A stretch of DNA of 64,000 nt from Eledone cirrhosa (taxonomy: Eukaryota). The stretch lies in the NCBI GenBank assembly GCA_964016885.1, contig OZ024743.1, positions 344,472,001 to 344,536,000 on the forward strand, given 5' to 3'. The position numbers and the translations under genes are program-made. The notes under the pieces were generated by a model. That model saw only the letters and a program-made list of their open reading frames with translations, searched no databases and had not been told where the DNA came from. Shown piece by piece: positions 1 to 64,000 of this stretch. Within the stretch, counting starts at the first letter, position 1. Every line of letters starts with the position of its first letter.

Positions 1-450
1 TTTGTAGCTGAGTATTTTCTCGCTGTTATTTAGAGGCTAAGTCTAAATACATTCTACGGACTGTTTAACCGTATTCGTATATAGACCACCTAAAAGTAGA
101 TTACATCTCTAGTTACCAACATTTAGAGGATGTCTATATATGTCTAGTTTAACATATGCAAGCAGTGTCTTTTCTTCTTCAGTGATTTTTGTATGTTGTA
201 AATGCAAATCAAAATTGAAAAAATAAACCCCATTTAATGTTTGTTATGTCACGCTTCATTTGTTCATTTAGAGTTTAATGTGTTGTATTTTGATTTCTTA
301 CCGACATTATACTACTAAACAACATTCCAGAGTTGATAATGTAATAGTAAAATCAGTTATTCTAATACGAATTTTCTTTCAGCTGAAGTATTCTCTCAAA
401 GTGCTAGTACTTTTCGAACAATACGTACGTATATATACAAAGGTTTACGC

Positions 451-1270
<820 letters not shown>

Positions 1271-1745
1271 ACCATACCCACACGCATATACACAAATTCT
1301 AAACAAAATCAGCCTCCTGTTCATTGAGCTATATAATCCCATTATTTACTGTAATGATATCTGATCATTATACAAACAGCAGCAACACGCCGACTGATCT
1401 CTCGTGGTAAGATTCATAATAACATTTCTGTAATAGATTTTCACTTGATATCCTTCAGGTATAACGGCCATGAACATCAAATGAAGCCAGCAGTGGATTA
1501 TATCAAATTTCTCTCAAATAATCAATCGGTCAGGAAATGGCTTGCAGGATATCAAACAGGAAAACACAAGATTCGTAATGAAGATGTCTTCGGTGGAAAT
1601 TCTCTCATTGTGTGTCTCCTCATCGTCCGTGTAAACCTAAGTTGGTTTGGTTTACGAGGCTTGAGGTGATCTTGCAGCACTATATATCCATAACGAGACG
1701 ATGGATGAGTGTATCTCCCCCTTTACCTTCACTGTCCACTCTCTT

Positions 1746-2220
<475 letters not shown>

Positions 2221-2265
2221 AATAATATGTATACGTAGGGATTGTAACTATTAAAACAAATGGAA

Positions 2266-2348
2266 GTCTGATGAGCTTTATATTCCAGAGTCGGCCCCGA
2301 TCGATAGAGATCGAACCTTGAGCTGATCAGTCGCGGAACGCGCGTCAC
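2266..2348 (+). ncRNA. Degenerate hammerhead ribozyme motif (Penelope-like pLTR type, long stem II)
   Basis: GT-CTGATGA-GC...GC-GGA-ACGCGCGT-C-AC. The GAA core is mutated to GGA; stem III is palindromic. Paralog at 51267-51351. Confidence 0.6.
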
Positions 2349-2393
2349 ACATGAATAAACGTTAAGAAAATTTGACACCTCGTCCATAATTAT

Positions 2394-2454
<61 letters not shown>

Positions 2455-2461
<7 letters not shown>

Positions 2462-2603
2462 AAAAAAAGATGAAATCGAAAATGCAACTGGGGTCTTATT
2501 TAAAAAATATATATATATATTTATTTGGAACCAAATAGATATATATATATTTTTAAAAATAAGACCCCAATTGCATTTTCGATTTCATCTTTTTTTCTTT
2601 ATA
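2455..2603. repeat. ~150 bp near-perfect palindrome (fold-back)
   Basis: AAAGAAAAAAAGATGAAATCGAAAATGCAACTGGGGTCTTATTT mirrored by AAATAAGACCCCAATTGCATTTTCGATTTCATCTTTTTTTCTTT around TATTTGG-AA-CCAAATA. Confidence 0.9.
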
Positions 2604-2700
2604 CTTTCACTAGTGTAGGACACCCCGGTTATTTTTCATTTTGTAAAAAGAAAAAAAAAAAAAAAAAAAATACCTTACTTTCTAATATATATATATATAC

Positions 2701-2733
<33 letters not shown>

Positions 2734-2807
2734 TACATTATGAAGAGAGAAGAAACATTTAGATATAATTAGTAATAAAATGTATCATACCTAAACTGTT
2801 CCTAAAT

Positions 2808-2895
2808 TCCTCGACTACGTAGTTTCGTGGCATAAACAAAAACAATATATCAAAGATATAGAGTCCTTGCGAGGTCTGCCGACTTATCAAGAGGA
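2808..2895 (-). ncRNA. Degenerate hammerhead ribozyme motif
   Basis: Minus strand reads TCCTC-TTGATAA-GTCGGCA...TGCCAC-GAA-ACTACGTAGT-C-GAGGA: 5 bp stem I, 10 nt palindromic stem III, GUC site, two substitutions in the CTGATGA core. Confidence 0.55.
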
Positions 2896-3458
2896 TACCT
2901 CATTTTACTAGTCTCAAGAACGCGTCTACACGACGTGAGAAAGAATCCCAAAAGGCGGAGGGGGAGATAGTCACGCGATATAACGGTCGAGAAACAGAGC
3001 TAAGCCTCTTATAACCACGAAGAAAATACCACGGAGGCGGAGGGGGTATTCATATCGAGGCCGTAGAAGAGGTAGTGAAGAAGGCGAGAAGTATGAGTAA
3101 TGGAAGCTTTCCAGTTGTCCCCACACCTCAAAGATTGCTCGACCAGAGGGAGTTATTAATATATTTAGAAACACACAGATACATGCGGACGCACACATAT
3201 ATACATGAATGCATCCGCACCCAACTGTGAGTTAAGGGTGCCAACTTCACCGATGTTGCTCAATGAATGACTGGGACAGACCAATTCAGTTTGAACTAGA
3301 CTGAACCATATATATTTAATACATTATCAGGGAAAGCTTTAAGCAATACTCCGACCGGCTTCCGTCTCACTCAACAAACATGAGGATATACCTTAGTATA
3401 ATCCCAATTATACGTTTGGGGTGCTAACTATACGTATTTTGCGGATAGCCAGTTGTAT

Positions 3459-3820
<362 letters not shown>

Positions 3821-3924
3821 TATATGTATATATATAGGAATATAAAAAACAACAACGCAAGATTTACAAGTTACAAATGGTATTAGATTCACGCTTGGTG
3901 AGAATGAGGGGAGGGGCGTGCATG

Positions 3925-3954
3925 CGACGTTTCGGGCATAAGACCTTCATCAGG
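3925..3954 (-). ncRNA. Minimal hammerhead ribozyme motif (degenerate stems)
   Basis: Minus strand C-CTGATGA-A-GGTC-TTAT-GCCC-GAA-ACGT-C-G. Core intact, one stem II mismatch, weak stem I. Confidence 0.6.
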
Positions 3955-4417
3955 AGAGTGGGGGGGGGAAATATATATATATATATATTAGAGAGCGAGA
4001 GAGAAAGAGCGAGAGTGGGTGAGGGTCGGAGAGTGAGATGCAAAAGAACGACCTAGAGAGGTATGAAGAGAGAAAGAAAGTTGACTATAGTATGACATAG
4101 AGGTGAGCAGTTTGCGAGTGTTTTCCTCTAAGATAATTACGCCCCTCATTTCAGAGGTTCTAATTTGCCGAACTTTTTAACATTACATCATTAAAATTGT
4201 TAGAACTACATTTCATTTGTGTACTTTGTTTGGACGTGATTGTATTTAGAGTGTGTATGTATATGTGGTAGGTTCTGTATATATTCATATGACTGTGTAA
4301 GCGCTTGCGTTGTTTTTAGAGTGTTGGATGCCTATAATGCCTATAATGTGTCTGCGCTTTGAAGGTTACATAACTCGTTGCACACTATGTATGTATGTAT
4401 GTATGTATGTATGTATG

Positions 4418-4979
4418 TTATCTCTTTCTCTTAATTTCGAGTATATTTTTTTTTGACCGGCCACCTTCCTGGTGGCAAGGTTGTAAAAGAAAAGAAATTG
4501 TCATCCCTTGAATCGCAAGAATGTTTTGCAAATTTTGAAGGTGCCAGCTATCGCAGCCATTTGTAGACTATGAATTAGGGAGCTGCGCTTTTTGTCTGCA
4601 AATCCAAGTTCAGTCATACTTTGGTCCAAGCGGCTTGGTATATAACCCGTAGCTCCAATAATGATGGGTATTAAGCTAAAGGTGTATCTTGGATACTGGA
4701 TTTGTAAACTCCTCATCAATGGTCCGTAGATGTCCTCCTTCTCCTGTATTTTTCTGACAACGTTTACATCAAGTGGGCAGCTGATCTCCACAACAGAACA
4801 CGTTTTCAATGTGTGGACCCAAACAACAATATCAGGCCGGTTGTGCTTTAATTTGGTGGCAGTTTTTATTTTCAGGTTCCACCATTATTCCTTAGTGCCA
4901 TCTGTTTCAATATATTCTTCCTTGTTTGTTGTTAATTTTGTTTTCCGAAGTGCGTTCCAGATGGTTCTAGCTATCCCAT
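4418..4979 (-). mobile_element. 5'-truncated R4/Dong-like non-LTR retrotransposon (RLE domain + 3' UTR)
   Basis: Near-identical to 6430-6989. Encodes HNRPDIVV..VEISCP..EK restriction-like endonuclease. Flanked on both sides by (TATG)n. Confidence 0.9.
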
Positions 4980-5232
4980 GTATGTATGTATGTATGTATG
5001 TATGTATGTATGTATGTATGTATGTATGTATGTATGTTAGTTGCTATCGTGTGTGTGTGTGTGTGTGTGTATAGATATGCTTATGTGTGTGCGTGTATAT
5101 GTATATATATATATATGTATATGTATATTATTATTGTTGTTGTTGTTATTATTATTATTATTATTCTTGTTATTAATGTATGTGTGTGTGTGTGTGTATG
5201 TGTATGTATGTGTGTATGTATGTGTGTATGTA

Positions 5233-5275
<43 letters not shown>

Positions 5276-5403
5276 ATATATATATTTCTTTTTTTTATTA
5301 TTATTTTCTTTTTTATTTATTTATTAATTTTTTTTTCTCCTCGTGCAATGGCCATACTCGTTAACGAGGGGGCAGCCATCATGTATGTATGTATGTATGT
5401 ATG

Positions 5404-5670
5404 TTGTCAGGTCACCAGTTGGTGCTACTGGTAACATGTATCCCAGTACAACCTGTCTCATGGTCGGGTCGTTGGCGACTAAACTGGCAACCCCACCAAG
5501 GTTTCCTGGTGAGGAGGGTGACTTTGGACATCCTGCAGGACTAAAAACAAAACCTGTCAAAAGGCAAAGGAGCTCTTAAGAGTCAATGGCCATCCAAAAT
5601 CACCGGGAGAGATGACCCCTTAGCCTTTGTCAAGGCAGAATTCTAGGAGAAGGAAAACTCTGTTATAACA
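5404..5670 (+). mobile_element. Probable RTE-clade 5' UTR fragment
   Basis: The first ~190 bp is homologous to 42491-42683. Contains TAGGAGAAGGAAAACTCTG, which I recall as typical of RTE 5' UTRs. Confidence 0.5.
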
Positions 5671-6013
5671 CCTGCAACTCTGATGGTATCCAATGATGTT
5701 GACTTGTTCTTCTTTTTGGTAAATATCATCTTGGTTAAGAGAGTGGGACTGGCTTTGTGCAGTGCCTTTGCTCACTATAAAAGCTTCACGGCACAGGCAT
5801 TGCTTTATATCTGGAGGTCTCTCTGCACTTGTCGTCACATGGTACCATGGGCCCAGCACTATGTGTCAATAATTGTCACATGTGTAGTGTTTGTACCAGA
5901 GTTTTCAAGTCGCTGGCTGGACTAAAAAGTCACACTCGTTCAGCGTATCAGTAGGGGTTCTCCTACATGGATATAAAGTAGTGGCCGTACTCGAAAACGA
6001 GTTGGCAGCCACC

Positions 6014-6136
6014 ATGTATGTATGTATGTATGTATGTATGTATGTATGTATGTATGTATGTATGTATGTATGTATGTATGTATGTATGTATTTATATGTA
6101 TGTATGTATGTATTTATATGTATGTATGTATGTATT

Positions 6137-6168
<32 letters not shown>

Positions 6169-6429
6169 TTTATATGTATGTATGTATATAGGTATGTATG
6201 TATTTATATGTATGTATAATATGTATTTATATGTATGTATGTATTTATATATATGTATGTACGTATGTATGTATGTATGTATGTATGTTTGTATGTATGT
6301 ATTTATATGTATGTATGTATGTATGTATTTATATGTATGTATGTATTTATATGTATTTATGTATGTATATATATGTATGTATGTATTTATATATATGTAT
6401 GTACGTATGTATGTATGTATGTATGTATG
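6014..6429. repeat. (TATG)n microsatellite with TATTTATATG variants
   Basis: Direct inspection. Confidence 0.95.
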
Positions 6430-9400
6430 TTTTCTCTTTCTCTTAATTTCGAGTATATTTTTTTGACCGGCCACCTTCCTGGTGGCAAGGTTGTAAAAGA
6501 AAAGAAATTGTCATCCCTTGAATCGCAAGAATGTTTTGCAAATTTTGAAGGTGCCAGCTATCGCAGCCATTTGTAGACTATGAATTAGGGAGCTGCGCTT
6601 TTTGTCCGCAAATCCAAGTTCAGTCATACTTTGGTCCAAGCGGGTTGGTATATAACCCGTAGCACCAATAATGATGGGTTTGAAGCTAAAGGTGTATCTT
6701 GGATACTGGATTTGTAAACTCCTCATCAATGGTCCGTAGATGTCCTCCTTCTCCTGTATTTTTCTGACAACGTTTACATCAAGTGGGCAGCTGATCTCCA
6801 CAACAGAACACGTTTTCAATGTGTGGTCCCAAACAACAATATCAGGCCGGTTGTGCTTTAATTTGGTGGCAGTTTTTATTTTCAGGTTCCACCAGTATTC
6901 CTTAGTGCCATCTGTCTCAATATATTCTTCCTCGTTTGTTGTTAATTTTGTTTTCCGAAGTGCATTCCAGATGGTTCTAGCTATCCCATCGTGTCTCATG
7001 GGAGGTAGTAGCGAGATGACATTCTTTCGCAGCTGGCAACAATGTGGCTTACATCCTCGATCTTTGTTTTACATTTATTGTTAGTTGCTGGCCCTCCTCT
7101 TTTGTGCAGCAGATATTTGGTAGGGAGTTCTTCTTGTATTGCATAGAGATATCCCTCAAGGTGTGATGTCATAAACTTGTCGGAACTCCATGCCAGGCTG
7201 TGTTTTACGTCTCAAGTATCCATGCACAACTTTTCTGTAAATTGGTCAATTTTTTAATCTTTGTTTGAACATTGAATAGGATCTTCCGATTTCTCTGGGT
7301 GAGAGATTTATATCAGGCTTTATTCCATATCTCTCCTCCAGATCAGTCGCTATTCTAATGATATTTTTTTTTTCATGCTCATAAACCTGGGCAAGATGGT
7401 TGCCAACCTTTTTCCTCTGTTGAAGGCGTTGCTTCAGTGTTACTATCCGGGTCTCACATGTTGTTAATATTGATTTTAGACCCCGGCCACCTTCCTTGCG
7501 TGAGAAGTATAGCCTATCCACATCACCATTGATGTTAAAGTTCCCAGTAACACTGAGAAGTTTGCGAGTTCTAACATCCATCTCACTTAGTTCTTGCAAT
7601 GACCAGTTCAGCAGGCCAAATGTTGGCGTTAGAATTGGCACAGCATAAGTATTGTGGGCAATGTATTTGTTGTACGCTGACAGTTCTGATGACCATATTT
7701 TCTTTACTCTTCTGAGGTATTCAGTTCTGGTACTCTCCTTATTTATGGGTCCATCATATCTGACATTCTCATCCTGTCCAAGATATCTGTAGTTGTCACC
7801 TGACTGTAGAGGTTGTATTGTCAGGCCGTTCATCTCTAGATTTCTACAGGAGGGCACAGCTCTTCCACGTTTTACTGCCAAATATACACACTTGGACTCA
7901 CCAAATTTCATTTTGATGTCGGTTGAAAATTGTGTAATGAGGTCCAATTGTTTCTTGATGTCATTGATATTTGGCCCATACAACTTCAGGTCATCAACAA
8001 AGAAAAGATGGGAGATACTTCTGGACCCACTTCTTTGTCCACCTTGTTTCCTGAGTAGGTAAGATAGTGGATTCAGTGAGAGAACGAAGAGTAGCACTGA
8101 CAAGCTATCACCCTGAAAGATGCCCTTCTGGTATGTATCTTATCAGTCTTAACTTGCTCCTTCTCACCTCTAAGGATCAAATTGGTGTACCAGTTCTTGG
8201 TCAGGCGTTCAACAGCAGCTACCAATGGTTGTGGGACTTTGGCTAACTGTAAAGCCTTAATAATCCACCCATGAGGTACACTATCAAATGCTTTTTGATA
8301 GTCCAGCCACACCACAGTCATGTTTCTGCTATTCTTTGTTGTTTTTTTCCTGAATATTTTTGTTAGTTAGTAGGTGATCTATGCAACCCCACACCTCCCT
8401 CTTTCCACCAGCTTGCTCAGCTGTTATGACGTTGTTGGTAGCACAGTGATCCTGTAAGAACAGGTTAAGGCACCCAGTATATAATTTATACATGATGTTT
8501 TGGCAGGCTATTGGGCGGTCATTTTTAGCAAGGGTGGTTTGGCTGTTTTGGGAATGAGGAGAGTAGTGGCAGTCGATAACCATCTGGGCAGTTCTTGTCT
8601 GCCTTTAATGGTTTCTGTAAACAGCCGTATGAGATCTTGCCGATAGAAAGTGAAATTCTTCAACCAGTATCCTGTAATGAGGTCTGGGCCTGGCGATTTC
8701 CTATTCGACATTTTCTGTAGAGCTGTTTCCAGTATTGACCCATCTATGTCATATAGTTTTGTCTGGACATGTTGGCAGTAGTCCTGTTCCAGTTCTTTTA
8801 GCCAATTAGTTTGTCTGTTGAATCCGTCATCCGTTTCCCATACAGATCTCCAGTAGCTCTCAACCTGTTCTTTTGAAGGGGTGTCATTTACAGGGATTGA
8901 GCTTTTGCCACCGAAGCTGCGATAAACTGATTTAGGATCTCTGGCAAACAATCTATTTAGCACTTGTAGTTTATGTGCTGTTCACTTATATTTTAGTCTT
9001 TCTGTTGTAGCTGTGAGTTGTTGTTTCAACTGGTGTAATTTGGAGTTCAAAGTTTTAAATTTTGTATCTCCAAATCGTCTCTCTAACTTTATTTTTTAGG
9101 TCTTCCTGGTGTCGTGTGAAGTTGCTCTCTATGTTGCATTTTATAACGACTGCGATGTGTGAGATACTAAAATTTTGCTTTTTAAATTTCACATCCACGC
9201 TGGTTCAGGCTTTCTGTTTGTATCTTGATTGTGTGGTTTTAGATGTGTATTATATGATAGCAATGTGACAGCTGAAACATATAACAAAATATTAAGCGTT
9301 TCAAATGTCGTTTCTACACCTTTAGATCGTATAGCCTTCAAATAATTGCCAGCTATTTGGTTCACCGCTTCCAATTCCAATTTAGTGGGTTCTTTACTGA

Positions 9401-9558
9401 TTCTGGTGTTGTATGGTGTCACTCACATGAAAGGCTGTGTATCTCTTGAAACATATCGTTCCTTATAACTTGTAACGTGTCCACAAGTTTTTGGTGTTCT
9501 GTTTGTTCAGTAGAGTCATGAATTTCAGCCTCGTTGTTGATGTGGTGACAATTACTAC
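6430..9558 (-). mobile_element. R4/Dong-like RLE non-LTR retrotransposon, 5'-truncated and frameshifted
   Basis: Collinear ORF pieces 9422-6511: KSPGPDLITGYWLK, RPIACQNIMYK, WLDYQKAFDSVPH, HLFFVDDLKLY (RT), EDVSHIVASC..MRHD (damaged Zn knuckle), RPDIVV..E..K (RLE). (TATG)n on both sides. Confidence 0.92.
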
Positions 9559-9615
9559 TATGTATGTATGTATGTATGTATGTATGTATGTATGTATGTA
9601 TGTATGTATGTATCT

Positions 9616-9814
9616 CTCTTCGTACTCCTGGAGATGAAGTTTGCACATTTTTTCGGGGGTATGTGTTACCCATATGTAATGTCTCCCCCTATTGGGGAAA
9701 ATCGATTAATTTTTAAATTGCATTTGTGATAGTATTTTACACGTTTTTATTGTATGCAAACTTCCCCCTTTGTATTTGTCCCCTTCTTTTGTGCCCCTGT
9801 GGCTAATAAAGAAA
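9616..9814 (+). mobile_element. Tx1-like family B-type 3' UTR stub
   Basis: Matches 22094-22295. Ends GGCTAATAAAGAAA followed by (TATC)n. Confidence 0.88.
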
Positions 9815-9816
9815 CA

Positions 9817-9921
<105 letters not shown>

Positions 9922-10139
9922 CTGGGATGGACACACGCGTATAACTTGCTGAGTAAGTTCTGTTTAAATTTCTATAGAAATTCTTGTCTGATAACTTTAA
10001 TTTTTGTACCATTTTGTAGAGGGACTGCCAGGTCAAACTTTGATCTGGTCAGTCTCTCAAAATATTCTACGCCTTTAGGCGAAATAGTTAAACAAAAAAA
10101 AAAAAGTTTTTTCTTGTTGAAAAGTCAATATTTTTTTAA

Positions 10140-11931
10140 ATGGCCGAAGCTTCTTCACCAAAATTCGAAGGAGGAAAGGGGAAGATGAACTTACAGCTTC
10201 CCCCTGCCACTGTCACAGTAGCAGAGGTCAAGAAGAAAGGTCAGCCAGAGGAAGAATTCTCTCCACCTGTTAACCGACAACTTGACGTTGCCATGGCAAC
10301 AACCCAAAGAACCAGCAGCAACAGCAACAACAACAACAATGCGACGGACGAAAACAACACCAATAACAATAACAATAACAACAAGACCAATAACGGTGAC
10401 AACAACAACAACAATGATAACAACAACACCACCAACGACAACAACAACACAAACAAACAAAATTTCTCCTTCGCCGAGACGACAAGGAAAACCCTCGACT
10501 ATCTGCCAGTAGATATAACAAAAGCGAAGGAACTACTGGCGAATGCGAAAAAATATATAGTGTACGGGGAAAATGGTTCATTCACAATCCATTCCCCCCC
10601 GGAACTAAAAAGCCAGAGACTCCTAAACACGGTCATGTTTAGGACAATCTCGAACAAAAGTAAAAAACCAGCTCAACCATCACAGAGCGAGATAGAGCTG
10701 GTTTTAAAAGACGTCATGAAGGACATCACCTTCATTCAGAAGGATAGACTCTACGGGAGTCTATCCATACTCATGAAGGACAGGGACACAGCAGTGAAAC
10801 TGTCCATCAAACCAATCACATCAACCGCATACACCTTCTACCCTACGTACATGGGTAGAAGAACACAAAAAATAAAAATCCACACCATCCTGCCGATTAT
10901 GGACATATGGTGGGTTTTGACAGGTTTTCTGGACCTGGAGGATGACATGCTGGTGTCCATGGGAAAGGCATCCGGTGACGCGTTCAGTGGAACGAGCCTC
11001 GAACTTGTAGTTCAAATGAGGCCCGAAAGGATCGCCCAGATCCCTGAACGCGTCATACTGGATGATCTAACCTTCATCAACATTACCGTTGAGGGTAGAC
11101 GGCCCTCGTGTTACCTCTGCGGAACCAGAGGTCACCTGAGGGCTGTCTGTCCCCAACTTAATAAGAAAACCCCAATCCTGCCTACACCACCAACAACTGC
11201 ACAACCAACACAATCACCACAACTACCACTACAAAAACAACCACCACAGCTCAAACCAAAACAAAACAATGTCCAACCCATCCCCTCCACTCAAAAAACA
11301 AAAACAATTTCAAAAACACCCGTACCGCAAACACAACCCGAAAATATACCCCTCCCCTCCAACGCGGAAGATGACCCTAGTTCGTCGTCAGACGAGGAGG
11401 AGCACTTCCACACAATCAAAAGAAAAAAAAGAAAACACACCTCAGACACACAAATGAAAAAAAACCCTCCCTAAAACATAACACTGACACCAACACAAAA
11501 GAGCTCACAACAACAGCAAACAAAAAACACCACACAAAAACAAAAACATGCATACACATACATAAATACAAGAAACAAAAAACTGTTAAACATTGTGTAC
11601 AACAACAATCTAATAAAAACACAAGGGCCTAACTTCACCCAGGCAGGGGATTTCCCCCACCTCAAAATGATTAAGGCCCCACAGGACACCTATAAAACTT
11701 TAAAAAACAATTTTAAAGAGGACGTGGGTCCCCCCTCCGTCGGGCCCATTAACCGCGTCCTCCTAAAAAAACTATCCCACCCCCTCCCCAAACACCCACA
11801 CAACTCCAAACTCCCCAACCACACAACACACTGATGCCCCCACACTTCCACAAACCACCACCCCACCCAACAACCCATCCCCCACCCTAATGGAAATTGT
11901 GCAGCCCGATACCCGGGACGCAGAGAGGTAA
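10140..11931 (+). pseudogene. ORF1p (Gag-like, CCHC zinc knuckle), disrupted
   Basis: Asn-rich N-terminus, CYLCGTRGHLRAVC knuckle, KRKKRK. Premature TAA at 11472 (CAA in copy A2) and one extra A near 11765. The natural stop is TAA 11929-11931. Confidence 0.88.
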
Positions 11932-11955
11932 GTGCCTTTTCTCTTCACCACCAAC

Positions 11956-14900
11956 ATGGCTATGCTAAGAGTAGGCTGTTTAAATGCGCGTGGCCTGGGC
12001 TCAACTTGGAAGCAAGCAATGCTTCTAAATGACCTCAGGTCACAACGTATAGATGTGATGGTTATTTGCGAGGCCCGGATCAGCAACGTGCGACAGCTGG
12101 CCCCCACTTTTGATGACTTTGAGATGCACGCATCTCTCTGTCCGCCCGGAGGTGGGGGTGGAGTTGTCGTTCTGCTGCAAAAACATCTGGTTCTCGCAAC
12201 ACAGATGGTACATTTGGACCCGGAGGGTCGACTAGTGGTTCTGGACCTTGGCAGTGGTAAAGGCGGAGCGTTTAGGTTGGTAGCCGCCTACGGCCCTTTC
12301 GGGTCAATGCGGCCGGACTTCTTCCATCGTCTGGAGACTTTTCTAGGGACGTCCCGCTCCTTGCTATTAGTGGGGGACTGGAATGGTATCCTAGATGCAC
12401 GCTGGGACTACGTAGGGGCCTGCCCCGATAGAGAGGGGTGTAATAGCCTCAAAGGGTTAATCGGTCGATTTGACCTGGCCGATAGATATCGACTAGATTT
12501 TCCGACTGCGCCAACCTGGACTTGGGCAAATCGTAGCGGATCATCTAGGTCGTACCTAGATAGGTTCTTAGTTAGAATTAAGGATAAGGACTTTTTAAGT
12601 TGTCCAAAAATGCGCATGGTTGGCTATTCAGACCACAAATTAGTGACCTGCATGGTCAACCTTGACAGAACCCATAGACAGGGCCCCGGTTACTGGAAGC
12701 TCAACTTGTCCTTGCCGGCAAGTAGAGCCTACAGGAATCGGATTAGTACGTTAGTTAAGGAACGGTTGACTGGAGCGATCGTCAACAGCAGGTGGTGGGT
12801 ATCTCTAAAGAGAGAGATTAGAGTAGTCTCGATAGAATTTAGTAAGGCTCTAGCTGCGGATAGGAATAGGAAGGAAAGGGAGCTAATAGATAGAGTAGAA
12901 GAGGCAATTAGAAGCGGCGACGTGGCCAGAGTGCTAGCGTCGAGAACGGCTTTGAGCCAGTTTTTCGACGCGAAGCACGAAGGCTGCGTTGTCCGAAGTA
13001 AAATACGTGCTCTAGGGAACGAGGGGACCAAAGCTGTTAGCTGGGCCCGCGTGACAGAGGCCAACAGTGGAACTAAATCCTCCATCCGGTCTTTGCGAGA
13101 CCTGGATGGACGGGCGATTCTTGAGCCTAAGCAGATGTGTGAGGCCTTTCAAAGGCACTTTGCCCGACTGTTCGGGAGGGGCGGGGAGCCGGTTGGGAAC
13201 GTGGACTTCGGTCCATACCTCGACGGCCTGCCGCGCCTCTCGGACAGGGAGGCGAAGTCCTGCGAGGAGCCGATTTCGGCCGCTGAGATAGAGGACGTGC
13301 TGAGCCAATGCGGCAAACGCAAATCCCCGGGTCTCGATGGTCTTCCTTACGAATTATATCTAGCTATGCCGGACTTGTTCCCCGATCTCCTCGAGGCGGT
13401 CTACTGCAACTGGCAACAGAACGGGAGAATTCCCTGTACTGTGACCAAGGGCGTAGTCACGCTAGTGAGGAAGGACGAGAACAAGGGGGACGAAATAAGT
13501 AACTTCAGGCCCATAACACTGCTAAATACAGAGTTACAGATTTTGGCCAAGGTGCTAGCAAAGAGGTTGGCGCTTGTCGTGGGCAACCTGGTGGGAGATG
13601 CGCAGACATGCGCTATCCCGTCCAGGTCCATCCATGACAACCTCCACCTCATGCGATACATCATAGAGAGGGTTGGGAACGAACCCGGCTTTGGTGGGGC
13701 TCTGATCAACTTGGATCAATCTAAGGCGTTCGATAGGGTCGACCATGGTTACCTGGATGCGGTGCTAGCGGCGGCAGGCTTCGGACCCGTTTTCAGAGGC
13801 TGGATCACTGCTATGCACAGCAGCCGCATCTGCTCTAGGGTCAAGGTGAACGGCTACCTCTCGGAGCCGTTCAAAATCGCGCGGTCCATCCGACAAGGGT
13901 GCCCTCTCTCCTCCCTTCTGTATGTGTTGACTCTCGAGCCACTACTGCGGAAGTTGGAGTTGTTGCAGGGCATCCCCTTGGAACCGGGATTGCGGAAAGC
14001 GGTGTCGGCCTACGCCGATGACGTGACAGTAATGGTGTCGACGGCCTCCGAAATCGAGGCGGTCGGCACCTTACTGGAGGAGTACGAAAGGTTCACAGGG
14101 GCGAAGCTGAACCGGGACAAGTCGATCGGTTTGCAACTCGGCACGTGGAGGGGCAGACCGATGCCCTCCGATAGCGTCGTCGGACGCTGGACGGAGGGCC
14201 CGGTGAAGTTGCTCGGGGTCTGGTTCGGACCGGACCTCCAGGTGGAGACAAACTGGGCGGAGGTTACGAACAGGGTGTTTGCACTGACCCAGAAGTGGGC
14301 CAGTTGCAAACTATCCCTGAAAGGTCGGGCGGAAGTGGCGAACACCTACATAGCGTCCGTCATCTACTACCGCCTGACCGTAGTGCCCTGCCCAAGGGAA
14401 ACCCTCACCAAGATGGAGCGCGCGCTCTTCCAATTCCTTTGGAAGAGGCGGGCTCCTATGGTGAGGAGATCCATCTGCTGTCAACACCCTTCGAAAGGAG
14501 GGCTGGGGATGCCGTGGCTAATGATGCGTAAACACGCATTAAGGCTACGGCACCTCTACGTATTCCTCACCGGACAACCGGTGTGGGCCTCGTTTGTGAG
14601 ACGAACCTTTCCCAGACTCGTCTCACTCACCGAGCTGCAATCCTGGGTCAAGCAAAGACCGAGAAAACTGGGCGCCTGGCACACTGAGTGTGCCCAGGCG
14701 CTCACCGCCCTCTGGCAGGCGGATCCGGTTATCAGTGGAGACTCCACCGCAACATTCTATAGAGGGCTGGTACGCAGCAGGTGCGACGACGCCCTCGGAG
14801 AAGCCCTAGACATGGAGGAGGACGAACTGGCCAGCCTGTTCGGTAGGACATTCAGCCCAGGACCTATGGACAATTTCCAGAAGTCCCTGGCCTGGCAGTG

Positions 14901-15393
14901 CTACCGAGGGGCTTTACCCGTTCGAGAAAGGCTCTACAGACACGGGCGCCCGGGTAGGGACCCCGCCAAAAAGATCTGTCCCAGATGCGTGTGCGACGAG
15001 GAAACCGTTGCACACGCATTGGTACACTGCTCGGGCGTAGCCGATCTGTGGGGCTATGTCGAACAACTGCTGTCAAGGGTGGGACCGATCCGGTTGACCA
15101 CCGAGTCTATTGTAATGATCAAGCCGCCTCCCCCCTTCAAAGATGAAGCAGAGGCGGTGTTTCTGTGCGTAATAGCCATGGCGAAAGAGGTTGTATGGTG
15201 GACGCGTCTGAAAGGACTGAGGTCAGGCACCTTTCTCTCTGGCCAACAACTGGTCCGTTTCTTCCGATATCATTTCGGAAGAAGGATCAGGATGGAGAGA
15301 GAGGTGCTGCACTCCAGCCGTTTCTATGAAAGATGGGTGAAAGTGGCGAGAATGGCCCGTGTGAATGGGCCTTCACTCTACATCAGACTATAG
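11956..15393 (+). CDS. Intact ORF2p: APE endonuclease - reverse transcriptase - C-terminal Zn motif (1145 aa)
   Basis: CLNARGL, GDWN, YLDRFL, SDH (APE); KSPGLDG, DQSKAFDRV, QGCPLS, YADD (RT); CPRC..H..C. ATG in CACCAACATGG context. Confidence 0.96.
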   Translation: MAMLRVGCLNARGLGSTWKQAMLLNDLRSQRIDVMVICEARISNVRQLAPTFDDFEMHASLCPPGGGGGVVVLLQKHLVLATQMVHLDPEGRLVVLDLGSGKGGAFRLVAAYGPFGSMRPDFFHRLETFLGTSRSLLLVGDWNGILDARWDYVGACPDREGCNSLKGLIGRFDLADRYRLDFPTAPTWTWANRSGSSRSYLDRFLVRIKDKDFLSCPKMRMVGYSDHKLVTCMVNLDRTHRQGPGYWKLNLSLPASRAYRNRISTLVKERLTGAIVNSRWWVSLKREIRVVSIEFSKALAADRNRKERELIDRVEEAIRSGDVARVLASRTALSQFFDAKHEGCVVRSKIRALGNEGTKAVSWARVTEANSGTKSSIRSLRDLDGRAILEPKQMCEAFQRHFARLFGRGGEPVGNVDFGPYLDGLPRLSDREAKSCEEPISAAEIEDVLSQCGKRKSPGLDGLPYELYLAMPDLFPDLLEAVYCNWQQNGRIPCTVTKGVVTLVRKDENKGDEISNFRPITLLNTELQILAKVLAKRLALVVGNLVGDAQTCAIPSRSIHDNLHLMRYIIERVGNEPGFGGALINLDQSKAFDRVDHGYLDAVLAAAGFGPVFRGWITAMHSSRICSRVKVNGYLSEPFKIARSIRQGCPLSSLLYVLTLEPLLRKLELLQGIPLEPGLRKAVSAYADDVTVMVSTASEIEAVGTLLEEYERFTGAKLNRDKSIGLQLGTWRGRPMPSDSVVGRWTEGPVKLLGVWFGPDLQVETNWAEVTNRVFALTQKWASCKLSLKGRAEVANTYIASVIYYRLTVVPCPRETLTKMERALFQFLWKRRAPMVRRSICCQHPSKGGLGMPWLMMRKHALRLRHLYVFLTGQPVWASFVRRTFPRLVSLTELQSWVKQRPRKLGAWHTECAQALTALWQADPVISGDSTATFYRGLVRSRCDDALGEALDMEEDELASLFGRTFSPGPMDNFQKSLAWQCYRGALPVRERLYRHGRPGRDPAKKICPRCVCDEETVAHALVHCSGVADLWGYVEQLLSRVGPIRLTTESIVMIKPPPPFKDEAEAVFLCVIAMAKEVVWWTRLKGLRSGTFLSGQQLVRFFRYHFGRRIRMEREVLHSSRFYERWVKVARMARVNGPSLYIRL

Positions 15394-15674
15394 GTGAGGA
15401 AGATGAAAGACCAAGGGAGCACCCCTTCTCTGTGCTCCTGAGGAGAAGGGTTGCACACTTTTTTCGGGGGTGTGTGCGACCCCCCAAGGCGCCTCCTCTC
15501 TATTGAGGATTTTGTTAAAAATTTTATTTTTTGTTATATCTTATTTTATTTTTATATTTTGTTATTGCCTCCTCCTTATTGAGGACGCCTTTTTGTGTAA
15601 ACTCCCCCCTTTGTACTTGTCCCACTTTTGATGCCCTAGTGGCAAATAAAAGAAACATATCTATCTATCTATCT

Positions 15675-16034
15675 CAAATATTATTTTGGAAGAAGAATCA
15701 GGATGGAGAGAGAGGTGCTGTACCCCAGCAAATTTTATAAAAGGTGGGTGAATGTGGCAAAGATGTCCCGAGTGGTTGGGTCTTCTCTCTATATAAGCCT
15801 GTAGGTTGAGGAAACAGAGGAAGAGAGGAGGGGAGTACTCACTCTTGTTGCTCCTGGAGATGAGGGTTGCACATTTTTCGGGGTGTGTACAAGTCCTGTG
15901 TAACGCCTCCCCCTTATTGGGAATTTCAATTGTTATTTATTATTTTATTAATAGTTTTATTTTCATATACTTGTATGTAAACTGCCCATTTGTATTTGTC
16001 CCCTTCTTTTGTGCCCTTGTGGCTAATAAAGAAA
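15675..16034 (+). mobile_element. Tx1-like 3' stub of a fifth family (E)
   Basis: Last codons of ORF2, then CTGTAG|GTTGAGG, then a divergent 3' UTR. TATC on both sides. Confidence 0.88.
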
Positions 16035-16272
16035 TTTATCTATCTTTCTATCTATCTATCTATCTATCTATCTACCTATGTATCTATGTATCTATCTCTC
16101 TGACTGTCTATCTATCAATTTCTAAATCACTTTATCTCTCTGCCTGCCTGTCTGTCTACCTGCCTTTCTGTTTGTCTGTCTGCCTCTCTGTCTACTTGAC
16201 TTGTCTGTCTGTCTGTCTGTTTATCTATTTCTCCATCCACCCATCTATTCACCCATCTATCTATCCATCCAT

Positions 16273-16308
<36 letters not shown>

Positions 16309-16315
16309 ATATATA

Positions 16316-16350
<35 letters not shown>

Positions 16351-16351
<1 letters not shown>

Positions 16352-16432
16352 ATTTTACACGTTTTTATTGTATGTAAACTTCCCCCTTTGTATTTGTCCC
16401 CTTCTTTTGTGCCCCTGTGGCTAATAAAGAAA
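16351..16432 (+). mobile_element. Tx1-like family B 3'-terminal stub (~80 bp)
   Basis: Matches the last ~80 nt of element B. TATC on both sides. Confidence 0.88.
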
Positions 16433-16669
16433 TATATCTATCTATCTATCAGACATGTGTAACTTCGCGGAGAAGTTTCCGTTAATTTATGTAAGAAAAA
16501 AACGTGAGTTTTTAGTTAAATTTTATATCATTGTGTAACTTGACCACCCGTCTGGACCTTCAGGTGGTGGGTCAACTCATTTTTGCCCCCTACAGGGGCG
16601 GAATATCCATTTAAAAAAATTTTTCTCCATCGAATCTTGGAAAAAATATTGTAAAATTTTGATTACGTT

Positions 16670-18586
16670 ATGAACGCTGCGTCCAACGATAATGGTGGTG
16701 GAGAGGCGGTAAGACTACAAAGCTCGCAGTCAACAACGTCTTCTTCACTAGATACTATAGAGATGGAAAGACAAAATGAAAATAAAAAAACGAATTCATA
16801 TCTAAACAACACAAATGACACCAAACCGTTCAATGACAACAAAAATAACAGCAAAACCAATAATGATGATAAAAGCAACAATGATAACAACAACAAAGAA
16901 AAAAATAAAGACAACGCCAATAACACCAGCATCAAAGACAACAACAACACCAAGGAAAATACGGATGATACCAACATCGGTGACAACAAGAATAACAACA
17001 AGAATAACAACAATAATGACAACACCACCAATACGGATTCCACAAAGAAACCAAAAATCTCCTTTGCAGAGAAAGTTCAAAAGAAAGAACAATTGATATA
17101 TCTCGACATAACAAATGCTGAACAACTTTTAAAGGACGCTAAGAGATATGTCACTTTCGATAAAAATGGTGCTTTCAGCATCAATTCTCCGGTAGAAATT
17201 CGCAAGGAAACTGCTCTCAAAACGATAGTTTTTAGGACAGTTTCCAATTCTACCCGAAAACCAGTCCAATTGTCGCAGAAAGAAATTGAACAGGTTTTCA
17301 AAAATTCAATGAATGATATTGCATTCATTCAAAGAAGCAAACTTTTTGGGAGTATTTCGGTACTGATGAAGGATCAATTGACGGCCCAAAATTACTCTGT
17401 GTCGCCAATTGTATCCAACCTGTACACCTTTTTCCCTACATACATGGGAAAAAGGACACAAAAGATCAGAATCACAAGTGTCACACCAAAGGTGAACATA
17501 TGGTGGATACTGTGCGGCTTCATCAATTTTGATGAAGATAGAATACTGTCAGTAGGAAAGTCCCCCAGAGATGTATTCAATGGGACTAGCATTGAAGTTC
17601 TGGTGCAAATGAGCCCAGAGCGAATAGCTATGATCCCACAGCGTGTACTCCTGGACGGACTCACCTACATAAACCTTTCGGTTGAGGGTAGGCGGCCTTC
17701 ATGTTACCATTGCTTTAGCAGGGGTCACCTGAGGGCTTCCTGTCCTAAACTAATGAACCAAAAAAAGGCTCTTCTGCCGACACCCATCAAAACAACACAA
17801 GCACCAACACCACCACAACAACAACAACACCAACACACAAAAATAACCACAACAAACACAGTCCCACCCAACCCCATTCCACCTAAAACCACTGCAAAAT
17901 CACATACAGACACAACAGCTCCCCAAGACATACCCCTCCCCAATCACACAGACGATACAACAGATGAGGCTATCTCGCCATCACCCAGTGAAGACGAGGG
18001 AGAACCCCATCGCTCGAAAAGAAAGAAAAGACATCACAAAAGCAAAAAACCAGCAAACACTACCACAAACATACAACCACCAACACAAACAACAAAAATA
18101 TCACAAACAAAACCCCCACCTCCTGAAAACAAAATACCTACAACAAAACGAAAGCACACCCAAGAACTACAGACAAAAACAAACACAACACAAGAAAATT
18201 ACACTTACACTTACATAAACACTGAAAACAAAACACTAATGGAGACCATCACGAACGACCCTTCGGTTCTCACCGAAGGGAAAACTTTCGCCCACTCTAT
18301 AAAAAATAGCAAAAAACTGAACCTAAAACTGATTAGGGTCCCTATACAAACTTATAGGTCCCTAAAAGAAACATTTGAGAAGGATGTGGGTAATTCCTGC
18401 GTGAAACCACTCAACCGCGTCCTTCTCAAATGCCTCCCCACCCAAGACACCCCCATCCCACCAGACCCCACCCCACCAAACATCTGCGTCCCCACCCCGC
18501 CGGAAACCACCACCCATCCAGACAATCCCTCCAACACCCCCATGGAAATCGTGCGGCCTGGTCCCCAGGAGGCGAAGGGTGAGTGA
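16670..18586 (+). CDS. Intact ORF1p, 638 aa (CCHC knuckle)
   Basis: CYHCFSRGHLRASC; shares FPTYMGKRTQKI, WW, VEGRRP and DVG..NRVLLK blocks with the other ORF1s. Confidence 0.92.
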   Translation: MNAASNDNGGGEAVRLQSSQSTTSSSLDTIEMERQNENKKTNSYLNNTNDTKPFNDNKNNSKTNNDDKSNNDNNNKEKNKDNANNTSIKDNNNTKENTDDTNIGDNKNNNKNNNNNDNTTNTDSTKKPKISFAEKVQKKEQLIYLDITNAEQLLKDAKRYVTFDKNGAFSINSPVEIRKETALKTIVFRTVSNSTRKPVQLSQKEIEQVFKNSMNDIAFIQRSKLFGSISVLMKDQLTAQNYSVSPIVSNLYTFFPTYMGKRTQKIRITSVTPKVNIWWILCGFINFDEDRILSVGKSPRDVFNGTSIEVLVQMSPERIAMIPQRVLLDGLTYINLSVEGRRPSCYHCFSRGHLRASCPKLMNQKKALLPTPIKTTQAPTPPQQQQHQHTKITTTNTVPPNPIPPKTTAKSHTDTTAPQDIPLPNHTDDTTDEAISPSPSEDEGEPHRSKRKKRHHKSKKPANTTTNIQPPTQTTKISQTKPPPPENKIPTTKRKHTQELQTKTNTTQENYTYTYINTENKTLMETITNDPSVLTEGKTFAHSIKNSKKLNLKLIRVPIQTYRSLKETFEKDVGNSCVKPLNRVLLKCLPTQDTPIPPDPTPPNICVPTPPETTTHPDNPSNTPMEIVRPGPQEAKGE

Positions 18587-18619
18587 TCTCTTTTCCTCTT
18601 TTAACTTTTCAGCACCAAC

Positions 18620-21600
18620 ATGGCCAATATAAGAGTTGGATGTGTGAACGTACGCGGCCTGGAGATGCCCTGGAAACAGGGCAAACTCTTAAACGACCTC
18701 AGGTCGCACAGTATGGATGTGGTAGCCATTTGCGAGTCCAGGATCCACGGCGAGCGACAGCTGGCCCCCATCTTCGATGACTTTGAGATCTACGCATCTC
18801 TCTGTCAACCGCGGGGTGGGGCGGAGTTGCCGTTTTGCTGCGGAAACACCTGGGCCTCGTAACACAGACGGTACATCTGGACCCGGAGGGTCGACTGGTG
18901 GTCCTAGACGTTGACGGTAGTGAAGGTGGAGCCTTCAGGCTGGTGGCCGCATATGCCCCATCCGGGACACCGCGGCCAGACTTCTTCAAACGTCTAGAGG
19001 CTTTTCTGGGAACGTCCCGCTCCTTGCTTTTAGTGGGGGACTGGAATGGAATCCTAGATGCACGTTGGGACTATGTGGGAGCATGTCCCGATAAAGGGGG
19101 GTGTAACAGCCTCAAACAGTTAATCGACCGATTTGACCTGGCCGATAGATATCGACTAGATTTTCCGACTGCGCCACTGTGGACGTGGAGTAATCGTAGC
19201 GGAACATCTAGATCGTACCTAGATAGGGTTCTAGTTAGAAATAAGGATAGAGACATGTTAAGCTGTCCACAAATGTTCATGGTTGCCTATTCAGATCACA
19301 AACTAGTGACCTGCATGGCCAACCTTGATAGAACCCATAGACAAGGACCCGGCTACTAGAAGCTGAACTTGTCGTTACCGACAAGCAAAGCCTACAGTAG
19401 ACGGATTAGCACTTTAGTTAAACAGCACTTGACAGGGGCCATTGTCAACAACAGATGGTGGTACTCTCTCAAGAGGGTAGTTAGATTAGACTCGATAGTT
19501 TTTAGTAAAGAAATAGCATTAGATAGAAATAGAACCGAGAAGGAACTGGTAGATAAAGTAGAAGAGGCAATTAGAAGTGGCAACGTAGCCAGCGTGCTAG
19601 CAACGAGAACGGCCTTGGACCAGTTCTTCGACGCAAAGCACGAGGGCTGCGTTGTCAGAAGAAAAATACGTGCTCTGGGAAACGAGGGAGCCAAAGTTGT
19701 TAGCTGGGCCCGAGTGACGGAGGCAAAAAGTGGCAACAAGTCCACGATTCGGTCTTTGAAGGACCAAAACGGACGCGTGATACGTGAGCCGAAGCAGATG
19801 TGTGCGGCTTTTCAGCGGCACTTTGCTCGGCTGTTCGGGAGGAGCGGCGCGCCGGGAGAGGCTATGGATTTCGGTCCATACCTCGACGGCCTACCGCGAC
19901 TCTCGGACAGCGGGGCAAAGTTCTGCGAAAAGCCGATTTCAGCCACTGAGATAGGGGACGCGCTGAGCCAATGCGGCAAACGCAAATCTCCAGGTCTCGA
20001 CGGTCTACCCTACGAATTTTACGTAGCAATGCCGGAATTATTCTCCGGTCTCCTGGAAGCGGTCTACTGCAACTGGCAACAGAACGGGAGAATTCCCAGT
20101 TCTGTAACCGGGGGCGTGTTCACACTAATCAGGAAGGACGAGAATAAGGGGGATGACATAGGCAACTTCCGGCCCATAACTCTGCTAAACACAGAGTTAC
20201 AGATTTTGGCCAAGGTGTTGGCAAAGAGGCTGGCGCTTGTCGTCGAGAACCTGGTGGGAGAAGCGCAAACATGCGCAATCCCGACCAGGTCCATACACGA
20301 CAATCTCCACCTCATGCGATACATCATAGAGAGGGTAGGGTGTAAACCCGGCTTCAGTGGGGCCCTGATCAACTTGGATCAGTCTAAGGCTTTCGATAGG
20401 GTTGACCATCGTTACCTGGATGCGGTGCTCGAGGCGGCAGGCTTCGGACCCGTGTTCAAGGGCTGGATCGCTGCAATGCACAACAGCAACATCTGCTCAA
20501 GGGTCAAGGTGAACGGCTACCTCTCGGAGCCGTTCCATATTATGCGATCCATTCGACAGGGATGCCCTCTCTCCTCCCTTCTGTACGTACTGACTCTCGA
20601 GTCACTACTGCGGAAGCTGGAGCTATTGCAGGGCATCCCTCTGGAACCGGGACTGCGGAAAGCGGCGTCGGCCTACGCCGACGACGTGACAGTAATGGTG
20701 TCGAGCGCCTCGCAAATCGAGGAAGTCGGCACCTTACTGAAGGAATACGAAAGTCTCACAGGAGCGAAGCTGAACCGGGACAAGTCCATCGGTTTGCAAC
20801 TCGGATCGTGGAGAGGCAGACCGATGCCTTCCGATGGCGTCGTCGGACGCTGGATGGAAGGACCGGTAAAGCTGCTCGGGGTCTGGTTTGGTCCGGACCT
20901 CCAGGTGGAGAAGAACTGGAACGAAGTGACGGCCAAGGTGTTTGCACTCACCCAGAACTGGGCCGAGTGCAAACTATCCTTGAAAGGTCGAGCGGAGGTG
21001 GCGAAGACTTTTATAGCGTCCGCCATCTACTACCGCTTGACCGTCGTGCCTTGTCCAGCCAAAACGCTCGCCAAAATGGAGCGCGCGCTCTTCCGATTCC
21101 TTTGGAAGAGGCGGGCTCCTTTGGTGAGAAGATCCATCTGCTGCCAACACCCTTCTAACGGAGGGCTGGGGATTCCGTGGTTGACGATGCGCAAACACGC
21201 GCTCAGGCTGCGGCATCTCTACGTATTCCTCACCGGACAACCGGTGTGGGCCCCGTTCGTGTGGCGAGCCTTCCCACGACTCGTCTCGCTGACCGAGCTG
21301 CAGTCCTGGGTCAAGCAAAGACCGAGGAAAATGGGCGACTGGCACATCGAATGTACTCAGGCGCTCACAGCCCTCTGGCAGGCGGACCCGGCGATCAGTG
21401 GAGACTCCACTTCGTCATTCTATAGAGGGTTAGTCCGCAGCAAGTGCGACGACGCGCTCGGTGAAACTCTAGGCGTAGAGGAAGATGAACTGGCCAGTCT
21501 GTTCGGTAGGACCTTCCGCCCGGGACCGATGGACAACTTCTAAAAGTCCCTGGCCTGGCAGTGCTACCGAGGAGCTCTACCAGTTCGAAACAAGCTCTAC

Positions 21601-22056
21601 AGACATGGGCGCCCGGGTAGGGACCCTGCAAAAAAGATCTGTCCGAGGTGCGTGCGAGACGAAGAAACCGTCGCGCACGCATTCATACACTGCCCGGGCG
21701 TAACTGACCTGTGGGGCTATGTAGAACGACTATTGTCGAGGGTGGGACCAGTCCAGTTGACCACCGAGTCCATTGTCATGATCAAACCACCACCCTCCTT
21801 CAAAAACGAAGGAGAGGCGGTTTTCCTTTGTGTGATAGCTATGGCGAAAGAGGTTGTATGGTGGACAAGGTTGAAAGGGCTGAGGTCAGACACCTTTCTC
21901 TCCGGCCAACAACTGATTCTTTTTTTCAAATACCACTTTGGAAGAATAATCAGGATGGAGAGAGAGGTGCTGTACCCCAGCAAGTTTTATGAAAGGTGGG
22001 TGAAAGTGGCGAGAATGGCCCGAGTGAATGGGCCTTCTCTCTATATCAGCCTGTAG
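18620..22056 (+). pseudogene. ORF2 (APE-RT), disrupted
   Basis: Frameshift near 18815; stops at 19357 (TAG) and 21541 (TAA); otherwise collinear with A1 ORF2. Confidence 0.92.
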
Positions 22057-22296
22057 GTTGAGGAAAAGGAGGAGGAGAGGAAGGGAGTACAAACTCTTCG
22101 TACTCCCGGAGATGAGGGTTGCACATTTTTTTTCGGGGGTATGTGTTACCCATATAAACTGTCTCCCTCTATTGGGGAAAATCGACTAACTTTTTAAATT
22201 CCATCTGTGATAACATTTTACACGTTTTTATTGTATGTAAACTTCCCCCTTTGTATTTGTCCCCTTCTTTTGTGCCCCTGTGGCTAATAAAGAAAT

Positions 22297-22382
<86 letters not shown>

Positions 22383-22592
22383 GTCTAACGTGTGGAATAT
22401 CGCCGGTAAGTTTTTTGTTAATTTCTATGCAAAAAACCGATCTAATTGTTTGAAAAAAATACAACACTTTGTAGATTAACCCCCAAGCTGAATTGTCAGC
22501 TGGGTGGTAATCCCATTTTTCGCCCCTGTAGGGGCGAAAATTTTATTTAAAAGTTTGTCTTAAAATATCAAATTTTACAAAGTAAAAAAAAC

Positions 22593-24444
22593 TTGAGCAA
22601 CACTAGAACGCTGGAGAACGTTAATAGTGAAAAGAGAGAGAAAGAGGCAGATATTAACGTTATATCTGCTTCTGCTGCTATGGACGTTGCCATAGATACT
22701 GTCACAAAAGAAAAAAATATATCAACATTTGAAAATGTTACAATTTCTACCGCCGAAGCGGAGAAAAATGACAATAACACACGGGAAAACACGGCAAAAA
22801 AACCCATTGACATACATACACATGAAAAAGACATCAACAACTCTACAGATACATCTACACATAAAATTTCCAACAACGATAACATCATTATTAACAACAA
22901 CATCACACAAAAAAAGAAAATGTCTTTTGCTGACACAGTCAACAAGAAACAAGATTTTGTAAATCTTGATATCTCCAACGCAAGAGATATGCTCCAGCAA
23001 GGGAGAAAATTTGTAACTTTCGAAGAAAGAGGTGGGTTTAGAATTAACTCACCCCTTGAAATAAAGAAAGACACAAACCGCCGATCAGTCACTTTTAGGA
23101 CTGTGTCAAATTCGTCAAGAAAACCGACATTTGTTAATCAGTCAGATATAGAAGATTCTTTCAAGGAGATTCTAGCAAATGTCGATTTTCTCCAGCGAGG
23201 AAAACAGTACGGAAGTGTTTCCGTACTGTTTAAAAGCGAGACACTGGCCCCAAAAAACTCTGTGACACCAATAGTGTCAAAAGCATACACCTTTTTCCCT
23301 ACATACATGGGGAAAAGGACACAAAAAATAAAAATAAAAAACATACCTCCAAGCATTAACATCTGGTGGATCTTGGCTGGCTTCGTAGAGCCAGAAACAG
23401 ACATAATACTTTCGATACGAAAATCCATCCGACAAAGGTGGGCGGGCACCGATTTGGAGATTCTGTTGCAAATGAAACCGGAGAGAATCTCCAAAATACC
23501 CGAAAGAGTCGTTATTGATAATAACAACAAAATAAACATTTCGGTAGAAGGAAGAAAATTTCACTGCTTTCGCTGTGGTAGCACATCTCACCTAAAAGCC
23601 TCTTGTCCACAAACACACAACAGCAACATCATAAAAAAAACGCTATTACCAACACCAACACCAAAACAACCACCACCACCACCACAAGTACAACGACAGA
23701 CGAAACGAGCAACCATACCAAAACAAACAGACACTCAACCAACAACAACAGAAAAAACAGAGACAACACCCCTGAAGAACACATCCCCACTCCATCCCAC
23801 TCCATCAAACACTACCACAAACACACATACCGAAACACCACCACCACCACACAACATACCCTTACCCCACACACCTGACGATGATTATTCATCGACGGAT
23901 GAAGCTGCTTCTCCTTATTTAAGTGAAGAAGAGGGAGAACCGCGGAAATCCAAAAAACAAAAAAAGAGACACCACAAAACCCCCAAAACTCCAATCACCA
24001 ACACCAACACAAACAACACCACAGTCAAACACCCCCCTATCAGCAAAACCAGCACCAACACCACCCCAAACACAAGCACCCACCATAAAAAGAAAACTCC
24101 CAGATGAACAACAAACTAAAACAATACAACAAAAACACAAACAACAATACGCATACATCAACACAAACAACAAGAGTTTGATGGAGGTCATCTCCCAAAA
24201 CCCCAAGGTGGAGACGGAGGGCAAAACTTTCGTCAAGGGAGAATCGTCTCCACTCCTTAAACTTATAAGGGTTTCTATGGAAACCTATAAAGACCTGAAA
24301 ATTAAATTTTCACAGGACGTGGGCAACCCCTGCCACAAACCCATCAACCGCGTCCTGTTGAAAGGTTTCCCCACCCCACCCAACACCCCATCCAGCACCC
24401 AAATGGAGATTGAACAACCCGATCTCCAGGAAACGAAAAGGTAA
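22593..24444 (+). pseudogene. ORF1p with one frameshift; start uncertain (TTG 22593 or ATG 22680)
   Basis: CFRCGSTSHLKASC knuckle. The conserved C-terminal block lies in the second frame (23923-24444). Confidence 0.85.
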
Positions 24445-24485
24445 GTGCACCTTTCGTCCTTTTTCTCCAACTTTTCTTCACCAAC

Positions 24486-27400
24486 ATGGCTGGTTTACGA
24501 GTTGGAACCGTGAATGTGCGTGGCCTAGGGATGCCCTGGAAACAGGGCCAACTTTTAAACGACCTTAGGTCACACAGTATGGATGTGATAGCCATCACCG
24601 AGTCCAGAATCCACAACAGGCAGCAACTAACCCCCATCTTCGACGACTTTGAGATCTACGCATCTCTCTGTCAGCCAGGAGGTGGAGGTGGAGTGGCTGT
24701 TATGTTTCGGAAGAACCTGGACGTCGGAGTACAGCAAGTACACTTGGACCCGGAGGGTAGACTGGTAGTCCTAGACGTGAACAGTATCGGAGGTGGAGCC
24801 TTCAGACTGGTGGCCGTTTATGCTCCGACCGGGCAATCGCAATCACGGCCAGACTTCTTTAAGCGTCTAGAGTCTTTTCTGGGAACGTCTCGCTCCTTAC
24901 TTTTAGTGGGGGACTGGAATGGTATCCTAGATGCACGATGGGACTATGTGGGAGCATGTCCCAGTAGAGCGGGGTGCAACAGCCTCAAAACTTTAATCGG
25001 CCAATTCCAACTGGCCGATAGGTATCGACTGGATTTCCCGACTGCACCACAGTGGACGTGGGTAAACCGCAGTGGGACATCTAGATCGTATTTAGATAGG
25101 TTCTTCATTAGAGAAAGGGACAAGGATATGTTAAGCTGTCCACGAATGCACATGGTTGCCTATTCAGATCACAAGTTAGTCGTCTGCTTAGTCAACCGTG
25201 ATAGAATACATAGACAGGGTCCCGGATACTGGAAGCTGAACGTGTCGTTGCCGGCACGTAAATCTTACAGTGAACGGATAAGTAAACTAGTCAAGCAACA
25301 GTTAACGGGAGCCATCGTCAACAATAGATGGTGGTACTCTCTCAAGAAAGCAATTAGAATAGAATCGATAGGGTATAGCAGAGAGTTAGCCTTAGAGAAA
25401 AACAGAATAGAAAGAGAACTAGTAGCCAAGGTAGAGGAGGCACTTAGAAGTGGCAACGCGGCTAGAGTGTTAGCGTCGAGAACGGCACTGGACCAGTTCT
25501 TCGATGCGAAACACGAAGGCTGCGTGGTCAGAAGCAAAACACGTGCTCTAGGAAACGAAGGAGCGAAAGCTGTCAGCTGGGCCCGAGTGGCGGAGGCAAA
25601 AAGTGGCAACAAGTCCACGATTCGGTCTTTGAAAGACCAAAACGGACGCGTGCTACTTGACCCCAAGCAAATGTGCGCGGCCTTTCAGCGGCACTTTGCG
25701 CGACTGTTTGAGCAGAACGACGGTGAGCCCAACGGGGCAATGGACTTTAGTTCATACCTCGACGGCCTGCCGCGTCTCTCGAACACGGACGCCGAGTTCT
25801 GCGAAAGACCGATCACAGACACTGAGATACGGGACGCTCTGGGCCGCTGCGGGAAACGCAAGTCACCCGGTCTAGATGGTCTACCCTACGAATTTTACAT
25901 AGGCATGCCGGACTTGTTCTCTGGCGTCCTCGAAGCCGTCTACTGCAATTGGCAGCAGAACGGGAGAATTCCCAGTTCTGCAGGCAAGGGCGTAGTAACG
26001 CTGATCAGGAAAGACGAGAACAAGGGGGACGAAATTAACAACTTCAGGCCCATAACTCTGCTCAACACAGAGTTAAAGATTTTGGCCAAGGTGCTAGCGA
26101 CGAGGTTGGCGCTTGTCGTCGAGAACCTGGTAGGGAAAGCGCAAACGTGTGCAATCCCGACCAGGTCCATACACGACAACCTCCACCTCATGCGATACAT
26201 CATAGAGAGGGTGGGTAGTAAACCCGGCTTCGGTGGGGCTCTGATCAACTTGGATCAGTCTAAGGCATTCGATAGGGTTGACCATCGATACTTGGAAGCG
26301 GTTCTCAAGGCGGCCGGTTTCGGTCCCGTGTTCAGAGGATGGATCGAGGCGATGCACACCAGCATCTGCTCGAGGGTCAAGGTGAACGGCTACCTATCGG
26401 AGCCGTTCGCAATCACGCGTTCCATTCGACAGGGATGCCCTCTCTCCTCCATTCTGTATGTATTGACTCTAGAGCCACTACTGCGGAAATTGGAGCTGTT
26501 GCAGGGCATCCCCTAGAACCGGGACTGCGCAAAGCGGCGTCGGCTTATGCCGACGACGTGACAGTAATGGTGTCGAGCACCTCGGAAATCGGGGTGATCG
26601 GCAACATACTGAAAGAATACGAAACGCTGACGGGAGCAAAACTAAACCCAGACAAGTCTGTCGGTTTGCAACTCGGTACGTGGAGAGGCAAACCGATGAC
26701 ATCCGACAGCGTCGTTGGACGCTGGACGGACGGACCGGTGAAATTGCTCGGGGTCTGGTTCGGTCCAGACCTCCAGGTGGAGAAAAACTGGAACGAGGTC
26801 ACGGCCAAGGTGTTTGCACTCACTCAGAAGTGGGCAGAGTGCAAACTGTCCTTGAAAGGTCGAGCGGAGGTGGCGAAAACTTTCATAGCGTCCGTCATCT
26901 ACTACCGCTTGACTGTCGTGCCTTGTCCCCGTGAACACCTCGCCAAGATGGAACGCATGCTCTTCCAGTTTCTGTGGAAGAAGCAGGCTCCGCTGGTGAG
27001 GAGATCCGTCTGCTGTCAGCACCCTTCCAACGGAGGGCTGGGAATGCCGTGGCTGATGATGCGCAAACATGCGCTGAGGCTGCGGCATCTCCAGGTATTC
27101 CTCACCGATCCCCAACCGGCGTGGGCACCGTTTGTGAGACAGGCTTTCCCACAGCTCGTCTCGCTAACGGAGCTGCAGTCCTGGGTGAAGAAAAGACCGA
27201 AAACGATGGGCGCCTGGCACATTGAATGCGCTCAGGCGCTCACAGTCCTCTGGCAAGCGGGCGCAGCAATCAGTGGAGACTCCACTTCGACATTCTATAG
27301 AGGGATTGTACGTTACAAGGGCGACGACGTGCTCGGAGAGTCTCTGGGCGTCGAAGACGATGAGCTCACCAGTATGTTTGGTAGGACTTTCCGCCCGGGA

Positions 27401-27931
27401 CCTATGGACAACTTCCAGAGGTCCCTGGCCTGGCAGTGCTACCGAGGAGCTCTACCGGTTCATGACAAGATCTACAGGCACGGACGCCCTGGCAGGGATC
27501 CTTCCAAGAGGACGTGTCCAAGATGTGCGCAGGACATTGAAACAGTTCTGCACGCAATTGTACACTGCCCGGGCGTAAGCGACCTGTGGAACTATGCAGA
27601 ACAACTGCTGTCGCGTATGGGACAAATACAGTTGACTGCCGAGTCCATAGTAAGGATCAAACCGCCAGACTCTTTCAAAAACGAAAGAGAGGCGGTTTTC
27701 CTCTGTACGGTGGCTATGGTGAAAGAAGTTATATGGTGGACGAGGTTGAGAGGACTGAGGACAGATGCCTTTCTCTCCGGACAACAATTGATTCCATTCT
27801 TTAAGTATCACTTTAGAAGGAGAATCAGGGTGGAGAGAGAGGCACTGCACCCCAGTAAATTTACTGAAAGGTGGGTGAATGAAGCGAAAATGGCCCGAGT
27901 GATTGGGCCTTCTCTGTTTATAAGCCTGTAG
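24486..27931 (+). pseudogene. ORF2 (APE-RT) with a single frameshift
   Basis: ORFs 24486-26516 and 26339-27931 join at a 1 nt deletion in the C-run near 26512. Confidence 0.92.
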
Positions 27932-28164
27932 GTTGAGGAAGAGAGCAAAAGGAAGAAAGGAGCACTTGCACAACACGCTCCTTGAGTTGAGGGTTGTTCT
28001 ATCGACGGGGTATTAAACAACCCATTTGTGGCGCCTCCCCCCTATTGGGGATTTCGATTGTTGAAATTGTTTGTTTTTATATTTTTTACACGACTGTATG
28101 TAAAATCCCCGGCATGTCTTTGTATTGTCCCCTTTCTTGTTGCGCCCTTGTGGCTAATAAAGAA

Positions 28165-28260
<96 letters not shown>

Positions 28261-28465
28261 CTGGGATGGACACACGCGTATAACTTGCTGAGTAAGTTCT
28301 ATAGAAATTCTTGTCTGATAACTTTAATTTTTGTACCATTTTGTAGAGGGACTGCCAGGTCAAACTTTGATCTGGTCAGTCTCTCAAAATATTCTACGCC
28401 TTTAGGCGAAATAGTTAAACAAAAAAAAAAAGTTTTTTCTTGTTGAAAAGTCAATATTTTTTTAA

Positions 28466-30254
28466 ATGGCCGAAGCTTCTTCACCAAAATTCGAAGGAGG
28501 AAAGGGGAAGATGAACTTACAGCTTCCCCCTGCCACTGTCACAGTAGCAGAGGTCAAGAAGAAAGGTCAGCCAGAGGAAGAATTCTCTCCACCTGTTAAC
28601 CGACAACTTGACGTTGCCATGGCAACAACTCAAAGAACCAGCAGCAACAGCAACAACAACAATGCGACGGACGAAAACAACACCAATAACAATAACAATA
28701 ACAACAACAAGACCAATAACGGTGACAACAACAACAATGATAACAACAACACCACCAACGACAACAACAACACAAACAAACAAAATTTCTCCTTCGCCGA
28801 GACGACAAGGAAAACCCTCGACTATCTGCCAGTAGATATAACAAAAGCGAAGGAGCTACTGGCGGATGCGAAAAAATATATAGTGTACGGGGAAAATGGT
28901 TCATTCACAATCCATTCCCCCCCGGAACTAAAAAGCCAGAGACTCCTAAACACGGTCATGTTTAGGACAATCTCGAACAAAAGTAAAAAACCAGCTCAAC
29001 CATCACAGAGCGAGATAGAGCTGGTTTTAAAAGACGTCATGAAGGACATCACCTTCATTCAGAAGGATAGACTCTACGGGAGTCTATCCATTCTCATGAA
29101 GGACAGGGACACAGCAGTGAAACTGTCCATCAAACCAATCACATCCACCGCATACACCTTCTACCCTACGTACATGGGTAGAAGAACACAAAAAATAAAA
29201 ATCCACACCATCCTGCCGATTATGGACATATGGTGGGTTTTGACAGGTTTTCTGGACCTGGAGGATGACATGCTGGTGTCCATGGGAAAGACATCGGGTG
29301 ACGCGTTCAGTGGAACGAGCCTCGAACTTGTAGTTCAAATGAGGCCCGAAAGGATCGCCCAGATCCCTGAACGCGTCATACTGGATGATCTAACCTTCAT
29401 CAACATTACCGTTGAGGGTAGACGGCCCTCGTGTTACCTCTGCGGAACCAGAGGTCACCTGAGGGCTGTCTGTCCCCAACTTAATAAGAAAACCCCAATC
29501 CTGCCTACACCACCAACAACTGCACAACCAACACAATCACCACAACTACCACTACAAAAACAACCACCACAGCTCAAACCAAAACAAAACAATGTCCAAC
29601 CCATCCCCTCCACTCAAAAAACAAAAACAATTTCCAAAACACCCGTACCGCAAACACAACCCGAAAATATACCCCTCCCCTCCAACGCGGAAGATGACCC
29701 TAGTTCGTCGTCAGACGAGGAGGAGCACTTCCACACAATCAAAAGAAAAAAAAAGAAAACACACCTCAGACACACAAATGAAAAAAAACCCTCCCCAAAA
29801 CATAACACTGACACCAACACAAAAGAGCTCACAACAACAGCAAACAAAAAACACCACACAAAAACAAAAACATGCATACACATACATAAATACAAGAAAC
29901 AAAAAACTGTTAAACATTGTGTACAACAACAATCTAATAAAAACACAAGGGCCTAACTTCACCCAGGCAGGGGATTTCCCCCACCTCAAAATGATTAAGG
30001 CCCCACAGGACACCTATAAAACTTTAAAAAACAATTTTAAAGAGGACGTGGGTCCCCCCTGCGTCGGGCCCATTAACCGCGTCCTCCTAAAAAACTATCC
30101 CACCCCCTCCCCAAACACCCTCACAACTCCAAGCTCCCCAACCACACAACACACTGATGCCCCCACACTTCCACAAACCACCACCCCACCCAACAACCCA
30201 TCCCCCACCCTAATGGAAATTGTGCAGCCCGATACCCGGGACGCAGAGAGGTAA
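28466..30254 (+). pseudogene. ORF1p with one extra A near 29750
   Basis: A9 run versus A8 in copy 1. The C-terminus (..DAER*) is in ORF 29592-30254. Confidence 0.88.
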
Positions 30255-30278
30255 GTGCCTTTTCTCTTCACCACCAAC

Positions 30279-33200
30279 ATGGCTATGCTAAGAGTAGGCT
30301 GTTTAAATGCGCGTGGCCTGGGCTCAACTTGGAAGCAAGCAATGCTTCTAAATGACCTCAGGTCACAACGTATAGATGTGATGGTTATTTGCGAGGCCCG
30401 GATCAGCAACGTGCGACAGCTGGCCCCCACCTTTGATGACTTTGAGATGCACGCATCTCTCTGTCAGCCCGGAGGTGGGGGTGGAGTTGTCGTTCTGCTG
30501 CAAAAACATCTGGGTCTCGCAACACAGATGGTACATTTGGACCCGGAGGGTCGACTAGTGGTTCTGGACCTTGGCAGTGGTAAAGGCGGAGCGTTTAGGT
30601 TGGTAGCCGCCTACGGCCCTTTCGGGTCAATGCGGCCGGACTTCTTCCATCGTCTGGAGACTTTTCTGGGGACGTCCCGCTCCTTGCTATTAGTGGGGGA
30701 CTGGAATGGTATCCTAGATGCACGCTGGGACTACGTAGGGGCCTGCCCCGATAGAGAGGGGTGTAATAGCCTCAAAGGGTTAATCGGTCGATTTGACCTG
30801 GCCGATAGATATCGACTAGATTTTCCGACTGCGCCAACCTGGACTTGGGCAAATCGTAGCGGATCATCTAGGTCGTACCTAGATAGGTTCTTAGTTAGAA
30901 TTAAGGATAAGGACTTTTTAAGTTGTCCAAAAATGCGCATTGTTGGCTATTCAGACCACAAATTAGTGACCTGCATGGTCAACCTTGACAGAACTCATAG
31001 ATAGGGCCCCGGTTACTGGAAGCTCAACTTGTCCTTGCCGGCAAGTAGAGCCTACAGGAATCGGATTAGTACGTTAGTTAAGGAACGGTTGACTGGAGCG
31101 ATCGTCAACAGCAGGTGGTGGGTATCTCTAAAGAGAGAGATTAGAGTAGTCTCGATTGAATTTAGTAAGGTTCTAGCTGCGGATAGGAATAGGAAGGAAA
31201 GGGAGCTAATAGATAGAGTAGAAGAGGCAATTAGAAGCGGCGACGTGGCCAGAGTGCTAGCGTCGAGAACGGCTTTGAGCCAGTTTTTCGACGCGAAGCA
31301 CGAAGGCTGCGTTGTCCGAAGTAAAATACGTGCTCTAGGGAACGAGGGGGCCAAAGCTGTTAGCTGGGCCCGCGTGACAGAGGCCAACAGTGGAACTAAA
31401 TCCACCATCCGGTCTTTGCGAGACCTGGATGGACGGGCGATTCTTGAGCCTAAGCAGATGTGTGAGGCCTTTCAAAGGCACTTTGCCCGACTGTTCGGGA
31501 GGGGCGGGGAGCCGGTTGGGAACGTGGACTTCGGTCCATACCTCGACGGCCTGCCGCGCCTCTCGGACAGGGAGGCGAAGTCCTGCGAGGAGCCGATTTC
31601 GGCCGCTGAGATAGAGGACGTGCTGAGCCAATGCGGCAAACGCAAATCCCCGGGTCTCGATGGTCTTCCTTACGAATTATATCTAGCTATGCCGGACTTG
31701 TTCCCCGATCTCCTCGAGGCGGTCTACTGCAACTGGCAACAGAACGGGAGAATTCCCTGTACTGTGACCAAGGGCGTAGTCACGCTAGTGAGGAAGGACG
31801 AGAACAAGGGGGACGAAATAAGTAACTTCAGGCCCATAACACTGCTAAATACAGAGTTACAGATTTTGGCCAAGGTGCTAGCAAAGAGGTTGGCGCTTGT
31901 CGTGGGCAACCTGGTGGGAGATGCGCAGACATGCGCTATCCCGTCCAGGTCCATCCATGACAACCTCCACCTCATGCGATACATCATAGAGAGGGTTGGG
32001 AACGAACCCGGCTTTGGTGGGGCTCTGATCAACTTGGATCAATCTAAGGCGTTCGATAGGGTCGACCATGGTTACCTGGATGCGGTGCTAGCGGCGGCAG
32101 GCTTCGGACCCGTTTTCAGGGGCTGGATCACTGCTATGCACAGCAGCCGCATCTGCTCTAGGGTCAAGGTGAACGGCTACCTCTCGGAGCCGTTCAAAAT
32201 CGCGCGGTCCATCCGACAAGGGTGCCCTCTCTCCTCCCTTCTGTATGTGTTGACTCTCGAGCCACTACTGCGGAAGTTGGAGTTGTTGCAGGGCATCCCT
32301 TTGGAACCGGGATTGCGGAAAGCGGTGTCGGCCTACGCCGATGACGTGACAGTAATGGTGTCGACGGCCTCCGAAATCGAGGCGGTCGGCACCTTACTGG
32401 AGGAGTACGAAAAGTTCACAGGGGCTAAGCTGAACCGGGACAAGTCGATCGGTTTGCAACTCGGCACGTGGAGGAGCAGACCGATGCCCTCCGATAGCGT
32501 CGTCGGACGCTGGACGGAGGGCCCGGTGAAGTTGCTCGGGGTCTGGTTCGGACCGGACCTCCAGGTGGAGAAAAACTGGGCGGAGGTTACGAACAGGGTG
32601 TTTGCACTGACCCAGAAGTGGGCCAGTTGCAAACTATCCCTGAAAGGTCGGGCGGAGGTGGCGAACACCTACATAGCGTCCGTCATCTACTACCGCCTGA
32701 CCGTAGTGCCCTGCCCAAGGGAAACCCTCACCAAGATGGAGCGCGCGCTCTTCCAATTCCTTTGGAAGAGGCGGGCTCCTATGGTGAGGAGATCCATCTG
32801 CTGTCAACACCCTTCGAAAGGAGGGCTGGGGATGCCGTGGCTAATGATGCGTAAACACGCATTAAGGCTACGGCACCTCTACGTATTCCTCACCGGACAA
32901 CCGGTGTGGGCCTCGTTTGTGAGACGAACCTTTCCCAGACTCGTCTCACTCACCGAGCTGCAATCCTGGGTCAAGCAAAGACCGAGAAAACTGGGCGCCT
33001 GGCACACTGAGTGTGCCCAGGCGCTCACCGCCCTCTGGCAGGCGGATCCGGTTATCAGTGGAGACTCCACCGCAACATTCTATAGAGGGCTGGTACGCAG
33101 CAGGTGCGACGACGCCCTCGAAGAAGCCCTAGACATGGAGGAGGACGAACTGGCCAGCCTGTTCGGTAGGACATTCAGCCCGGGACCTATGGACAACTTC

Positions 33201-33716
33201 CAGAAGTCCCTGGCCTGGCAGTGCTACCGAGGGGCTTTACCCGTTCGAGAAAGGCTCTACAGACACGGGCGCCCGGGTAGGGACCCCGCCAAAAAGATCT
33301 GTCCCAGATGCGTGTGCGACGAGGAAACCGTTGCACACGCATTAGTACACTGCTCGGGCGTAGCCGATCTGTGGGGCTATGTCGAACAACTGCTGTCAAG
33401 GGTGGGACCGATCCGGTTGACCACCGAGTCTATTGTAATGATCAAGCCGCCTCCCCCCTTCAAAGATGAAGCAGAGGCGGTGTTTCTGTGCGTAATAGCC
33501 ATGGCGAAAGAGGTTGTATGGTGGACGCGTCTGAAAGGACTGAGGTCGGGCACCTTTCTCTCTGGCCAACAACTGGTCCGTTTCTTCCGATATCATTTCG
33601 GAAGAAGGATCAGGATGGAGAGAGAGGTGCTGCACCCCAGCCGTTTCTATGAAAGATGGGTGAAAGTGGCGAGAATGGCCTGTGTGAATGGGCCTTCACT
33701 CTACATCAGACTATAG
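30279..33716 (+). pseudogene. ORF2 with one premature stop
   Basis: TAG at 31002-31004 (CAG in copy 1); the rest is open. Confidence 0.92.
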
Positions 33717-34017
33717 GTGAGGAAGATGAAAGACCAAGGGAGCACCCCTTCTCTGTGCTTCTGAGGAGAAGGGTTGCACACTTTTTTCGGGGGTGTGTGC
33801 GACCCCCCAAGGCGCCTCCTCTCTATTGAGGATTTTGTTAAAAATTTTATTTTTTGTTATATCTTATTTTATTTTTATATTTTGTTATTGCCTTCTCCTT
33901 ATTGAGGACGCCTTTTTGTGTAAACTCCCCCCTTTGTACTTGTCCCACTTTTGATGCCCTAGTGGCAAATAAAAGAAATATATCTATCTATCTATCTATC
34001 TTTCTATCTATCTATCT

Positions 34018-37000
34018 CTGTAATCTAGCTGTCGTCTGTTCGATAGCGTAGACGTAATTAACTTCGCGCAGAAGTTTTGTTCCAATTTATTGCGGAAATT
34101 TTGTAAGTTTAATTTTAATTTTGATACTATTGTGTAGCTTGACCCCCCGTCTGAACTGTCAGGCGGTGGGTCAGCTCATTTTCGCCCCTCCCAGGGGTGA
34201 AAAACCTGATTTAAAAAAATTTTGTTGCATAAAATTTCAATCGTCTGGGAGAAATGTTAAACGAAGCTAACGAAAATAGTGGTGGGGAGACAGCAGTAAG
34301 AGTTGTAAGCTCGCACGCTTTAGTCCCCCCCCCTTCCTTCCCAACTAACGTCATAGAGAAGGAAAGAAAAAATAAAATAAAAACAGACGAATGTGCGGAG
34401 AAAAATGTCCACGAAAACACAAATCTGGAGATTGATTCCAACAACAAAAAAAATTTTAAAGAATTGCATGACAATATTAATACCACAAACAAAGAAACAA
34501 CAAACACAAAAATAACATTTGAAAACAACAACATCATAACAGAAAGCAAAACAGACGACAAAGTCAACACCAATAACAACTCATTTGCACAAACAACAAA
34601 AAAATCTTTAACATACCTGAAAATATTTCAGATGTGGCACAAAGAATAAAAAACGCCAAACAATTCATAACTCAAGGGGAAAATGGAGCCTTGTCAGTAA
34701 AAATGCCCCAAGAACTCACCAAAGATATTGAAAGTCGGACGGACGTTTTCCGCACCATCAACAACATCTCAAAAAAGCCACAACAACCAACACAAGCAGA
34801 AATTAAAGCGGTACTTAGAGAAGTACTTAATGAAGCCACTTTCATAAGAAGAGACAGGCTCTAATGGAAGCCTAGCCATTATTATGAACAACGAATCGGC
34901 GGCAAAAAAAATATGCTTTGTCGCCGATTCGTTCGACAAATTTTACCCTTTATCCATCTTATATAGGTAAAAGAACTCAGCGCATATGGCTGGATGCGAT
35001 GATGCCAGATATGGACTACTGCTGGCTCATAGCTGGCTTCACCGATCCAGCGAATGACAACTGTGATTTCCATTGAGAAAACCACAGGCAATGCGTTCAG
35101 TGGAACAGGTATAGAATTTGTAGTGCAAATGAAGCCTGAACGCATTGCCCAAATACCCGACAGAATCCTATTAGAGGGCCACGGGTATATAAACATTAGC
35201 GTGGAGGGGAGAAGGCCGTCCTGTCATATCTGTGCAGGCAGAGGGCACCTGAAGGCGGCTTGTCCCCAACTCAACAAGAAGAAAACCCTGCTACAAACAC
35301 CAGCTCCACCACCACCACAACAGATAAACAAACAACAAACTCAGTCCCACCCAACCCGTCCCTCAGTAAAACTACACTACCACCACAGCACAAACAGACA
35401 CAACACATTGCCCAAAAACAAAACACAGTCCCACCCAACCCCTCACTCAATAAAACAACACAACCACCGCAGCCACAACACACAACACACTCTAACATAG
35501 TAACATCCATCTCCCCCACAAAGAAAACTAACACGGAAACATTACCAGCAAACATACCTCTTCCCTCCAACACTGAAGATAACCCAACGAATTCGGAGGA
35601 AGAAACGGAGTCCTTCAGACAGATTAAAAGGAAAAAAAGAAAACATGTGCAAAACACACAAGGCCAAACAGCCCCTACCCAAATGTCAACACAATCCAAC
35701 AAAACACAAAACACCCCTCCAGCAACAAACAAAACAAAACCTGCCCCCCCCCTCTTCGAAACACTCACACCATCCGAAAAAAAGACATTACACTATACTT
35801 AGATCAACAGAAACAATAATAAATTAAATGAACTTATAAACAATAACCCTTCGGTACAAACCGAAGAGGTAAACTTTGTTTCTTCAGAAAACTACCCACA
35901 TTTAAAATTAATAAAGATCCCAATGAACCTCTACCAAAAACTAAAAAAGGATTTTAAGGAGGACGTAGGACCACCCTCTGTCAAACCCATAAACCGCGTC
36001 CTCCTAAAAAGCTTTCCCTCTCCCCTTCCCCTCCCCAATACAACTCCAAACACCCCAACCCCACCACACACTGACGACCCCACACCACCACAAGACACCC
36101 CTTCACCCAACACCCCCGACCCCATGGAAGTCGTGCGATCCGAACCCCGGGAAGCAGAAAGGTAGGTCTCTACACTCTCCTTTGGTTTGCCGCCCACATG
36201 GATGTGTTAAGAGTAGGATGTTTGAATACACGTGGCCTGGGCTCAACTTGGAAGCAAGCAAAGCTTCTAAATGACCTCAGGTCACGTGGTATAAATGTAA
36301 TGGTTATCTGTGAGACTCGGATCAGCGTCGTGCGGCAGCTGGCCCCTACCTTTGAGGACTTTGAGGTGCACGCATCTCTCTGTCAACCTGGAGGTGGGGG
36401 TGAGGTTGTCGTACTGCTGGAAAAACACCTGGGTCTCGCCGTACAGGTTATTCACTCGGACCCGGAAGGTCGTTTGTTGGTGCTAGACGTTGGCAGTAGT
36501 GGAGGTGCGGCCTTGAGACTGGTCGCCGTCTACACCCCTTTCGGAGCTGAACGACCCGACTTCTTCCAGCGTCTGGAGACTTTTCTGGGAACGTCGCGTT
36601 CCCTGTTTCTAGCAGGGGACTGGAATGATATCCTAGATGCACGTTGGGACTATGCAGGAGCATGTCCTAATAGAGGGGGTGTAACAGCCTCCAGGGGTTA
36701 CTCGACCGTTTTAACTTGGTCGATAGATATCGACTAGATTTTCCAACTGTGCCAACCTGGACTTGGACGAACCATAGTGGTCAATCTAGATCGTACTTAG
36801 ATAGATTCTGAGTTAGAAGTAAGGATAGGGACATATTAAGCTGTCCAGAAATGCTCACGGTTGGCTATACAGATCACAAATTAGTGACCTGCGTAGTCAA
36901 CATCGAGAGAACACATAGACAGGGTCCCGGTTACTGGAAACTTAATTTGTCTTTACCGGCAAAAGATGCTTACAGAGACCGGATTAGCAGATTAGTTAAG

Positions 37001-39873
37001 GAGAGGTTGACGGATTGAACGGTGCAATCGTCAACAACCGATGGTGGGCATCTCTCAAAAGAGAGATTAGAACAGAATCAATAAGTTATAGCAAGATGTT
37101 AGCTGCCGATAGGAATAGCAACGAGAAAGAATTAACAGGTAAATTAGAAGAGGCAATCAAGAGCGAAGATGTGGCCAGAGTGCTTGCATCGAGGACGGCT
37201 TTGAGCCAGTTTTTCGATGCAAAGCACGAAGGCTGCGTCATTCGAAGTAAAATACGTGCTCTGGGTAATGAGGGGGCCAAAGCCGTTGGCTCCGCCCGCG
37301 TGACAGAAGCTAAGAGTGGAAATCGATCCACTATCCGGTCTTTGCAAGACGAGGATGGGCGGGTGATCCGGGAGCCTAAGTAGATGTGCGAGGCCTTTCA
37401 AAGGCACTTTGCCCGATTGTTCGGGGGAGGCGGCGGTCCGGGGGAGGCGGCGGTCCGGGCGAGGACGTGGATTTCGGTCCATACTTCGACGGCCTGCCGC
37501 GTCTCTCGAGCGAAGAGGCAGAGTCCTGCGAGGGACCAATCTCGGCTGATGAGATCGGGGATGCGCTGAGCCAATGCAGCAAACGCAAATCTCCAGGTCT
37601 CGATGGTATACCTTACGAACTTTATTTGGCAATGCCGGTCTTCTTCTCCGAACTCCTCGAAGCAGTCTACTGCAATTGGCAGCAGAACGGGAGTATTCCT
37701 TGTTCTGTAGCCAAGGGCGTAGTCTCGCTGGTGACGAAGGACGAGAACAAGGGGGATAGTATAAATCATTTTCGGCCCATAACCCTGCTAAACACAGAGT
37801 TAAAGATTTTGGCCAAGGTGTTAGCAAAGAGGTTGGCGCTTGTCGTGGGTAGCCTGGTGGGAGATGCGCAGACATGTGCTATCCCATCCAGGTCCATTCA
37901 CGACAACCTCCACCTCATGCGATACATCATAGAGAGGGTTGGCAACAAACCCGGCTTCGGTGGGGCCCTGATCAACTTGGATCAGTCTAAGGCGTTCGAT
38001 AGGGTCGACCATGGTTACCTGGATGCAGTGCTAGCGGCGGCTGGGTTCGGTCCTGTTTTCAGAGGCTGGATCACTGCCTTACATAGCAACCACATCTGTT
38101 CTAGGATCAAGGTGAACGGCTACCTTTCGAAGCCGTTGGAAATCACACGATCCATTCGACAGGGGTGCCCTCTCTCCTCCCTTCTGTACGTATTGACTCT
38201 CGAGCCTTTACTGAGGAAGTTGGAGTTGTTGCAGGGTATCCCCCTGGAACCAGGATTGAGCAAAGCGGTTTCGGCCTACGCCGATGACGTAACAGTAATG
38301 GTATCGACCGACTCGGAGATCGAGGCGATCGGCACCTTACTGGAGGAATACGAAAGGTTGTCAGGAGCGAAACTGAACCGGAAAAAATCTATCGGACTGC
38401 AACTCGGAACGTGGAGAGGCAGACCGATGCCTCCCGACGGTGTCGTCGGACACTGGACCGAGGGCTCGATGAAGTTGCTTGGAGTCTGGTTTGGACCGGA
38501 CCTCCAGGTGGAAAAGAACTGGGGCGAGGTTACGAGCAAGGTGTTTGCACTGACCCAGAAATGGGCCAAGTGTAAGCTGTCCCCGAAAGGTCGGGCGGAG
38601 GTGGCGAACATTTACATAGCATCCGTCACCTACTACCGCCTGACTGTCGTGCCTTGCCCTAATGAAACACTCACCACCATGGAACGCATGCTCTTTCAAT
38701 TTCTTTGGAAAAAGCGCCCTCCTATGGTGAGAAGATCCATCTGCTGCCAACAACCTTCGAAAGGAGGGCTGGGGATGCCGTGGTTGATGATGCGTAGCCA
38801 CGCATTAAGGCTACGGCACCTACAGGTATTCCTCACTGGTCAACCGGTGTGGGCTCCGTTTGTGAGACGAGCCTTTCCAAGACTCGTCTCGCTAACCGAG
38901 CTGCAGTCCTGGGTCAAGCAAAGATCCGGAAAACTGGGCGACTGGCACACTGAGTGCGCCCAGGCGCTCAGGGCTCTCTGGCAAGAGGACCCGGCCATCG
39001 GTGGAGAATCCACCTCGTCATTCTATAGAGGGCTGGTGGCTAGCAGGGGCGATGACACCCTTGGAGAGTCGCTGGACATGGAAAAGGACGAACTGGCCAG
39101 CCTGTTCGGTAGGACTTTCGGCCCGGGACCAATGGACAACTTCCAGAAGTCACTGGCCTGGCAGTGCTACCGGGGGCTCTACCCGTTCGAGAAAAGCTCT
39201 ACAGACACGGGCGCCCGGGCAGGGATCCCTCGAAAAAGATTTGCCCTAGATGCGTGCGTCACGAAGAAACCGTTGCGCACGCATTGGTGCAATGTCCGGG
39301 CGTGGCTGATCTGTGGGGCTACGCCGAACGACTGCTGTCGCGGGTGGCGCCGATTCGATTGACCGCCGAGTCCGTGATGACAATCAAGCCGCCTCCCCTC
39401 TTCACAAAGGAAGCAAAGGCGGTTTTTCTGTGCATAATAGCCATGTTGAAAGAGGTGCTTTGGTGGACACGATTGAAAGGTCTGAGGTCAGGCAACTTCC
39501 TCTCTGGCCATAGTCTGGTCTACTTCTTCCGATATCACTTCGGAAGAAGGATAAGAATGGAGAGAGAGGTGCTTGGCCACAGGCAGTTTTATGAAAGGTG
39601 GGTGATAGTGGCGAGAATGGCTCGTGTAAATGGGCCTTCTCTGTATACCATCCTGCAGGTAAAGAAGTGAAGGAGAGGGGAGCACCTTCTCCATGTGCTC
39701 CCCGGGCAAAGGATTGCACACTTTTTCGGGGGTGTGTGCAACCCCCATCACATCCCCTCCCTTTTGAGGTTGTTTTTGATTATTTTCATTTTATACCCTT
39801 TTTACTCGGTTTTATGTAAACTCCCCTTTTGTATTTGTCCCTTCTTTTTATGCCTTTATGGTAAATAAAGAAA
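34018..39873 (+). mobile_element. Full-length, more decayed Tx1-like LINE, family D
   Basis: ORF1 remnants 34254-36165 (CHICAGRGHLKAAC) and ORF2 remnants 36198-39670 with several frameshifts and stops. TATC-bounded. Confidence 0.92.
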
Positions 39874-39879
39874 TATATT

Positions 39880-39912
<33 letters not shown>

Positions 39913-40069
39913 ATCTATTTCCCAGTTTATTTTTTTCTGAATGATTCGCCTTTATCTTCTCTCCCTACGTACATATACATATGTGTTGTGATATGTGTGT
40001 GCGTATACGTATGATTATATCTGGGTGTCGATATTATATGCATATATGTCCTTATTTGAGAAAATACGT

Positions 40070-40203
40070 AAGCATTTATATATATATGTGTGTGTGTGTG
40101 TATGTGCATGCACACACAAACACATTTATATATATATATATATGTGTATGTGTGTGTATATATATATGTGTGTGTGTGTATGTGCATGCTCACACAAACA
40201 CAT

Positions 40204-40252
<49 letters not shown>

Positions 40253-40272
40253 CATGCACACAGAAACACATT

Positions 40273-40315
<43 letters not shown>

Positions 40316-41191
40316 ATGTATATATATATATATATATATATACATATATATATACATATATATATATACATATATATATACATATAAGCACACACGCATT
40401 ATACACACATGCTTTTTATATGTACATGTGTGTATGTTTGCGTGCAAAGAAAATGTCTGTCTAATGTTTGTGTGCGCATGCGTATGCGACATTTCGTGGT
40501 AAGTTGCACATTGGGGAGTAGCATGAATGTATTACAATGATGTGAGCCAACCTACTCATACTTTAATACTCACGCTCTTTACCTCATACTATCCCTCTTT
40601 TAATCTCCTACCCTGTCTGCCTGTCTGTCTGTGTGTGTGTCTCTCTCTCTCTCTCTCTCTCTTTCACTCTCTCTCTCTCTCTGTATGTCTCTCATTCTCT
40701 CCTTCTCTCTCACCACACCCTTACCACTATACTCATACTTTTTCGTTTTCCTCCTCATCTTTTTTCCCCGTCTGTTGTCCACTTCGTAATAATTGAATTC
40801 TTGTCTATATAGTAATGGCCCAGAGGCGCGTCATTTGTTTATTGTTAATGCTGTTGTCGTTGTATTTGCAGTTGTTGTTCGTATTGTTGATGATGAATGA
40901 AACCGGAACTAATGATATGAGGGAGTCAGTAGTGGCTGCAGTTCTGGTAGAGTTAGGGGCGGTGGGTTTAGTGGTAATTCTGTTTGTGGTTGTTCTAGTG
41001 GTGGTTGTGATGGTTGTTTTTACAGGTAACGGCAATAGATATATATATATATATATACATATACACACACGTGTGTGCATATGGGCGGAGGAGAGGAGAG
41101 GAGAGGAGAGGAGAGGAGCGGACGACTGGATTAGCATGGGTTGGGATTGAATGGCTTTAGAAATCCACAACTTAACCCCTCGGTGAAGACG

Positions 41192-41263
<72 letters not shown>

Positions 41264-41322
41264 GGGGAGAGTGAGTATGTGTGTGAAAGTGTCTGTCTGT
41301 GCCTATACATTTATACATACAT

Positions 41323-41371
<49 letters not shown>

Positions 41372-41372
41372 A

Positions 41373-41411
<39 letters not shown>

Positions 41412-41452
41412 AATACATATATATATATATATGTGTATATATATATATATAA

Positions 41453-41490
<38 letters not shown>

Positions 41491-41534
41491 TTGCATATAT
41501 ATACTTGTATACATACATATGTCTATATATGTAT

Positions 41535-41573
<39 letters not shown>

Positions 41574-41659
41574 AATACATATATATATGTGTATATATAT
41601 ATATATGTGTGTGTGTGTATACATATATAGACATATGTATGTATACAAGTATATATATG

Positions 41660-41702
<43 letters not shown>

Positions 41703-41980
41703 TTATATATATATATGTATATATAAAGGTATATATATACACACATATTGGTGTATATATGTAAATGCATGTATGTGTGCGTGAGTGTGTATGTGAGTGT
41801 ATGTGTGTGTATATTCCAATTGTCCAGTGTATAGAAGAGATAATAACTAGTTGGGCAGTAAGCAGTTCAGTCAAGTTGGAAAACATAAAAGACCCTCGCT
41901 GTGGGGCCGGCAGTGCTTCCAGGAAAGGTGGTAGTGATGGAGTTAGATACAGAAATAGACGGATAATAGTGGTAGTAGTC

Positions 41981-42045
<65 letters not shown>

Positions 42046-42168
42046 TGATGTGGTAGCAGTAGTTGTTGTTGTTGTAGTAGTAGTAGTAGTAGTAGTAGTA
42101 ATAGTAGTAGTAGTGGTAGTAGTTGTAGTAGTAGTAGTAATAATAGTAGTAGTAGTATTAGTAGTAGT

Positions 42169-42199
<31 letters not shown>

Positions 42200-42300
42200 G
42201 TAGTAGTAGTAGTAGTAGCAGTAGTAGTAGTTGTTGTTGTAGTAGTAGTAGTAGTAGTAATAGTAGTAGTTAGTGTTATTGTAGTCTTTGTTGTTGATGT
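40070..42300. repeat. Microsatellite block: (TA)n, (TG)n, (CT)n, (GA)n, (GTA)n
   Basis: Direct inspection. Confidence 0.9.
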
Positions 42301-42490
42301 AGTGCTAGAGAAAGAGGAAAAAAATGAAGGTAATGAAAAGATGAGGCAGAACGTTAGAAAAATAAAAGGGAGATAATAGAAATTGTAAAGAATTATTTTT
42401 TTCCTAGATTACAACAGAGATATTTGTGGTGGCTGGTTGATTCTATTAAATTTAACCCCAACACTACATGACTGGTACTTACTTTATTGA

Positions 42491-43013
42491 TGTCAGGTCA
42501 CTCTCGAGTGCTACTGGTAGCATGTATCCCAGTACAATATGTCGCTTGGTCGGGTCGTCGGCCACTAAACCGGTAACACCACCAACTTTACTTGGTGAGG
42601 AGGGTGATTTTGGACGCCCTGCAGGAGAAAAAACAAAACCTGACAAAGGGCGGAAGAACTCATAAGAGTCAACAGCCATCTAAAAGAAAAGAAAACAAAA
42701 TCCTGCCAAATCAATGGGTGGCAGTAGTTCCAGCTGCTCGCATCAAAAGACTGGTGTAGTGGTTCTGAGAACAATGCGGCTTTGCAGATGATCAATGCAA
42801 ATGACAATGGAAAGGCGCTCCCGCTTGAGTTAGAAGCAGCGAGCCCTGATTGTATTCAGCAACCGAAACAAATATGAAGTACACCAAATCCAATGCTCCT
42901 AGTGGCGGCCCTGGTTCTTCTTATCTGCGAGTGTAAACTCGGCCAGAATAGAATAGATTAGATGTATTGATCCCGGAACGATAACAGTCGAATTCATCGT
43001 CCTAATGATGGTA

Positions 43014-43077
<64 letters not shown>

Positions 43078-43096
43078 CGATGATGATGATGATGGC

Positions 43097-43130
<34 letters not shown>

Positions 43131-43179
43131 CTAATGATAATGCTGATGATAATGATGATGATGATAATGACGACGATGA

Positions 43180-43210
<31 letters not shown>

Positions 43211-43230
43211 GATGATATTAATAGTAATAG
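42491..43230 (+). mobile_element. Probable RTE-related non-coding element followed by (GAT)n
   Basis: First ~190 bp homologous to 5404-5597; followed by a (TGA)n run 43005-43215. It directly abuts a SINE fragment at 42455-42490. Confidence 0.45.
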
Positions 43231-43307
43231 TAATTATTGCTTTATTGCCCTCTAGGACAGAAACATGAAAGGCAATAAAAAAAAGGGTCAGTTGGGATTT
43301 ACTAGTA

Positions 43308-43500
43308 ATAATTGTTTCCACTTTTGGCACAAGGCCAGCAATTAATCCAATGTATTACTGGTACTTTATTTTATCGAACCCGTAAGGATGAAAGGTAAAC
43401 TTAATCTCGACGGGATTTGAACTGAGACCGTAAAGAGACGTAACTCCATGCTGGAAACCATAGTGCCCGACCCTCTACCGATACTGCCAATCTACCGCCC
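43308..43500 (-). mobile_element. tRNA-derived SINE
   Basis: Minus strand A box TGGCAGTATCGG and B box GTTCAAATCC; central CCTTTCATCCTT..GATAAAATAAAGTACCAG domain (MetaSINE-like, from memory). Multiple copies in the window. Confidence 0.85.
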
Positions 43501-43713
43501 TTTTTACTAGTAATAATAAAAGAAACTGTAAACATACAAACAAATTAACAAGAACAGGCAATAATTAACAATAAATTACAAGCAACAAAATTCCCCAATA
43601 TAGCAGGGAACCACCCAGATGTGATTTAGGTATCCCACAGATCTAAAACCACCCTAATTTGCCAGACGGGTGGGGACGTATCAGCTAACATTACAAGAAC
43701 AACTTACAAATAT

Positions 43714-43990
43714 GTTTTTTTTTATTTTTTTTATTAGTAGAATCGACAATGAAAAAACAACAAGCATGAGAAACACTATTATGCATATATATGAAGGGTC
43801 GCAGTCACAGCAGAATAAGTAAGTTCACAGATTGAAGATGAACCTGGCCATCAACTGCCAAGTGCCCTCACACGGCTGGGCTCTCCGGCTTAATGGCACA
43901 TGCTGGGAGTAAGTCCATTAATTTGGGCCATTCTCGCCACCTTCACCCTTTTTATAGCAAATTTACTAAAAGGGCAGCCTCTTCAAGTAA
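43714..43990 (-). mobile_element. Degenerate 3' end of a Tx1-like relative with an A-rich tail
   Basis: Minus strand GGGTGAAGGTGGCGAGAATGGCCCAAATTAATGG (VKVARMAQING) matches the array ORF2 end, followed by AATAAA and an A-rich tail. Confidence 0.6.
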
Positions 43991-45756
43991 AACTATTGGG
44001 TCGTCAAGTATGAAATTTGTAGAAATTTGTAGTAAAAAAAAACAATTTTTTACAAATTTCATACTTGACAACAAAATTAACATTAGCTATAAGCCACACA
44101 TATAAAATCACACCCAACAGTACACTTAAAGATACCACCTTTCAAACCAACTAACCAACCAACCAACCCACAATTACAATAACTACATTCCCAATAAACA
44201 CCACCATAAGTACCAACACTACTAATACAGTAAGAAGTGAGCCTCTACGTAATCTTAAAATGAATTAGAAATAACATCCCAAAATATCCTCAAATCACCC
44301 AAATAAAGAGATGATATTTCTTCTTCAGCATTCTCCCGTTTTCACAAGATGTAATTCTCAACGCCAGAGATGTGTACTCAACACTGGTCAAATTCGCTAT
44401 TGGTCCCTATTAATGACAAATTCAGCAATTTCATTAAATCTCATGTTGCAACTGACAAGAGGCTCATCAATAAATAGGAAAATGTATAACTTTCACAAAA
44501 GTTCTCCATATTAAGGCTGGGGTTTCGTGATTCAAAAGAGTGTCCAGTGATATATTCAGCCTTCTCAAAGCGTATCCAATCAAAATCAATCTTATTGAAT
44601 GTAAACTGCTATGAGCTGACAAAGGCTTCGCTCATTCAGTTAGCGGTTCATTATTTATCATTTGTGGAAGATCAACTCCAAGTCCAAATCATAATAGAGA
44701 ACGATAGCTATCTCGTTTATCTCTTATAGAGTTCCTATTACAGACAATGTGTGAGGTTACAAAACAGAACTGTTTCAACGCAAGCTGTAAAGAGTAGCAT
44801 TTAATTCTATCACTGATTGAACAATTCCAAATAAAGTAAGGCTTGCGTGCTGTTACTCATGTTAATTGCTGTCTTTATCTAAACGCATTTCTACTGCCTA
44901 CCATGCCATATTCACGAACAGAAAAATATGTAACATAGGAATTTGAGATTCTAAAGCGGCAAGTATGTTTGTGAGGTTCAGATCACCAACATATACTACT
45001 TTAGTTTTTAATGGATTGACTTTGGGATCCAGTGTCGTTTCAAACTTATCAGTTGAATTTGTGCTGAAGCTAACATTTAAAATTCCAACGCCATCAGTAA
45101 AGATTACATGGTAACAATTTTCTCATGGTGTGATTATCTTCTTGCATAGATATACACATTACTTTAATCAATAACAATTATAAAGAGGTAGGGTGTACGT
45201 ATAGCTCCCTGGCGTACACCTAAAAATGCTTCAAATTCATTACTAACGTTAATAAATGGCTTTCACATATCATAGAAACTTAGAAAATCGTGAACAGCAG
45301 CTCTGTTTACAAAGCTAAATGGTTTGGATGTTATCTACTGAAAGAATTGATAAAGATGAAATCAAAAACGCAACAACTGCAACGCTTTTTGAAAAAGCTG
45401 TTTGACTAGACGGAATTCCATCGGAATATTTCCTCGTGTCAAACGTCTATTATGAAGTAAATAGACCGCCACCCCCAAGAAAAAATCCGAAAGAATTCAA
45501 AAAGTCTGTAATAGTAACAATATTAAAGCGGATAAAAACAGTTTTCCAATAAGGGATAGTAGATAATCACACTTCTGTGTACCAGTGCAAAACTCTTTAA
45601 TTGGGTGCGACTTATAAGACACAACCTGAATTTATGGCAAATAAAAATACTACGAAACAAACTTAATCCGTAAAAATATACATATTGTGACCTGCTACGC
45701 CAGATAAACACAACATTATGGTATCTTTCCTAAACTTTTCTTTGTGACAAGTAAGA

Positions 45757-45937
45757 TAATTGTTTCTACTTTTTGGCACAAGGCCAGCAATTACCCAGTG
45801 TATTTCTGGTACTTTATTCTATCGACCCCGTAAGGATTAAAGGCAAAGCTAACCTCGGCGGGATTTGAACTCAGAATGGCAAGGGCCGTAACTCTATGCG
45901 TCAAAGCATGGCGTCCGACCCTCTACCGATACTGCCA
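45757..45937 (-). mobile_element. tRNA-derived SINE
   Basis: Homologous to 43308-43500. Confidence 0.85.
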
Positions 45938-46326
45938 GATAATGTAAGACAAACCTAAAAGGACGGAATGTTCACAGTTGGAATGGTTTTGAGTATAGAT
46001 CTCTTCAGTAAGAATTAACTTGGAGCTAATTAACAAAAACAATGAGCCTATCAGCAGAGCCTTTACAAGCACAACAATGTTACTAATCCCAGTTAAAATT
46101 AAACCCACTTTATTCTGTAACAACTAGATTCACTCTCAACGACACTATTATACCATAAAATCTACACAGTAACACACTATTATACCATTACTCCATGTCA
46201 TCACATTACCACTACATTATCTCACCATGTTAGTAGACTATATAACTCCACCATAATGTCGCTTTATTTCCTCATCAACGCAGAACCAAACTACCATACC
46301 AACATACCACAACACGAACCAATGAT

Positions 46327-46502
46327 AGAGCCTCTATGTAGTTCGATCTGTTTGAAATAGCAAACAAATCTCACTTAATGAAAGTTACATTCATTGAATA
46401 AAATTATCCCTGATAAACAGATAGACGTGATGATAAGCCCTGGAATGCCTTTCAGCTTAGGTTTTCTCGATCAGGCTAAACATGGGGTCAAACAACAATA
46501 AT
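46327..46502 (+). mobile_element. Probable 3' part of a second SINE family
   Basis: CTGGAATGCCTT..GATCAGGCT..GGGGTCAAACAACAATA. A related sequence occurs on the minus strand near 58020-58100. Confidence 0.4.
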
Positions 46503-47067
46503 AAGCATCACACATTTCCGTCTGCTTCATTGGAACTAACCTAGAGCTACGCAACTACAAAAAGCACACGAGCTACCGCAGCATTCTCACACTTTCCTTC
46601 AACTACACCACCATCATCGAACCAACAACTATGATATTCCACACCTCACCACCTAGTTACCATTTCAACTCTCTGGATGCCACATTTCTATATAATCCAT
46701 CGTCATCTCATCAATGTAAAAAAGATGTTATTATTGAATAAAATAGCTGAGCGTGGTTACGCACATCAACATTTGACCATTTGTCCAATATCAACATCGC
46801 TTTCTGAAGGATTAACAGTATCCAATGGCCGATGCAACACAAATAACCGTGGGAAATGCCTTTGTTCATATTTCTTCATTCTGATCTAACCGAGTCCTCC
46901 ATTGTTTTCCTATATCAATAAATACAGATATACAGATAAATTTGTGTCAAAGTTTGTTAACGAATTAACTAACTTTATTTGCTCTGGTCACAGATATTCA
47001 TTTTTGTTTCTATAACACGGAATAAAAGTTTGCACATATAAATTATCTATAAAGCCAGTGCTTCTAC

Positions 47068-47151
<84 letters not shown>

Positions 47152-47182
47152 GTCCGTCTGTCGTCTGTCTATCTATCTATCT

Positions 47183-47531
47183 CAGCCGTTTTTATGAAAG
47201 ATGGGTGAAAGTGGCGAGAATGGCCCGTGCGAATGGGCCTTCATTCTACATCAGACTATAGGCGAGGAAGATGAAAGACCAAGGGAGCACCCCCTCTCTG
47301 TGCTCCTGAGGCGAAGGGTTACACACTTTATTTCGTGGGTGTGTGCGACCCCCCAAGGCGCCTCCTCCCTATTGAGGATTTTGTTATAAAATTTATTTTG
47401 TTATATTTTATTTTATTTTTATACTTTTAGATCTTGTTATTGCCTCCTACATATTGAGGACGCCTTTGCATGTAAACTCCCCCTTTTGTACTTGTCCCAC
47501 TTTTGATGCCCTGGTGGCAAATAAAAAGAAA
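47183..47531 (+). mobile_element. Tx1-like family A-type 3' stub
   Basis: SRFYERWVKVARMARANGPSFYIRL* plus an A-type 3' UTR. (TATC)n on both sides. Confidence 0.9.
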
Positions 47532-47532
47532 G

Positions 47533-47582
<50 letters not shown>

Positions 47583-47685
47583 GCCTGTCTGTCTGTTTGT
47601 CTGTCTGTCTGTCTATCTGTTTATATATCTGTTTATATATCTGTATATCTGTCTATCTGTTTATATATCTGTCTATCTGTTTATA

Positions 47686-47927
47686 TGTAGGTTGAGGAAA
47701 AGGAGGAGGAGAGGAAAGGAGTACAAGCTCTTCGTACTCCTGGAGATGAGGGTTGCACATTTTTTTCGGGGGTCTGTGTTACCCATATAAACTGTCTCCC
47801 TCTATTGGGGAAAATCGACTAACTTTTAAATTCCATCTGTGATAACATTTTACACGTTTTTATTGTATGTAAACTTCCCCCTTTGTATTTGTCCCCTTCT
47901 TTTGTGCCCCTGTGGCTAATAAAGAAA
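47686..47927 (+). mobile_element. Tx1-like family B 3' UTR stub
   Basis: Matches 22052-22295. Lies in a degenerate TATC/TCTG tract. Confidence 0.9.
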
Positions 47928-48053
47928 TATATCTGTTTATATATCTATCAATGACGTTTTCTATCTATTTCATGTTAAATATTTAACTCAGTACATTCAT
48001 ACTACAATCTACTTTACTGAAGAAATTTAAATACTAAATAAAATAGAACGCAC

Positions 48054-48177
<124 letters not shown>

Positions 48178-48334
48178 TAAAATAACAATTAAAGTTGAAG
48201 CAAAGAATCGCTGCTTTCACCCTTATCGGGATCATCTTTATCCTTATCGAATCCTCTTTGGATTTTAGCCTTCAAATTTATTATTATTACTATATATATA
48301 TATATAGTATATATATATATACTATATATATGCT

Positions 48335-48374
<40 letters not shown>

Positions 48375-48392
48375 GCACGTATGGATTCACCG

Positions 48393-48439
<47 letters not shown>

Positions 48440-48564
48440 ATGTATGTATATATATATACATACTACTGTACGTCTATATACATATATGTATGTACGTGTA
48501 CATACATATATTTAAGTAACAGCCGTACTAAGAGTGGGAAATGAAATTTCGTTTCATTTTTTCC

Positions 48565-48598
<34 letters not shown>

Positions 48599-48762
48599 GT
48601 ATATATATACGCATGCATTTTATAGGTACATACATGCATACATACATACAAGTTTAAGTATATAGAAACACCCCATCAGAGATCGATTACTCACATATGA
48701 GAGTGTGCGTTGTTCCGTGATCGATTCCACACACATATTCATACCTAAATATATATGTTTAT

Positions 48763-49440
48763 TCCCGTTCCCGCTGCAACACTTGTCCCTTTATTTCCAC
48801 CTTCACCACTCTTACAGGCCCTAACGCGTCTTTCCGTATCCGCCATTCCTTCACCTGCACTTCCACCCACGTTGTCTATGCCCTCCAGTGTTCCCTTTGC
48901 GGGTCTTTATATATCGGACAAACGGGACGCCGTATGGCGGACCGTTTTGCCGAACATTTGAGGGATATACGACTCGGTTTGGATACACCTGTCGCCCGTC
49001 ATTTCTATTCTCCTGGTCATTCCCTACATGTTTCAGTCCTGGGTGTCCTTTTACATCATGGATAACGGACGTATCATCACACACACACACACAAACACAT
49101 GCTTACGCACGTGCTCAAGTATAGCTCTTTTTACAAAACGGTCTTTTTTCGATTTCAAGTAGACGCGTTCCATCATCCACTTTTCTAAAACATAAATCAT
49201 ACACAAAACGCCAGCACCAACAGTTTTGCAAGAGATGTCAACATGAATGGACCTGTTATTTTTATCTAAAGACATTTTTCCAATTCCATCCCGCCCGTCC
49301 CCGCAATCTATTTTATTTCTCATTCTTTCTTCTGATGAAGGACTAGCGTCCGAAACGTTAAGACCCTCTTCCTGCTATATCAAGCGTTAACCTAAAATAT
49401 ACCTTCCATATACTGTACCGATTGAGTTGTTACTTCTGAT

Positions 49441-49446
<6 letters not shown>
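48763..49446 (+). mobile_element. 5'-truncated Penelope-like element (Neptune-like): GIY-YIG remnant plus pLTR
   Basis: A frame not in the track reads RCNTCPF..FTCTSTHVVYALQCSLCGSLYIGQTGRRMADRFAEHLRDI..PVARHF (YIG at 48910). A hammerhead lies downstream and the element ends in (TA)n. Confidence 0.88.
49328..49363 (+). ncRNA. Minimal hammerhead ribozyme, intact
   Basis: TCTT-CTGATGA-A-GGAC-TAGC-GTCC-GAA-ACGT-T-AAGA: perfect stems I and II, palindromic ACGT stem III, GUU site. Confidence 0.85.
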
Positions 49447-49492
<46 letters not shown>

Positions 49493-50117
49493 ATAATAAT
49501 AAATTTGAAGACTAAAATCCAAAGAGGGCTCGATAAGGATAAATATATATCAAATATATAAGAACCGTAGAACAAACTTTAATCTGTTATTTTAATATAT
49601 ATATATATAAAATAAAAGGGGTGTATATGAAAGTTTATACTATATGTAATAAACATACGATAGCCTCACTACTAAAGAAAAAAATATTTTTTGTAATGGA
49701 AAAGTATTTTACTGTCTTTTGAGCCATGAACATGTCACAGATATCTCAGCAACCATCTAGCATGCCAGACATATGCTTCTAGATTTATTATTTATTATAA
49801 TGTCTCTTTTCAGTGACATTCACTTAACCGGTACTGATATATATATATATATTTATTTAGGTTTGTTGGTTCACCACTGGATAGAACGGGTCATTCCGTA
49901 TGGTCAACATCGATGTAATATTATGGAGAGCACTCAACGTAATGCAACTCATCCGTCTTCGTTTGTGTAGTTGGTGGTGCGAGTACGGAGTTAATTATTA
50001 TAAAATAACAGGAGGGCGGCCGACCGGGGTAGAAACTGATAAATGTTCTGTCGCCCTCATGTCTCTGATTTTCAGCCCCATGGAATGTGTCTATTATATT
50101 CCTTTGTTATTTTTCGA

Positions 50118-50175
50118 ATACCTGATGACGTCACCGGATTCATACTGAACCCGGTCATTGAAATGACCATAGTAT
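50118..50175 (+). ncRNA. Hammerhead ribozyme motif inside a small element with 17 bp terminal inverted repeats (49999-50224)
   Basis: ATAC-CTGATGA-..ACCGGATTCA-TAC-TGAACCCGGT..-GAA-ATGACCAT-A-GTAT. The base of stem II is imperfect. Confidence 0.65.
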
Positions 50176-50219
50176 AATAAACTTTTCAAGGATTTACACC
50201 AGTCCAGCCTCCTGTTATT

Positions 50220-50251
<32 letters not shown>

Positions 50252-50371
50252 CAGGTCTATATGTGTCTGACAGAAATAGTTAAATATATCGAGATGTTAT
50301 GCTAATACTTCTGAAGGTGATGCCTCACCATAGCTGCAGACAACACAGACAGACAGACAAACAGGCACACA

Positions 50372-50446
<75 letters not shown>

Positions 50447-50448
50447 GG

Positions 50449-50645
50449 AACTAGTAAGACCCCGACGGCTGAGCTCAAGCCGTTTCGACGGCTAATTCTG
50501 GACTGAATTAGCCAGAATTAGCCGTCGAAACGGCTTGAGCTCAGCTGTCGGGGTCTTACTGGTTGCTATTACCCACTCTACTACCTCAAGTATTGAGTAC
50601 TTTGGTGCGTTATGGTCCACCTGGTTCCTTACCACATTTCCTCCG

Positions 50646-50648
<3 letters not shown>
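50449..50648. repeat. Fold-back element with a ~53 bp-arm hairpin (50449-50563), same family as 3561-3820
   Basis: GACCCCGACGGCTGAGCTCAAGCCGTTTCGACGGCTAATTCTGG mirrored across a 10 nt loop; shared tail CCCACTCTACTACC..ATGGTCCACCTGGT. Confidence 0.8.
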
Positions 50649-50695
<47 letters not shown>

Positions 50696-50724
50696 ATATA
50701 TATGTAAATATATATATATATATG

Positions 50725-50771
<47 letters not shown>

Positions 50772-51266
50772 CTGTCGGTTTCGATAGTCATGTACCAAAT
50801 TTACGAATATATATGATCCATATAAAAACCCAATTACAAACATAAATATTTCACGACGGTATAAAGCAATACATGTTTGAGTAAGGCAAAACCGTTTAAA
50901 TAGACCCGAGAATTGGCCCGAAAGGAGGCAACACGACAGGACGTGAATGCAGAGAAAGCTCATTCAACCACAGGCTTGAAGGCTCCCAAACCAGACACCG
51001 CAAACTTTCATCTCATATCACACACCACACACCGCACCTTCTCCTCAACACATATAGGCCAACATGTCTAGGGATAGCCAAAACGCTCATCACAGCAACC
51101 TTTATCCCTCACCACAAACTCGTCACTACGCCCACCCCCACCTATATTGCAAGCCAAAACATTCATCGTAATTAATCCACCAATCAAAACAACATAAACT
51201 GACCAACATGTGAACGTTAGACTTTTTGTACGCCATGTATATGCATTCTGTCATTACTACCACTGA

Positions 51267-51351
51267 GGTTCGACAAGCTTTTGATCCCAGAGTCGGGCTA
51301 GATCGATACATCTCGAACCTTGAGCTGATCAGTAGCGAAACGCGCGTCACC
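51267..51351 (+). ncRNA. Degenerate hammerhead motif, paralog of 2266-2348
   Basis: GGT-TCGACAA-GCT...AGC-GAA-ACGCGCGT-C-ACC. GAAA intact, CTGANGA mutated. Confidence 0.5.
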
Positions 51352-51420
51352 AACCAATAAATGTAATGAAGCAGTAATCATTCGTCCTTGTATTAAATAT
51401 ATATATATATACATACATAC

Positions 51421-51454
<34 letters not shown>

Positions 51455-51582
51455 GTAGGAGGTGAGTTTTATTGTAGTACAATAAAGCAATGCAGATATC
51501 GGATAAGAAGCACTCTACAGTTTGTAGGACTGGAGTATACATAATATATAAGATCAAAAGATGGTTAAAGGAGTTCCATGTA

Positions 51583-51649
51583 TTTTATTATGCGCATTTC
51601 AAAAACAAACATCATCATGCAATAATATTTGTGTTTTCATCAGATAAAA
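51583..51649 (-). ncRNA. Hammerhead ribozyme (inverted copy of 54243-54309)
   Basis: Exact reverse complement of the + strand motif. Confidence 0.8.
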
Positions 51650-52171
51650 CAGGAGAACATGATATGAAGGCTAAAAAACACTTGTGGATAGTGCAGTTTT
51701 AAATCAACATATGAAAAGTAGTTTTAGATTGATGTGTGATATTGGGAAAAATATTTTATTTAGAGAGGGGGGGGTGGAAAGGATGAAAAAAGGGGAGGAG
51801 ATGAGAGTGAAGGTGGAGAGGGAGAGATGGGTGATAGAGAGAAAGAGATAGTTTTTATAACTGAGAGAAGATATATTGTTTTACATAGAGAGGTTGAAAA
51901 CCGTTGGAAGATAATGTATAAATTAAAAGAATTTGAAAATTAACGAAGGGAAAAATATGTACGAGGAAAAAATATTTTATTTAGAGAGGGGGGGGGGAAA
52001 GGATGAGACAAGTGGAGGAGATGAGAGTGAAGGTGGAGAGGGAGAGATGGGTGATAGAGAGAAAGAGATAGTTTTTATAACTGAGAAAAGATATATTGTT
52101 TTACATAGAGAGGTTGAGAACCGTTGGAAGATAATGTATAAATTAAAAGAATTTGAAAATTAACGAAGGGA

Positions 52172-53044
52172 AACATAATCTGGTATAATGCTCCTTTCTC
52201 CATCTCTATTAATAACAATATTCCTAAATTATTTTTTAGTGCCTTAAATAAATGCTTCCCTCCCTCACATATCTATAGTAAAATATTTAACAAACACACC
52301 ATCAAATTTTCTTATTCTACATCCTCCAATATTTCCAACATTATCTCTAAACACAACAATAAAATACTAAATACTAAATCTCTTCCTTCCAACATTGAAT
52401 TTCATAATAACAGTAATAGTACTCCCGACGTCATTGTAAACCCTAGGCTAACTTCTGTAAACCCAAATACAACGTCAAACACAACTTCGCTAAATGTTCA
52501 TAATCCAACTCTAAATCAAGAAACTATTATTCCTATTATTCCTATCGCAAACAACTTCTCCAATTCAATTCCTTCTATAGATAACACTAGGTCACTCATT
52601 AATAATCTCTCTAATTGCAACTGCCGCATTAAAAATAAATGTCCTCTCAACAACCATTGTCTTGATAAAAACTTAATTTATGAATGTAAAGTTATAACTA
52701 GCACCAATTCCTTCACCTATTTTGGCTCCACTTCCACCTCTTTTAAAGCTCGTCTCTATAATCATCATTCATCTTTTAAATACAAACTTAAAAGAACCAA
52801 CACGGCTCTCTCAGAACTCATATGGTCCTTGAAAGACAAAAACATTAAATATACCATCTTTTGGAAGAAGGTTTCTTCTGCGTCCTCATACTTGAACAGC
52901 TCTCAATCTAAAATCTGTAATCTCTGCCTAAATGAAAAATTTACCATTATCTCTAATCTAGATTCTATAATAAATAGACGTACAGATTTGTTTTCTATCT
53001 GCCTGCATAAATTCCATAGGACCTTTCACAAAGTATACAGCTAA
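52172..53044 (+). pseudogene. 5'-truncated PLE polyprotein C-terminus with GIY-YIG endonuclease (open frame, no ATG)
   Basis: IIWYNAPFS..KIFNKHTIKFSYS..KHNNK..CNCRIKNKCPLNNHC..LIYEC..YFGST..FKARLYNH..LSELIWSLK..CNLCLNEK..NRR..CLH. The track reports only the last 71 aa. Confidence 0.9.
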
Positions 53045-54242
53045 TATTCAATTCTTTATCAATTTAAAATCTTTTCTCAAAGGCACATATACATACACCT
53101 CTTTAAAATATACCCATTCTTCCTACCTTACTTCAAAGGGCATTATACACTCTATAATACTTGTTTACTCATTACCCTCACTCTATCTTCACCTTGTAAA
53201 ATCCTTCATAACATATACATTTGTTTTTTTGACGGTAGAATATTCATCCGCAATTATTATTATTTTTTCTCTCCATCATCAAACTTTTCAATCTCAATAC
53301 ATTAACTCCCTCTCCTCCTTTTTTTGACGCTAGAATATTCATCCTTAATAATATATTTTTTTCTTCCCACCAACTAACACATTCTTAATACATATTAACT
53401 CTTTCTTCGCACAAATTATCAATTCCTTCAATATAAAAACCTTAACTTCACATTATTTTTCTCAAATCATCTAATACACACAAACCGTAATAATTTTAAT
53501 ACATATTAACTCTTTCTTCGCACATATTATCAATTCCTTCAATATACAAACTTTAACTTCTACACACAAACCTTAATAATTTTTTTCTCTTCGTCAATTT
53601 TGAAATTGCCATAATACTTATAAACATACACCTTTTGACGTTAGAATATTCATCCGCAATTATTATTTTTTCTCTCTATCTTCAAACTTTTTAATATCAA
53701 TACATATCAACTCCCTCTCTTTCCCTTCGTTAACTTTCAAATTCTTTTAATTTATACATTATCTTCCAACGGTTCTCAACCTCTCTATGTAAAACAATAT
53801 ATCTTTTCTCAGTTATAAAAACTATCTCTTTCTCTCTATCACCCATCTCTCCCTCTCCACCTTCACTCTCATCTCTCCCCTTTTTTCATCCTTTCCACCT
53901 CCCCTCTCTAAATAAAATATGTTTTCCTCGTACATATTTTTCCCTTCGTTAATTTTCAAATTCTTTTAATTTATACATTATCTTCCAACGGTTTTCAACC
54001 TCTCTATGTAAAACAATATATCTTCTCTCAGTTATAAAATCTATCTCTTTCTCTATATCACCCATCTCTCCCTCTCCACCTTCACTCTCATATCCTCCCC
54101 TTTTTCATCCTTTCCACCCCCCCCCTCTCTAAATAAAATATTTTTCCCAATATCACACATCAATCTAAAACTACTTTTCATATGTTGATTTAAAACTGCA
54201 CTATCCACAAGTGTTTTTTAGCCTTCATATCATGTTCTCCTG

Positions 54243-54309
54243 TTTTATCTGATGAAAACACAAATATTATTGCATGATGATGTTTGTTTTTGAAATGCGC
54301 ATAATAAAA
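54243..54309 (+). ncRNA. Hammerhead ribozyme with intact core and AU-rich 16 bp stem II
   Basis: TTTTAT-CTGATGA-AAACACAAATATTATT-GCAT-GATGATGTTTGTTTTT-GAA-ATGCGCAT-A-ATAAAA. Confidence 0.82.
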
Positions 54310-54397
54310 TACATGGAACTCCTTTAACCATCTTTTGATCTTATATATTATATATATATATATATATATCTTTATATATATATATATATATACATAT

Positions 54398-55800
54398 AAC
54401 TTTGAAACTTTGAATAACTTTGAAATGTTTTGGCCAGTATTGGCCCAGGCCATGTCTAACTTAATAGCGCCACCTGGCGAAGTCTTTCAATTCAGGATTT
54501 GGGCACCATGGCCCATTTGAGAAGAGAATTACTGTTTGCGGAGACATATCCGGGTGTGGATGGTTTGTCCGGGATTACTTGGGGGGATTTTGTCCAAAGA
54601 CTTCTTGAATTGTGTGTGGTCAGTTTCTGTTTTGACGTGTCCTGGTGTGATGTTGAAGAGAGCAGGGCCAATTGAGGTGAAATAATTGTGCCGTATTGTT
54701 GTAATGAGTTGCGATTTAGATTTTTGTTTGGGACGGATAGCACGAGGCCCAAGCCTTGGGTGTATTTTGAAGGTGATGCCAACATCATTTGGGCAGTGCT
54801 GATGAAACATTTTCCACATCATGCAGATAATATAACGCTCACGGCGACGTTGGAGTGAGTAAAGTTTCAGCTTTTCTAGTCGACCCCAGTAGTCTAGGTC
54901 TGACATGCCATCTATCTTTTTCGTGATTGCCCTTTGGGGAGCTTCAAGTTTCATGATACTTTGTTTCGTGTGGGGAGACCACAGTGGACAACAGTATTCA
55001 AAAGTAGAGAAGAGAAGGATAATGGTGTGGGAATCTCTCGACTGGAAGGTTCTGAGGATCCAGGAACACATTCTGCGGACCATGTCAACTTTGCTGCTTA
55101 TATGCGTGGCCCAGCTTATGTTGCTGTCCACGGTTACTCCCAAGTCTCTGATGTTGTTAGATGCCACGAGAGTTTCACCGGAGAGAAGGGAGTACGGGAG
55201 TTTCAGAGCATCCTCTTTTCCAAAGTGGATCAGTTCGAATTTGTCTTCGATCAGTAACATGTTGTTCTTTTCCGCCCATTGGGTAACAGCCAGTAGGTCT
55301 GACTGAAGGCTTATCCGGTCATCCACGCCATTGATTACCTTTTGGAGCTTGGAATCATCAGCGAAAATTCTAATGTTGCTTTGTTTGATGATGTCAGTGA
55401 TGTCATTAATATAGATGATGAAGAGAAGTGGGCCCAACACAGTGCCTTGTGGGACCCCACTACTGACTTTGGCTGGGCTGGATTTGACTCCTTCGACTAC
55501 AACATGTTGGGTTCTGTTTGACAGGAAGCTCTTGATCCACTGCAGCAGCTTTCCAGTGACACCAATATTGGACAGCTTTCTCAGTAGAATGTTGTGATCA
55601 ACCCTGTCAAAGGCCTTACCGAAATCAAGGTAGATAACATCAGTGTTGGAACCCTCTCCCAAGGCTCTCAAAATGTCATCAAAGTGATGCAGTAGCTGCG
55701 TCAGGCAATCCCTTCCATTACGGAATCCATGCTGGTTGGAGTTCAGCATATTGTTACTCCCAAGGAAGTGGGTCATTCGCGATCTCACCACTCTCTCAAA
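54398..55800 (-). mobile_element. 5'-truncated CR1-group LINE (RT plus 3' UTR)
   Basis: ORF 54529-55791: QHGFR, YLDFGKAFDRVDH, SGVPQGTVLGPLLF, FADDSK. The 3' tail is short TTCAAAGT-type tandem repeats. Confidence 0.92.
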
Positions 55801-55816
55801 TAATATCTTTATATAT

Positions 55817-56724
<908 letters not shown>

Positions 56725-57127
56725 TATATAATTAGTTTAGTTTACGCCGCTTTACCTTTCATTCCTTACAAAAATCAATAAAGCAAATATTCTTTAAAGT
56801 ACTGTAGCCAATGTGAATATATAAAAACAATGTGGAGGCTGTGCACCAGCATGGCCGCAAATTATTGTCTGAAATCCGTAAAAGACCGAAAGCATAAAAG
56901 AAAAAATTATCTGCCAAAATTGCCTAGTGTTATCATTCCTGGATTTATTTTTGAACACAAGATTAATCCTCCTTTTGTTAAAATCCTAATCTATAACAGA
57001 TTAATGTAGCGTTACGTCTATACAGTTATAGATAATTTTGCGGTTTATTTGTTAAAAAAAAATATTATCGATAGTTATGTTTATGGCAAATCTCTAAGAT
57101 GCTAATGTACAACGCTTACTACACTGC

Positions 57128-57273
<146 letters not shown>

Positions 57274-57433
57274 GATATTAAACAAATGGAAACTATATTT
57301 ATAAAACCATATTTATTTCATTATACATATTTCGGGGATACCATATTAAAAATATGGCATGCCTTCGTCAGATAAAATACAATATATAAACAGTTTTATA
57401 AATAATTTTGACGTACCATAAATATGAGCGACC

Positions 57434-57475
<42 letters not shown>

Positions 57476-57498
57476 GGCCTTGTGCCTAAAATAGAAAC

Positions 57499-57542
<44 letters not shown>

Positions 57543-58357
57543 GGGGGGGGTTGTAAAACCCCGACACAGCGCCAAGCAGTTTCGGCTTATATATATATAT
57601 ATATTATAGGGTGTATATGATATATTTATATATAATAAGCATACGAGAGTCACACCATGAATTTTTTAAAGTCGCGATCGTGTCTCAGGTATCTCAGTTT
57701 TGGTGAGAATGCTAAATCCCTTTTTCTGCTATTTTAGTTCCATTCTAATTACAAGTTGGCATTATGAGCAAATGTGATAGTATTTGGGATATTTGATAGT
57801 GGTGGTGGTGGTGGTGGTTGGGGTGGTGGTGGCTGTAATGTTTGTGGTGATGGTGGCGGTGATTGTGGTTATAGTTGTGGTGTAGGTGGGATGGGGGATT
57901 CTAGTTGACGAAATTGAACTCTGTTAAAGCTGAAAGTAATGCATCATGTTGATGCTGTTAGTGGTTGCTCTGGTGGCGATGTTGGAGATTGGCCTTACAT
58001 GACTAATATTGTGCAAGTTGTTTATTCTTATTGTTTAATTCCCGATCAGCTCTTCTCAGGCAAACCTACAATCAAGACGTTCCAGCCATGCCCATGCCAT
58101 CCTTTATTCAGGAATATACTGTTAAGTGTGTCTAAAGTTTTAAGACTTTAGTAAGTGACTTGACTGAGATTTAGCTGTTATTTCTAGCACCTTGAGCGAC
58201 AACATAGAGACTCCGCCATTGCATCATTGAAAGTGGTCATGCGGTTTGGTAGCGTTGCATGTTGATGGTTGTTGGCGAACGAAAATACAACTGATTTAGA
58301 AGACTCTCTGTGTGTGTAATGTGTGTGTGTGTGTGTATGCATATGTGTATGCATATG

Positions 58358-58393
<36 letters not shown>

Positions 58394-58951
58394 TATGAAT
58401 GCGTATATATAAGTGTGTGTGTGTGTGTGTGTGCGTCTGCATATGTGTGTATTCATATAAATTTCTTGACCAAATCAAATTATTGACCAAGCAATATTTG
58501 GTTTATAACAATGGTTACTTGATAACTCGCTGCCTCCGCCATTGTATTATATAGCTAAGGTCCTTCAGGTCAGTTTACTTTTCCGACTGATTTTACGGGC
58601 TTACTTCACGACGGCCATTTTTCTGGCTTGATATCACCCGAAACGACTTCATCACATTACACATTTTCTCGCTGTTTAATTAATCTCATGTCAAAATTTG
58701 TTTTACCATTCTTCTCCGTGTGAATGTATAGCATCGATATTTGACAGGCTTGTTTGCTGTAAAGTTTCCGTTTTGTAAGACATACATACACACTCTCAGC
58801 TTAAAGAAACGACTCGTCGCATATAATATGATATTCAATCATTCCGTGTGTAAAGTTGATATTGATAGAAGATAGAACTGAACTGTCTTTTCAATGTAAA
58901 TGGTCGATCGGATCGATTGCCATGGCGGTGCTGCATGCCCCTCCCCCCGCC

Positions 58952-59088
<137 letters not shown>

Positions 59089-60314
59089 TTGAAAGTTTAT
59101 AGTTAACATATCTTGAATTCCAGAACATTCCCCTCATCAACTGTCAAGTGTAGAGTTCAAAACGATTTCCGCCCTTTCAAATAGTATCGCACACACCAGC
59201 GTTGTTGAGCTGGACTTGTGCTACCTGCGAATATTTAAATTCTGTTGGTCCACATCATAGCAAACTATTTTTCGCCCTATCATTCATGCAGCCACCTCAC
59301 AAAATCATGGTCGTCTGCAACCAACCACCGATTAGGTTGTTCAACCACTGCTGAGGGTTATTTTTCGCTGATAGTTTTCGTCTTTTACTCAACATTCCTA
59401 CTTATCTCTAAAATAAATCATTTACGTTCACCTAGTCGAAGGCCTGTCAAGTAAGACATAATGCATGTAGCTACAACCTAATGGCACCCACTTCAGTTGA
59501 ATTATGGTAAACAACCATACTCGCGTATCATATGCCTTTCTGAATTCCTCGTGTGTTAAGTATTACATTTCACGTACCCACTCCATATTACATTATCTTC
59601 CCAATAAAGACATTTTTCAGGTCAGTTGTAATACCTTTGAGATTGCAATATAGCTTGAAAACACGAAGACTACTTTCGAATATTTTTGGCCATTGCAGTT
59701 ATTATTGTTCTGAACTCTAGATTATGTTTTTTCTTGCATTATCTTTTCCCGCTATCCTTGTCGAAAACAACCTGATACAGCTTATTGATGATTCTTATTG
59801 TATTGGTGATTTTGCATTGCTATTTCAGCGCACTACTAATGATGTTCAAACCGTGTCAACCGGTATATTGTAACAAGGATGATATCCATGATGGTAAGTA
59901 TATTGTTTGTCTTTGAAGGTGAATGACGTTTACCAAAAATGGCGTCCAATAACCAACTGTTCTTCTTACAAAATTAACGTACAATAGTCAGTGTTTTTCT
60001 TCCTCTTCGTTTCCCCTATCTTCCAATCAGTGAATTTCCAGAATAAGCCATTTAAAGTAGACAAAAAAAAAAAGAAGCTAGGTTAGAGATAATTAATAGT
60101 ATATTGTTAATTAAATAAATTACGTATTCTGTGTTATATTATATAGTACTACACATTAAAGAAACATGTGGTTATCACATAATAAGATTGATATCACGTT
60201 TGACACTTTACTGACAGGCTACCCCAGGCGTTGGAACCAAGAAGGCATTCTTGGTATAAAATTGTACTTGAACAAATAGTAAAAAGAAATAGTATTAAAA
60301 TAACAACAATAGTA

Positions 60315-61170
60315 ATTATTTCTACTTTGGGCACACGGCAATCAATTTGGATAAAAGAAGGCGCCGTGGCAGGGCCCGCACCAGATGGATGGATATCATC
60401 AAGGAAGATCTCCGGAGGCTCGTCATCACCTTGGAGGATGCAGAGGAGCTAGCACAAGACCACCAGCGATGGAGGGCACTGGTGGACCTGGTCGGTTCTA
60501 TGCACGATGATGCCTTAGGATCGCTGGCTTAGGATGACCCCGGCCTCGTCGAGCGAAAGCAAGAAGAAGAAGAAGAAGAAGAAGAAGAAGAAGAAGAAGA
60601 AGAAGAAAGTCGATTATATCGATCTCAGTACTCACATAGTACTTATTTTATCGTACTTGGTAGAATTAACGGCAAAGTTGATCTTAGTGCGATTTGAACA
60701 CAGAATGTAGTAAGTCGTAATTAAGTAACACAAAACACTTTGTTTGATGCTTTAGCAATACTGTTAATTCACCACCCAAACAACTATAGTAATAATTGTT
60801 TCTACGTTTGGCACAGGACCAGCAATTATCTCCGTGTATGACTGGTACTTTATTTTATCGACCCCGTAAGGAGGAAAGGCAAAGTTAACCTCTGCGGGAT
60901 TTGAACGCTGGCAGTAAAGGGCCTTAACTCAGCAAAGCATACCGATACTGCCAATCAACCGCCTGATTTAGGCACAGTTCAGCAATTTTGGGGAAGGGGA
61001 AAGTTGATTAAATCGACCCAGTGTGTGACTGCTACTTTATTTTATAGGCCCCGTAAGAATGGAAGAGAGAGCTAACCGAGGTGGGATTTGAACTCAGAAC
61101 GTAATGAGGGGTGACAAAATATTGCAAGGCATTTTGTCTGGTGTTTTGAGATTCAGACAATCAACCGACC
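60315..61170 (-). mobile_element. Cluster of three tRNA-derived SINE copies, the first interrupted by an RTE fragment
   Basis: GGCACA..GTACTT(T)ATTTTATCG..GATTTGAAC repeated at about 60315-60777, 60790-60964 and 60965-61170. Confidence 0.78.
60347..60607 (+). mobile_element. RTE-clade LINE 3' end with (GAA)n tail
   Basis: KRRRGRARTRWMDIIKEDL..AQDHQRWRALV is the characteristic RTE C-terminus; (GAA)n at 60564-60607. Confidence 0.82.
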
Positions 61171-61206
61171 TTAATAATAATAGAATAATGATAATATGAT
61201 GATGAA

Positions 61207-61238
<32 letters not shown>

Positions 61239-61859
61239 AGAAGAAGAAGAAGAAGAAGAAGAAGAAGAAGAAGAAGAAGAAGAAGAAGAAGAAGAAGAAA
61301 GAAAGAAGAAGACGAAAACAAAATACTTTAAGAAGAAATACTAAGAAAATCAACAACAACAACAATTACAACAACAACAACAGTTACAAAAGAAAGAGAT
61401 TGCCAGGAACTGTTGAATTGAAATGAATCAATATTTTAAACTTTCTAAAGATTATTTCAACACATCTTATTATTGAGTTAGTAAATTTATTACATTTTAG
61501 TTTCTTATCTCAATTTTAATTCTTCAGAATGTAGCAATATTAGCGGAAGCTCCTCAATAAAGTAATTCTCTTTTGAATATTATGTATGTATGTATGTATG
61601 TATGTATGTATGTATGTATGTATGTATGTATGTATGTATGTATGTATGTATGTATGTATGTATGTACGTACGTACGTATGTATGTTTTTATGTATGATGT
61701 ATGTATGTACGTTTATATATATATATATATTTATTCGTATAACATACATTATATATGTATGTATATTTATGTATATATATATATATATACACACAAAGAG
61801 AGAAATGCCTTTTCATAATCTCTTTTGAATACTATGTTCATATATGTGTGCGCGCGCAT

Positions 61860-61946
61860 AGACCCTCTTCCTGCTATTTCAAGCGTTAACCTAGTATATT
61901 CCTTCCATATACTGTACCGATTGTGTTGTTATTTCTGTTTACATTT

Positions 61947-61950
<4 letters not shown>
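61860..61950 (+). mobile_element. PLE pLTR tail, paralog of 49361-49446
   Basis: AGACCCTCTTCCTGCTAT.TCAAGCGTTAACCTA..ATAT.CCTTCCATATACTGTACCGATTG shared with the 49 kb copy. Confidence 0.85.
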
Positions 61951-62000
<50 letters not shown>

Positions 62001-62465
62001 CGCATACACACACACACATATATATATATATACACATACGTACAAAAAAACACATATATGTATGAATGTTGCACATATTTGGAATTTGTTAATTTGTTAA
62101 TATTAATTCTTTATTTTGGCAGCAATTATTCTTATAATTTCTCATCACCGATCCTGTTTCATCTTGTTGTTGTTGTTATTGTTGTTGTTGTTGTTTTTTT
62201 TGTTGTTGTTGTTGTTATTGTTGTTGTTTTTGTTGTTGTTGTTATTGTTGTTGTTTTTGTTGTGAATAACAATCTTAATATAATTCCACACCGTATATTC
62301 TCTTCCGATAAGTTATAAATATTTCTAACTTTATCAACATTCATCACAAGGATTTAGAAATATCTGCCATAAAATTCTTTTTGATAATTTTCTTCATTAT
62401 GTTGTTGTCATCGTCGTTATTGTTGCTTGCTGCTGTAGTTGTTGATATTTTTATTATTATTATTT

Positions 62466-64000
62466 GTCTCTGAACGATACGCCACGGCTGTTTACGCTGC
62501 ATAAGTTTTGTTTGTGTATATTGGTTTTTTATTTTATATTGTTGTTACAAAGGTAGCATAATGCTTCAGTCTTTGCCATGAAGAAGGGACTCCCCATATT
62601 ATTTGAACCTTGGGCCCAAATATATGAACTTTACATTTGAAATTGTGCTATATTTTTTTTGTAAAATAAAAAAAAATGTATGTTATACTACCGTCAAACA
62701 CCTGCCAAGGAGGGAGCATTCTCGAACAAACCGTGCATCCTGAAAGAAATACGCACGGCGCACTGAAGAAAAACAACAACAATGTCACCACCAACACCAT
62801 TACAGACATCATCAACAAGGCCACCATCGCCAGCAAAGCAGCAGCAGTGGCGGCAAAAATGGCAGTGGTGACAGCAGCAGCGACAACGATGAGAACGATG
62901 GAAGCAACAGCAGAAGTAACGACAGCAACAGCAACAACTCCAACAATGACAACACAAATAACAACAAAAGCGATAACGCCACCACAAAAAAACAACAACG
63001 TGAACAACGACAACACTAACAGCAGCAATAACAACGTGAACCATCATAAGATTACTTTTGCAGCCGCATCTACAAAAGCTCAAACTTTATACAGCTTTGA
63101 CTTGACTGAAAAGAAAGAACGTGAGGTTCAGGCTGAAAAAAAAAATCATCACCAGGGATAAAACCTGGGCCACCTTAAACGTTTCCGCAGAAATGATGGC
63201 AGCGACGGGGAGAAGAACATTAAAGTATAAATTCATGTCGGTGCAATCTGACAAGGCCGAGATAGCCTCCCAAGGACAAGTAGAGAAGTAGAGGCTTCAC
63301 TGAAGTGTCTCATTAACGACACTGAGTACATAGCAAGAACCAAACAATTCGGGAGCATCTCGGTTCTCTTCAAAACTGAGGTACTTGATATCAAGCATTC
63401 GGTGGTCCCTTGTAAGTCGGACGAAATAGTGATGTACTCATCCTCCATGGGGAGGAGGACAGTAACGGCCCGTGGTTCCCCGGACCTATGGTGGCTGCTG
63501 AGATTTGTGGTGGCAGAGGGTTCAGACACACTCCTCTATGTGAAATTTACAAAGAGGGAGATTTGGTCCGGGACTGGTTTGGGGATTCATCTTCAAACCA
63601 GACCAGAGGACATTAAAAATATCCCGGATCACGTCAACCTACCGGACGGGTACTAAATTCAAGTGATCACTGAGGGCAAATGGCCGCACTGTTTCGTTTG
63701 AGGTGAAGCCACACACTTGGGAGCCTTTTGCCCCAGCTGAAAACTGCAGGGAGGGTGTATGTGTGTGCAAAACTCCGTTGCTGCCAACACCGGTGCCGGG
63801 TCTACGTAAGCAATAACACTCGCACCGACAGCAGCAGCAACAGCAGAAGCAACATCACCACAAGCAGCAGCTAAACCACCACTAAATACACACATCAACC
63901 CGAGTGAAAGACGAGGTAAGCTCTCCCAATCCATCTCCCTCTTCTCAAAACATACACATACACTCTCACTCACATAGTCACACACAACACCAATCTGAGT
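62466..64000 (+). mobile_element. Decayed 5' part (ORF1) of another Tx1-like family (F), running off the window
   Basis: KITFAAA, KQFGSISVLFK, SMGRRT, LWWLL, WSGTGL..QTRPE..IPD, EGKWPHCFV*GEATHLGAFCP all align with the array ORF1s. Many stops; 5' boundary approximate. Confidence 0.82.

Follow-up and report, generated by a model that had tools for sequence, protein, structure and literature searches.

Why should a LINE carry a consensus 5' splice site exactly where its first open reading frame ends, and to what would such a site be joined? The question is raised by a 64,000-nt stretch of the Eledone cirrhosa genome (hereafter the window; contig OZ024743.1, positions 344,472,001 to 344,536,000), which contains five full-length LINEs, arranged head-to-tail and belonging to families A (two copies), B, C and D, with all features described below lying on the + strand. 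The first of them, A1 (9922..15674), is a two-ORF L1/Tx1-like LINE with (TATC)n runs on either side; its ORF1 (10140 to the stop at 11931) is broken near 11474, its ORF2 (11956-15393) is intact and encodes 1,145 aa with endonuclease, reverse transcriptase (RT) and zf-RVT domains, and AATAAA is found at 15645. A1 was inserted into the (TATC)n tail of a 5'-truncated B-like 3' end (9613..9921), and two further 5'-truncated 3' ends with (TATC)n runs (15676-16036 and 16352-16450) fill the interval between A1 and B (15676..16451). Element B with its tail spans 16452..22387 and possesses an intact ORF1 (16670-18586, 638 aa), a broken ORF2 (18620-22056) and AATAAA at 22286, while element C with its tail (22388..28260; AATAAA at 28156) has both ORF1 (22680-24444) and ORF2 (24486-27931) frameshifted. 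Element A2 with its tail (28261..34017) shares 98% identity with A1 and has an internal stop in ORF2 (30279-33716); element D with its tail (34045..39918, 5' end approximate) is decayed.

ORF2 matched PF03372 (APE endonuclease), PF00078 (RT) and PF13966 (C-terminal zinc finger), its best solved relative being human L1 ORF2p (E 4e-47), and a zinc knuckle C-x2-C-x4-H-x4-C, with a Pfam match below the cut-off, is invariant in 8/8 ORF1s. A CCHC zinc knuckle in ORF1 is a feature of the Tx1 clade. Two ORFs, an APE endonuclease, RT and C-terminal zinc finger, and insertion into microsatellites are likewise described for the Tx1 elements Kibi, Koshi and crocodilian Tx1 in the available part of PMC4494074; the elements studied here share these characters, together with a single ORF1 CCHC knuckle, but differ in their targets, which are (TATC)n and (ATT)n. 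All four A copies that retain their 5' end have TATC-type repeats on both sides, degenerate in one of them (a fifth, which had no 5' end, is outside this count), and ATT runs precede 3/3 H-type copies. In the RT tree, the octopod families form one clade with two further families, X1 and X2 (18 of the 32 rows, support 100), the deeper branches being long and the rows including no curated Tx1 reference, which limits placement with Tx1 versus L1. L1-Tx1 elements are reported, in the accessible text of PMC13282606, to have been recently active in Octopus vulgaris. The elements had no match in Rfam and no relatives among the viral contigs searched, and word searches of proteins with ORF1 found nothing.

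The initial annotation had placed a 5' splice consensus on or just before the ORF1 stop of every full-length copy, and all five donors are located as claimed, at 11928 (AG/GTAAGT; the slash marks the predicted cut), 18579 (GG/GTGAGT), 24441, 30251 and 36162 (AG/GTAGGT). In A1, GAG/GTAAGT (11925..11933) spans the ORF1 TAA in phase 2 and is followed, up to the ORF2 ATG, by a pyrimidine, AG-free spacer; in B, AGG/GTGAGT (18576..18584) is in phase 1 with the stop 5 nt downstream; C has AAG/GTAAGT (24438..24446) in phase 2, and D AAG/GTAGGT. By a simple U1-match score, the ORF1-end site ranks 1-3 among the 271-397 GT sites of the element in 13/14 elements, and in an intact A copy it is the best of 281. 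A comparable donor would be met by chance within a 31-nt stretch with a probability of 0.011-0.022, and a similar donor is present near the ORF1 stop in 2/30 distant L1/Tx1 loci. The site is kept across octopod families whose ORF2 DNA identity falls to 69-70%, in phase 2 in families A, A', A'', B2, C, D, F, H, K and M and in phase 1 in B, E and, as judged by eye, G. In the distant family X1 (ORF2 identity 41%; ORF1 homologous with a probability of 98.3) the donor is found 1 nt past the ORF1 stop, entirely outside the coding sequence, and is invariant in 28/28 distinct contexts, positions +7 to +9 being variable; family X2 is without an ORF1-end donor. The 5' splice-site motif on the ORF1 stop is real, well beyond chance, and its conservation is independent of the protein. 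Its rank, its two phases and the X1 family make the case for a selected site stronger than could be shown at first. Folding the donor locally yielded no information.

Could the motif serve translation instead, as a stop context with a reinitiation spacer for ORF2 that resembles a donor by chance? TAA does lie within GTAAGT, and the spacer is short and rich in pyrimidines, with a strong ATG context at its end. However, the 9-nt U1 match is constant, whereas the stop is found inside it (phase 2), 5 nt downstream (phase 1) or upstream (X1); the variants GTGAGT, GTAGGT and GTAATT are all donor variants, and the inter-ORF frame is not conserved, making such a signal a very unlikely explanation. ORF1-ORF2 readthrough was rejected, as the frame varies among families. 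An intron in the 5' UTR was also discarded: donor- and acceptor-like sites are present there but unaligned between families, and the 'donors' of A and C are, by eye, hairpin arms, the hairpin being retained in B and D without the GT.

The candidate acceptor at the end of ORF2 is weaker than the donor, as it consists of the ORF2 TAG stop itself, has a modest coding tract and is not universal. YAG/G is present where it had been claimed in all five window copies: TAG/G at 15393 in A1 (15376..15399, the ORF2 stop, preceded 7 nt earlier by a competing CAG), at 22056 in B (22039..22062), at 27931 in C (27914..27937) and at 33716 in A2, and CAG/G at 39658 in D, so that the predicted introns of the five copies measure 3,466-3,497 nt. 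The pyrimidine-rich run described before these sites exists but is modest, with 10-13 pyrimidines in 17 positions, and encodes the Pro-Ser-Leu end of ORF2; with acceptors scored by pyrimidine count, each element has 4-19 YAG sites, this one included, that score at least as high. An acceptor in every copy, as first described, is seen throughout the window but is not general in the clade: TAG/G is retained in 12/14 aligned representatives, is weakened to TAG/A or TAG/T in other families and is lost in family H, whose ORF2 ends in TAA without YAG (20/20 loci). The same young family possesses a strong U-tract CAG acceptor deeper in the 3' UTR (20/20 loci); as relatives that keep TAG share it, it need not be a compensation for the lost TAG. 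The argument that D keeps its AG although it is not a stop does not survive, as, of 1,377 D-type ends, the 100 listed first comprise 98 TAG and 2 CAG, and the window CAG is therefore a rare variant of the family TAG. Furthermore, the ORF2-end motif is a donor in X1 and X2, and TAG/GT is donor-like too in several octopod families, so the octopod site may be no acceptor. In X1, a GTRAGT donor is also found at the ORF2 stop (19/19), with a YAG acceptor ~240-280 nt beyond it (22/22) as a ready partner.

Another idea is that the donor is spliced elsewhere, to an internal ORF2 acceptor, a distal AG in the 3' UTR, the next tandem element or host sequence. A YAG with a pyrimidine tract at ORF2 position 415 in 14/14 representatives would suit it, but X1 retains the TTA codon at 415 without AG, conserved acceptor-like columns number 6 on the sense strand versus 13-22 on the antisense strand, and no polyA signal would stand close to an internal joint. 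Internal ORF2 acceptors were rejected as candidates, being accounted for by codons and no commoner than on the antisense strand. A strong TAG directly precedes AATAAA in A, A'' and M, but this distal AG is missing in B, B2, C, D and F. The arrangement of the elements as tandem arrays also speaks for a joint elsewhere, which we nevertheless consider unlikely overall.

Joining the donor to the ORF2-end site had been said to restore the ORF1 stop. Read through the joint, A, B and D do stop at once and C gains 27 residues, but such restoration is not beyond chance, since a stop within 1 residue results in 7/11 families where ~57% is expected by composition, and the stop is not regained in A', A'', C and K, which acquire 27-99 residues. 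Among the ORF1 relatives recovered by a profile search, all from distant families, 0/23 C-termini have the predicted spliced tail by eye. Other ORF1s of note are a complete one of 603 aa on a record of 2,209 bases and one from Argonauta.

From the sequence, we put at about even (a probability of roughly 0.5) the reading in which the donor is joined to an acceptor located at the ORF2 stop or beyond, yielding a copia-like ORF1-only mRNA. U1 would bind the ORF1-end donor, and its partner would lie no earlier than the ORF2 stop and ahead of the polyA signal: in families that target TATC, the TAG/G of the ORF2 stop; in the H/K lineage, the strong U-tract CAG of the 3' UTR; and in X1, the 3' UTR acceptor. 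AG is scarce over the final 110 nt of the 3' UTRs, where 19 related sequences contain 21 AG versus 43 GA and 54 expected, which fits this reading. Removal of ORF2 would leave a short ORF1-only mRNA of ~2.3 kb alongside the unspliced 5.8-kb RNA, the latter being the form copied into the genome and the former a translation pool that does not act as a template. The purpose may be to raise ORF1p above ORF2p; with a joint at the ORF1 stop, ORF1p would be almost unaltered and the 3' UTR short. Excision of ORF2, as originally proposed, would be the likeliest use of the donor, even though the arguments from the D CAG and from stop restoration fail.

Under the main alternative, the donor would bind U1 snRNP but rarely be spliced, and would control how the full-length RNA is ended, stabilised or exported, for instance through suppression of polyA signals in the A-rich ORF1. 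Retroviral decoy donors are known, such as the RSV NRS and the HIV major donor that silences the 5' LTR polyA site. Consistent with such a role, the donor is conserved far better than any acceptor, AATAAA is found ~250-340 nt upstream of it in A and D, and in X1 each ORF ends at a donor. Conversely, polyA hexamers are absent from ORF2 in 7/8 copies, leaving little for U1 to shield downstream; a decoy has no need to stand within 5 nt of the ORF1 stop; and X1, X2 and H possess well-formed downstream acceptors. The Arabidopsis element EVD, in which U1 blocks premature termination (PMC5580714, in the part available), cuts both ways, since that role is accompanied by real splicing. On balance, we regard a largely unspliced U1-binding site as possible but doubtful.

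Splicing of ORF2 might have left traces in the genome. A search for spliced ORF1-only copies with the predicted junctions (family E joint left out) gave no true match versus 1,817 unspliced matches for A and D, so that the suggested mobilisation of the spliced RNA in trans is unsupported; 0/14 copies breaking at the first base of the donor are spliced, and an internally deleted copy at the right edge of the window has its joint away from the donor. Integrated copies are observed in the unspliced state. In contigs on A1 from four runs (kind unrecorded), the joint 11927-15394 is absent among the 15 of 92 joints listed (lowest depth 13.8), an absence that weighs neither way as rare variants are dropped from contig joints and presence alone is shown; splicing to the distal AG ahead of AATAAA would leave too little sequence on the aligned A1 stretch to be seen. 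Contig depth across the A1 donor falls in one run and rises in another, and cannot rank the parts of a gene.

LTR elements offer parallels. The copia intron is ~3 kb long and terminates in the 3' LTR (PMC5580714; 10.1101/2023.05.27.542554), and the spliced RNA of BARE is described as a separate translated pool (PMC3735527), as far as the available portions of these sources go. As in the 2.1-kb gag RNA of Drosophila copia, the shGAG of plant Ty1/Copia (EVD) and BARE1, a conserved donor is found here close to where the structural gene ends, a loss of at least ~3 kb of enzyme-coding sequence is predicted, and the spliced RNA is proposed to be translated and the unspliced RNA replicated. Unlike those single-ORF LTR elements, in which splicing makes the stop, the elements studied here are LINEs whose ORF1 has its own stop and whose splicing is predicted; being two-ORF non-LTR elements rather than one gag-pol frame, they may work in a copia-like manner but are not copia members. 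Spliceosomal sites in LINE RNA are described for human L1 (SpIREs, SpORF2; PMC5860796, PMC2896524, accessible text), where the donor sits in the 5' UTR and splicing removes promoter or ORF1 sequence, giving products that are called dead ends, with spliced genomic copies amounting to ~1.8% of full-length copies (PMC5860796). In contrast, the present donor lies at the ORF1 stop and has been kept through deep divergence, and the junction searches recovered no spliced genomic copy, a comparison limited by the fact that spliced human L1 RNAs still encode ORF2. The predicted product resembles HAL1 (half-L1), an ORF1-only product of an L1-type element (PMC5753468, in part), but HAL1s are genomic non-autonomous elements, whereas no ORF1-only genomic copy with the predicted junctions was found here. 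The available parts of PMC4494074 and PMC13282606 describe no splicing of Tx1 elements.

We tentatively suggest, with somewhat less confidence than in the splicing itself, that a deep LINE clade whose hosts include octopods and one or more other animals may have evolved the copia strategy independently, with ORF2 as a facultative 3.5-kb intron whose alternative splicing would set ORF1p:ORF2p and part the translated from the replicated pool; in X1, the donors at both ORF ends might compete for one 3' UTR acceptor and generate three RNA classes. LINEs require far more ORF1p than ORF2p, for which the textbook route is poor reinitiation on a bicistronic RNA. Splicing that raises the output of the first gene product is already known from copia-type elements; in the literature searched, we found no description of such a conserved splice signal as a LINE RNA control element. 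Even as a U1 decoy, a splice signal retained at 41% ORF2 identity would be an RNA control element. If the splicing is true, the selected donor at the ORF1 stop would represent a second, convergent solution to the ORF1p:ORF2p balance, and would let host splicing control how readily a young and abundant family of repeats moves.

Five full-length LINEs with two ORFs (A1, B, C, A2 and D, A1 and A2 belonging to one family) lie head-to-tail between 9.6 and 39.9 kb of the window, together with three 5'-truncated 3' ends, and all of these copies terminate in AATAAA followed by (TATC)n. ORF2 encodes endonuclease, RT and zf-RVT domains, its best-matching named counterpart being that of Argonauta hians (62%), and the named relatives of ORF1 come from Octopus species and Argonauta, which makes an octopod host likely. 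Copies of A in this 3.0-Gb genome occupy TATC repeats, those of the H type ATT repeats (family letters other than A-D are labels coined here), so that growth of the array by insertion into the tails of earlier copies is likely. Other retroelement fragments were found on the reverse strand at 4501-4884 (no Pfam match), 6511-8981 (RT match at 7249-8139) and 54529-55842 (RT match at 54532-55842), and on the forward strand at 52157-53044 (no Pfam match). An old relative with an internal deletion, an E/I-like 3' end and an ATT tail starts at the right edge of the window (62570-64000 and L231:986-2430).

The initial annotation had placed a 5' splice site at the end of ORF1 in all five elements, and the donors were found exactly there (11928, 18579, 24441, 30251 and 36162). 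An anchored search (2,348 rows, a count that the variable gap may inflate) revealed the same site in additional families among the first 100 rows, inspected by eye. The young family H, retrieved by protein search (ORF2 68% identical to that of A1), keeps it in 20/20 loci. Family H (L112-L131, L148-L150) targets ATT; its 50 best matches are all free of internal stops, and several stand in tandem at ~6 kb spacing. The ORF2 tree has two branches, of TATC-targeting and ATT-targeting families. When the GT sites of 14 elements (271-397 per element) were scored simply by their match to U1, the top site of the last 60 nt ahead of the ORF2 ATG came 1st to 3rd in 13 elements, the exception being the distant family X2; the chance of such a donor is 0.011-0.022 per 31 nt. 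A comparable site adjoins the ORF1 stop in 2 of the 30 distant L1/Tx1-type loci with a usable ORF1 end (81 examined). When 15 representatives chosen by a donor-like pattern, which makes +1, +2 and +6 invariant by construction, were aligned (the decayed copy L157 and X2 excluded), 12-15 rows agreed at positions -2 to +6, against 5-11 rows at the flanking ones. The pyrimidine spacer that follows is AG-poor.

A scan of prokaryote genome contigs uncovered a relative, arrayed in tandem, whose ORF2 is 40-41% identical and whose ORF1 is homologous; it forms one clade with the octopod families. The contigs (CAXXMW01...; L168-L208, L212, L216) are filed as a bacterial MAG and are likely mis-binned DNA of a host animal. 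In the distant relative X1 the donor sits 1 base past the ORF1 stop and is invariant in 28/28 distinct contexts, while the bases right after it vary. Depending on the family, the stop falls within, downstream or upstream of the motif, so that protein-coding constraint does not explain the donor; that the motif, lying ahead of the ORF2 ATG, is a translation signal seems improbable. Two ORF1 proteins, known from protein alone, end in EGKS (Argonauta) and QGK, matching the reading of a phase-1 donor. The ORF1-end donor is under selection, and extends to a deep clade. At its ORF2 stop X1 carries another donor (19/19), followed ~240-280 nt later by a conserved acceptor (22/22), whereas X2 has the 3' donor only; its acceptor, 143 nt downstream, is very strong. 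The 3' UTRs of L168-L169 and L170-L207 hold an apparent complete intron, with a donor at or just past the stop codon of ORF2 and, 140-280 nt further along, a strong acceptor; the X1 5' UTR bears a donor-like site within a hairpin, then a U-rich stretch terminating in CAG.

Judged from sequence, an intron spanning the whole of ORF2 is plausible. The further contention that splicing to the ORF2 end would recreate the ORF1 stop held in 7 of 11 families (counted without family G), immediately in A, B, B2, D, F and M and one residue later in E, and failed in A', A'', C and K, where ORF1 would gain 27-99 residues; as the UTR after GT is 88% purine, a stop is expected in ~57% of cases by composition. 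Read by parsimony, the ORF2 tree would allow a single phase change to be paired with a one-base acceptor change, C being uncompensated.

The acceptor is less certain, and the original arguments for it are weakened. ORF2 stops with TAG|G in 12/14 aligned representatives; because 40% of two-fold synonymous sites in the same alignment are near-invariant, this retention speaks weakly for an acceptor role. The CAG of D (39658), once taken as an AG kept without serving as a stop, is a variant, TAG occurring in 98 of the first 100 listed D ends (of 1,377). The tract before the end site is coding and has 10-13 pyrimidines in 17, H ends in TAA without YAG, and some other families in TAG|A or TAG|T. That the ORF2 TAG is the precise acceptor in A-D is a tentative assignment, somewhat short of even. 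Each element has 4-19 YAG sites scoring at least as high, the end site included; splicing from the donor to some other place is unlikely. Every lineage has at least one candidate acceptor downstream of the ORF2 stop and ahead of the polyA signal. The H/K lineage carries a strong U-tract CAG within the 3' UTR (20/20 H loci), and distal UTRs are AG-poor (21 AG vs 43 GA and 54 expected, in 19 related sequences), both of which speak for 3' acceptor use. Family A has a strong acceptor-like TAG directly before AATAAA (15621-15650), otherwise present only in A'' and M. In B (18579-18622), as in B2 and L161, the ORF2 ATG is directly preceded by a well-formed pyrimidine tract with CAG; at 34 nt from the donor this is too short for an intron, and it could possibly accept from an upstream donor.

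Mobilisation of the spliced RNA in trans, also proposed initially, found no support. Against 1,817 genomic matches to the unspliced A/D motif, the A/D spliced junction pattern gave none, placing spliced A/D copies below ~0.2% (rule of three). The B/C and H patterns, each searched without a matched positive control, and a looser pattern for A, A', A'', B2, D and F also gave none; E's joint was left out of these searches. An upstream-AG pattern gave 1 match, without element-like sequence between its anchors (control, 3). Among 14 copies with an altered donor G, 13 carry a point mutation or a one-base insertion and continue into ORF2, and the other (L220) retains the spacer and ORF2 start before an internal deletion. 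No ORF1-only unit occurs among 41 X1 loci. Integrated copies are unspliced; splicing itself is left standing, because in copia, too, the full-length RNA is the favoured form (10.1101/2023.05.27.542554). Among public records, one of 2,209 bases with a complete 603-aa ORF1 (P0099) is near the predicted size of spliced ORF1 mRNA, and may be an assembly fragment.

Decoy donors exist in RSV and HIV, and the motif could be a U1 site without splicing, a minority possibility at about half the weight of the main reading; against it, the polyA hexamer is absent from ORF2 in 7/8 copies, which leaves U1 little to protect there. Splice sites are also known in zebrafish ZfL2-1. We found no LINE excising ORF2 from an ORF1-end donor in the LINE and TE splicing literature (subscription papers and Repbase reports lay outside the search), and an earlier description is possible; introns are reported in L1, Tad, kangaroo-1, Penelope and Athena transcripts (PMC1636488). 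We favour, with a probability of roughly 0.5, a reading in which part of the transcripts would be spliced from the ORF1-end donor across ORF2 into an ORF1 mRNA of ~2.3 kb, while the unspliced RNA would make ORF2p and serve as the template.
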